Part shown: piece after piece, positions 1 to 64,000 of the stretch
How positions within the stretch are numbered: position 1 is the first letter of the stretch
How the letters are laid out: each line of letters begins with the position of its first letter
Source of the DNA: Lingula anatina
Taxonomy: Eukaryota; Animalia; Brachiopoda
NCBI GenBank assembly: GCA_051362555.1
Contig: CM120643.1
Coordinates: 248,001 to 312,000 of the forward strand
Direction of reading: 5' to 3'
Length of the DNA: 64,000 nucleotides
Position numbers and translations under genes: made by a program
Notes under the pieces: generated by a model
What the model was told of the DNA's origin: nothing
Database searches by the model: none
Seen by the model: the letters and a program-made list of their open reading frames with translations, nothing else

Positions 1-3000
1 AGCTGATCGGGTCAACATCCAGAAAGTGTCTTCCAACTGGATCCTGGAGTGGAAAACAACCCATTTGTAAAGGTTAGACCTGTTTATTAACTAAATAATT
101 CATTTCATTTTTTTCAGAAAATAATCTGTTTACTGCTTAGTTAAATCCTTTTCTAATTTGCTGTTCAACTGGCATTATTTCAAAGTCTTATATACACCAG
201 TATATGAACCGTGATCATCCCTGTTAAAGTCATCTACAAAATTCAGTACAAATGCTACATTTTCGCAAAATACATATATGTAGGCCTACTGTAAGACACT
301 GAATAGTGTTCTACGGGTAGTCTTCATCTGTGTCCAGTGGTGACTTAGTTTTTCCCCTAAAAACAAGTACAAACTGTACCTTGTTACTATTGCAGAGATC
401 AACTGTGATCAACTCGAGGCGCCAGCCAATGGAAATATCGCGAGAACCAACGAGAGAAACGGCGTGGGCACCAAACTTGTATTCTCGTGCGCCAGCGGCT
501 ATGAGCTTGTTGGGAACAACACTATTGAGTGTCTGGCGGACGGCGGCTGGACAGGACAAGTTCCAGAATGTGAAGGTAGTTTTATAGTATTGCCTTGATA
601 AAAATGGTTAATTGACAGACCATGCCACAAGACAAATAAAAAAGACAAAATGTACTTGCCACCGTAGTCAATGTTAATAAACTTAGGCCATAGACACAAA
701 TGTTGCACATGCTTAGACATAACGGTATCATTACAGCAACCGGTAGAAATGTTCCCAATCGTAAGGCCGTGTGCGCTAAGGGGTGTTGAAAACGTTTTCA
801 AATATATTTTGTTGACGCTTACAATTTATCCATATTGTTTTGGTCATTTTTCTAAAATGTATAGATCATCCATATGGCATGAGCTTATGAGATTGCGTTT
901 GGTAGCTACGGTTACCCACATGTATTATGATCCTCCAGAACGTAAGCATTATGTTAACTTGAAAAATGCACATGATACATGTAATTACACTGTATTTTTT
1001 AGCTATAACCTGCAGTAACCCAGGTAATCCCGAGTTTGGTATCCGTATTGATGACGGGTTTCTCTACAGACAGAACATCAGTTTTAAGTGTCTTGATGGT
1101 TACGTTCTCCGTGGCCAGCAGGGGGCGGTATGTAGGGCTAACAGACAGTGGTCAGCACCTGTACCCCGCTGTTTAGGTAAGTGTTAGTTCTAAGTAGCGT
1201 GTCAGGCTATCCCTAACCATTATAACTATATTGAGGGCGGACTTTCTGTAAGACGGACCCTAATTTTCTTTACACCGGAGTGCAGGAGTGAAGTCATGGT
1301 CATATACTGCTGATATTTCTGTCGATCGTGAAAATAGTTAACGAATTATAACATTCACATAAATTCTGGATTCCCTTCATTGCGTTATCGCATTCACGTA
1401 GACAGTCTTATTCAAATAAACCCTCGTTATAGCTTGTCCCAAGGACACGTACAAGACGGTAGACCAAGGACAAGAGCTGTGTATTCCATGTCCACCAAAC
1501 TCTCACACCGTCACCAACGCCACGGGCAGCAGACAGCTGTGCATGTGTAACGAGGGGTTCATTGGGCCAAACGGAGGACCTTGTCAGGGTAAAATAATTG
1601 TGTTTGTTTATTCATTTACCAATTCATACACCTTGTGGGGAGTCAATTTTTAGCCAGTTAAAAAACTTGGACCTGTGGGAAGACTGTTCCTGTAATGTAG
1701 ATATAACTGTAGTACAAAATACAACTGTAGCTCCATACTACATTGTTAGCTGTGTTAAGTATTGTTTCGTGCGAGTTTAATTAGATTGCTCTCATTCTAA
1801 TTAATTTCCTATCTTAATAAATTACGTCATATCTTTTTGTTTCAGAAATCAGATGTAAGGCACATTCAGCACCTGTTAATGGCAGCGTGGTCTCATGTGG
1901 AACGAGAGTCGGCGAGACTTGCGTATTTGCGTGCGACGAAGGCCACGTGTTGGTAAACGGAAGTAGTGTACGCAGGTGCACAGAAACCGGAAGTGAGCAG
2001 GGCAGTTGGGATGGCACTGAGCCCCTGTGTTTGGGTGAGTATTTTGATTGACCTTGATTCATATTCCCAAAGACAAACCATGGGCAAAAATGACCGCATA
2101 AATCGTGAGGTATGCCATTTAATTAACGCTGACTAACCAAGCCATAATCCATGTCAGAAATATACACCGTTTAATAAATATGGACTTTAAAAACATTCCA
2201 AGTATAAAACACATTTAATTTCCTATAGGTCTACATGTATTCAGAAAACGTGCCTGCAGCATCACCTAGCCTATAGTTGTTACTTAACAGTAAACTTCGT
2301 TGTGGTATTATAACTGTTTTCAGCTTGCCCAATAAACACCTACAAGGCCAGTATCGCCAGCTGTCTTCCCTGTCCTACCCTCACCCATACCAATAGCACG
2401 GGCAACACGTTACAGGGTTGCATGTGTGACGCAGGATACAAGGGCCCGCCTGGTGGACCCTGCACAGGTGACGTCATAGAGGGAACAGTATTATTCTCTA
2501 AAATATCAATCTCATTTTGGAGTGGTTGTATCACATCTCTGATTACAGTCTTTATTACAACGTGAATAAAAAATTTACTTAAATCAGGTAGTCAAGGCAG
2601 TCTGAAAATGCTATTTGTTCGTAGTCCACATCAATACGAACCAAATGATGCATGGATGTGTGTTAAGGTAATCAAAGCCAATGTTGGGGTTTTTATATTG
2701 ATTATAGATGAAAACGAGTGCAACTCCAACGAAGGCAAAGGTCCTTGTCAGCAAGTCTGTGAAAATGCCCCCGGAAGTTACAGGTGCGCATGCTCCATTC
2801 AAGGCTACGCCCTCGACGTGGACAAACACACGTGCAAAGGTACCTGTATTGTGCTGGTTAATTTTTATTATCACTTACTTCCTCTCATGCTAATGGGATA
2901 TCTGTTTGATTCAAAACTGCTATTTGAAGAAAACGGCAACTTTTTATACCTTCCATATTTGAGATCTAGACTGCATTGCAGTTAATGGGACGGTACTTAC

Positions 3001-6000
3001 AAAATGCATCTTGAAGAAAAATGGCAAAGGAAGAAAAAAGGAATTGTATCTGAAATATTCGGATATTTCTAGATATATGTTTATACTGTGGCAAATTGGA
3101 AAAGAGAACTACTTTTGTTGTTCGTTAATAATTTTAATCATTTTATTTCAAGGATATTTCAGTGATATCTATTTATGCATTTATTTATTTATTTAATCAA
3201 CTGGTTGGTCTTATTGCCCCTTTTTCTACAGTGGAGAAGCAGTGTAAGAACCTCACCCAGAGCGAGGCTCCTAAACATGGCGGTCTGGTTTGCCACTGGT
3301 ATCATGAAGAGAACTCCCAGCAGTGCACACTGAAGTGTAACCCGGGCTATGACTTCCCCTCTCGTATCAACGCCTTTGAAACCTGCGGCCCCACCACGGG
3401 CTTCCAGTGGTCATTTAGACGAGTAGACCCCACGGCCCGACTCAGACCTTGCATAGGTAACATAACGGGCACCTGCAGTCAAACATTCTCTTCCGTTTTG
3501 TGGCTTCTTAGAAAAATGTGTTCTTTGGGTTTAAATAAACTCTAGGAACTCAGCTGAATGCGTCAGTTGAACAATTTCCAAGTTTTGAGCGATGATAAAA
3601 AATCACATTTACAAAAAGAACTTATATGAAATATCATCACATACATGTACTGTATAAGTTGCACGAAGTCTATTAAGGTGACAATTATATTATGTTAATA
3701 GCAATTTGAATCACAGTTTAAGATATGTATAGCGTTTTAAACAGCGGCATTGTTACTCTTCAGAGGAGTTCTTTCCCGGTTTCCGACTCGAAGCTGACAC
3801 CGCCTACTTCACAAAGCAGTGCAAATTGTTAACCGAGGACGACAAAGAAATAGTGCGCCGCCAGTTCGCGGATGCATTGTCGAAGGAGGGTGTTTGCCGG
3901 GCTAGGCGTATGAAAGTCTGTGACATGAGAAACATCGGTATTATCTGTGGTGGGGTGAAGCGAAGACGCAAGAGAGGGACCGGGGAGACGGAAGAACTGG
4001 ACCAAGTGGACATTGCCTTCATCTTGGAGGCAGAAAAGTTCAACAGTACTACTGACTGCGACAAAATCTGCCGTAGACTTCGCATCCCAACTTACATCTG
4101 TGATACTCGCTGTAGTTCTGTTTATCACCGCTTCTTGAGAGCGGCGCTGATATACGCCAAGAGGACCCTGTACCGGCTCTACTCAGAACAGAGAAATAAA
4201 GTCGCCTTTGTGGCCGCCAACAGGACATTTGAGGCCAAAGAGAGAGGAGCCAAGGTGTCCAACGTCATAGCCCAGTGTGAGGAGGGGATGAAGGCGGACG
4301 ACCAGTCCAACTGTGGTGGGTGATTTGACATCATGTCATACATGCACGTATTCTTGCACCTCGTTTGTATGTTTGGCTAGCATTGACATTATATTTAAGA
4401 CTGCATTCAAGCCATTCTATTTAACTTTTAAAATAATGATCCGTCAAACGTCATTGTAAACTCCACAGAATTTAAAGGCTTTTGATAAGTTACCGTTATG
4501 TTACTATATATTTACATGGCCGGTACTTCATTTTTTATTATTATTTAAGGCACACATTTCTAACGAGCAAAGTAGTTTACTTTTAGTAGCCGTAGTGCTT
4601 TTTGTAATCAGAACACAACATGCAGTAATGCACACAACACACCGAGCCCCTGGTGTATATGTTTTTAAACTTTTCCAGTCCCTTGCCCGGAAGGAACCTT
4701 TTTCAATAAAACAGAAAACGCATGCACGGACTGCCCGGCAGGAAGTTACCAGCCTTTCACCAAGCAGACGATCTGTCTTCCTTGTCCTGTAGGAATGACG
4801 TCACAGCCCGGGGCTGCGATATGTTCAGGTAACGAACCTATTTGAATTGTCAGACATTACAGGTTAAGTCCTCAGTTTGTTTTAAAGTGCAAATTAAAGA
4901 AATTGGTAAGTTTTAAATGTGTCTTAGAGTATCTTTGCAGTGAAAGTTATTCAAAACTCTTAGGAGACATACAACGTACTAGTAGGCCTACTATAGCAAC
5001 AGTTAAATTTTGAATGAAACTTAACTCTCCGAAAACATTTAAATTCCCTGTGAATCGACAGGATATATAATTTACTCTTTATCATCCAAATGACCATTCA
5101 TTTCATTGCCCTTTTTCTGCACAGAATGCCCGGACAAAAGATACGGAGAAAACTGTGCGGAGATATGTAACTGTGATCGAGGGAAGTGTGACGTCATTTC
5201 CGGTCAATGTTATTGTGATAGCGGCTATGAAGGATTAGCTTGCGACACAGGTAAGTTTGATGATACAAGGTACATATTTCTTATTCCCTGTTGTGTAAGG
5301 AAGTCACAGCACCCCACACCTGTGCCACACCTGTGCCCTCCTGTGAGAAACACATTATAACTCCATGAAGGTGTTTGGGAAAAGTGCACCACAACTGGCG
5401 CCAGTGAAGACACATAGAGGCTATCTAATGGGAAGTGATGATATACTCATTCTCTAAATAAAATATCACATGTTTCTGCATAAACATATCGTTCAATATA
5501 AATAATGCTTTGGGTTATACTAGTATTATAGATTTAGCTGGTCCAAGCTACATGTAAAGGTTTACTGGTAAGACAGCTATATTTCACAGTTTGCTGTAAC
5601 ATAAGATTCCAGGAAATAGATCTGCCTGCATTCTTGCATAACCATGATACTAGTCTTGCCTTATTCATGTCCCCGCTGTATTCTAAATGGGCATTGTGTA
5701 AATGAACTTATGACATTAGAGTCTGCATAAATATGAAACACGAAATGAGAGCAGCCTCGTGTGTCAGTAAAGGCGCACTGGGAGGATGATATCCAGACCG
5801 AATTAAAGAATGACATTTGGCTTTATCCCAGGCCTCCCCCGTGCGTACCTATCCTTTAGTAGTTAACATGGGAGCTCCGTGCTCTGTATCAGCCCCCCCT
5901 GGGTGATGACGTCATGAATGTTGGGCAAAAATTCTCTCTGGACAGAAAAAATATGAATATCTGTCGAGAAAAATCTCAGTGACCCTGGTAGAGGGTGGGG

Positions 6001-6366
6001 TCACAGTATTCATTTGAATAAGTACATAACTGGTACATGTATATCAACTTTTAGCAAGACGGGTTAAGCGGGGGAGGGGGGGGCGAGAACAAAACACTCC
6101 AGACCACTACGCCATCTCGTGGTCAGTTTTGCACCTTATGGCGCCATTCCCTAGATAATGGATTTAACTTAGATAGTTTTGATGATTATTTCTTTCGTCT
6201 GTTTTTTGTTTCAGATATTCCTGGTTGCAGAGAGGCCCCATGTTACCCTGGAGTCACGTGTCAAGACATCCCAGCCCCGGGAACAGGATACACATGTGGC
6301 TCATGTCCGAATGGGCTTACGGGTGATGGGAAGGAATGCTACCCCATTTCTAAAGATGAATTATAG
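1..6366 (+). CDS. 3' part of a multi-exon SVEP1-like protein (sushi/CCP, Ephrin_rec_like cysteine repeats, cbEGF, SEA-like, EGF) ending in KDEL; exons <1-72, 396-575, 1003-1176, 1433-1588, 1846-2034, 2324-2467, 2708-2839, 3232-3456, 3764-4315, 4679-4828, 5125-5250, 6215-6366
   Basis: GT-AG exons, all phase 1. They translate to sushi domains (FSCASGYELVG..WTGQVPEC; FKCLDGYVLRG..WSAPVPRC), CPxxTYK..C..CP cysteine repeats, a cbEGF (DENECNS..CENAPGSYRC) and EGF modules. The last exon reads DIPGCREAPCYPGVTCQD..GDGKECYPISKDEL, with TAG at 6364-6366. The gene starts upstream of the window. Confidence 0.9.
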
Positions 6367-7274
6367 AGGAATGCTCACTTAAAATATTAAAAAAATATAA
6401 TGTATTAAATTCATAAGGAATGCAAGAGAGAAGAACATTTAATGAGAAAAATAATCATTTAGTTATTGTTTTCTTTTTTATCTTAAATTTGGATGACTGA
6501 ATATAATCGAGTATACTGCCTGTGGTCATTCATTGACATCCGCTCATTATTTTACCGTTCATTTCTTGAATCAATTTCCTGTTAACTCTATATTAACATC
6601 CACTTATCTGCTTGAAGTTTTTGAAATAAAACCCTTAACCAGCACATTTTGAAAGTGATTTGTATATCTTATAGGTTAATCTTCGAGGTAATCACAGTAT
6701 GCCCAAACACGGTAGAGAGAAGTTGCCGAAATTTTAAACTTGTTATAAAACACTCGTTTTTAGAAGAAATATGCGCGCATTTTGACAGAGTGTGGAATTG
6801 CAAGTTGAAGTTGTAAAATGTTAATGATAATAAGAACAGTTGTAAAAATGTTAATGATATTAAAACACGAAGAAAGTAACAATAAAACAGAGAGGGGTTT
6901 GCGATGGAGTTTTGACTTTTTTATGAAGTATCCAAGTAACCAACAAGACTAATGATATTCTTTTATTATATTTTGGCATTAAAAACTATTTACACATATT
7001 TTTATTTATACAATTTATATCTTATATGATACTTTTATAATTTAAGAATGTCTGTATTTCCAAAAAACAATTACAGTAAAGTGAAATTATAATTAAATGT
7101 TGAGAAACATTCCACCTTATATCTTAACATTTCTTCACTCAATATCTTTGTGCCGTATCAGTCAGTGTGAGCTTATCTTGGCTGCCAGCGCCGTCTGGTG
7201 GCACATATCACAGAAGCTTTCAACTTGCTGACGCACTCTTGTCCTCGTCAACGCGACTCAGATAAGTTGTTATT

Positions 7275-7658
7275 TTAAAGTTCGTAAAGATCCATATGTC
7301 CCGATCGGCGACGATCAGATTTGATAAAAACTCTTTTCAGAAGTTCTTTCAATTCTTTAGCACTGTTGCTTCGGAAAATTGTCTTTTTGTCTCCGGATCT
7401 GCCTTTGATCTTGTCCAGTTTACTCTCGATGTCGGCGTCCAGACCGCTCCTCATCCTGAGCTGGGTGGTCACCCCCACCAGTAGCTCATCCACCTGGTGC
7501 TTCAGAACGGCTGAGGTCTCGATATGCTTGGCGCCGTACACTGTGGCCACCAGTTTACCCTCTGAAAGGATACATACGGTATATGCGTCAATTGAAGTAA
7601 TTATATGCGGAAAAATGAACGTTTTAACGACAAAAAGCACACACAAGACACACCACTG

Positions 7659-7694
<36 letters not shown>

Positions 7695-9887
7695 CTAACA
7701 GTAACGATCAATCCATATTATGGTTACTGATGCGCACTTTTTGTAACCGTTGATCTCACGAAAACCCAATGAACAAATGGATTAAAGACACCTGGATTAG
7801 TCAGTATGACTTCAGTATTACATGTCTACTCAACATACAGAGCAGTCACTGGGGTGATTACATCAATCATTTCATAACATTCTAAAACCTGTTACAGATT
7901 AACCCTAGACTTCCGGGCTCACTGCTTAGGATGTAATGACATCTATTAATCATAACGGTCGCTTAGTGAAAGCAGCGTCCTCAAATCAGGGAAATCAAAA
8001 CAGCTCAATTTAAGGTCCAAAATGGTATGAGTACATTCTAAATGTATATGAGGGCGCCCAGCTCAGCTATAAATACCTAACTTAAAAATATCCATCAAGT
8101 CAAAGACATAAACAACACGGGAATTAAACTGATTATCACCGATGCTAGCTCTAAATCAGGAGGGGACATTATGAGGCGACCCGAATAACGGAAATAAAAA
8201 CAACTTATGTATTTTACTTTATATCAAATCATCTCTTCGCGTAGTGTATAACCGCAGCTGTATAACAACCTGGTAACACCTCAGACTCACTCAACATCAC
8301 TCTAAAAAGAGTCACATGTTGATCACATAGTTTAGTTTAACTCACCGTGGGTACTGACAGTCCTGGCCCTCACCAGGTCACTCTTGTTGCCCACTATCAC
8401 CACAGGTTGGGTCAGTTTCTTTTTATGCAGCTGTAACAGGAGGTCTTCTGCTTCTGCGAACGACGAGCGGTCAGCCACGGCGTAGACGATGATGAAGGCG
8501 TCCACATCCGGGATACTGGCCTCCTGATAATTAATAAAAGAAAAAAATGAATTTAGTAACAGGATCGTGTCGCACTAAGCGTCGGTGGCGATATTAGGTT
8601 CTTCTCAAAATAAAATATAACTGATCATTGTCAACACCGGAGAGGAAGCGAGAAGAAACTATTTCAGCGGTGGGAACCAGCCGTAGTAAAAGTATTTAAT
8701 TGTCTTGGATGTAATACTCACTTGGACATTTTCCGCACAGAAGAAATACAGCTCAGTTTCGTGTTTATTCACAGACACACACACCGTCATCTCGTCCTCC
8801 TCGCCTTCGTCTGAAAGAAACCAATAAAACATACATGATTTCATGTTCTTCGTTCCTCTCTCCACAGAGAGGCATGGCAGGGCACAGTGATAACAGTCTC
8901 TTGTATTTATTTGTCAACATCAGTCTGAAAGTTTGTGCATATTGTTTTTCTAAGAGAGTGCGTAGTACAGCTGCAAAGCCTGCACAGCGACAGCTGTCTG
9001 GTTATCTGCCTGACATCTATTAATTATTATTGACAATGAAGACTGCTCGTAAGACTGCTTGTTAATTGATTCCCATTCTTCTAATCTATAAACATGTGTA
9101 CACTCTAAATGGCGTCAGTGGTTTGCTCAGGTCAGGTGATTGGGTCAGTGAAACCGAACAATCTAATAATTTAAAGCTGTTATTGTTGTTCTTAAAATCT
9201 ATTGATTGTGCCTCGAACAGATAACAAAGGAATGGATCCTCTGGAATTAACATAAAAAGTGCATCTTAGTTCTGTCGTAAATGGAAAAATTAAACTTTGA
9301 TAAAAGCTATGATAAAAACACGCAGACACAGAGGTCGGCCTACCTGTAAAGGGATCACTGTCGTATGTATCAACGAAGTCAGAAGTGACGAACTGTTTGA
9401 GCAGTGAACTTTTCCCGACCCCTCCAGTTCCGAGTATCGCCACCCTATACACCCTGCCATAGTCCATATCACTGCTGCCAACACCGGAATCTTTGCTACT
9501 TTTTCTGTCAGTTCTGTGGCGGAAAACTTCGTGCATTCCTTCCATTGAGTCTGTGAAAGAAAGACAGCTGCCGGAACTGGAGTGTCGCGTCCTGAATACA
9601 TCTTCGCTCTTTTTAAGTCCCCTTGGAGACAGAGAGAACTGGCGCACGCGGTACGTGTCATCACACGTGCACGTGCAACCACACTGCTGCAACATGTGCG
9701 CTTGGCGTTCCAACTGATTGGTTCTGTTGTCCGAGGGGAGGTCACTGGGGACGCTGCCACGGCGTTCTAGTAGCAATGCTGGAGGCGTCATTTTCAGTTT
9801 CTTTGTCTTGTTGGGTGGAATTTTGCGCTTTCTGTTCACACTAGATGGGGTGGTTTGGTGACTGTCAACGTGTTGAAGATTTAACAT
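7275..9887 (-). CDS. RGK-family (Rem/Rad/Gem-Kir-like) small GTPase; exons 9887-9344, 8810-8722, 8523-8346, 7561-7275
   Basis: Long Ser/Arg-rich N-terminal extension, G1 GTGGVGKS, DAFIIVYAVADRSSF, G4 VGNKSDLVRAR, G5 IETSA..HQVDELL, basic C-terminal tail ending DLYEL*. GT-AG phases are consistent. Confidence 0.88.
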
Positions 9888-10761
9888 GCTTTTCAATACT
9901 TTTCAAATTAACTTCTTTGACGCTTTAATTTAGTACTGTATGCCTCGATTGTTCTTGTCGACAAATTCTACCTGCATCAACTTCACTTCACTTTGCTTCT
10001 CTCCCGAGCAATTCCCTTCCTGTAACTTCTCTCTTGGTTATTAACTTCAGTCTGTATTTTCTTCCTATGCTCTCGGTGTCGCTGTTCGTAAAGAACTGAT
10101 CTCTGCCTCATCTCTACACAGGTATATATAGATATCCTTCCATTGATTACGCTAGCCACGCAAAGCCCGCTTTCTCGGAATAGGCTAAGCGGCAATTTAT
10201 TACTCGGTTCACCTCGAGTCAATCAATCCTACAGAGACATACGAGTTCATGGAAGAAGGTTTTTCCAGGGCTTCAGCTGAGACTGAGGTATCTCTCAGTG
10301 TTTATGATTGCTCTTGTTTTCCATTTAATAAATGACCCCATCATGTTTATTAGAACAATACACCATTTCACAGGGCGTTCTGGCGCTCTGATGGAGGTGA
10401 TGTTTTTTTCCTCCAATTTTACAGGTATTTTGTTTCTGTTTTCGCTTTAAGGATGAATAAAAGAAATCAATATTTCGTTTTACCTGTATGTTTTCATCAA
10501 AATAATTACTCTTGGAGGTTCAGTGTGTGAGAGTGAGAGGATGAGAAGTCAGGTTGTTCCAGTGAATCTTCTGAATAGAAAACACGTCATCTGTGCTCCA
10601 AATGACGGAGGAACGTTCTGGACATGTCATATTAACACCGTGACCCGCCACTGGACGCGCATATCAAGTGGATCATTCTAATAACTGTTTCGGTGAAATG
10701 TTTAAAATTAAATTCTCGAAATCCCGTCCATGCTGGAGTAAATGGTATGTGCTATTTTATA

Positions 10762-11008
10762 GGGGAGACCGGGACTAGTTGGAGCCTGGGGTAAGTTGGC
10801 CCCCAATCAAGTCTCTTTAATAAAGTTACATTACGATGTTAAATTATTTCATTGGACTCACTGCCGACGCTTTCTTAGCACTATTGGATACGGTCACTTT
10901 ACAAAATGATGTGATCATTTTTTTACCCCATAGTTACTTTGTCACAAATTGATGGGGGGGGGGGGGGGGGGCAACTTACCCCGGGGTCCAACTAGCCCCG
11001 GTCTCCCA
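10762..11008. mobile_element. MITE / non-autonomous DNA transposon (~250 bp)
   Basis: About 40-bp imperfect terminal inverted repeats (ggggagaccgggactagttggagcctggggtaagttg ... caacttaccccggggtccaactagccccggtctccc), flanked by TA. Confidence 0.8.
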
Positions 11009-11654
11009 TAAATAAGAATTAAAATAAGATCAGCGTCACTACCTGGAAATATATGTTTATTTTTTTGTTTATGTATTTAAGGTGCATACTGCGTGCACAC
11101 CGCTGAGATAAAAAGTCAAATAAAATTTTATTCACATGAATTTAATCTATGAGTTATGAATGTACACTGTGTCGGCAGCACTTTTAAAGACAAAAACACC
11201 ACTGTGAACAGAACAAAACAGATAACGTGTCATTTCGCTCCAGACACATCATCATCGTGATAGGATGAATATTCGCAGAATACATGGATTTCGAATATTT
11301 GATTTTCACGAGAAACCTGAACTGTAGGGGAAAATATTTACCCGTTCAATGGAAATGATACAAAGCCTAAAACAGAAACACTTACTCTTATTTATGGATT
11401 AAAGCGTGTAAAATCGATACGCTTCAAAAGACTGACACAGAGGATTCTTAGGGTTTCATCAAGACTAATTAAGAGGGAAAGCCCAATAAAAACGTCGGCT
11501 TTCCGAGTACTTAGCAGTTAATAAACCAGGGCGAGGTACAGCTTCCATACTTTTACCGCTAAAGATATCGCTGTGAGTTTAAGTCGTCAAGTAGTTGTTA
11601 TTCTTAGAACTTAGTATAAAGACCTGGGGAGAACTTGCAAACTGTCTTTAAGAC

Positions 11655-11830
11655 TGGGTTCCCACACTTAGATCGATCCATCTGGATCGATCTAACTCCC
11701 TGGGGGTTCACGCTAAATTGCTATCAGCTCAAGAGGCTCAAATGTCTGTCACGCCCGAGCGTGGTCACGCCTACCGAATCAGCTAGGGGTAGGGACAAAA
11801 CACCTGTTCCCCAAGCGGTCACAAGTCCGG
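11655..11830 (+). mobile_element. Partial copy of a dispersed MITE family (relatives at 45351-45565 and ~54060-54227)
   Basis: gatcgatctaactccctgggggttcacgctaaat is a near reverse-complement of 45497-45530, and aaatgtctgtcacgcc of 54132-54148. Confidence 0.6.
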
Positions 11831-12372
11831 TGTACAATGTAACGGATGCTTTGGTCAGCATGGAGTTCAGTTATGATTATAGAGGCATGGTTTCAGATCG
11901 GAAACAGGTCTTACTGCCAACTGCAGTTACATAAAAAACAACTCATTTTAAAGAAACCATCATAACAAATAAATAGGAAATACATCTCTTGGTAAACTGA
12001 GTTTAGCGTTTGACATGCATTTTCCCTTGAAGTAAAACCACAAGTCTCTTCCCAATTTTTAGAAAACGCTCAGAACTGCAGACAACTTCAGCAAAACTCC
12101 TGTTATTATGAAACCTGAAGTCGTGTGCCTTACCAGGGCCAGCAGCTATTAAGAAACATAAACTTTGTTCTGGGAATCGTGATGTTTTTTAATGATATAT
12201 TCCACAAAGAAATCCAGGCACAATAAATGTCAGTCCTCCTTAAATTACCAACATTGTATAACCTATCTCCATTGTTACCTGGTATTAGTGACAGCAAAGT
12301 TAGGTCACCTTGAATGCTAGCATAATGAAAATCCTGGAAACAAGCACCGCGCTGGCCATGCTGACGTCGACG

Positions 12373-12682
12373 TATGTCACGCGGAATGTCCATGCAATGT
12401 GTCATATGTCACGCGGACTGTCCTTTCATTGTGTCATATGTCACGCGGACTGTCCATGCAATGTGTCATTTTCACACGGACTGTCCATTCATTGTGTCAT
12501 ATGTCACGCGGACTGTCCATGCAATGTGTCATATTTCACGCGGACTGTCCATTCATTGTGTCATATGTCACGCGGACTGTCCATTCATTGTGTCATATGT
12601 CATGCGGACTGCCCATGCAATGTGTCTTATGTCATGCAGATATTCCGTCCGTTCTGTCATATGTTGCCAGGACATTCCGTCC
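12373..12682. repeat. 32-bp minisatellite, about 9-10 copies
   Basis: Unit tatgtcacgcggactgtccat(gcaa/tcat)tgtgtca repeated in tandem, degenerating at the right end. Confidence 0.95.
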
Positions 12683-13493
12683 ACAGTCGCATAATAATAA
12701 GCACAAAGTAACAGGGGGAAGTGCCTCTCCGGCAGAACTAGCATGTAACTGTTAGCTGGCGTATGGACAGTGACGAAATGTAACCACTGTTCTACTTGTC
12801 TTTTTCTGTATTGCCATAAGACAAAAACTGCAGAAACTTTGTGCCACTGTACCATTACTAACGCATTATTGTTGCTGATTTAAGACAAGCAAGAGTCTTA
12901 AAATAACCAGCAAAAGCTATTTTGAGCTTTCTGGCGGTAAAAGGAACACTTGATTGACTTCAAATATACACGTGCTTGTTTGAAACAAAGAAGGATAAGG
13001 CAGTCGGGTTTGTTGAAAGCCGTCGTCTCCAGGGCTTCAGGGAGGGATCTACTAGTCCTGTACATAAAATATAATCCTCATAGAGATATCAAAATACAAC
13101 CAAAATAGAACCAACATTGACAGAATTATAAGCGCTCATGTAGATGTATACTTAGCCTTCCTTTTTAAATGTGTGAACCTTAGCATGAATTGATCTGCAT
13201 AGTAAGGAAAGATACTGGTTTAAACTGAGTGGTTATGATGTGGAAAATGGAAAACACACAAATAAGCCGGTCATTTCACAGGTTTCTGTTGTTGTGACTC
13301 AAACCAATTTGCGTTGGAGGATGAAGTTCTTCTATATATACATGTATATATATATATGTATACACGTAAGAGTCGTCACGCCGTGTACATAAACGACTAA
13401 AAAAAAAAACATTTTCAAATAACCTCCTGACGATCGGGCATACCTTCTGGGTATGCCCGTGAAACTCGGAGTCGGGGTTATTACCTGTCTCTT

Positions 13494-13495
13494 GT

Positions 13496-13542
<47 letters not shown>

Positions 13543-13545
13543 TTT
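13494..13545. repeat. (TTTA)n microsatellite
   Basis: Directly visible. Confidence 0.95.
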
Positions 13546-15491
13546 TAATTGTGCTTAAATGCTCCGGACTGTTGAGCACTGTGTACCACACTCACGCTTG
13601 TTATATATATATATATATATTACTACCCAATTCTCTGCTGGCTGGGCCTCTTACTGCTTGAAGTGATATCTGAGCTGCAATATCCAAAAACACTTCAGAC
13701 TTAGTTCTTCAGCTCTAGGAGAACAGTTCGATGATTCTCTCAGCAATGTCACTATTTAACTGATCTAATCATAGGAAAGTGAATATTTTCCACAATAAGA
13801 TACATACCCAACCACTTTTTCATAGCAATTGCAGCTCTCCGATCACATGTAATAGTCCTCCATGGTTTTCCTACCAAAACTGGGTAACACCATTTTTATT
13901 TGCTAAATGAAATAAGAATAAATATATCTCAACATGTGCGAAAGAGGTTTGCGAAAGCGATAACGTTAACCAAACTAATTCTTAAACTTAAAACAGTGAT
14001 TCAAAATAACAAAAGCGACACGTCGACATAATCACAGTTGATGGCGATTATTTTCTAAGTTACGGACGAAAACACCATCGAATAAGTCCAAGAAGTCTGT
14101 AGAATTATTTTTGCTTCCGTCCAAGAAACCGATATAAAAAAGACGAATCACCAATCAGAATCCAGGCAGAACCGCCCTCCTCGGGGCAAGCTTCAACACG
14201 CTTGTTTACCACCGCAAGGCCGTTTAACGATTAAAACGCTAAGGACCCCTTTAGGACAAAGTTGTCCCTCAAATGTCTAATACATACTCAACATAAATCA
14301 GATGGCATCAGGCCCGGGAACTGTATAACAAACTGTTGATATTAGAGATACATCTACGGGGCCACATTATACTTGAAGCGGCCATGCAGGACAATGTAAT
14401 ATTCAGAGGCAGTCAGTTTTAGGGCAAGCAATAATCAACTTGGGGCTATTGAATTTTCATGGAATGCCTATCATTTCATCTCTATTTCATCTTCGTCATG
14501 ATTGCAAGAAAATTGAAACCCCAGAATATTGGAGGCATAAAAATTGGATTGATGCTGTGAAAAAATGGCCAAATTAGTGTGCGAAATTGAACCAAAAAGC
14601 CATTTATTTTCAACTCCGTAATATTCATGGCAAGAAGTAAACGATTTCAATAAGGTCAATCAGTTCGTTCAACACAGGATCGCGTCCTGCTTGAACACTT
14701 GTCTGTGATTCCTAATATACAGGCTGGTGACAGGGTTATGACAAAATTTGAAAATATAAATGATAGAGATATAGCTAAATTTACCAGATGGATAAAATAA
14801 AATGGATCAGTATCAAAATATGAAACAATAGGAAATATACGATCCGTTTTATGTGAAGTTTATAAAAGTTAAATTAAGTTTGGAAGTAAGTTCAGATGCC
14901 GAAGCAATCTTTCTTAAATAAGTCTCTCCTAAGATGTGCAGATTCTTAGAAAAGCCGGGTCCGAGCCAAGTGTTAACACGGAGTGTCAAGTCGCTATCAT
15001 AAAAAAGCGCTGTCAGTGAAGCGGCATTTATCTTCGTCTCAACACATGTTAGTTGTCAGATTAATTCCCCTGCTATCACATACAAATATGCCAGATGTCA
15101 CGACACGGCAGAAAAACAGAAAAAAGAGAAAATTAAGCATGTAGAGATCTTGTAAATGATAATAAGTGTTTAACGCTGCTCTTGTAAAAAATTGATTTTG
15201 TAATGAAAATTGATTTTACATAATGTCTATATATATATTGTATGCATACAATGTTTAATATAATTAGACTTGGCGAGGGTCTGGTAAATATTCAAAATTA
15301 CAATCTATACAAACAGTTAGTAGCTGTTGTCTGTGTACATGTTCTCTACCTGTATAAGTACATGTGTTGAGTATTATGGAGTATTTTTTCTACTTAATAA
15401 ATGAAGCAATTTGACTAAATTTCTGCTACGTTATTCTATCTACTCTTTTCATAAAAAATCTATTGCCCAAAAATCAAAACATTAATACAAA

Positions 15492-15660
15492 GGAAAAAGT
15501 AGTAGAGGAAAACAAAGAACATCATACATTGACAGCCGTAATGCCTTTGTAACAAACCAACACCGGTACCTGTACAACGAGGTCATCCAACTGACTAAAA
15601 ATGGAGTAAACTGGTGGACCAGGATGCCTGGACCAGGTCTGACACTTGAACAAGGAGAAG
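15492..15660 (+). mobile_element. 3' remnant of an RTE-clade LINE
   Basis: Frame reads GKSSRGKQRTSYIDS..NEVIQLTKNGVNWWTR, resembling the GKRxRGRxRxxWxD..A.DRxxW C-terminus of RTE ORF2. Confidence 0.5.
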
Positions 15661-18600
15661 TACAAAATATTGAATGGATCGGGATTGACTGCTCTTTCGA
15701 CACGTTGTCTTTGAAACCTAAACTCAGCCTTACCCTGTTCATCTGTCTACCCATACCACTGTTCATCTGTGTACCCATACCACTGTTGTCAAACACGTCA
15801 ATACGTGACAGGTCAAATGTGATAAGTACTTATAATTCTGGGAATGACAGGTATTTCAGTTGACATATAATTTCTGCATAAGCTGAAGTATACTTTCGAG
15901 GACTCTATCGCAGATAAATACAGGTGTATAGGATTTCGGTTGATTACTTTTGTAACTCCAGACGTCAACAAGTGAGTGCCATCTCTGGATTCGTGGAATT
16001 GTCGTCTTCCCATTATCCAGGTTCACTTTGGTTCAGCGAATAAAACTAAATAAAGGCTGTTTTATTAGACATGGTATCTGACAGAAGTAGAATTAAACAT
16101 CATGATTTTTTTCTCCTTTAAACCTCTCATCTTTTTCATTGACCTCCAGGAGAAGTGTGTCCTGGCCTTCCACATAAGACGCTGGTGTTTCTCTGGTGTT
16201 TCTCTAAGAAGACAGAAGCGTTACTGGGGGGGGAGGAGGGGGGTTCCACTATCTGTAAATCATACAGCATGTAAGGGCTTAGAATAAAAAATATATCGTC
16301 TGCAGGAAGTCGGTTTCTATTGTGAGAGCAAATATTCAATGTCTTGATAAAGCTGTGTTTCTCCAGCTAAGCCATGTCGTGTAAATCGGTTGCATGTGTG
16401 TGTTGGGTACTCCAGAATACTGGGGTGTGTTCGTAAGAGCATGCACAGACTATCTGGTAATTAGCTTCGTTATTTTTCAGAATGAAACACGTTGACATCA
16501 TAAAGAGAAAAACGCGGGTTATTTAAAGAATTAATTCAAGCTAAGCTGATTGTTTCTGTGGAAATATGCGACATGCCGAGCGTCGCTCTAAAAATAAGGA
16601 ATAAATGGAATAAAGGAATAGCAGTGAAACGAAAAAAGCCAAATAACAACCACAGATTAGGTGAAAACAAAATTCTACGAATTTCGGTGTCTCCATCTTG
16701 TCTGTTATTCGCATTAATTGGTCCACTGCCAGTACAACATGTACAGTGACAACACCGTCTTACTATCTCTGTGAAACTGGCAAAGCAACATACACTTGAG
16801 GTGGTTGTAGAGAATCAAAGATGAAAAAATATACCCCACTGATATTCAGTGGCATTGGTTTGAAAAAATCGCCCTTCTGGTCAGAAATGGTTTGCCCTAC
16901 ATCAAACAATGAGCTAAGGCTTTGTACTACACATACGGTGTACATGTATTTCTAAAGGCGGTTCCACTTAGCGGTAAAAAAGTCCCAATTTCAGAAAAAG
17001 GAACATATGAAATCATTGGTTCAAGGCTTGAATGTATACATGGTTACACATTGGTACATATATGCACGCACGCTAATACAAGCGCACACATGCATACATA
17101 TACAGTACAGTACAGCCAACGTAGACTCACTTACATATCAAAACTTCCCCCTCCATGGTTAATTTACATATTTTATTTGTTTGCTTTTTCTTTTTTTATT
17201 TAAATTTTCACTTCGAATTTTCATTTTTATTCATTTTTTTTTTTCAATTTTATTCCTAATTTATGCATTCATTTGTTCTTTAGTTCAATAATGTATTTCT
17301 TTCTTTAATTATCTATAAGTGTACAGTAGAGCACTGCACTGCAGTCAGTGGGTACAACTGCCCCCCCCCCCCCCCCCCCCCCCCACTACGTGACCTAACT
17401 GTTCCCATTTAAGGCGCATTCAGATTCACACATCCAGGGTCCCACCAACTCTGAGGGGGGTCCTCGCGACAATACAATCAGTGGAATCAGCTTATTTAAC
17501 ACACGATAATTATTTAGCCCTAGCTGCTCGAAGAGGCGTGTCAGACAACTAAGCTGATTCCACTGATTGCACTTTAGTGAGAATCCCCCGCAGAGTTGGA
17601 CCGTCACAGCTACCACAATGTGTGAATCTGAATGCTGTCTACATCAAATGAGCTAATTCTCATTCCTAATTGAACTCTATAGAGACTTATCTGAAATCAG
17701 TTGTATTATAGCTAGATCAAGTCAAGCTCCTGGAGGCACTCATTGCATTCCCCATTAAGCTTAGTATAACGTGCCTTAATGCTCGTTCTAACACTCTGTA
17801 CACGGATTAATAGCCTTTCTGCGGTTGTAACTGTGCTGCTATTCCTGGGAGTTCCCAGTAAAACTAATTATGCCATCTAAGTCTCGCTACACCTGCTTTC
17901 TCAACGGCAGCTCTGAATAAAATCAATAAAGGTGGAAACCAACGCTAATTGAGATATCACAATAAAACAAGAGAGACTGTGTTTACATCTATTATCTCCA
18001 CAGCTTGTTAGATCCGGTCTACTACCGGTACGTTTTGACGTAGCAGATTGTTAAAACGCGCGCGCGTGTGTGTGTGTGTGGGGGATGTATGTTCTAAATA
18101 TCACAGCAAATAATTATGATTCATTTTTCTTAAAGAAAATGCTACGTTTCGAAGGCAGGTTTTACGTTTCATGTAATGCCATGTACTGTATATTCCCTAT
18201 TGTGTCTGATCCTTTAGTACCTGGGATCTTGAATGAATAAAAGAATTTTCACACAAGTTGATAAAATGGCCGATTTTGACTGATTATAATTAACAGTCTG
18301 CAATATCCTAAATAAAGCTACATATTGGCGTTACAATACTGTTCCAGGACGAAATAACCTCTTCAAACAGACCATCTTTACCGGATTCAGACCCGCTCAT
18401 GATACAAACCACTGTGAACCAGACCTAAATGTACCAGTACTACCAGTACATGTGTATCGTGGACATGGTATTGCAATCACACTCCAGTACAAGGTCATAC
18501 GGACTGTAATGATAATTATGATAAATGTTTGTTCTGGCGCTTTAAATTGATTTATGTCTGTTATTTACTTCAAAGAAGAACACTGGGGAAGGTGCAGAGG

Positions 18601-19784
18601 ACAAAGCAAGATGAGAGAGGGGAGGGGGAGGGAGATCAGTCCAAAGTCCTGCACTCACAGTACCAAGAGATGCCAGCAAGCATTCCACCCAGTGCGGGGC
18701 ACTCGTACTGATGGCGTTCAGCCAGCTTTAAGTCCAGTCCTCGGCCGTATATCTCATCACTACTGGTCATCACGAGCAAGAAACGCACTCTGAGATGTAG
18801 ATGAGATGTTCAACTTGGCACCTGACTTAGTGCAGTAATAACACATAATCAGAACCATTCTACTTAAAGACAGTTTAAGTCAATGTGTTAAACAAAGTGC
18901 AAAGAACGCTTTCATCTAAAGCAACCTGCAAAGATAGACGAAAAAACCCAAAACCGCGGCTTTCTTCAAGTCTTCCCTTGATCTTTCTACCTTTTCTCAA
19001 ATGCGAAATAGAGTTTTCCTTCAAGCCGCCCATAAACATACTTCTTTTAAACAAAACAAGTTAAATAAATGTTCATCTACTTTGTCAAAAGAGAGCGCTG
19101 ATGCCTTTGGAATGTTGAAGACCTCGAGTTTACTAATACAGCGACATGAGCCAGATGATGACGAAATAATTAATAAATGTAACGTATAAAATACGGAAGA
19201 ACCGTGCAGAAGCACCTGTTCACAATATGTTGAGGACGCTGGATATTTGGCGACAAATGTGACGCTATGTCGGGATATCGCCCTGGGAAAAAACCTCCGT
19301 CACTTCTGCTCTATATTAGCACTTGTGTAAGTGTCATGTTGGAGCATGTAGTGGTTTTCAAAATAGCAGAAGTAGGTAATATCATTCAAGATTTCAGTAC
19401 AGTTCTCTGCAGCATTTATGTGCTGTCTGTAATCCTTTGTCACTTTACAGAAGATCAAATGGAACATTTACATTTTCATCTTCCATCGGTAATAAAGCGA
19501 TAAACATAAGATAAACATAAGGACTTTTGAAATAAAAACTGAGCTGAGCTGCCTGATGTATGGATTGCAGGTGCAAACCGTTTGTTTCATCAGGTTCACA
19601 AGGGGAATTGAGTGCCAAGATGGCGAAGTCACCCTCGATACTGTAAGTGATTTTAACACCATGCAGGCTGAATGCTCCTGTGATTGTAGAGTCATGGGTA
19701 GGATATGTTTAAGTTCATGTGAAAGACGCTGCTTTGTATCACTTTATATTGATTATTTTCATTTAACCCAAATTACGGGGCGTT

Positions 19785-19826
<42 letters not shown>

Positions 19827-20060
19827 GTAGTCATTTTATGTATCATTTTGTTTGTTTGTTTGTTTTTTATTTAAAAAAGAAAAAAAAAACAAATCTACTG
19901 TTTCTTTCTCATCATCTGGAACTATTACTTTCCAAGGTGCGATTTACACAGGTATGATCGTGCGTCCCTTGTCCTTGTTTCATGTCTCGGTATCCCGTTA
20001 AGTGCTTCCTTTCACCCGCCATGTGCTTCTTTTAGGGTCCTGTGTTAGCAAATCATAATG

Positions 20061-20286
20061 ACAGATCTTCATAACTCTATATTATTTAGCCGACTTCCTT
20101 ACGGGCAGATCTTCACCACTCTTTATTATTAGTCGACTATTTACGGGCAGATCTTCATCACTCTTTATTATTAGTCGACTATTTACGGGCAGATCTTCAC
20201 CACTCTTTATTATTAGTCGACTATTTACGGGCAGATCTTCATCACTCTTTATTATTTAGCCGACTATTTACGGGCAGATCTTCACC
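20061..20286. repeat. 42-bp minisatellite, about 5 copies
   Basis: Unit acgggcagatcttcaccactctttattattagtcgactattt. Confidence 0.95.
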
Positions 20287-21650
20287 TCAGCCACTTCCTT
20301 AAACCAACTATTTAATTCACCTCTGAGGACGCCGGAATCAGACCAAGGCCACCTATGTATGGCATCAATCGATCCAACACGTTCCAATAATGACCCCGCG
20401 GTGTTTGTATTGTGAGCAAACTAGTGTTGACAGTGAACACCTTTTAACTTCCGACAGTTTCAGGTGAAGAGCATGATCAATGATGTACAATGTGGCGGTA
20501 AATTGGCTGTCCTTATATTAGTCGGTCAACGACAGCCATAAACAATGATTATCATCTGATTGATTGTCAATAGGGGTGATGCGGAGGACAACCAAGTCTT
20601 TAAACATCAATTAATAAGGCTATTTTCAATATGATAGTTAACATTATTAATGTATTATCTTTATCATGTAAACAATTGGGCCCGCGATGAAACGTATACA
20701 ATCTTTGACATATCCTATAACTGATAGATGCCAACGATCTAATGCAAGTATTATCTACAGGAACGGCGATTGAAGAAAGTGAATGGTTTCATCGCATTAC
20801 TCAAGCGTTCAATTGAGCTTGGGCCCAAATGATTTTGCAAATGACACCAGTGCAGGCTTACTTACTAGTACAATGCGTCGATGTTTTGCGTAAATCATTT
20901 TATGAAAGAATCGTGTGTAAAGCCCAATGCGTTGTGTTCAAAATTGTCTTGTCTAATTAATAACTTCATTGTACGACCAAAGGGCCAATGCTTTGGGTCT
21001 GAAAATGGCAGTAGCAGTGTAGTGACAGGCTGCGGAATAAGATCAAAAAACTAAATAAAATGGTTCAAGAAAGTGTACATCAACTTAATCTTACTCCTAA
21101 TTGTTGACCGCAGAACTTGCTGGACTGCTCCCGTGTACCACAGAAAGACATCTGTACTTAACTTAAGACAGTCCTGAGGTTATGTTGACATTATAATCGA
21201 CTCTATTTGTCACGTAGTTCAGTAATTGTCCTCAAAAAAGAGAGGAATTGTATCTGATGATTGCATATTACCGGATTACAAGGGTCATGTACATTAGTGT
21301 TCGCTGTGTATGCAAACTGAGTTACCAGAGAAGAAATGAAGGTCAGATTCTCAATTTTAGGAATCAGCCCATCTAGCCAGATTCAGTTCAGCGGAGAAAC
21401 CATTTGATGGAAATTGTGAAAATGTTAGTTGTAAAATGTGAAAAAGAAGTGCGTACATGTGCAACAAACATACAATTGTAGAGAGAGTCAGTTTAATTAT
21501 CATTTATCATTCTGCATTGAGTCATAGCTGTATTAACAATAATGAATCGTTTCTAATTCAGCTACTGAAAGAATAAGCAGCAATGTAACTACTTATTTAA
21601 TACACACTAATGCGGAAAGATTAGTGGTCGGAGTGCAACTGCTTCCATGA

Positions 21651-22392
<742 letters not shown>

Positions 22393-23183
22393 TTGCCTGT
22401 TCTCCATGTACCGGGGTATATCTGTTAAAAACCAGTCTGATGTACATCATTCTTTAAGTGACTAAAATCAAGTGTTCTAGTACGTATCTTGCCCTTTTCT
22501 AAATGCTAGCAGTCCCTAACACTGATACGGTTCATACATGTAAAAGGAGTATGAGGTTTAAATAAATAGGAGTTAGTGTGAAATACTAGTAGAAAATTCT
22601 GACATATATGTTTAAATCGATAAGCTTCATTAATTGTAAATAAAACTAAAATTTGTTTGTTATGACCATTCACATACCGGTAGTATAGGCCCATTGTATA
22701 TGAAAACAAGAAAAAGACTCCATGCAATGGCTGATCTGGTAAAACACATATGGGTTGCTTTGAATACTACGAGATGTCCTTATTTCACAACACTGCCAGT
22801 AGTTCCCTGCTATGAACAGACAGCTAGACGTCGCCACTAGTACCTGTAATACACAGATTCCTCCATTCGAAAGAAGAACATCAGTTGACATCAGTATAAA
22901 ATTACAATTACCAGCACTGAATTCAAGGTTTCCATATACAGGCTTAGACAGGATGTCAGTTCACTTCTATCCTGTCACTGTAATACTCAGGAAACACTCT
23001 GCTCGGAGTGCTTTAAATGGTTTTAAAAATACTCCGATTGCTACTAAATAATAAGATATCAACACGTCTGCACGCCCATAGCTTTTAATAAAGACAGTTA
23101 AGTATGCGTGTGTGCGCCTGTTTCTCACGGTGTGTAGGAACTGAAGTATTACTGTGTTGACAACCGCAAAGTTGTACGCGGAA

Positions 23184-23280
23184 ACTGCATTGTGACCGAG
23201 CACCGCAAACACAATAGTGTTCCGCTGGCGGAGACTGCATTGTGACCGAGCACCGCAAACACATTTGTGTTCCGTTGGCG
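23184..23280. repeat. Two-copy ~50-bp direct repeat
   Basis: actgcattgtgaccgagcaccgcaaacaca..gtgttccg occurs twice in tandem. Confidence 0.85.
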
Positions 23281-23809
23281 AAGGTTGTATTTAAAAGCAA
23301 CGACAAATTATAGACACTTGCAGAAAAGTCATTTAAAAGGCTGAAGATCTTGGGTAGGTGTTACAGGACACTCACGTGGAAAAAGACACACAGGAGAGAC
23401 GTGATGAAGGAACTGTAACCAACTGTAACCAAGCTAGGCAACAACATAGCAGTTGATCACCTTTTTTTTTTTTTTTTTTTTTTTTTTGCAGTTGTTAGGT
23501 CTTTGTCCACAAGGGAGAATTTTTTGTTCTTTTAAAAGTCAAAGAGATTTGTGACATGGCGGTGACAATATATTGTGTCATCTATGTGCTGTCTGTGTTT
23601 GGGAAGTGTGATAATGTGTGTGCACCAAAAGGTGATATGACTTCCACGGTGGACAAATGATGATTCACGTATTATCTCAAGCAGTCGTCAGGATAACCGG
23701 TGATAAAAATGTCCGCATTGGCGCGTTGTGTTGAAAAAATGACTGTACTTATGGCAAAATGAACCCACAATTTCTGACTTCTGATTGAGCATTAAATAAC
23801 AGTTAAAAT

Positions 23810-23960
23810 GCACCAGAATGCAGTATTATACATACAGTTTTTAAAAATTTTCCACACCATGAGGGGGACAACCCATCCCACACCCTTCCCCCCTCGGGGG
23901 CTTCGCCCCCTCGTGTGCGCTTACTGCCCCCCCTGGCATTTTGCTCAGGCTACGGCCCTG
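23810..23960. mobile_element. Probable terminal fragment of a non-autonomous DNA transposon
   Basis: GC-rich end ..ggctacggccctg (reverse CAGGGCCGTAGCC, hAT-like terminus) and a small ccccctcggggg hairpin; the partner end was not found. Confidence 0.4.
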
Positions 23961-24060
23961 GGGACTGCTAGCATAAAACTATAACTGCATTTCAAGCCGA
24001 TAGAGGTCGAGATATGTATATCCCTCTGTCCAAATGTGTCAATAGTCTCAATACATCACC

Positions 24061-26855
24061 TCGACCAACAAACTCAGTGGTGACATAATAACATAAACTG
24101 GCGAATGCCATGCTGATGTCACGTTATCTTCGCTGTTTCCCTATCCTGGGACTTGTTCTTCCAGTATGAAGGCAGGGGGCAGGGTGGGGGTGACATGGAC
24201 AGGACACATGGGGTATAGGTTCATTAAATTAAATCAATAACAACAAATTAAAGACTAAAACATCCCACGGCGCTGGCCATTAACCCAAGATGCCATTGAG
24301 TCACTGGGTGACGTCAAAATTTTCCAACATATAGCATACATGTAGCTGTTGACACTTTGTTTTAAAAGACACCGATCGCGATATATAATAGCTGAGAGCA
24401 ATGTTTCGGATGATCTGAAGTTTTATCCCATCAAACGCCACCTTCGGGCAGACCCATACCTGTACACATTACGGCAGCTAACGTCACTGCAGCTAACGTC
24501 ACATTTTGTATCACGATATATTATGTCTACCATAAAAGAAGACCTTAACGCTCTCATTTCCAAATTTATAATAAAAATGTTTTATTGCTAATGCCTGTAA
24601 GCCCCCTTGGGATAGATCCGATGACGGCTAGTTCATATCTTTAAGAATTCTCACCTTGGTTCCTAAGCACCACCCAGAACTCTATACTCAGACCAGCCGT
24701 TCTAAGTGCCGTTAAGTTAAAAACAATTGGTGAATTCTGTATCGATCGACGGAACTTAAATAATAGGAAGGTAAATACCCCCCCTCCCCCCCAAAAAAAA
24801 AAAAAAAGAAAATGTATGAAATGTTGAATTGCAGTACACAATACTCTGATGAATGGAGCGTGAATCTACCACATTGTGTGGAGAAGGGTGTACGCATTTA
24901 GTGTCCTTTAATATTGTCAACAAGCCAGGTCTGCTATGAGGTTATGTTGCAATTGTACTGGCCCATAGTATTTAACTGTACATGTATAACATGTAATTTT
25001 TTACCCTAAAACACCACACAATTAAGACAGTCAGCACCGTGCACAATAGGTATCTGTTTATTAGTTTGTTTACGCGTAACCTGGCGAAGATAAAATTTGC
25101 TTTTCACTTCGTTTGCACAGATATCGATAATGGATGTTTTTCTCAAATCGGTGACCTAGTTCCACTATTGCTGACAACACACAGTTCAAAAGTTCCGTCA
25201 CTGAACTGTTTCTGTGGTCGCCATTTTGCTTCACATTTGTTTCTCCATTCATGCGTCGCACGAGAATACATTACATAGATATAAGCCCCTGCACTAACAG
25301 AGATTTTATACGAAGTCACCACTGGATCGTGCAAGGTATGTAAAAAGCTGGTGAAATACTGCAAGGCCTTACAGGAACTACAGGTAGTTAGAACGGAGAG
25401 ATTATCAGACCACCAAAGATCATCATAGCACTATTTTCCAGTAATTTTAACCAGTAATATTTCGACTAACAAGAAAAGCAAGTGGTGACATCATTATATA
25501 AGGTGTCGAATGTCATGCTGATGTTACGTTATCTTCACTGTTTCCCAGTCCTGGGACTTGTTCTTCCAGTATGGAGGCAGGGGGCAGGGTGGGGGTGACA
25601 TAGATGGGACACGTGGAGTACAGACGGTTACGGGAACAACTTAGTCGCAAAGATAGACAACGATACGATTCTTACACTTACCCATGATGACATGTTAATA
25701 AAATTAACATCGACAAAATTAAAGACTAAAACATGATAAGGCGCTGATTATTCACCCGAGCTGTCACCTTGCGGTCAACGAGTCACTGGGTGACGTCAAA
25801 CTTCCCAAAATTTAAAGTTACTGTAGACATTTTGTTTTAAGAGACGATCGTTCTTTGTGACGCATAATCCGCCGGGCAATGTCACCTAGTTTTTGCGCAT
25901 ATCAACAATGCTGTTACACAATGCTCTGCTCAGTTCACGCTCCGTTAAAATGGCTACTTGTATGCAAACTGTCAAAGTCATATTTGCAGGCGTTTCCCAA
26001 ATATAGAGACTTTTTAACAGAACTGTGCTCTCACATAGTCATACTAGGGCCAGGCAAAGTGTACTTCCCCAGGAATTCCCTCATATTACGTAAAGCATGA
26101 TTGTTATACAGACAAGATAGTCAATTGATTGGTACTGACGCACCTGACTACACAATTTTTAGTGCATTGTGCATTGCAGTAGATAAGATGTTTGTGCTCA
26201 GAAAGAGGCTGTAAGGCGGGGTAGTTCCGGTTGGAGATGGACCATGCTGTAAAAGCCGAGCTGCATATTGTACTGAAAATTCTCTTTTGTTTTGTTTGAC
26301 ACAGGGCAATTTTTGAATATTACATGTGTGTTTGGATATTACCTGTCACATGTGGACTGAAAACTTGACAACAAAAAGCATTTTGTTGTATTACGTGACA
26401 CTTTTCACATATCTCTTATTAAATAATTAAAAAGCAACATTAACAAAATATTTTTATCCCTGGGTATTCCTTTGCAACTGAAATATTTCATATTTAATGT
26501 CAAGACTGTATATTCTTAAAAAAAACATATACAGGCACTCAACACCACGCACAAAAGGAACCGGTACAGCCGTGAACAGGTTCAGACAATATTTGCTTTT
26601 CACTATATTAGCATAGGCATCAATAGTGCTTTCATTTTTTTAAGTAGGCGACCTAGTTCCAGTATTGTTCACACCAACAAGTTCAATATCTCCACCGTTA
26701 AGCTGTTTTGTGGTCGTTATTTTGATTTACAGCAGCTACCCTGTAAGTAACCAACGCTGTGTCGTACTGGTGTCGATGTAAGCTTCCGCACTAGTACAGG
26801 GGTAACCGGTAGCAATCACTGTACAGACAAGGTATGTTAAGAAGCTGTTAAATAA
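24061..26855 (+). promoter_or_regulatory. Tandemly duplicated putative promoter plus 5' non-coding exon unit (copy A ~24061-25360, copy B ~25462-26855) upstream of the TIR exon
   Basis: Aligned blocks 24076-24320 vs 25481-25800 and 25095-25360 vs 26591-26855. Each copy ends in a donor caag|gtatgt (25335/26831). Motifs: AP-1 tgagtca 24297, CRE tgacgtca 24309 and 25791, IRF-like ttgcttttcact 25097/26593, kB-like aggaattccc 26071. Confidence 0.55.
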
Positions 26856-27292
26856 GGTACATGTAAATACCCAGGTGTACATGTACCGGTATCTGTGTTG
26901 AGGATACAATTTAAGTTTTTTATCGGAAAATATTTTAAGCGAGATAATATCTAACGTGAAATTGCTCTGTTTGATTGAAATGTATGGTTACAAAACCCAC
27001 ACCGTTTACAAGAAGATTATTTTAAAATCCGTTTAATGGCGCGAGAGGAGGTGGGGAGACCATAGGGAATCAGCTGCATCGCTTTTGAAGTGTGGTTGGC
27101 TATATTTAGGTCGACGGACCAGTTAGTGCTCGGAATGTATTCTGAATGGCCCCTAACATGCATACTAATCACTAAAACCGAAAGCTGTCTGTATGTGTCT
27201 TCTTTATGGATAATCGGTATTTATCAAACAAAAAGAGCACATGAGAACTACGAAAAATAGGTCAACGCCTCGGTTCCAATCTCCTCTCACTG

Positions 27293-27332
<40 letters not shown>

Positions 27333-27496
27333 GCACTTGGGGCTTTGCTTTAATTGTTTAATACGTGGTCAAAGTGCCCTACAATTCTATTAATTTATTT
27401 CAACTTAGAGCAGGGAATTATATCGGATATAATTTCCTGCTTAGAGCAACTTCTATTCATTTGAGATTTTCCATTTTCAGAAAGACCCCTTTCGAC

Positions 27497-27893
27497 ATGT
27501 ACAAGTACGATGCGTATATGTGCTATGCAGATGAAGATGTAAACACTGTAGAAGAAGTCGTGGATAGAGTAGAACGCCAAGGATTTCGGTGTTTCTTTGG
27601 TAAACGGGAAATTCTTCTTGGACGTAAAATTGTCGCCACAAGAACTAAGAGATTAGAAGCATCAGAATTCATTGTTGTTTTCCTGTCGCGTAATTTCACC
27701 AAAAACGTATGGTGTAACCATGACATTTTCTTAGCATTGCAATGTAAATCTTCGGAATCATATCCGCAAAGTATAGTCCCGATCTATTTAGACATAGACA
27801 CGGAAGATGTACCTCAACAACTTCAACAATTTCAAAGTATTAGATATGACGACACTGAGTTCTTCACAAAACTGATTCGTCGCCTTGAGGCTG
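27497..27893 (+). CDS. TIR domain exon (TIR_2-like)
   Basis: MYKYDAYMCYADED..GFRCFFGKREILLG..SEFIVVFLSRNFTKNVWCNHD..IVPIYLD; acceptor ttttcag at 27480, donor g|gtaagt at 27893. Confidence 0.9.
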
Positions 27894-27929
27894 GTAAGTG
27901 AACTACATATGTTATAAATACGATACTGC

Positions 27930-28459
27930 TGTTATAGTGAGAAATGACGACAGCAGTTTGGAGCTTCCGAACGTTTATTCACCGACTCTCTCTTCATACA
28001 ACTTCACAAATATTTATACTCAATTTCTCCGTACTGATCACGCATTTACTTGTTTTCTTTTCCATTGTCTTTGCGTGATTACAAAATATTTTCCATTCTC
28101 ATGTTGCAAGTCACTATGCGACATTTCCGTATTAGGTAATCCTTAAGGGACTTGTTTTCAATTAAAGATATCTAAAATATTATTTGGATTACTCATACTT
28201 GGATCTTATCCAAAACTCAGTTATCATGTGATAAATAGATGATCAAAATTAAAATATGTTATGAAATTAACCAATCACATTAACTGTTACTGACTTTGAC
28301 CTTTTCCATCTTTTTCTGACACTAAAAACATGTTCTACACTTGTTGACTCTTGGAGAAACTTAACTTTCACTCAATAACTCTTTGTCTTTTTACTCTTTT
28401 GATTCCGCTTTAATTGCTATCTGTAATTAGTGAAAGTGTAAGTAATTTGCTTTACAACA
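27930..28459 (-). repeat. 3' LTR
   Basis: tgttatagtg..tttacaaca; the polypurine tract lies at 28460-28473 on the minus strand. Confidence 0.95.
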
Positions 28460-31247
28460 TACACCCCTTCTTCAAAAGAATTCGTCCTCGAATTCTAAAA
28501 CTTTACAACATACGCTCCTTTTTCATTTTTTTTTAAAGCAAAGCAAATACTAAATAACACAAAATACTTAAATTAAAAAAACTTAAATGATAAGGTCACA
28601 GATATGTCATCAATTTTAATGTTATACGCAATGTTTGTCAGATTCTGCAAAATGAAATAAAATAATAATGAAAGAAAATAATGATTATCTTCCTTAAATA
28701 CTCCATTTCTACCACAAAGTCATGCAAAAATATAACTAAGAAAAGTAATTCTATATAATTAACTTATACATAAAATTAGAAACATATTCGACATGAAACA
28801 AAAATATAACCTGAAGGAAGATAATGTTATAAGTTTTTAAGAAAATGTAATTCTTCGTGGATATAGTTTGTATTGTCATTTACACCATTTAATGTGTGGC
28901 CCAAGAGCAAAGATACTTTTTATCAGTTTTCTCATGAGGATATCGAAATATTTTGCTCTCTTATTATGGCTCTGACACATCATATTATACAGTTTTCTCT
29001 TTCGGCTGTTATTAAAACATAGTAGGAATGTGCTACGTAAGACAATAGGGTTAGCTACTCCCTGTCCAATGAACAGCAATCACCACAACGTTGCGACCCG
29101 CGCATCGTTCATGATGAAGTACATATTCATCTTCATATTTGTCCACATTGTAGCTCTCCTCTGTGATGACTTATAAGAGAAACACTTGATCACATCAAAT
29201 TCAATCCACGAATTTTTATAAAATTATACCGATAAATAATTAAGTCGCAAAATGTGAGGATCTTCCTTAATGCATATCATCAGTTTCATGTCATCATTAT
29301 TAAAAACCAAATACACTTTTTATATAACAATAATCATCTGTTCAAATATTGATAACCAACAATCATAAGATCAATATGTAATATGTTTTTAACATGCAGT
29401 TACATTGTAAAGTAATTAAAATAAAGCATGCTAATAAATAATGACCATGGTTAACACACAATAAAATGTTCATTATTATATATCAAAGTACATAATGATT
29501 AAAAAAAAACATCGTAATATTTGTCAAGACTTACAAGTGTCATGTTAATTCCGTGCATCTCGCATACTCTCAATAATAATAATCTGAAATGTCTGAAATC
29601 ATTGAAGTAACAATAAGAATGAATCATAAAGTCATTCATATGTTGTGATCGTACACACACTTCTTACACCAAAAGTTCACTCGCAAAGATTAATGCGTAA
29701 AGTTTATTAAAGACACGTGTAGCAAGTCAAGTCAAATTCAGATTGGATTAAAATTAATCTGCATTATGATTATATGTTTCGAACTGAACATAGAAAAGTG
29801 CATTAGCATGTTTAATACGCAAAAATGCATAATATTCACTATTGAATAATTTTCAGGGTTTAAAAGCTGTGAAAAGTGACAATGGGATAACTCGTTCCAA
29901 AATAACGTTTTTGTTTATCATAATGTATATAATTGTCAAGCCATGTCAATGTTTTGACAGATGTAGTCTGTAGATACAAAAACTTAAATGAACTTGTCGA
30001 AATTATTATAGTTATTACTTCATTTTGTAATAAGAATGAATCTGTGGTCATAAGTTCCTTCGGCTTATTAATTGATTTTGTTGCGAAATTTTATGATCAC
30101 TACGGTAAAGTAAGCACTATATCGTTTACGTATACTTTTTTAAGTAAAGCCACTATTAATGCCAATTGTTTGTCCTTGATATACAGACCAAATTTCATTG
30201 TGAGCAATAAGCTCTATGTCTCGAATAAATTTAAACTAGTATTTGAGATTAATCATCTGTAGAAAATATTTCGTTTGTTAGAATAGCATCTGCCATACAA
30301 GTATAAATTTGCTCTTGTCTCTCTCTGTTGTTTGAGTCACTTTCATAATCTCAAATAATCACTAACATTATTGGCAAGAACATGAAGAAAAATTGTTGAA
30401 ATAAGGTTTATTAAATAAATCATTGCGTTTCATGTCGAAAATATGCATATTGAATGGAAATACTGCCACAAACCAATATTTATGTGATGTTGCTGTGCTA
30501 TCTTTAGTGTTGTTTTGACAACTTGACACTTGGTTGGAAAATAAAAAATTCATCTTAGTTCACACTGCAGTAGCAAAAAAAATTTGATTGACACATTAAT
30601 GACAACTATTTAAAGAGGTCGTTCTTCTAGGGCATTCCGGGGTAATGTCAGCGACTGACTTGTCAAAACATCTCGTCTTTATTTTGTCAGTTTACTATGC
30701 CTTCCATTATGATGTGGCGTTAACCTTGTGATAACTTGTATAACATCGTTCGGATGTAACGTTTACTCATATGAATAAAATCAATGTTCTTTGTTAAACA
30801 GTTCTTCAGAAACAAAATTGTCTACACTCAACACCGCTGAGCGTGCTGATGCTGCCACAACATTACAGTGAGAATTCATAGAATCATCATTTCAAAAGGT
30901 CAATGCTCTTGGTTTTTTTCCAGTGCATATCGCTTTAACTTCGCCTCTTTTAGAAAAAGATAGGAAATAAAATAGATAGAATAGATAAGAATACAGCAAA
31001 CCGGTTTGCGTTTAAGGTTCAGTTAAGCTGTATCACTCTTTTGTCCAAATTATACATTTGACCTTTGTGTACTCTTTTACAACGTGTAAGTGTAATATTT
31101 TTTTTATTTACCAGTGTATCGATTATCGAACTCGTCTCGAAGAGATGTGTTTCCTTTTTAATTTCTACGCTTTCTTCGTCTTCCTTGTAACGTCTTATTG
31201 ATATGATAATCTCTTTTTAATGCATCTGAAATATTTTCTTCAGGTTC

Positions 31248-34200
31248 CTAGGAAGTGTTCTTATAACCCTTCCATTTTACTTTGTAATGTCTCTTTGCGT
31301 TTATATTCTTACAACATAACAATTTTTCTACTTCATAATATTCGTACGCGTCTTGCTTACTGTCCGATGCAAGTTCCACTTTTTCTGTGTCATGAACGTC
31401 TCTATCTTGCGTTTCACTGGTCGTTTTATTCCCATTTGATTTGTTGTCTTGCTCATTATTACTTTCATTCAGCCTTTTATATTTATTGTAATCTTTAGGA
31501 TCATAATACATCTTCAATCTGTTTGCATGAACAGGCGATTTATGTTCCTTGTGTGTTTTACAATCTCTCAAATAATACGTGCAACCTGTTGATAATATCT
31601 TTGTAATGTAATATGGTCCTTTGTATTTGATGTACAATTTAGAACTTAATCCTTTAGGTGTCATTGGTGTATATATCCAAACTCTATCACCTACTTTATA
31701 AATCGGTTGCTTTGACTTTAGGTCATACCTTTCTTTATACTGTTTCTGAGTTGCTTCCCTATTCTTTGTTGCAATTTCTTTTGCCGTTTTAAGAGTATCT
31801 TTCAATTCTTCAATGTACTGAGGTAGATTTTTATTCTCATGACATTCAGGGATCAAATCACTATCCAATGGTGTACGCATTTCTCGTCCAAATACTAAAT
31901 AATAAGGAGAAAACTTTGTGGACTGAGTACAAGGAGTCGCAAGTAATGCCATCATTACTCCTGGAAGTATATCAGGCCAATTAGTTTGATCTTTCTCACA
32001 ATATGCTCTCAACGTTTGAGCAATTATTGAATTAGTTCTTTCACAGGCTGCGTTACTTTGTGGATGCCATGCACTAGTATGATAGCGCTTGATATGGAAT
32101 AATTCACACAACGACTGAATAATTTGAGACAAAAAATTCTTTCCTCGATCAGAAACGAGATATGACGGACAACCATATCTTGTAAACACCTCTCTGTAAA
32201 GAGTCTTGGCGATTTCTTCGGCTTCCTGAGTTTTCAAAGGTATTGCTTCAGCAAAATTGGAAAAAGAGCATGTTACTAACAAAATATACTTGTATCCTTC
32301 TTTTGATTTTATCAAAGGACCTAAAATGTCCATGTGCATTCTTTCAAACACGCCCGCGATGGGTAAAGGGTTCAAAGGTGCTGGAGCATCTCTACGTAAA
32401 TGTTTAACCTTTTGACACACTTCACATGATTTTACGTACTCCATGACGTCTTTATAAAGTGACTTCCAAAAATACTTATTCCTAATGGAGGCAAAAGTTC
32501 TATCACAACCTTGATGACCACCGGCTGTTAATGAATCATGATATGCATGTAAAACATCACTCCTTAGTGTTACTGGAATTGCTAATTGTCTTATTATTCT
32601 CATCTTTTCTGGCATTCCGCGTGTACGAGGTTGATACAGATGATACAAAATATCATCTATCATTACATATTGTTCTGATTCTGCAATGATTTTACGCGCT
32701 TGTTTCAAATCACTAGGTAAATCACTTTGTTCTAGGTAACGTATTATATCTTGAAACTCAGGGCATTCGCGTTGATCTTGTTTTAATTTCTCTTTTTCGT
32801 TTACATTTGTAATATCAACACTATTCATGTCATCATATTCACTTGAGTTATGTTCAATTCTTTTATCTGTTTGTTTTGGTAAGAAAAGTTTAGCTTGGGT
32901 CCAATGTTTATCTTGACACATGTCAATATGACCTTTTCTTAGCTGACTGTTGTTAACAGTATCCAAAACATTTACTGGTTCATATTCGCGTCTCGATAAT
33001 GCGTCAGCTGGGTTTGTTTTTCCAGGTCTGTGAATTATTTCAAAATCTAGGCCTTGTAATTTTAATGACCATCTGATAAGCCTGCCAGATGTATGTTTCA
33101 CATTTTGTAGCCACGAAATTGCTTTATTATCTGTATACACTTTGAAATGGTTGTTGGACAAATATTGTTCAAATTGCTTTATTCCTTCAATAACTGCCAA
33201 ACATTCTAATTCATGAATTGTGTAGTTCTTTTCCGCATTGTTCAAAGATCTTCCTCCATAGGCAATAACTCTATCATGGTTGTTGTCATTCTTTTGACCT
33301 AAGATATAACCTATAGCTATCGTAGACGCGTCTGTCGTTAGTGTAAACTCGCGCGACATATCTGGATAAGCCAGTATTGGTGGTGACATTAACGCTTCTT
33401 TTAGTGTTTGAAATGACGCTTCACATTCAGGACTCCATAGGAATTGTACGTCTTTCCTTAAAAGTTTATTTAAGGGATCTGCTATTTTACTAAAACCTTT
33501 TATAAATTTTCTGTAGAAGTTACACAACCCTAGAAAACTTCTTACATCTTTAACAACTTTTGGTGTTGGAAACGATTTTATGGCTTCAAGATTTTTCTCG
33601 TCTGGTCTTATTCCATTTTTATCAATTACATGACCTAAATATTTAGCTTTTGGTGTTGCAAACTTACATTTTGATGGTTTAAGTCTGAGATTTGCAGATC
33701 TTAGTTTTTGAAATACTTGATTTAAATGTTTTAAATGATCTTCAAATGTCTTACTCATGACCAAAATATCATCTATGTATATCAGTATTGTTTTCCAATT
33801 CATGTCTCTGAAAATGTGACTCATTAATGCCTGGAAACTAACACCGGCGTTACGAAAGCCATACGCTAAACGTAAGAATTGGAAGTGACCATGGTGTGTG
33901 ATGAAAGCAGTCTTGTGTTTAGTTTCAGGGTCAAGAGGTAATTGCCAGTATGCACCTGCCATATCTAAACTAGAGAAGTATCTAGCACCTGATGTACCTA
34001 TCGTTTCAAATATATCTTCTAAACGTGGAAGTGGCCAATGCATGGGTTTTGTGACTTTGTTCAACTTCCGGTAGTCAATCGCGAATCTGTATTCTGTATT
34101 TTTCTTTTTTACAAGTACTACTGGACTACTGTACTCACTCATGCTTTCTTCGATTATACCGTGTTGTAACATTTCGTCTACTTGTTTGACAATTTCATCT

Positions 34201-36170
34201 TTCAGCTTCGGTGACGTACGATAAAATGTTTGTTTAACAGGGATATCATTAATTGTGTCAATCCTATGTTGATACAAATTTGCTGAACCTAATTCTGATA
34301 GATTGGTAGCAAAAACTTCACGATTACGTCCTAACAAAATTTTCAGCTGTTGTTTCTGATCTTCACTCATGTCTGAATCGGCCAAGTTTAAATTTAACTC
34401 ATCTGCATTCCGCAATGCTTCTTGATCTGATAACCTATCACCTTTTTGTGCTGTATCTCCTTCTGACATTTCATTTAAAGCACTGACGCTTGCCAGACTC
34501 ACTGAACTCGCAACAGCTAATATTGTTCTTTTGGGAATGAAAATACTTTCATCGCTAGGGTTCATTACTCTGTAAGCAGATTTATTTTTATCAATAGAAA
34601 CTAAACATTTTGCTCCAATAAGTTTTTTCTTTGACTCAAGCTTTCGTACTGGTTCTAGTAAAGCTACTGAAACAGAGGAAGAATGTGATATTTTCACTGG
34701 TATTAAGCATTCACATCTGGGAGGAATAAATTCTGATTTAAAGTTACGCACTAAACCTAATACAGGTGGACTATACAAAGGTAAGAGCAAATTATAATCA
34801 GGCAATGCTATGCTATCAGACGATAAATCAATTTTTACATTGTGTTTTCTTAAGAAATCTGTGCCTAATATCAAACCTCTTGGCAATTGACTAAATACGT
34901 GGACTTTATGTTTTATGATCACATCTCCAAAACAAAGAGGTAACTCTACTTTTCCCAGAACTTTAATCACAGATCCATCAACAACTGAAACTTCTTTTAA
35001 TGACGGTTTTTCGTATGAATTTCGATCCTTTTTTCCTAATTTTGATAAAAGAGATTCCGATACACAAGATATGACGGCACCTGTGTCAACCAAAGCATTG
35101 ACATGTTGTTTGTCGATTTGAATTGATACTAGATTACTAGCTTGGTAATCGGAAATAATAGAAATTGGCACTTTCCTATCTTCAATCTTGTTATAAAACC
35201 TTTTTCTTTTTCTTAATTGTTTGTTTACACGTGCAGAATGACAGACTTTTGCTACATGTCCTATTTTACCACAACAATTACAGTTAAGATTGCGAGCAAA
35301 ACAATTAGTTCTGAGATGTGTGTACTCACCGCATCCCTGACACAGCGACCATTTTCTTATTGGATTTCGTTGTTGAGGATAGTTCGTATGTCCAGATGAT
35401 GTTAATGTGTACTCTGAGCGTCGCAGATACCTGCTGCGTTGTGGTATACTTCTGGGACCTATGGTGTTGGGAGTGAATTTTCCTGGATACTCTGTAGGGT
35501 TCGCTCTTGGATTTTCAAAGTTTGCTTCATTTCTAGTCTCACTTGGGTCTTGCAATAGATGGATTGCAGATTGTGCATTGACGGCGTCTTTAATTGAACT
35601 CTGAAGAGTGTCTATTTTCTCTGTTATCATTTTTATCATTTTTATGTCATTTCGTTGACCTCTTCTCGTCGGCTGAACTGCGTTTTCTGCAATGCGCGCG
35701 TTGTGCATAAGAGAATCAAAGTCAGAGGGCTCCTTTTGCAATACAAATGGGCGGATTTCGGGTAGTAACCCATTCATTACCACTGTAAAGGCTGTTTTCT
35801 CATCTAAACGCGCACGTTTGGCGTCGTGACGCATCGACTCAATATAACTCTGTACTGGTTCTTCTGGCAGCTGTTGACGTCTGAAAAAAACTGAGGCTTT
35901 CTCCCAAGTTTCTCCGGATTTCAGTTCATATCGCTGTCGGAACTCGCGGACTAGCGATTTCCAGTCTTTCTGTATTTCCACTGTTAAACACTCGTACCAG
36001 TTTAACACTGTTTGATTAAGTAAGAGAGGAAATAAGGCGGTGATTTGTTCATCTTCTAGTTTTTTATACTGCGTATAATTTTCAAATTGATTTAACCACC
36101 TTTCGACATCTTCGTTTGTGTTACCAGTAAACTTTTCTGGTGCTAAAGTCAAATATGACAACATCTTCAT
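31248..36170 (-). CDS. Gypsy gag-pol polyprotein (Gag with two CCHC knuckles, protease, RT, RNase H, integrase, GPY/F, truncated chromodomain)
   Basis: 1640-aa ORF: CxxCGKIGHVAKVC, LVDTGA, YIDD, TTDAS, H..GHQG..CEVC, VSDRG, GPY, YEVEKLL..YKVKWKGY. Confidence 0.97.
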   Translation of the reverse strand: MKMLSYLTLAPEKFTGNTNEDVERWLNQFENYTQYKKLEDEQITALFPLLLNQTVLNWYECLTVEIQKDWKSLVREFRQRYELKSGETWEKASVFFRRQQLPEEPVQSYIESMRHDAKRARLDEKTAFTVVMNGLLPEIRPFVLQKEPSDFDSLMHNARIAENAVQPTRRGQRNDIKMIKMITEKIDTLQSSIKDAVNAQSAIHLLQDPSETRNEANFENPRANPTEYPGKFTPNTIGPRSIPQRSRYLRRSEYTLTSSGHTNYPQQRNPIRKWSLCQGCGEYTHLRTNCFARNLNCNCCGKIGHVAKVCHSARVNKQLRKRKRFYNKIEDRKVPISIISDYQASNLVSIQIDKQHVNALVDTGAVISCVSESLLSKLGKKDRNSYEKPSLKEVSVVDGSVIKVLGKVELPLCFGDVIIKHKVHVFSQLPRGLILGTDFLRKHNVKIDLSSDSIALPDYNLLLPLYSPPVLGLVRNFKSEFIPPRCECLIPVKISHSSSVSVALLEPVRKLESKKKLIGAKCLVSIDKNKSAYRVMNPSDESIFIPKRTILAVASSVSLASVSALNEMSEGDTAQKGDRLSDQEALRNADELNLNLADSDMSEDQKQQLKILLGRNREVFATNLSELGSANLYQHRIDTINDIPVKQTFYRTSPKLKDEIVKQVDEMLQHGIIEESMSEYSSPVVLVKKKNTEYRFAIDYRKLNKVTKPMHWPLPRLEDIFETIGTSGARYFSSLDMAGAYWQLPLDPETKHKTAFITHHGHFQFLRLAYGFRNAGVSFQALMSHIFRDMNWKTILIYIDDILVMSKTFEDHLKHLNQVFQKLRSANLRLKPSKCKFATPKAKYLGHVIDKNGIRPDEKNLEAIKSFPTPKVVKDVRSFLGLCNFYRKFIKGFSKIADPLNKLLRKDVQFLWSPECEASFQTLKEALMSPPILAYPDMSREFTLTTDASTIAIGYILGQKNDNNHDRVIAYGGRSLNNAEKNYTIHELECLAVIEGIKQFEQYLSNNHFKVYTDNKAISWLQNVKHTSGRLIRWSLKLQGLDFEIIHRPGKTNPADALSRREYEPVNVLDTVNNSQLRKGHIDMCQDKHWTQAKLFLPKQTDKRIEHNSSEYDDMNSVDITNVNEKEKLKQDQRECPEFQDIIRYLEQSDLPSDLKQARKIIAESEQYVMIDDILYHLYQPRTRGMPEKMRIIRQLAIPVTLRSDVLHAYHDSLTAGGHQGCDRTFASIRNKYFWKSLYKDVMEYVKSCEVCQKVKHLRRDAPAPLNPLPIAGVFERMHMDILGPLIKSKEGYKYILLVTCSFSNFAEAIPLKTQEAEEIAKTLYREVFTRYGCPSYLVSDRGKNFLSQIIQSLCELFHIKRYHTSAWHPQSNAACERTNSIIAQTLRAYCEKDQTNWPDILPGVMMALLATPCTQSTKFSPYYLVFGREMRTPLDSDLIPECHENKNLPQYIEELKDTLKTAKEIATKNREATQKQYKERYDLKSKQPIYKVGDRVWIYTPMTPKGLSSKLYIKYKGPYYITKILSTGCTYYLRDCKTHKEHKSPVHANRLKMYYDPKDYNKYKRLNESNNEQDNKSNGNKTTSETQDRDVHDTEKVELASDSKQDAYEYYEVEKLLCCKNINAKRHYKVKWKGYKNTS

Positions 36171-36385
36171 TTTTTTTCAGTTATTAATTGTTGCTAGGGT
36201 AATGACTTTTGGCGATTTTCAATACCCAGCATACCCAGTTTTCGCTGCACTGGGGCACTGACGATGTTTGCCTCTGAGTGGATGGTGTGAACCCTTCGGT
36301 GTGAACCCTGCTGCCGTCATCACCATAACTGTATCAACGTTCTGCTTGCCTCGGTAGAGCAGGGATCGATTTTTCCTCCACCACT

Positions 36386-36915
36386 TGTTATAGTGAGAAA
36401 TGACGACAGCAGTTTGGAGCTTCCGAACGTTTATTCACCGACTCTCTCTTCATACAACTTCACAAATATTTATACTCAATTTCTCCGTACTGATCACGCA
36501 TTTACTTGTTTTCTTTTCCATTGTCTTTGCGTGATTACAAAATATTTTCCATTCTCATGTTGCAAGTCACTATGCGACATTTCCTTATTAGGTAATCCTT
36601 AAGGGACTTGTTTTCAATTAAAGATATCTAAAATATTATTTGGATTACTCATACTTGGATCTTATCCAAAACTCAGTTATCATGTGATAAATAGATGATC
36701 AAAATTAAAATATGTTATGAAATTAACCAATCACATTAACTGTTACTGACTTTGACCTTTTCCATCTTTTTCTGACACTAAAAACATGTTCTACACTTGT
36801 TGACTCTTGGAGAAACTTAACTTTCACTCAATAACTCTTTGTCTTTTTACTCTTTTGATTCCGCTTTAATTGCTATCTGTAATTAGTGAAAGTGTAAGTA
36901 ATTTGCTTTACAACA
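36386..36915 (-). repeat. 5' LTR
   Basis: Near-identical to 27930-28459; the adjacent ctccacca at 36376-36383 is a tRNA-Ala-like PBS on the minus strand. Confidence 0.95.
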
Positions 36916-38503
36916 CTGCTATAGAATTAGTGAACGTTGCAGTGAATTTTTAAACTGGGATTAACGTCGTTTATGGTATGTACAGCCTGATAACCCTCAA
37001 AACAAAAAGAATCAAAAACAAAACTTAATTTCATATTTAACGCGTAACCTGAAAGATTATTTGTATTAATATGTTGTCAGATACCACAGTCTTTTTCAAG
37101 ACACCGAAAAGTCACTATCATGTTGAAAAACATCAAAACCAATAAATAACTTTTAGAATGGACATGGCATAAGCATCCAGAGATGAAGAAAGTATATATT
37201 TTTATTTGCACCGTTGAAAACTAGAGATTTGTGCACAAAGGCTGCTTAAAATGGGTAAACTACATCAGCTTAATCATGGCGCTTATATGCGATAGAGTGC
37301 ATTATACTGAAAATGAAAATAATCCATGTTTACTTTATTAATCGACTTTGAAAAAGGCATCAAGTATTAGAAATAATCAAATTAAAAACCCTATCTTAAC
37401 ACAGTAGTTGTTTAGGAATGTAAATCAGTTTTAAAATACAATTGGATCAATATATATGCATGTTCGTTACCACATGGAGATGATAAGATGAGTGCAGAAA
37501 TTCAAGCAAATAAAGTGATGGATAACATCTGTAATATCTGAAAGAATAAGTTTAAAGGGAAAAATAATATAATATATAACGGATTTCTTTGATTTTTATA
37601 TTATTTTATCTTCCCTGTATGTTTTTCAATTCAAATGCGAACAATGAAAATGCCACACATTAAGATTTTTTACCCATTATTGTCCCAGAGTCCCATATAT
37701 TGGACGCAGATACACGGTATTTCTACAAATAATCACTATAATATGTAAATTTTTAGTAAGACATCAAATTCTATATTGAAACTTGGGTATATATTGCAAT
37801 ACTGCGTAATTTTATTTTAAAAAGAACATATTCATCTTTAACTTAACACCTTTCTTGTGGACAAGTTTCCTTTCGGCAAAAAAAATGTCTGCTTAGATTA
37901 AAATAATTGAAAAACAAAAAAAAAAAGAAAAATATGAGGCTGAAAATGTACAAAATCCAATACAAGTCATTTCTTTAGCTATTGGCTGTACTTAGTTTTA
38001 TGTTAGTGTTGTAATATGGCAATTATAATAGATTTACTAAGCGTCCGGTGGGATTAAACTGGTTAAATAGAGAAGTGTACAATTATTCAAACCAATAGCA
38101 GGTGCCCGCTCTCTCCCAAATACACGTGCACGACCCATTACTAGTAGGTGACTGGACATGCTGTTTACTGATGTTTACTAATGCTACTGTGCGCGGGATT
38201 TTGTTCCACTTTGCTCATGAGGCCCTCTTCATTGAATGCAGATATCTGGTTCCTAAGACCAATCAGTGTCAGTGTCCCTGGCATGACGTCAGCTATACTT
38301 ATGTGAAATCCAGATCCCGTCAACATAGCATAAAGTAACGTATCGTAATGTGACGTAACGTGACGTAACCTAACATAACTGGAAATGGAATTTTCTCAAA
38401 TGTGACCGTCATTATGAGCAACGTCTCTGCAATGTATAATTAGCTACCTATACTCTAGTATACCTCTTTAACAATATATCATGAAATAGGTTTTTGTCAC
38501 CAG

Positions 38504-38731
38504 GGTTTACACAGCGATTCCGGCAATTATGTGCAACAGTGGCGGTTCCAGTTTACCGGCAGCGAGTAGCTATTGTTGGACCTTCTGCTGTGGGGAAGAC
38601 TCATCTCGCCAAGCGCCTCATCCAGGAGGAATGTGACGAGGAAACAGACGCGTGTACACCAGGCTTGAAGATATACCGTCACAGGTGTATCGTCCACAAA
38701 GCCGGTCAATCATGTTGGGTCAAAGGAAAAG
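38504..38731 (+). CDS. Roc GTPase exon with P-loop
   Basis: RVAIVGPSAVGKTHLAKRL..CTPGLKI (G1 and G2/switch I); phase 1-1. Confidence 0.85.
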
Positions 38732-39289
38732 GTAAAGAGGGTATGACACTTAAGTGCATCAAGGGCATAACAACGGAATGCAAAAATTATATGCCATTTT
38801 ACTTCAAACCCATCAGTGATGAATTGAAGGTATGCTGTCTACGTTTGAAAACGACAAAAACCTTAAGCACCCCTAGTACTCGTAAATATCTTTTTAGGTT
38901 ATTCGGCAAATTTCTTCGAATACAACTACGATACTGTCATTTCCGAGGAACCTTGGTCTTCTTAATATTCTTGTGAAACTTAGTCTGGTTTAATCTGTAA
39001 ACAATAAAGTGTGTAAAGCTGAAGCTTGATTGGCCATACCTTTACTTAGGAAAGGATACATTTAGATTCGCTAGTCAAAATAGAAACGCAGAGTTTTACA
39101 TCTATGGTTTTAATACATTTTTCATAAAATATGGTTGGATAAATGGTAGTGTATTGTTCAGTAACATGTGTGCACTTCCATGGATGCAATACAGGCTAAT
39201 AACATCCTCCTCTAACACCGTACGTGACTCCGAATACAGACCCGGGGCATCCTTTTCCATTCTTCCACTAGTGCTGCTCTTAACTCTAT

Positions 39290-39420
39290 GACGGTGCACC
39301 TCTGTGGCGCTGGAAGGCTGTGGCTGGCGGTAATGAAGTCATCAGCCCAGCACATCACAGATATGCTCAATTGGAGGCACGCCTTGGATGAACTCTGGCC
39401 ACGGTGACAACTTGGGCTTT
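39290..39420 (-). mobile_element. Degenerate Tc1 transposase fragment
   Basis: PWP....PPIEHICDVLG resembles the WPxxSPDLxPIEHxWDxL motif. Confidence 0.5.
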
Positions 39421-39565
39421 TTCATGCATAAATGAAACAGTAGTTTTCTATAGATTAGATGTGCTTTTTTGGCCAATTTGAGCATTGTGGTCATAACAAA
39501 ATCCTGCATTTCTTTCTTTTTTGGGGGAGGGGATAGATTATACGGTATAAATTGTATTTTCTCAG

Positions 39566-39718
39566 ATGATCCAGAAGTCCAATTTGTACAACAAGTGGCA
39601 ATTGGAATACAGAAACCAGAGACATTTTCCCAGACAGTCCAAGCGGACTTACCGCCATCAGCGGAATCCCGAGAGTTGGAAGAGGATGTTTGGGACGCCA
39701 CGCAGCAAGCACAGACAG
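39566..39718 (+). CDS. Insert exon within the Roc domain
   Basis: ctcag|AT..ACAG|gtgc, phase 1-1, open frame DDPEVQFVQQVAIGIQ..AQT. Confidence 0.7.
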
Positions 39719-39786
39719 GTGCACGTTTGTCTTAATAGCTTATTGTGTGATTGGAATCAGACATTTATATTTAATTTCATAAATTA

Positions 39787-40110
39787 AAGGGATAATAACT
39801 CTACGTTCTGGCCAAAAATGAATTTTCCTGGAGAAGACAACAATTTTCCCATACTAACCAATGGTTAATGAATCCATTTTTACATTCAAAGTTAGTCCCT
39901 GGTTTTTTTCTAAAAAGTTTTGGTGTTTGTTAAAATCTCTTAAGAGATTAGCCATCAAAGGAGGTCACGTGGTCTAAAGACAAGCCCAGATATCAGAATA
40001 ATAGCTGTAAGTGTCGTTTTTGTGGTAAAACAGAATGTTTTATATTTCTATGAGTTATTCACAATGTTTTTATTGTGAAATATAGATCTCACACGAAGAG
40101 TTATTATCCC
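39787..40110. mobile_element. TTAA-associated MITE (Kolobok-like termini); second copy inverted at 60296-60626
   Basis: TIR agggataataactc(t)tcgt ... cgaagagttattatccc after TTAA; the interior is the reverse complement of 60296-60626. Confidence 0.75.
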
Positions 40111-40170
40111 ATATTCCATATATTACAGTCATTATAACATATTTTGTGGTAACAGGCAGGCCATTATCTA

Positions 40171-40955
40171 CACACGCTGGACAATAGAAGTGTCACCCCC
40201 TAACTCAGAGTAATATAAGTAGGCAGATCTTGGGTAGTTATAATGCCTGGTCTACTTATAATGTGACTAATGAGTATAAAATAACTATACCATGGAATTG
40301 TATTGTTGGTCTTGTACATATTCAGCAAATGTTATTCCTGTCTTCCTCCAATATGACAAGATACAGGCAATTATCTAACGGTTATAGGTGCAAGTTATTA
40401 ACCTGAAAAGGCGGAATATAAACCATGTCAGAATATCGATACAATTGAATTGTTCAGTCAGAACCGTGCAGAGGGTCTGGTCTCGGTACAGAAACACTGG
40501 ATCAAGAGACAAATTGCCTCTGATGATTGGTTTGACCAAGAGGACATTCGCAGGGTGATGTGGCCTGCCCAGAGTCCGGATGCAAACATAATAGAAAATG
40601 TGTGGAATGATATGTCAAAACTTTTGACAAATGCCCGTCTAACCAGCAGAGAAACTCTGTTATATTCAGTGTTTCATGCTTGGGCCAGCATAAGCCCTGA
40701 ACGCAACAGACAATTATATGAATCCTTGCCTCGTAGACTGGCACCTATTATTAGGTCACGTGGCTATGCCACTAAGTACTAATTTTGGACTTGAAACTGC
40801 ATATTTTGGTAGAATGTATATTTTGTTCTCATTTTGTGATTTTTTGTGAAATTTGATGTTACTAAAATGATACCAGGAGCATATCATTCCGCGGTCATTT
40901 ATCTCCCCCATAGTATTGGTTCGGTAGGGGTGACACTTCTATTGTCCAGTGTGTG
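40171..40955 (+). mobile_element. Internally deleted Tc1/mariner element
   Basis: About 29-bp TIRs cacac(g/a)ctggacaatagaagtgtcacccc, TA TSDs, transposase C-terminus WPAQSPDANIIENVW..LPRRLAPIIRSRGYATKY at 40450-40782. Confidence 0.92.
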
Positions 40956-41671
40956 TACATGTACCTCCAGAGAGTGCATTCATTGGAATATACTCGTCAA
41001 CCGAATTCCAGTAAATTTGTATTTTGATTTTGAAAAAATGTACGTTCTAAATTATATAACTATTAAAACTGAGAGTATAATAATTTCAAAAATTACATCA
41101 ATAAATTACCAAATTGGCAAAATATTACAGGGATTTGTATTTTATTTCAAATTTATTGGCTATTGTACACCCATGTGTAGCTAAATGAAAAATACTTTTT
41201 GAAAGCCATATACAGCTGCATTTTACATTTAATGGAAAATGTTGCATAGTACTATATGACTCAGTGTAATAAAATAAATAATAATTGTTAATTGTGAAAA
41301 GCATTTTTAACCCATCAAGTTTGCATCGTAATTACATGTATATTCTAAAGTGACTTTGATTTATTATTAGCGCTCGGTCATGCCTGATAAGTCTAAATTT
41401 TGAAGAATTTCACGTTCTGAATTATTAGCATTATCATCCATTTTGTATTATTCACTAGCTCTGGAAAATAAACAGATACATGTATATTGCCACACGGCCT
41501 AGAATAATCGGAGATTGTACTGAATTGCAAGTGGGCGTGCCGGCGAATAGTTTTGGCACAACTTGAACTTCGACAAGAGCAAAATGTCAAAAAGGTCATT
41601 AATATCAACATATGAAACCTGTGCTTGAGTAGGTGATACATTTCATTTTAACCGCTTTCTTCATTCTACAG

Positions 41672-41713
41672 CCGCTCCCCCTGGTGGCAGTGTCTCACCT
41701 GACAGAATTGCAG
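41672..41713 (+). CDS. 42-nt mini-exon within the Roc insert
   Basis: ctacag|CC GCT CCC CCT GGT..GCA G|gtgagt, phase 1-1. Confidence 0.65.
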
Positions 41714-42094
41714 GTGAGTAACAATCATGATTTGTGTCGCCGACATTGAACTATCAAAACCCCTTATTATTTATCACATAGCACAAAGGGTGTTGTATTA
41801 TGTCCATCTCTTGAAAGTCAAACACCATTTCTTTGGGTTTGTCTGCATTTATTGTTAATTTGTTAATACATGTAGTAGAACAGTGAGTGAGAATTGATGT
41901 TGCCGATGGTCTTTTATTTTTAGGTTTATTTCTGTGTATTCTGAAAGAGTAAGACACAAGGGGAACATTTCGTAAAAAGAGACAATGTCATGTGTATGTC
42001 CAGGCACGCATTGGCAAATAGATAACTTGAACGTACATCATTAATTATATTGTTAACGATACTTTTGGAACTAATCTGCTTGTATTCCTCGTAG

Positions 42095-42334
42095 AGGAAA
42101 TTTACAGCAAGAATATCGACCGGCGACTTCTGGATAAAATAGAGTCGCTTGCTCAAGGTGAACCTGTCCATCCCGAGAAACAGATCACAATTTGGGATTT
42201 TGCCGGTCAAGACGTCTATTACACCACGCACCAGACGTTCCTCTCAGAGCAGAACATCTACTTGTTGGTGTTTCGGCTTGACGTAGACCTCGATGCCAAA
42301 ATCCGTGTATACAGAAGAGAGAAGACGGTGAAAG
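42095..42334 (+). CDS. Roc exon with G3 motif
   Basis: QITIWDFAGQDVYYTTHQTFLSEQNIYLLVF, the diagnostic Roc signature. Missing from the ORF track. Confidence 0.93.
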
Positions 42335-42403
42335 GTATGATGGGGTTTACATTTATATCTGAGTAGGTTGTTGTGAGGTCCCCTGTTAAATTGAGGTCTG
42401 TAA

Positions 42404-42621
42404 AGCCTCCTTTACACTGCACGACGTTCTTTCTGCGTCCTTTGTGCGAGCATAAAACTGGCATCGGTATGGCCGTAGAAAGGAGGTAAAAACATCCCTT
42501 GGGATGTAGAATGAATGCTCAATGACCTGTCAGTTGTCGGCATGTAAAGAATTATTTTTAATTCTCAAACAAGGCCTTGCTACGAGGCGCAGGGAGGACG
42601 CCATCCAGTGTAAGGGGGGCA
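42404..42621. mobile_element. PIF/Harbinger-type MITE
   Basis: TIR gcctcctttacactg ... cagtgtaaggggggc with TAA flanks; relatives at 50299-51360 and ~52960-53157. Confidence 0.75.
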
Positions 42622-42741
42622 TAAGCAATTTATGCCGTGTCTTACTTTGAGTAAACAAAAGTGACCATGTTGGATTTTTTTGGTTAAATACATTGTGATA
42701 AAGAGGCATCTTTAACCGAACGCTTCCTATTCGTGTTTCAG

Positions 42742-42866
42742 AGTTTATAGTGTATTGGTTGAACTCTATCCATATGCACACAGTTGGAAAATTGAAGGAA
42801 GAACACAAGAATGTCAGCCCGTACGTTTTGCTTATTGGGACTCATAAGGACAAATTGCCTTCACAG
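42742..42866 (+). CDS. Roc exon with G4 motif
   Basis: EFIVYWLNSIHMH..PYVLLIGTHKD (Roc GTHxD). Confidence 0.9.
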
Positions 42867-43696
42867 GTGATTATTAATTTTCTTAATTCATCTAATAATT
42901 CTTTTATCTCTTAGTTACCCCTTTACCCCTCTCCGATTTTAAAACCCCATGCACAAGCTATCCCCCATCTCTTAAATAGATATGATTCTGAATAGTGTTG
43001 TTAAGGAAAATGTATTCTGTTTTGCAATAGCCACTTAAAAGATATTCGAAGCGTTTTCCAAAAACTCCTTATTTACAGCCTTACATACATTATTTTGTTT
43101 AACAGATGAATCTTCAGTGTTTAGTGATTAAGTTAATTAACATTTACACACATGCGATTTTGGGGTGAAAATGACAAAAAACGGTTTCACTCTGTTTTTA
43201 TTTACCTGAGCACCCACGAACACCGTTTCAACGCATTAACCCTGGCAGCAATTTTTTCTTTGTTAATATTTAATAATTGAAAAAGCATATAATGCCTTTG
43301 GTTAATGAAAATGTTCATAATCCATACAAAATATCCAAACCAAAATGGCGACTTCGGATTGAAGCCCATCGACTTGAAACTACGCCAATGAAAAAATCTC
43401 GTTTAAAGATGATGTTAGGCCCAATAACGATTGCTATCTCACCTCAAAATAAATTGACGGAAAAGGATTTGACTGACCTATGCTTATACATAACAATGAG
43501 AAATATAAACGCTGTTATTATATATATCTCAAGGGAATTATTATTTTTTAATCAGCTCAGAGGTAGATTCAATACTGAATAATAAGATGAAGGAAAACTC
43601 ATTTCTGTTATAAACCCTTACTGTAACAATAACTTTGGCATTTTAAAACATTTTGAAATTGAAGACTAATTTCCACCCACACCGTATTATTTATAG

Positions 43697-44853
43697 GAAG
43701 CTGCTGAGGAGATAATTGGAAATCTCAGGGACTATCTCGACGACAAGCATGAACTAAAAAAACACATTTACCTTTCCTTTGCCATAAGTAACTTGGCAAA
43801 AAATGAAGAGTTTAGTAAAATAAAAGAAACGATCGAGCATCTTTGTAGTCTTAGCAGTGACAATCAAATGCACCCAGTGAGATGGTTCCAACTGGAAATG
43901 GATTTGGCAAAGAAGAGTGAGCAAAAGCCAATCATAGATATAAAAGAGCTGCGTGAAATAGCGCGCTCAGTGGGGATCCTTGAGGCCGAGTTACATGAAA
44001 TGTTCATTCCTTACCATCACCGTCTGGGAGACGTCCTACACTTCAAAGTTGATGGACTGGAAAATGTCGTCATACTGGATCCACAGTGGTTGGCAGATCT
44101 TTTTTCTAAAATCATGACCCCGCCCGTCAGTAAAAGTGGAGAGGATCGCCTGGATTTTCTGAAACTAGGTCTGGAAAAAGGAGAACTAGACGAGGAGGTG
44201 TTTGATGTGTATTTGCAGGAGAAAAAGATGACCAAAGACAGAAGTAATTCAACTGATGGAGCATTTCGACCTGATATTTGACATATCTGAATCAGTTGAA
44301 TCCCCAAGGATGCCACCCTCACAGCCTGGAAGGAGAACATTCGTCGTGCCTTGTATGCTGAAATACAATGACCTGGCGGATTATAAGCTTTCTGAGATTG
44401 CTCTAAAAACATCTTTATTCATCTCATTCCCTCACGGTTTCTTTCCTCCGGGGCTGTTCCATCGTTTGATCATCCGTCTATTTAGGAAGTATAAACCTTA
44501 CCATTGTGTAAATGGCATCCCAGATGTTAGTTTTGACCACGCCTCCTTCCGTCTGGAAGACAAAACATCTGTGCTTCATCTCTTCACTGCAGAAAAGGAC
44601 ATTGAACTAGTGATAGATAACGCTGAGCGTAACATATACTTCAACGCACGACAAACAGTGGAAGACGAGTTGTCCTATCTTCAAGAGACATACTGTCCCA
44701 GAATGCATTTTGGCTACTTTATCAGGGTAAACGATAAGAGACGCAAAATTCCGATAGAAGCAGAGACCGTTCTAAAAACAGATGCCATCCGTGTATGCGT
44801 AGAGAAATCTGACGAAGAGATTGAGCTGAAACCATATCGTGTTTGGTTTACAA
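43697..44853 (+). CDS. Roc C-terminus plus COR domain exon, frameshifted at ~44232-44255
   Basis: FAISN..HPVRWFQLE..YHHRLGDVLHF..VVILDPQWLADLF in one frame; LMEHFDLI..FVVPCML..FPPGLFHRLI in the +1 frame. Confidence 0.9.
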
Positions 44854-44990
44854 GTAAGTGATGCAGAAAAAAAACAAGTTGCGCTGTTGTAAATAGACAA
44901 TGTATTGGAATCTTAACATGTGCTATAATGTGTCCCAAAATTTTCCAAAAAAATAATAACAATAATAAATTTGCATTTAAATCATTTCAG

Positions 44991-45032
44991 CGGTTGAGAA
45001 AAAACCACGTAGTCCTCAAAGTCTGGAGGCAG
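44991..45032 (+). CDS. Linker mini-exon after COR
   Basis: atttcag|CG GTT GAG..GCA G|gtaagg, phase 1-1, no stop codon. Confidence 0.7.
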
Positions 45033-45350
45033 GTAAGGTTGCTGCACGTTTATGTACCGAACATGAATGCTGCCATTGGCAACAACAAATAGGGGTTTTG
45101 ATAGTTCAATGCCGGTGACACAAATCATGATTGATCGCTATTTCTGACGCCAAACTATAGGTTGTGAGGGAGTCGGCTGGCATCTTGATCTCCAGGGGCA
45201 CGACACGAGCAAGATACCTTATATCTGATTCAATTTGGGACAGTGGTCAAAGTATTTTGACCTTTTTTTTTTCAATTAGAATACACACCCACGAAGTTTT
45301 CTTTAGAAATGTATAAAATATTGATTTTTAAGCCCCACAACTAAGACTTA

Positions 45351-45565
45351 GGCTCTATTCCCATAGATTTTAGATCGATCTATCCCCGCGGGGAGTCTCA
45401 CTAGATTACTTTCAGATAATCCGACTTAAATGTCCGTCCCGTCTACTACAAGCTGTAAGGAGGTAATTAACTTTCGTGTCCGCCGGGCTGACAGCTATTT
45501 AGCGTGAACCCCCAGGGAGTTAGGTCGATCTAAAGTAGGTCGATCTAATCTATGGAAATGGGGTG
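45351..45565. mobile_element. PIF/Harbinger-like MITE
   Basis: Imperfect TIRs (ctattcccatagat..gatcgatct / ggtcgatctaatctatggaaatgg) with TTA flanks; related copies near 11655 and 54060. Confidence 0.65.
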
Positions 45566-46348
45566 TTAGTGTCAAATGTATTTTATAAGACGTGCCCTAT
45601 GGTCGCATTCAGAACAGAGGACCCGTGGACTAACTGGGCTGGTCAAATATGGTCGATTCACGAAAGCAATACCGCTAAAACCCTAATGGTCTACCCGCCG
45701 ACCACAAGCGCCAGCCCTGCAGGGGCCTAGCTATTAAACCGCGTCGCCGAGATATAATCAGTGTAATAGATAGTCTCCTGCAAGCCTGGCGTTAATTTTG
45801 ACAAACATGACAAAATACGCTATATTACACAGTAGTGGGCCTGGTTTCTTTGACACTACGGTGCATTCTGTTATACTTTTGTAACAGTAAATTCTTGAAA
45901 GTTCTTCTCTTTATAGTCCCTTAACTGTTTTCAAAATTCGTGATCATGTACAAAACGGTTTGAGAATGTGGGTCACCTCTAAGCTATGTTCTACTGCATG
46001 GCGTAAACGTAAAAATTACTAGTCGCGAGCATCTCAATATAAATCACCAAAAGTATGCCAACTTTCGTCTAGGTCTCACACTGTGTACATGTTTCCTTTA
46101 CTGAACCCCGAATTTAACAAGGGACTGCGCATGCGCATGGGGGCACTATGGGAACTGGTGCATTCTGCCGGGGACCATCGGGGGGGGGGGGGGCACCAAA
46201 TATGTCCAGACCATATTAGCAGGACAAAATACGGGGCCCCATAGCTAGTGCCCCCGATGACCCCTGATTTTGACCAAGGTTGGTAGCCAGTGAGCCGATG
46301 CTCCCGCAAATATTTTTAACCATATTTTGCTATGAAATCGATATTTAA

Positions 46349-49311
46349 CAGTCATATGGCAACTGGCTGCGCGTAGGAAGATATTCAGAACGGAGCGCGT
46401 GCGCTGAGATGACGTCGCGGTTGAAATTTTGTAAATTTCGCAACCAGCGCGGAAATTAAAGAATTGGACTTTATTACCTCTGTAGGTGCTTATGAAAAGT
46501 TAAGGCATGGTAGCAGAGTTTATCACGCGTCTGTAAGTGTGAGATTTACCCAGAATCAAAGTGAAATGAAGGAAATATAACGCGACAAAGTCGGCCAACA
46601 TGCCGATTATTATCCATAGCAACACCGTAACATTTTGAGATATCTCCTATCACAGAGAGTGTGCACCTTATTCCAGTCGATAGAAAATGACTTTTAATAC
46701 ACAAAATAAACCTACCAAGTTTCATCAGAATTTATTCTGGCAACTTTTTTTGCCAGCTGTCGAAGTGCGTTTTTGACCCTATTCCGCTAGATGTCAGCCA
46801 TATTCTGACGTCATTTTTTCCAATACAGAAGCAAGTGAAGGTCTGCTGACTTTTTCAAATATCGAAAATCAAAGTACTTATCTTTTATTTCAGTAACAAA
46901 ACTATATTTCCAATAATTATAATAAAAAATCAATGTGTTAAAATAACTTTTACCTTCTCGGATGTCTTAATTCAAAATGACGATTTTTATCATTATCGCA
47001 CCTGCAGTTCTGCGCTGTCGATGAGAGTTCTTCACCAAATTTGTCGTCATACAGCAGTCTGCACAATTTTGAATGAAAAATCGACTTAGCATCAGAGTAT
47101 CCAGTTTGTTCACCATTACGCACTAGGTCTCAAACTCTGTTGTTTATTTCCATTATCAAATTTCAGCAAACAAAACGACTTCAGAATTTAGCACTGCACG
47201 CGTCTTTGACACATTTCCACTTGGTGTAGGGGAGTTCAGTTTGTAGCAGACACTTGGCATGACTTTTAATGGGAAAGGAACACTTAAAGTTGCATGAAAA
47301 GTAAACGATGTAAATCTTGATATTTTTTTGCAAATACTCAATAGATTTAAAATCGTATTTGAAATTATTTATACAAAAATCTCAGTACATGTTACTGAGC
47401 TGTCCCCCTCAATTCTTTCTTCTACAAAAATGGACTGAGCCGCACACATTTGGAATGTGGCACTGGTATCTTTTTTGATACAATTTGGATACTTTTTGGA
47501 GATTTGCACATGGGTCAACCAAGTACGCTTTCCAAATTTACAAATTTTTCACTGCATGGAATGAACAGTACATGTGCACGTTCTGGCAATGACACTTTAT
47601 TTGTATCAGGACACATATATAACTCAAACATATTTCCATTGTAAAAGTGTGTCGTGAGACTCGTGATCGTAGAATCCACTTATATTATTTTTCTAACAAT
47701 TCCATATTTTTAAGCTTGTATATTTTTTAATTTACTACATGTATTTGGTGTTGGTCAAAGGAGAAACTATAAAGGGCAAAGATACACTTACAATCTTAAA
47801 TTGGCGAGTTACACTCATGATAAAAACTATCAAACATTGAATGTAAAGTTCAATTTCAGTTAAACAAAACTCAGAAATGCATAAATCGCTTTCAGGCTTC
47901 TATTTGTATACATATATGTGTAACAAAAAAGTATCACTAATTTCATTGTGGTTTGATCATTTTTGAGAAGCTTGCGGTACAGTTAAAATAAGAAAACTGC
48001 ACATGTTTTCTCTCATCCAATCTGCCATGAACAGGTTAAGTATGCCAGAAAACATATTGGCACATACATGTACAGGCAGAAAAGCTCTTCATCTGTGAAT
48101 TCTGAAATAATGAGAAATAAAGAAGCTGACAATAATTGTAATGAAAAAAATAACAATAAATAAAAAGCTAACAGAGCAATTTTAGAATACGCTCAGGTAC
48201 GTAGAGTGGTACGGATTACATATCATACCCGTACATGGTAAACCCATATGGCATTCAATGAAAGTTAAACTAAACAACATGAATTGCGTTTTACTTTAGA
48301 AGGTCTGCTTTACAAACGTAATCACTAACCAGAATTACCTTTGTTAAATGTCTGTCATCCTTTTCAGTTCTAGAGTTCAGCTACAACCCGCAACAGATCC
48401 ACATTTATCCGCCTCTCTCACTTCTTTACACGTGTTCACTCCAATTTGTTTACGCAAACTCTTAATACATATGTAGGTCAACATATAATCTCCTGCATAA
48501 ATATTATTAGATTACGTAAATTCAAACCCTTTTCCTACGGTAAGGCCCTTCAAAAATGATAAATTCTCATTAATAAAATCATTCAAATGTGGCCCAATAT
48601 TCCAAATGCATATCCACAAGCACATGTTTGCCTTTTGCGTATCACGTATCAAGAATAGGTGAAGGTCGTTCATAAAAATACTCACTGAAACTAGTTCAAA
48701 CTAGATTTGTGCGATTCAGCATCGATTTCAGGTTAGTTTCAATTAAATGTGAATAAAATATGTAATCTTTAACGGTTTTTAGATAGAAAAATTTTATAGT
48801 TTGGCAGAGGTATCGAGAAGCGCCATTTTTTTCCAGATTTTTAGTTGAATGTTGGATTAGGGAACCGTGTGACCATACTAGAGAGTGTGCAAACTATTCC
48901 CTTCAAAATTTTAAACTTTGGATGATATTTTAACTTATATCTAAAAATGAAAAAAATTCAGGCTGGCAACTTTTTTTCTCGCAATATAGTCCCACCCCCT
49001 ACGAGAGTCATTTTTGGGTCGATTTTTTTTCAGAAATTCAATATCGTGAACTAATTTCATTTAAATTTGTGGATATTTCAGTAATCCTTTGAAATCATGA
49101 GTAAGAGCATGAACTTTTCTTATTATCTTTACAAAATCACAACTCAAAACGCCCTGGTTTGTTTTTAAAAGGATTTTATTTGCAAGGTACGGTTTTTCAC
49201 GTCAGCCATCGCAGATGTCCAGAAACGGCGCTACTTCGTGACGCGGACTCACTGAAAAGTTTCAAATAACCGCCATGACGTTACGTTTTTCAGCCAGTTG
49301 CCATATGACTG
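46349..49311. mobile_element. ~3-kb non-autonomous DNA transposon with TTAA target duplication
   Basis: Perfect 21-bp TIR cagtcatatggcaactggctg at both ends, TTAA at 46345-46348 and 49312-49315; no transposase ORF. Confidence 0.88.
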
Positions 49312-49355
49312 TTAAGTCATTTATAAGACATGTGGGAGACACTTTGCACTTTTAG

Positions 49356-49435
49356 GTACAAACAGGGAGGAGAAAGTTAAGGTCTGGCCTTGTACAGTTG
49401 AACTCTTTGAGAAGAAGGCGTATGACGCTAAACGG
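49356..49435 (+). CDS. Caspase N-terminal exon bridging phase 1 to phase 0
   Basis: tttag|GT ACA AAC..VKVWPCTVELFEKKAYDAKR|gtttg, similar to caspase-2 VKPCTPEFY. Confidence 0.7.
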
Positions 49436-49638
49436 GTTTGTTGCTACACTTCATTATAGATTTTATTTTTGATTTATAATGGTATTTAATATGCTATATT
49501 ATATTCAACCTTTATAAAAGATGTACTATTAGAATACTTGCAATTTTATAACAACATCCTCAAAATGTTTCACACCTTATCTCGTTGATACACCAGTAAA
49601 ACCTTATAACTGCAGTTAATTTTTTGGGCAATTAACAG

Positions 49639-49812
49639 GTCTACAAAAACTACACAGAGTGGAGGGGGAGAGCTGTGATCATCAACAATGTCAGCTTTGA
49701 CAATGAATTTTCCCTTGATAGAAAGGGCACAGAGGTGGATGTTGAGTATTTGAAAAGTTTATTTCGGCAGTTACATTACCTGGTGTTGAAGCATGACAAC
49801 CTGACAGCTGAG
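49639..49812 (+). CDS. Caspase large-subunit exon
   Basis: VYKNYTEWRGRAVIINNVSF..DRKGTEVDVEYLKSLFRQLHYLVLKHDNLTAE. Confidence 0.92.
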
Positions 49813-50073
49813 GTACGTTGATCTCTTAAACTGTCAGTTATCCTGCCGCATGTTTATATTGTATATACTAACTTTTGAATGAATACATATATAGATGTGC
49901 ATCTCACATGCAGAAGTGTATAAAAAATAAAACTGAATGAATTCAAAGTTTTTTTTTCAATTTTTAAAAACATATATGTGTATAGAACAAAAATCCACGA
50001 GTGTCTCAATTAAATTTATTTTTTCAATTTTACCACGTCTTTATGTTATGACGTTGTTGTTACCCAGTATCGT

Positions 50074-50078
<5 letters not shown>

Positions 50079-50137
<59 letters not shown>
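50079..50137. repeat. (TA)n microsatellite
   Basis: Directly visible. Confidence 0.95.
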
Positions 50138-50139
<2 letters not shown>

Positions 50140-50298
50140 GAAATGCCAACCATCTTGGATTTTCTAAAAACGCTGAATTTAGTTTGTCAATTTGGGAAAG
50201 CACTGTACAAAAAAAATCTGTTGCAATTACTTTCCAGCTTGGCCTCAAAATGGTTTAGATTGCTAAGACTATGTATTTAACCATAAGGTGATGACTAA

Positions 50299-51360
50299 TA
50301 CCCCCTTTACACTGGACGGCGTCCTTTCTGCGACCATGAAATTTGGCATCGCTGTGGTCTTAATAAGGAGGCACGAGCATTGATTTGGTATCAGAATGAA
50401 TGCTCAATGATCGGCCAGTTGTTGGCACGTAAAGTATTCTGAACAAAAATATAAACGCACGAAACTAAAATTGTCAGTTGAAATGGATAATCATGAAGTA
50501 TGCCCAGGTTGATGGTTTATTTGTGAACTGATGGATTTGTTTTGATCAATTATAGTGGTCTGGTTTCACTTGGCCGCTCCCCGTGAGTATACTCAAAGGT
50601 TCAGTTTTTACACCCATAAGACTAATGGAGCATGACGGAGTAGAGGTCAATCTGCAAGACCAATACTCTCTACCGTCTAGGCAATAAAAGGGCACACAGA
50701 AATGTGTATTTCTGCCACTTGTCAACATGCCACAGATGTCTGGAACCATGAGGGAGCATGCCACCAGCATGCTCAATGCTGGCTTGTCAGTAACAGAAGT
50801 TGCAGCATGCCTGAATGTGCATCATTCCACTGTCAGCCGTATGGGAACACGCTTCAGAGACACTGATAGCATTAGGAACCACCCTCATGCACCATGTCGC
50901 CCAACAAACACCTGTGGAATGTTCTGGATCAGAGTTTTCAGCCATCATGTTCCAGCTCTCGAAAATGTTCGCCAACTGCAAGAAGCACTCCAGGAGGAAT
51001 GGGATAATATCCCTTAGGCCTCTATTGACAACTTAGTGATGTCCATGCGCCGCTGGTGTACTGCTCTGCACAAATTTAATGGTGTCTGTGAACTCAGGAT
51101 GTTGACCCCCATGGTGTATTTGCTGCCCTAACTCTTGGACTATGCATTTAAACTTCCCCTAATTCTCTCAAAGTGATGTCTATTTGTCGAGAAAAATATG
51201 CTGTTATTTTTGGCTATGCACTCTAGTTCCATATATGAAACTAAATCTACATATTCTTTCGTGCGTTTATATTTTTGTTCAGTATATTATAATTCTTTAA
51301 CTCTCAAATTAGGCCGAACTGCTGGACGCAGAAGGGACGCCGTCCAGTGTAAAGGGGGCT
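50299..51360. mobile_element. Harbinger-type MITE interrupted by a nested Tc1 element
   Basis: TIR ccccctttacactggacggcgtcc ... ggacgccgtccagtgtaaagggggc; removing 50435-51284 restores similarity to 42404-42621. Confidence 0.8.
50435..51284 (+). mobile_element. Internally deleted Tc1 element
   Basis: TIR ctgaacaaaaatataaacgcacgaaa / tttcgtgcgtttatatttttgttcag. ORF 50727-51017 has the HTH (GLSVTEVAACLNVHHSTVSR) fused to the C-terminus (LQEALQEEWDNIP). Confidence 0.88.
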
Positions 51361-51493
51361 TTACTCCCCATCAACACACTTGACCTCACTGATAATGTCA
51401 TATGAAGCGATGTGTCAGTTCATGATACAATAAAACAAAATGGTTTAATAAAACATAAATGATCAAATGTAGATATTCAATTATGTTATTTAG

Positions 51494-51710
51494 GCTATTG
51501 ACCAACTAGCCACACGTGAGGCAAGAACTGATCACAGTGCTTACTCTTCCTTCATCATGGTGATCCTGAGTCATGGTGGAGAGAACACGGTGATAGGCAC
51601 TGACGGTTATCACATAGGATATGACCAAATTCTGGCACACTTTGAGGCTTCCAGGTGCCCGACACTGAACGGCAAACCCAAGATGTTCTTCATATCTGCG
51701 TGTTAGGGCA
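51494..51710 (+). CDS. Caspase catalytic exon containing an in-frame TAG
   Basis: SSFIMVILSHG (His 51572) ..CPTLNGKPKMFFISAC*G (Cys 51701, TAG 51704-51706). Confidence 0.93.
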
Positions 51711-52079
51711 GTAAGTACTATACATCTTGGTTGATGCATTATTGTGTTCTTCACCTCATGTCAGACAATAATGAATCTGGTGTGTGAAATATGAGATGAG
51801 GTTTTCTATTGATTGTTTCTTTTGTGCTTTTGAGTTTAAACGTATTGTAATTGTTATAATGGTTGATATAGTAAAACGTTGTATCCTATCTTTTATACAG
51901 CTGGGGAGGTTAGCTTTTTTTATTCTTTATCATATAAATATGAAATGGAGCTTTATTAAACAATCAAACTATTGCTCGTTTCAGTAAATATTTTTTTCTT
52001 TTTTACACATTATAAAATGAAATGTTTTTGTGAGTTTTGGGAATTACTTCATTACCTCATTGTCTTGCTTTTTTCTAAG

Positions 52080-52184
52080 TACAAAAGGCTCCGTTGTTTA
52101 ATACGGAACAAGCGCCACCGAGACCGCAAGATAGAGAAACTCCAGAGAAAGCCGATATGATATTAGTAACTTCAACAACCAGAG
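52080..52184 (+). CDS. Caspase linker / small-subunit start exon
   Basis: ..PEKADMILVTSTTRG, matching the caspase P..AD....ST..G motif. Confidence 0.8.
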
Positions 52185-52242
52185 GTAAGATTGAGGAGTG
52201 TTCTTGTTTTTAGTGACTTTTTGTTCTATGGAAACCTCAGTT

Positions 52243-52313
<71 letters not shown>

Positions 52314-52462
52314 CAAATTGTAAGGACGTGTAATGTGAGTATCATTAGATGCCGTCTGCAAAATCTTTGTCCTGTTAGAGTCTTCCTGGCTGCATTTTGA
52401 CCAAAGTGACCATTGTTTGACACCGGGCACCAAAACTAAGTTTTGCTGAATTGACCTTTCAG

Positions 52463-52572
52463 GTGACAAGTCTTGGCGATCTACTGAACGTGGTACGTTT
52501 TTCATTCAGTGTCTGGTGAAAGAGCTCTCGGAAAGAGCATGTGACACCCAACTACTTGATATATTGACACAG
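52463..52572 (+). CDS. Caspase small-subunit exon
   Basis: DKSWRSTERGTFFIQCLVKELSERACDTQLLDILTQ. Confidence 0.92.
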
Positions 52573-53264
52573 GTAATCACGTATTACAGCAGTTCTCTTT
52601 GAAAATCCAAGAAATTAATAGAGAAAAGGGAAAACAAAAATAAAGACAAGGGGTTAATGTTGTCCCCATCAACTATCACACCCGGTAGCTAGGTGTGGCA
52701 GGAACGGTAGACCGCTTGCATCCGTAGTCCCCATTATTTTGTACAGGTGATATTCGTTTCATGAGATAGATGGTTCTTATGGGATGCGCCTAGCTTTTAG
52801 TGCCAGTTAAAAATATCAGAAGGGACTTTTTATACGTTTTAAATGCATGTCCTTCTGCGGCCTCACGAAAGCCGAATAGGTAAATGCACTGATGTGATCA
52901 ACGGAGTATATCTCCCTTTGCATTGGGCGACGTCCTTGCTGCGTCTTTTGCACGACCATGGAATTAGCATCGCTCTGGTTGTAGAAAGATAGCACACGCA
53001 TCGATTCGGTTGCAACATTAATGCTCAATGATCGGCCAGTTGTCGGCACGTAAAGTTTTTTTTTTTTTTATCTCAAACGGGGGCGTATTATGGAACACAG
53101 AAAGAACGCTGCCCAGTGTAAATAATATCCCAATTAACCCCCCTTTACACTGGACGATTATATATGAAATAATTATGAAAAGTAGCAAAATATAAATAAG
53201 AATAACACATTTCGAAGAAAGTGGTTGATGTTGCTATGTCAACTGGTTATTGTTTATCAACAAG

Positions 53265-53384
53265 GTGAACGACAGTGTCTCCAAGATGCCAACTCAAGAT
53301 GGCTGCCGACAGATATCAAGTATATCGACGCAAACATTGAGGAAATCTTTGTATTTCTGGCCAGGGCTGTACTATCCAGAGTGA
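53265..53384 (+). CDS. Terminal caspase exon
   Basis: VNDSVSK..RQISSISTQTLRKSLYFWPGLYYPE*, with TGA at 53382-53384. Confidence 0.9.
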   Translation: MNDSVSKMPTQDGCRQISSISTQTLRKSLYFWPGLYYPE

Positions 53385-56300
53385 ATTAAGGCAGTAGAAG
53401 TGGACATTCAGGTACAATTGCTATGTAGTATCCACCCTCATCTTCTGTTACCATGATGTTTCTATTGAGACTCAAGTAATCTAAATTTGATTACATGTTC
53501 ATTTTTCTCAACCTAGAGTTGCTATCAGTTAAAATCTATTTTAATTTGGTTTCAGTTGCATATAACCTGGAATAATATACTGTTATTGATAATCAGCATT
53601 TGCATTTAGTATAATTATGGCAAATAAAACCGTAAATTTACAAAGTTTGGAACACGGTTTAAGCACCGTATATAAAGAAGTAAGAGGCGTATTTCATGTT
53701 GTGCTTATTATGTTTTTTTTTTTTTTCAAACACTTAAAATCAAACGAAATGTGTGTCAGGTGTCTGGGTTAGTACTTACCAAAAATAGAGGTGTTCCGTT
53801 TTTGCTGCCTGTTTCTAATCTTCACATAGCTGTAATTTCTCAGGCTTTCATCCAGTTGCAAGTGCAAAACCTCTATTTACAATCATTCTCAACTACTGTG
53901 TCTGTTTTTTATAAAAGGCTCATGCTGTCTTGTTGTTATATGTTTATGGAGTAAGAACTTCACATAATGTGGTTGTATGAGCAAAAATGTTAATTGGCTT
54001 GGTAGTTGGACCATACATGATGATCATTCAGGACAAACTGGATTTGTTCTTCCTACCTTGAGCGGACCGCCTACAAATATCTTGTCCCCAATCAGCTAGG
54101 GTAAAGATAATTTCCCCCTAACAGCTTTACTAGGCGTGACAGACATTTAACCCGGTTAAGTTGATATCAATTTAGTGAGACTCCCCCGGGAGATAGATCA
54201 ATCCAAATATCTGTGGGAATGGTCCCTTAGAGAGTGGGTCTCATTTGCTTACATTTTGTTATAGCTAATTTCCCCAAAATAACAACATACTGAGACACCT
54301 ATTATATGCCCTTTCCTAAAATCATGAGGATATATGTAATTAGCTGTTCATATCACTTGGTGTCAATTATGTGATATACTTACTTGCTATATGTTTAGTG
54401 GTCCACCCTGTGTTTGCTAAATCATTGGTGTAACCAGGTAAATCTTTGATCAAATGTTTACTTTGAAATAAGTATTCTCTGCTGCCTTTTTATTTGTACA
54501 AGGCAAATGTTTTATGACTGAATTTTGAGCATATCACAACTTTTATATATCCTTGTAATATCCACTTGGATGAAGTTGTTTCTATAGTAGTCAGTATCTG
54601 TCATATTAAGGTACTGGTATATGAGATGAAAAAGTAAAATTTCATTTTGCTTCTTTTACAGAACCATCAACCAGTAACTTATAACTCTACAAAAAAAATA
54701 TATGATCCATCTCTTAAGAGGTAGAGAGAAATGTCAGGGCTTGGCATATCAAAACTGCCAGTGATTCTAATTATCTGCCATGCAGTGCATTTTTTGGGAA
54801 AGGAAAGAGAAAGCTTTTGATATACATGTATACATTTATTATGGCAAAAGTGCCTTCATACTTTTTAGAGGCTTTTTCCTGTCGACGTTGCAGAAATAAT
54901 ATCAAGAGTGCCAAAATGTTTTTTTTTTAATCTTTATAGCCAAACAGAAGCTAGTGGTGGCAGAGGTCAGGTAAAATATTTTGCTTGTCAAACACCAGTG
55001 AGCAGAGCATGCCTCCTACCTGAGATGCTCTGAATTTGCATATTAAAGTATCAAATTATTAAACAAAAATTCACAGACCTGCTGCTTAGCAGTGGATTGA
55101 AGCACCGCACCCCAATGGACATGGAAACTCAAGATCAGTGATATTGAAATAAAGTGGATAACCCAGCCTCTGAATGTGTATTTGCTATCCATTAGTTGCA
55201 AGTGTGAAATTGTCATGCACTGATGTCTGTGGTTTCAAAAATGGCACAAACAAAACTGAAAGGCGGAGGATTGTTATTGGATCAGAAGAAGAATAGAACA
55301 CTGAATCTAACTCTTATTTGTAAATAATATTTAAAAAATAACACAGAAAGTTATATTTTCACAGGTAAAACAAAACATAAAGGCCTTGCTCAGTGTGGGC
55401 TGAAATTTCTTTTAATGTGCTGTTGTTGTTGGACAATGGTGCAATTAATTACAATAAAAAGGCATTTTTTAATTAAACCTCTGCTATTAAAGATATAATA
55501 TACTTGAATAGAAATTTTTTTATAATTCTACAATGTAGTGCAATTATTTTTGAAATAACTTCTTGAGCACCGTGCAGTTACATAAACAGCTAACACAACC
55601 TCTAGGATCAAGGTTTGTAAACCCTACGCATGGATTTATATTATATTTATCTCTGTGAAATATGGATTCAGCTAATCTTCAAGTTATTAAATGTATTTTG
55701 GCACATCTTAGAAATTAAGTGCATTCAAACTTACAATACAGAACATACGTGATTTTACGACCACAATATAGTGTAGTAGTGTGAACTTGTGCGATTGTTG
55801 TAAAAGTGGCACGGTACACACGGGCTGTACAGCAGGTATTTTTGCCGTAAATTCATGCCATCTTTTAGCAAATGATTTCAATACACATATTTCTCAAATT
55901 TCTTTAACCTTTCTCTCAATATTGACATCGGTTTTAAAAACATTGGACGTATTTTTTATTGAAACTACGTGTGGGAATTTTCTATAAAATCTGCAAGCTT
56001 GGCGTGAAAATTCATTGTTTACATCGATTAGATGTACAGTGGTAGTGATAATTTTGTTTCCGTTGTACACCGGTGTAACAACGTTTGAAATGTTTTAATC
56101 CTTATCTTGTGAATAGAAAGGGGCGGGAAAACAATGGAGAGCCGTATAAATCCTTTCAAAATTCGAACGCACAAACACAATAGCTTAGGCGTTATAACAC
56201 AATACTTAAGACGAGTGAACCCCATGACGCCGGTTTCTGTGTCCAGCGCGAGCGCGACAATCCGCTGTAACTAGGTGTAATTAACAGCAGGATACATCAG

Positions 56301-56596
56301 CCAGAAGGTCCCCATTGTTTGTTGCGGCGATAGGATTATAGCTTTAAGAGGCTAGAACCCATGCTAACGCGTACCACGCGTAGCGAACTGTCTTTCTGTT
56401 CACTAGTTTGGCACGCACAGCTGATATGTTTTTAGTGTTGCTAACAAACTGCTACAATGTAAAAACAGTGTTTAGCTCTGAGACACATTTCTAAGCGCCT
56501 GTTTTGTCTCATTTTTTTCCACGCGTTTAGCACCTAATCACGTTTAGCCTATTAACATGTTACACGCTTTGACGTGCTTGACGTCTAATTAATGTA

Positions 56597-58575
56597 CACT
56601 GTAAAAACAGTGTTTAGCTCCTAAACACATTTCTAAGCGCCTGTTTTGTCTCACTTTTTCGACGCGTTTAGCTCCTAACATGCTTAGCTCCTTAACATGT
56701 TACACGCTTGAGTTTAGCAGTATGACGCGTTTGGCGGCTTATAAATGTAGGGTGTATTTGTTTAACTTTTGGGTTACAACTGTTTTGGTCGCGCTCACAC
56801 GCGCGCGCGCGCGCGCGCGCACACACACACACACGGTCACCTGTAACTGCTATAGTTATCTCTTTCTATAACAGGGTACCGTGAACTGTCAACATCGTTG
56901 ACTTCCCACTATCATCTTTACAGCTGGACTTATTTATCCTTGTGTTAGCTGACCTTGCGAGGAAGTTTATTGGAATGTATTTCTGAAAAGCAGGTTAGGA
57001 AAATTCACTAGTTCACTAAAGGCACGAAACAACTATCATTTTTACTTTAAAACACCTTTCTCCATATTTTGATAAAATGCGTTACGGTATTGATATCTAT
57101 TTATTATTTCCGAAAGTAATGAACAATAGAACATCAGGATGATGGTGGGGTATTCATTATAATACTTTATTTAAGCTTTCATCACATGCTGGTTATTTCG
57201 GTACCGATAGTCCGAATGTTCTACAATTCGCACCTCTCTAGTCGCCGACTAACCCCAAGCCCATTTTGGAATTAACCGCTAACTGTAGTTCAAACAGCAT
57301 AAGACGTGTTTTGGTTATTTATATAAAAATGTTTTCAAAACATTATATAATGTTTTTCCAGAATGTTATAAACACGCTGATAAAACTCCACAAAATGACA
57401 TTACATGTATCATAAAATTTTGTAGAAACGGTCTTCGAATCTTTTTACAAATTATAACGTTACTGTACATCATTAAAGCACCCATCACGTTACCATAATG
57501 TTCTTCTATACCATAACCAGCATGTAACCATCTGATAACGTCGTGAAAATGTTATTTGTTATTTGGATTATTACTTAAAGGTACATATGAACCGAGCATC
57601 GGTGGAGCGTGGGTTGCCAGTAACACATATAAACCCCTTCTACTAGATTCTTATACTACTCAAATAAAGGGACAAATTGAATAAATCACTCGATCAGCCA
57701 TAAAAGAGCTTTAGACTGCTCTTTAAATTTTTGGTCAGAAATTTAACCTACTTATGTGACCTACTTTTCTGCCCCATGTATATATAGGATAGTAAGCTAA
57801 CAGAAAAATCCATTCAAATATCATTTTTCAGGTAATATTAATCAATGACTTCTGGCAATTTTCTTAATTATACTTTTTGAAACTATATACTGGTATTTGG
57901 TTGGTTTTTGAGCAAAAAATTGACTTTGTATGCATCTTAAATAGGCCTATTTTAAATAAGCACGCGTTACTGCAAGGAAGGACACAAAGCGTTCGAGCAG
58001 ACTGCTCCACGCCTTCAACAGCTCCACACGTTTACAAGGGGAAGTGTTAGGCCAAATTGTTGAGCCTTGTAATAAACTTATGGGGCCGGTGAAACTAATC
58101 ACATAGCTAAAAGTGCGACACTTCTAAGAATGTTAAACATTTTTTATTTCTTCTGAAAAAAGCTTGAAAGGCTAAACTTGTTGTTCAGCTACCCTCTACC
58201 AGGGTGACAGATTGATTTTTCACAGATATTCACTGATATGTCTCTAGATAAATAGATAGTCAATTTGATCTGATGTCGCCTCAGCAAAAAATGTCCCCAA
58301 GAACTGCGGCCTTGGTAGAGGGTATTGTTCAGCAGCTCCACGCGTTTAGGAACTCCACACCTATAGCAGCTCCATGTGTTTAGCAGCCTCACGCGCTTAG
58401 CAGGGGAAGTGCTTAGCCAATGTGCTTAGCTTGTGATAGACTTATTATAGATCCATATACCGGTGAAGCTAAGCACATAGCTAAACGTGCTTAGCTTTTA
58501 CACATATTTCTAAATGCGTATAGGTGCTTAACGTATGTTGTATGTATTTAAATGCTAAGCACTGTTTTTACAGTG
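56597..58575. mobile_element. Non-autonomous CACTG-ended (CMC/EnSpm-like) DNA element; an extra copy of its left end lies at ~56455-56596
   Basis: TIR cactgtaaaaacagtg(t/c)ttagc at both ends, TA flanks, many subterminal gtttagc/gcttagc repeats. Confidence 0.75.
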
Positions 58576-59406
58576 TATTATATATCTGCCTATATTATGC
58601 AAATTTTAATGAAGCAATCACCATATATTTGTTGCACATCTTGTCAATTTTGTTAAATAAATATTTAACTTCTTTACTACAGATTTAGGTTGTTAACTAT
58701 GGTTTAAAATTCTGATATAAAGAAAATAACGCTCTGTTATAAAATTGCCTTTTTTCAAACTGAGATTTTATTTAAATTATTTATTCACCCAGAATTTTCA
58801 TCTTCGTTAAAGAAAACACAGGCAAACAGTCAATGTGGCGTAGTCAAGTAAAATGTTATATTAGATTGAGTAAATTTGGGACTAGCATAAATACCATATT
58901 TTTTTCAGATTAATTTTAATAGAAACGGACAGCTATTTGAATTCACACATACATGAATGTATTGAGCATTTGGCGAAATAATCAGCTAGACACCCCGTAA
59001 AACCTATACTGTACTTTCCACACTTTTCCTAGCTGTCTTTCCAAACGCGTTTTAAATAAAAGAAAAATTTTATTCCGATTTATTTACTTAGAAGATCAGC
59101 TGTTGCAAATGTTTATCCTTAAATGAAAATTTCTTTCAAGTCAGATATTCTATTAAAGATGACTATTAAGCATATTATTTGTCAAATTATTGTCTTTTAA
59201 CCTGTCAAGTACAATCATAGCCTTCCTTTCAAATATTATATGTTAAAATGGCTTAGATTGTTCAAAACAGATTTCCACGTGTCATTTATGTAAAATAGTC
59301 ATCTAGTCACCTGGCAACATGGACAATCGCCAGAGATGGAAATGACACGTTTCCTCGTGCACCAAACTCCCTCCCCGACCAACCTTAATATTCCTGGCGT
59401 ACCAAT

Positions 59407-59569
59407 ACTACACAGAGTGGAGGGGGGAGCTGTGATCATCAACAATGTCAGCTTTGACAATAACTATTACCCTGACAGAGAAGGCACAGAGGTGGATGTT
59501 GAACGTCTGGAAAGTTTATTTCAGCAACTACATTACCTAGTGTCCAGGCATGACGACATGACTGCTGGG
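59407..59569 (+). pseudogene. Orphan diverged duplicate of the caspase exon 49639-49812
   Basis: AVIINNVSFDNNYYPDREGTEVDVERLESLFQQLHYLVSRHDDMTAG|gt; 1-nt deletion in the G-run relative to the first copy and no homologous acceptor. Confidence 0.85.
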
Positions 59570-59756
59570 GTTTGTCTAATTTAAACGTTCACTTACATGT
59601 GGTCTGCCGCATATTTTAACCCTCAAAATAGAGTCGGTATAATGCCAGGGTTAAACTATGTGGAGGTACATGTAACATATTAACTCTTTCTGTCATTTAA
59701 TATATGATAAGGATGAAATCATTTGATTATATTTTCTTTGATTGTGTAAAAAAAAT

Positions 59757-59759
<3 letters not shown>

Positions 59760-59826
<67 letters not shown>
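59760..59826. repeat. (TA)n microsatellite
   Basis: Directly visible. Confidence 0.95.
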
Positions 59827-59831
<5 letters not shown>

Positions 59832-59832
<1 letters not shown>

Positions 59833-60981
59833 ATTGTTCGGGTATATATTCCGTAATGTCAGTCACACAATTCAATCTGTGGCACAAGAGTACAGGTACT
59901 TTTTTATTTTTCCCTGTGGATATTTTAAACTGGTACTCTCTTATTATGGCTTTGGCACATTGTATTATACAGTTTTCTCTTTCTGTTGACAATAAAAACA
60001 TATTAGGAATGCACTACATGAGACAATAGGGTCGGCCCTCCCCTGTCCAATGAACAGCAATCACTACAACGTTGCGACCAGCGCATCGTTCATGATGAAG
60101 TACCTGTTCATCTTCATATTTGTCCACACTGTAGCTCTCCTCTGTGATGACTATAAGAGAAACGCTTTGTTCATATCAAATTCAATCCACGAATTCACTA
60201 AAATTATACTGATAAATAAGTAAGTCCCAAAATGTGAGAATCTTCCCTAATGCATATCATCAGTTTCATGTCTTCGTCATTACAATAAAAATTAAAGGGA
60301 TAAGAACTCTTCGTATGAGGTCTATATTTCACAATAAAAACAGTATGAATAACTCATAGAAATATAATATATTCTGTTTACGACAAAAACAGCAGTTATA
60401 GTTATTATTTTTATATCTGAGCTTGTCTTCAGACCACGTGACCTCCATTGATGGCTATACTCTGTTATAACCTCTTAAGAGATTTTAACAAAAAACCAAA
60501 CTTTTTAGAAAAAAACAGGGACTAACTTTGAATGTAAAAATGGATTCATAAACCATTGGTAAGTATGGGAAAATTGTTGTTTTCTCCAGGAATATTCAGT
60601 TTTTGGCCAAAACGAAGAGTTATTATTTAAATACTAAGTGGATAAATATATAACAATAAACATTTGGTCAAATATCTATAACTAATAATAATGATCATGG
60701 TTAACACACAATAAAATGTTCATTATAATATATCATAGTGCATAGTGATTTTTAAAAAAGTCATAATATTTATCAAGACTTACAAATGTTATGTTAATTC
60801 CGTGCATCTCACACACTCTCAATAATAATGATACCTAGATCAGTGTCTGAAATCACTGAAGTAACAATAAGGAAGATTGAATCATAAAGTCATTAAAATG
60901 TTGTGATATTACACACACTTCTTATACCAAAAGTTTGCTCGCAAAGATCAATACATTCTGTTAACTATAGACACGTGTAGA
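59832..60981 (-). mobile_element. Diverged relic of the Gypsy internal 3' region (~28848-29720), interrupted by a MITE at 60296-60626
   Basis: Collinear similarity, e.g. cctgtccaatgaacagcaatcac..ctctcctctgtgatgac and catggttaacacacaataaaatgttcattat in both places. Confidence 0.85.
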
Positions 60982-61993
60982 AAGTTGTATTTCTTGTACT
61001 GTATTTCTGAAATTGTATGATATTGTGTATTTACAAGCTATGGAAAACAGCAGATTATTCTATAAAAACATGAAAAACGTCTTGTCTTTTGATTTGGTAA
61101 TTAATTTTCTATCACAAGAATTTCCAAATCCAAGTTGTCTTTTAACAATTAAATAGGTATATAATATCATTTTAACATTATTACTATTACTTACTTCTGA
61201 ATTATAATATTTGTACAAACTTAGTCTTTATTTCAAGTAGACTTGCATAGCTGCATATCTGATTTTGATTTTCTGTAGCAGTTATAAGCTGCATCCTATG
61301 ATCGCTCCATTAATTTAAGATTTTATCACGGTCTCGATCAGCTGTGAACACGTGTTATTTAACATCTCCATCATTACTGCGGTGTTTTAGTACGTTAATT
61401 TGTATTATAATTTGTACATTATGTGTATCAGCTAAGTCAACACAATGTCTTGATATAGATGGATCATGTCAACTTAATGACAAGTCGAATAATCAAAATA
61501 AATAAAGTTAACATAGCTTTATCACTAAGGGGTCTAAATGCAGTTTTAATGCAAGATGGGCATTGCTATTTGATAATTATTTCTAAAGCTGAATAAATTA
61601 CATTTGAAACAGTCCACCAAAGTTAGCTCCGTAGAGCTGATAACACATGGCTGCTGTGAGTTATGTTTCCTTTCTCCTGAAATCACATACTGAGGTTAAC
61701 TATACAATTAAAATGAATCAATAAAATAAAGATCGTCTAAATTAGCTAGCCAAATTTTGGTCGTCCATTATTATGCATAATAATTTAAATTAAACAACTA
61801 CTTTATTGGGTCATTTTCTCGTTTTTAATTTTAAACAAATTAATTTAAGTTCAATTTTACCGAGATTGGCACAGTCTTCCTAATTCAAATAATTCCGACA
61901 GTGTACATGTGAGTAGAAAGAGGTGTATCACAAAAAGGCATGATTACCATAAAAACACACCAATATCTAAGACGTTCAGAATGAAACCATTAA

Positions 61994-63448
61994 CTATTGT
62001 TCATTCTCAGTCTTCTTGCCATTGCTATGAATGGACACAACATGGATTCCGTTTCCTTTCACAGTAGTACACGTAATGGCAGCGATCTTCCCGTCGTCTG
62101 CTACTTTGATTTGTGAAAACATATCCGCCAGTTTCAGTCCGCTATCACAGTCCTGAAGTTCTTGAGTATCGGCCGTGTGCTCACTGTCTCCTGCTGCTGG
62201 CGAGTGCCATTTTGTCAGTTTTGTTGGACTTTTTATTTGACCGTCTTTTTCAACAGCTTGATGGACAGTCCAGAAGTCTGCACCAACCCACGCTCCTCCA
62301 AGTATAGCCTCTCCCTCTCCATGCAGACACTGGACATCATGGCCGCCCTGTGGGTCAATCAGGCTCAAGCAGTGGCGGCGGTCTTCCTCACGAACGGCGC
62401 TCACAGCTAACAACTTTGAATCCTTTCTGAACTCCAGCACACAGTGACGGGTAGGGAAGAAGTCTGTTGGCTTTAACTCGCGCGCAGAGGCCCTTGATAC
62501 GAGGACCCTGTGGCCACAGAGAACAAAACCGTCATCATTCCTTCTGAATATCAGTAACACGATGCTGGCGTTTTGATTCTTTTCCCGCTTTTCTCCTATG
62601 ACGGCGACGTAGTTGTCATCAGGAGATATCGCCACGGGGAACCGGTCCCCGTCTGGAATGTCCAGGCCTTTAAGGACTTCAAGTGATACTTCTGATTCCC
62701 TGATATCCAGCATTGTTTTTCTTTGGTCTGAAAACCCCAGTTTGCCGAATTCCGTGTCTAGAGTAAGAAAAATGTAGGATTGAGACAGGGTGGAGTTGAA
62801 TGGTAGTCCCTGAACAAGAGACATTTTATCAAAGTAAGTCGGTTTGGACACTGATAACTCCTTCCCACTTTCTTTGCTTTGGATAGTTTGTATACAAATT
62901 GTCCTGAAACACCCCTGGGTTGACCCGTTGTTCTCTGCACTACCAGCGATAATGACACTAGTGGTCCCTGCTACAACGCTGCTTCTGCGCGTGACACCGG
63001 TTGCGATAAATGTGACACTGTCCAAACGACAACTCTTCGTGTCATAAACCCCTCCAAAAATATCTCCGTCATCAGCCATTGAACAATTTCGCCCCTTATC
63101 TAGCAAAACAATCACCTTATCGTCTCTATTGGGTATGGGGATTGTGACGGGAGGGTAAAAGCACTGACCCTCACTGACCTTCAGATACTGTGTCGTGTTC
63201 TCCTGTACACTCCATCCATCCGGGGATGTCGGGAATGTGACGTCATCAGGGCACTGCGCGGTGGATGTGGTGAAAAGAAGGCCCCGCAGACTTTCCTTAT
63301 CCTGGTCCGCCATCTTGAAGTGCGATATTTGAGGCATGACGACCCTCTGGAAACTGGGCCCCTTGATGTCTATCTTCTGCACCAGAATCTGAGGCGGCTG
63401 CACGCCGGGAATGTATGTTGCCAAGGTTTGTACTCGTCTTGATTGAGA
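61994..63448 (-). CDS. Large terminal exon of an unrecognised ~500-aa protein, probably beta-propeller; possible first exon 63889-63836
   Basis: 476-aa open frame extending in frame to an acceptor tttttcag at 63449. Blade-like motifs VAISPDDNYVAV, LEFRKDSKLLAV, IKVADDGKIAAI. An upstream ATG exon MSILPCVDHEYELLARRT|gtaagg is phase-compatible. Confidence 0.75.
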   Translation of the reverse strand, partial: SQSRRVQTLATYIPGVQPPQILVQKIDIKGPSFQRVVMPQISHFKMADQDKESLRGLLFTTSTAQCPDDVTFPTSPDGWSVQENTTQYLKVSEGQCFYPPVTIPIPNRDDKVIVLLDKGRNCSMADDGDIFGGVYDTKSCRLDSVTFIATGVTRRSSVVAGTTSVIIAGSAENNGSTQGCFRTICIQTIQSKESGKELSVSKPTYFDKMSLVQGLPFNSTLSQSYIFLTLDTEFGKLGFSDQRKTMLDIRESEVSLEVLKGLDIPDGDRFPVAISPDDNYVAVIGEKREKNQNASIVLLIFRRNDDGFVLCGHRVLVSRASARELKPTDFFPTRHCVLEFRKDSKLLAVSAVREEDRRHCLSLIDPQGGHDVQCLHGEGEAILGGAWVGADFWTVHQAVEKDGQIKSPTKLTKWHSPAAGDSEHTADTQELQDCDSGLKLADMFSQIKVADDGKIAAITCTTVKGNGIHVVSIHSNGKKTENEQ

Positions 63449-64000
63449 CTGAAAAACAAGGTAATAATAATAATAATAATAATAATGGTGATGATGATGA
63501 TGATGATAACATATTCAACGAGTAGGTCTACTTTGAAAAACTAACGAAAACTAACTAAAAATCCTTGCTTACTTTTATTTAGTCTTTAATAATTTTTCAG
63601 TTAGCGAGCGATTTGTAGTTTTTATAGAGAGAGTGAATAAGTTTGTTAATACAGCCTTATTTCACAAATGAATGTTCTTGCAAGATACAGCGTTTTCCGT
63701 CCGTTGTGCAAATGAAATATACTGTCGCAAATGTTGGGCCCTTCAAAACGCAATCTACAGTCGCAACTAACACAATGTACAGACTGTGCCGCACAGTGCA
63801 GATTTACCCGATGTGCTGACAACCGTCTTCCTTACGGTTCTCCTCGCCAGCAGTTCATATTCATGATCGACGCAAGGTAATATTGACATCCGGGCATTAA
63901 AGAAGTGTTTTGTGGGATTATCGTTTCTTTCACAAAGCTTAATAATCTGAGTGTTACGTCTCAGACGGCCAAGGTAGATCAGCGAACGATTTTAATAGAT

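What the first reader, a model, noticed from the sequence alone, without database searches (positions are those of the whole stretch)
27497..53384. A single gene encoding TIR + Roc GTPase + COR + caspase: candidate self-contained immune/cell-death switch
Seen: 14 exons join through canonical splice sites with matching phases. They give an N-terminal TIR, a complete Roc (GPSAVGKT, WDFAGQ, GTHKD), a COR (LDPQWL, FVVPCML, PPGLFHRL), a short linker and a complete caspase (RGRAVIINN, LSHG, KPKMFFISAC, SWR, TLRKSLYF). No separate start, CARD or DED prodomain was found for the caspase; exon 49356-49435 supplies exactly the phase 1->0 bridge from the post-COR exon. Established: Roco proteins (LRRK2, DAPK1, MFHAS1) use Roc-COR as a nucleotide-regulated dimerisation module, initiator caspases are activated by induced dimerisation, and TIR domains nucleate signalling assemblies. 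Inference: TIR recruitment and Roc-COR dimerisation could directly activate the tethered caspase, replacing an apoptosome, PIDDosome or inflammasome platform. I do not know of a characterised animal protein with this architecture, but could not search for one.
Basis: partly seen in the sequence, partly recalled or inferred. Interest (0 to 1): 0.93.

Follow-up and report, generated by a model that had tools for sequence, protein, structure and literature searches.

The report
Broken TIR-Roco-caspase gene in a brachiopod
This brachiopod gene likely joins an immune-signalling TIR domain, an LRRK2-type GTPase switch and a caspase in one transcript; this copy is broken, but uninterrupted predicted GTPase-caspase relatives occur in four animal phyla and would be untested one-protein cell-death switches.

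Summary
The 14 exons, their phases and all four domains are real. It has a frameshift in COR (~44240) and a stop right after the catalytic Cys (51704), so the as-is product is 589 aa and has no caspase. A very young LTR retrotransposon also sits in intron 1.

The species is Lingula anatina. Spliced contigs of run X3 confirm four introns and the frameshift. Junctions 27893>38504 and 45032>49356 have only indirect support.

Eleven of 271 scanned proteins carry COR then caspase (Lingula, Owenia, Branchiostoma, Exaiptasia, two unnamed); none shows a TIR. Trees indicate repeated fusions and swapping of TIR, HEPN, Bcl-2 and NHL modules on Roc-COR. The caspase is caspase-Y-like; the TIR has Asp at the NADase Glu.

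Likely working: recruitment through TIR, then a Roc-COR monomer-dimer cycle pairs the tethered initiator caspase (untested).

In print: one ROC-caspase (Owenia) and predicted bacterial AP-GTPase-caspase/TIR proteins; I found no report of the four-domain form. Earlier scan notes show similar bacterial and protist Rocos, not this. New variant of a known kind.

The parts
27481..27893 (+). Exon 1: TIR domain (ATG at 27497, splice acceptor before 27481, phase-1 donor); Asp in place of the NADase Glu
   Evidence: Pfam TIR_2 6.8e-18; alignment to Roq1 and TLR TIRs; acceptor seen
27930..36915 (-). Ty3/gypsy-type LTR retrotransposon with chromodomain in intron 1 (1642-aa ORF 31248-36176; LTRs 27930-28459 and 36386-36915; 4-bp target duplication)
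   Evidence: ORF; Pfam RT, RNase H, integrase, protease, chromo; LTRs differ at 1 of 530 bases, TG..CA ends
38504..38731 (+). Exon 2: Roc N-half, P-loop GPSAVGKT and switch-I Thr
   Evidence: Pfam Roc 1.6e-5; joint to 39566 in X3
39566..39718 (+). Exon 3: insert inside Roc (phase 1-1)
   Evidence: X3 joints on both sides; aligned in paralogues
41672..41713 (+). Exon 4: 42-nt insert exon (phase 1-1)
   Evidence: X3 joints on both sides
42095..42334 (+). Exon 5: Roc G3 (WDFAGQ)
   Evidence: Pfam Roc 1.5e-8; joint from 41713 in X3; RefSeq P0123
42742..42866 (+). Exon 6: Roc G4 (GTHKD)
   Evidence: RefSeq P0123
43697..44853 (+). Exon 7: Roc G5, COR-A and COR-B
   Evidence: Pfam COR-A 5e-17; COR-B fold Z 12.9 to 3dpt
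44232..44281 (+). Frameshift between COR-A and COR-B (7 nt where paralogues have four codons); the shifted frame stops at 44279-44281
   Evidence: X3 record 3 covers 44045-44853 with 0 other letters and 0 gaps
44991..45032 (+). Exon 8: post-COR linker (phase 1-1)
   Evidence: aligned to the P0002 and P0003 linkers
49097..49106 (+). Intronic ATG plus strong donor that fits the start of RefSeq caspase model XP_013409672.1 (possible separate first exon)
49356..49435 (+). Exon 9: pre-p20 segment (phase 1-0)
   Evidence: identical to the N-terminus of P0125; joint to 49639 in X3; 11/28 identical to P0002
49639..49812 (+). Exon 10: caspase large subunit start, with the S1-pocket Arg
   Evidence: Pfam C14 1.1e-8
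51494..51710 (+). Exon 11: catalytic His (LSHG) and Cys (ISAC), followed at once by an in-frame TAG at 51704-51706
   Evidence: P0125 has Gln at this codon
52080..52184 (+). Exon 12: intersubunit linker and p10 start
52463..52572 (+). Exon 13: p10 with SWR
   Evidence: Pfam C14 2e-5
53265..53384 (+). Exon 14: p10 end and stop
   Evidence: aligned to P0002
59400..59571 (+). Orphan copy of caspase exon 10 (84% DNA identity); no other exon of the gene duplicated in the window

Best explanation
This is likely one Lingula anatina gene for a TIR-Roc-COR-caspase protein, disabled in this copy by a frameshift and a stop; an intact form would likely act as a GTPase-switched, self-activating initiator caspase in immunity. 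Shown: the exon chain, the four domains, both breaks, four spliced introns, and uninterrupted Roc-COR-caspase models in relatives. Inferred from trees: a Lingula Roc-COR scaffold family swaps end modules. TIR, HEPN or NHL sit in front at the same junction; caspase or HEPN sit behind. Roc-COR gained caspases more than once in animals. Inferred mechanism for an intact protein: (1) the TIR, which has Asp at the NADase Glu, is a docking domain that brings the protein to TLR/MyD88-type TIR assemblies; (2) the Roc nucleotide cycle sets a COR-COR monomer-dimer balance; (3) the dimer pairs two tethered caspase-Y-type domains across a 27-75 residue linker and activates them without an apoptosome. If the C. 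tepidum cycle holds, the GTP-loaded monomer is 'off' and the GDP or empty dimer is 'on'. This copy would give only a 589-aa TIR-Roc-COR-A fragment, probably removed by nonsense-mediated decay. My odds: one gene 0.85; this copy makes no active caspase 0.9; dimer-driven activation in intact family members 0.5.
For: Gene: 13 of 13 canonical introns in phase. X3 joints 38731>39566, 39718>41672, 41713>42095 (depth 11) and 49435>49639 (depth 22.6). The X3 contig with exon 2 has 415 nt before it, against 413 nt for the TIR exon from its acceptor. The COR contig leaves the genome exactly at the 44853 donor and runs on 70 nt, longer than the 42-nt exon 8. The short side of the 49435 joint is 81 letters, which an upstream exon ending in AG (exon 8) predicts and the ATG start exon (79) does not. 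P0002 is 59% identical over 878 columns and continuous across the exon 8/9 join. Family: 11 of 271 proteins have a caspase after COR. Named ones come from Lingula, Owenia, Branchiostoma floridae and Exaiptasia. The window's Roc-COR is sister to a HEPN-Roc-COR with no caspase (SH-aLRT 98). One clade of nine tethered caspases is rejected (p-AU 4.9e-83). Caspase fold Z 31.6 for the P0002 model. Recent loss: 18 of 238 private changes at otherwise invariant Roc-COR columns, against 1-15 of 221-235 in five paralogues, and 1 of 53 in the caspase. Context: APAF-1 was found only in flatworms among lophotrochozoans, and Lingula lacks caspase-2 (PMC11463336).
Against: Neither key junction (27893>38504, 45032>49356) was seen letter by letter; the contig arguments are lengths only, and the 81-letter side could be the exon 10 side. 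RefSeq splits near-identical pieces into two models on records of different length (P0123 on 645,407; P0125 on 566,206), and P0125 has its own Met. None of the 15 proteins with caspase plus Roc or COR showed a TIR in Pfam (for P0271 only 5 of 6 families were listed). A search with the TIR exon among longer proteins found 0 of 272 candidates at E 1e-8. No intact copy of this gene was seen. In three raw RNA runs, COR-exon depth was only 0-1.9 (6-25% of reads read), and X13's exon-2 reads carry paralogue letters. The caspase has Ser for the Gln of QAC (6 of 109 caspases read). All relatives are predicted models, and no activity is known for any.
Confidence: 0.6

Rival explanations
1. Two neighbouring units: a broken TIR-Roc-COR gene, and a separate prodomain-less caspase that starts at the ATG at 49097.
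For: RefSeq model P0125 begins there. P0123 and P0125 lie on records of different length. Junction 45032>49356 was not displayed. Depth is higher at the caspase joint (22.6) than on the COR contig (9.6). PMC11463336 lists this caspase with a blank prodomain.
Against: Paralogue P0002 is continuous through the same linker. The COR contig splices out at 44853 and runs beyond exon 8's length. The 81-letter side fits exon 8, and an X3 piece crosses 49097-49101 unspliced (48889-49264). A gene finder facing the upstream frameshift would pick the nearest ATG (inference).
Confidence: 0.12
2. The gene is polymorphic: this haplotype is dead, but an intact four-domain allele exists in the species.
For: The RefSeq copy has Gln where the window has TAG. 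Its two readable breaks each fit loss of one A in an A run, which is a common sequencing error (inferred from the C-terminal tails). Few private changes. The retrotransposon is very young.
Against: The RefSeq Roc-COR piece also breaks at the same COR site and skips 21 residues. No intact protein was found. X3 carries the window's frameshift.
Confidence: 0.3
3. In intact family members Roc-COR restrains the caspase within one chain, and activation comes from TIR-driven or other N-terminal clustering or from cleavage, not from COR dimers.
For: GTP makes C. tepidum Roco monomeric (PMC5714945 abstract). Intramolecular control by the DAPK1 ROC domain is in print (titles; details recalled, not read). 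The same scaffold also carries HEPN at either end.
Against: A full COR-B, the dimerising subdomain in bacterial Roco (recalled), is kept. The caspase always follows a short linker of 27-75 residues in the four proteins measured.
Confidence: 0.25
4. The TIR exon is a chance capture through a phase-1 intron. The four-domain chimera never worked and is decaying, although Roc-COR-caspases without TIR do work.
For: No relative has this TIR. Every copy seen is broken. Intron 1 is 10.6 kb long (1.6 kb without the element).
Against: The TIR exon is open, complete and in frame with its own ATG. It joins at the same point as the HEPN and NHL modules of paralogues. The X3 contig length fits its use.
Confidence: 0.15

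Closest known systems
Owenia fusiformis ROC-prodomain caspase CAH1786849.1 (Horkan et al. 2024, PMC11463336; passages, section 10 and supplement search seen)
   Same: Roc-COR followed by a caspase of the same clade (97/83). The paper places it in caspase-Y.
   Different: It has Bcl-2 in front, not TIR. The passages I read name ROC only, not COR, and suggest binding to kinases. Its supplement lists this gene's caspase piece with a blank prodomain and lacks three full Lingula Roc-COR-caspases.
Bacterial AP-GTPase (Roc)-COR counter-invader proteins (Kaur et al. 2021, PMC8195603; section 15 and passages seen)
   Same: Roc-COR core with swappable effectors; TIR and caspase are among at least 24 listed C-terminal domains.
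   Different: Bacterial and predicted only, with N-terminal LRRs and one effector at a time. Here the gene is animal, intron-rich and LRR-less, with TIR in front and a true caspase behind. Six animal accessions were not found in 12 of 13 supplement files.
LRRK2, LRRK1 and C. tepidum Roco (also DAPK1 and MFHAS1, recalled)
   Same: Roc G1-G5 then COR-A and COR-B; sequence and fold matches.
   Different: No kinase, LRR, ankyrin or WD40 domain; about 120 residues lie between switch I and G3; the output is a protease.
Lophotrochozoan caspase-Y (CARD initiator caspases)
   Same: The caspase groups with the Lingula PARP-caspase and the Owenia ROC-caspase, next to CARD caspases and outside the DED clade.
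   Different: No CARD; SAC instead of QAC; about 800 residues of TIR-Roc-COR in place of the prodomain.
Metaphire vulgaris TIR-domain caspases (PMC11463336, passages)
   Same: TIR as the N-terminal domain of a caspase.
   Different: No Roc-COR is reported; their sequences were not examined here.

Membership tests
Roco proteins | Roc GTPase with G1-G5 motifs | tested here: met
   motifs at model positions 158, 183, 307, 386, 423; Pfam Roc
Roco proteins | COR (A and B) directly after Roc | tested here: met
   Pfam COR-A 5e-17; COR-B fold Z 12.9, rmsd 3.0, 176 aligned to 3dpt
Roco proteins | Roc-COR in one open reading frame | tested here: not met
   frameshift at about 44240 in this copy; met in paralogues P0001 and P0002
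Roco proteins | GTP binding and hydrolysis | not testable with these tools
   needs biochemistry
Roco proteins | COR-mediated dimer | not tested
   no complex model was obtained; left open
Caspases (C14A) | Caspase fold with His-Cys dyad | tested here: met
   LSHG and SAC motifs; Pfam C14; P0002 model Z 31.6, rmsd 1.8, 217 aligned to procaspase-3
Caspases (C14A) | S1 pocket Arg, Gln, Arg for Asp specificity (roles recalled) | tested here: inconclusive
   both Arg present; Gln is Ser, as in 6 of 109 caspases read
Caspases (C14A) | Large and small subunits in one translated chain | tested here: not met
   TAG at 51704-51706 in the window; not checked in reads
Caspase-Y (CARD initiators) | Caspase domain inside the caspase-Y clade | tested here: met
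   groups with the Lingula PARP-caspase (95/86) and Owenia CAH1786849 (97/83); clade name taken from members placed by PMC11463336
Caspase-Y (CARD initiators) | CARD prodomain | tested here: not met
   no CARD in Pfam scans of 11 exon pieces or of P0002
TIR NADases (plant TNL, SARM1 type) | Catalytic Glu in helix alpha-C (role recalled) | tested here: not met
   WCNHD aligns with WCLEE of Roq1, giving Asp at the Glu
Bacterial AP-GTPase counter-invader systems | N-terminal LRRs | tested here: not met
   TIR in front; no LRR found
Bacterial AP-GTPase counter-invader systems | Variable effector after COR among paralogues | tested here: met
   caspase, HEPN or none in Lingula paralogues
APAF-1 / NLR (STAND) platforms | NB-ARC or NACHT ATPase | tested here: not met
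   the NTPase is Roc; other P-loop families scored below their cut-offs

The most novel reading that the evidence does not exclude
An intact allele encodes a working TIR-Roc-COR-caspase: one protein that docks on Toll-like receptor assemblies, uses an LRRK2-type GTP cycle as its threshold and fires its own initiator caspase. It is one of a convergently evolved class of animal Roco-caspases with swappable sensors (TIR, Bcl-2, HEPN, trypsin-like), standing in for the apoptosome in lineages that lost APAF-1 and mirroring the predicted bacterial AP-GTPase defence proteins.
Probability: 0.25. Interest if true: 0.85.

Novelty: new variant of a known kind. Interest (0 to 1): 0.6.

Why it matters
Molluscs, annelids and brachiopods lack APAF-1 and Lingula lacks caspase-2 (PMC11463336), so how their CARD-type caspases are switched on is open. 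A caspase tethered to Roc-COR gives a direct and testable answer. It would also be a natural reporter of the Roco monomer-dimer cycle, which is debated for LRRK2: protease activity would read out the oligomer state. The repeated fusion in four phyla, with module swapping, suggests that animals use Roc-COR as a defence scaffold, as predicted for bacteria. The value lies mostly in the intact relatives (XP_013407220, XP_013412607, CAH1786849, XP_035660786). The TIR-bearing copy here is broken.

Tried and rejected
No whole genome is held for this window, so paralogues could not be read as DNA and no dN/dS was possible. No RNA holder was listed by the run index; this is no evidence either way. Read-level views of the 45032>49356 junction, the TIR junction and the stop codon were not obtained; these stay open.

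The TIR exon against longer proteins gave 0 of 272 candidates (weak evidence). The same TIR as a phmmer probe hit none of 271 proteins, including a known Roc-COR-TIR, so that probe is insensitive. The ESM Atlas gave only generic TIR clusters. A pre-p20 motif count did not separate groups (4/12, 4/17, 1/12), and the linker script stopped after four proteins. Foldseek and VIA lists for the whole P0002 model were filled by caspases, so COR-B was folded alone.

The alternative exon 2 donor at 38830 (phase 0) was rejected because X3 uses 38732. Assembly error as the cause of the frameshift was rejected as far as X3 shows it, though X3 may not be independent of the window's source. One clade for all tethered caspases was rejected.

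Paper searches for the four-domain form or for Lingula Roc-COR-caspases found only PMC8195603 and PMC11463336 (with its preprint) as relevant. Most subscription papers are outside the library, including a Lingula immune-gene survey I recall but could not read. One of 13 supplement files of PMC8195603 was not searched. One search returned nothing useful. The scan's own notes had nothing for this genome or for P0002.
Full report
1. The observation. All quoted motifs are present in order on the + strand. I rebuilt the gene by coordinates: 14 exons and 13 of 13 GT..AG introns in phase. Pfam finds TIR_2 (6.8e-18), Roc in two pieces, COR-A (5e-17) and Peptidase_C14 in three exons (15 pieces scanned, 11 of them from this gene). 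The second half of exon 7 was weak for COR-B by sequence (E 0.06). Folded with 69 sequences it gave pLDDT 91.6, and the top 8 rows against 48,161 chains were all Roco proteins, led by C. tepidum COR at Z 12.9. The Roc has about 120 residues between switch I and G3, spanning two small phase-1 exons (3 and 4).

The finding leaves out that the frame is broken twice. Exon 7 shifts frame at about 44240, with 7 nt where paralogues have four codons. Exon 11 has TAG directly after the catalytic Cys. Read as it stands, the gene gives 589 aa: TIR, Roc and COR-A. Intron 1 holds a Ty3/gypsy element with an open 1642-aa ORF, LTRs that differ at 1 of 530 bases and a 4-bp target duplication.

2. Is it one transcript? 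The run index listed no RNA holder. Run X3, guessed there to be DNA, behaves like RNA (inference). Its contigs skip four of my introns at GT..AG ends: 38731>39566, 39718>41672 and 41713>42095 at depth 11, and 49435>49639 at depth 22.6 (38 further joints were not displayed). The two junctions that matter most were not displayed. Three length clues fit them. The exon 2 contig has 415 nt before exon 2, and the TIR exon has 413 nt from its acceptor. The COR contig stops matching at the 44853 donor and runs on 70 nt, while exon 8 is 42 nt. The short side of the last joint is 81 letters, as expected if exon 9 is preceded by an exon ending in AG, as exon 8 does. These are clues, not proof. The same COR contig has 0 differences and 0 gaps over 44045-44853, so the frameshift is in that sample too; X3 may not be independent of the window's source. 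The stop codon lies outside the laid stretch. Three raw RNA runs showed 0-1.9 depth on the COR exon, and X13's exon 2 reads all carry letters that give the P-loop of paralogue P0001.

3. Species and other copies. The COR-B piece hit 4 of 415 candidates, all Lingula anatina. Two RefSeq models are near-identical pieces of this gene. XP_013396488.1 (P0123) covers Roc-COR-A, ends at the same site as the window's frameshift and skips 21 residues. XP_013409672.1 (P0125) matches the caspase at 210 of 211 residues, has Gln at the window's stop, loses frame in exon 13 and starts from a Met that fits 49097. They lie on records of 645,407 and 566,206 bases. Their two readable breaks each fit one missing A in an A run (inferred), so that copy may be intact in the animal. 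I could not test this. The window copy has drifted little: 18 of 238 private changes at otherwise invariant Roc-COR columns, against 1-15 of 221-235 in five paralogues, and 1 of 53 in the caspase. The loss therefore looks recent.

4. The family. Searches with P0002 and the cluster look-ups gave 271 proteins at the time. Fifteen have a caspase plus Roc or COR, and 11 of them have the caspase after COR: Lingula P0002, P0004, P0119, P0124 and P0126; Owenia P0127; Branchiostoma floridae P0139; Exaiptasia P0145 and P0271 (one locus, two models); and unnamed P0133 and P0171. Four have it in front (P0121, P0153, P0218, P0227); some may be mis-joined models, since RefSeq splits P0121 in two. N-termini vary: Bcl-2 in P0127, HEPN in P0271 and a trypsin-like domain in P0124 (Atlas lead only). 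No TIR was seen in any of the 15 (5 of 6 families listed for P0271). Close Lingula paralogues carry HEPN before Roc, HEPN after COR, or NHL before Roc, and the N-modules join where the TIR exon joins.

On a quick Roc-COR tree (84 of 162 rows; near-copies and isoforms thinned), the window is sister to HEPN-Roc-COR P0001 (98). The 'caspase after COR' label needs 9 changes, at least 4 forced by starred branches, and is no more clustered than shuffles (144 of 500 as low); long branches meet in places. On a careful caspase tree (46 rows picked from 118: nine tethered, 17 CARD, 12 DED, eight others; P0119, P0153, P0218 and P0271 left out, P0171 too short), the window groups with P0002 and P0124 (100/99). 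Next come the Lingula PARP-caspase (95/86), then a clade with Owenia P0127 (97/83) beside CARD caspases (95/88). The amphioxus caspase pairs with a CARD caspase elsewhere (100/99). One clade of the nine is rejected (p-AU 4.9e-83). I defined the group by architecture but after seeing a quick tree, and rejection does not exclude one origin plus losses within lophotrochozoans. At least the amphioxus fusion looks independent.

5. How it likely works. For an intact protein every step is inferred. The TIR has Asp where Roq1 has Glu, so it is likelier a docking domain than an NADase. The caspase sits among CARD-type initiators, which are generally held to be activated by dimerisation (own knowledge; PMC1088972 re-examines this model, listing only). 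Roc-COR keeps all G motifs and a full COR-B. C. tepidum Roco is a dimer when empty or GDP-bound and a monomer with GTP (PMC5714945, abstract only). With linkers of 27-75 residues (four proteins), a COR dimer would pair two caspases. The simplest model is therefore: GTP-loaded monomer off; recruitment through the N-module and GTP turnover on. Rivals are intramolecular restraint, two separate genes and a chance TIR capture. The P0002 model (pLDDT 79.2, pTM 0.64) shows a disordered linker (596-613) and a canonical caspase fold (Z 31.6). No dimer model was obtained.

6. What is known. Horkan et al. 2024 (PMC11463336; passages, section 10, supplement search) report one ROC-prodomain caspase in Owenia inside caspase-Y, TIR-caspases in Metaphire, APAF-1 only in flatworms and no caspase-2 in Lingula. 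Their tables list XP_013409672.1 and XP_013381226.2 with a blank prodomain and do not contain XP_013401300, XP_013412607 or XP_013407220. Kaur et al. 2021 (PMC8195603; passages, section 15) predict bacterial LRR-AP-GTPase-COR proteins with TIR or caspase among their effectors. Six searches found no paper on a TIR-Roc-COR-caspase. Earlier scan notes describe bacterial and protist Rocos with TIR or a paracaspase-like domain; I did not check them.

7. Verdict. The architecture is real and probably one gene, but this copy is a recently disabled allele or pseudogene. It works like a Roco switch wired to an initiator caspase. It belongs by sequence to the Roco family and the caspase-Y clade, and it is not an NLR, an LRRK or a TIR NADase. 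New variant of a known kind; interest 0.6, carried mainly by the unstudied intact relatives.

Noticed in passing
window 27930-36915 (-): Apparently intact, very young chromodomain Ty3/gypsy element 36 bp after the TIR exon donor; LTRs differ at 1 of 530 bases. Described only.
   Followed up: partly
window 59400-59571 (+): Lone copy of caspase exon 10, 84% identical and closer in peptide to P0002; flanking intron DNA at 59832-60285 resembles 28849-29305. Possibly the remnant of a local duplication.
   Followed up: partly
window 61994-63514 (-): 506-codon open frame with no Pfam match.
   Followed up: no
window 9192-9902 (-): Exon of a Ras-like GTPase with a long N-terminal extension (Pfam Ras 5.6e-5).
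   Followed up: no
window 2566-6366 (+): Exons of an EGF-repeat extracellular protein.
   Followed up: no
window 40402-40782 and 50688-51017 (+): DDE and HTH transposase remnants in introns 3 and 10; repeats at about 39790-40110 and 45350-45570 draw very many reads.
   Followed up: no
P0127 (Owenia CAH1786849.1) and P0126 (Lingula XP_013407220.1): Bcl-2-Roc-COR-caspase: Pfam Bcl-2 5.3e-23 in P0127; P0126 has a similar-looking N-terminus without a Pfam hit, and their Roc-CORs group (97). A Bcl-2 domain and a caspase in one protein may be more striking than the TIR form.
   Followed up: partly
P0124 (Lingula XP_013412607.1) residues 30-225: N-terminus resembles trypsin-like proteases in the ESM Atlas (0.96; a lead only), so a possible protease-Roc-COR-caspase.
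   Followed up: partly
P0197 and P0137: A caspase-RIG-I helicase fusion and the Lingula PARP-caspases fall in the same caspase clade, so this clade is often fused to immune modules.
   Followed up: no
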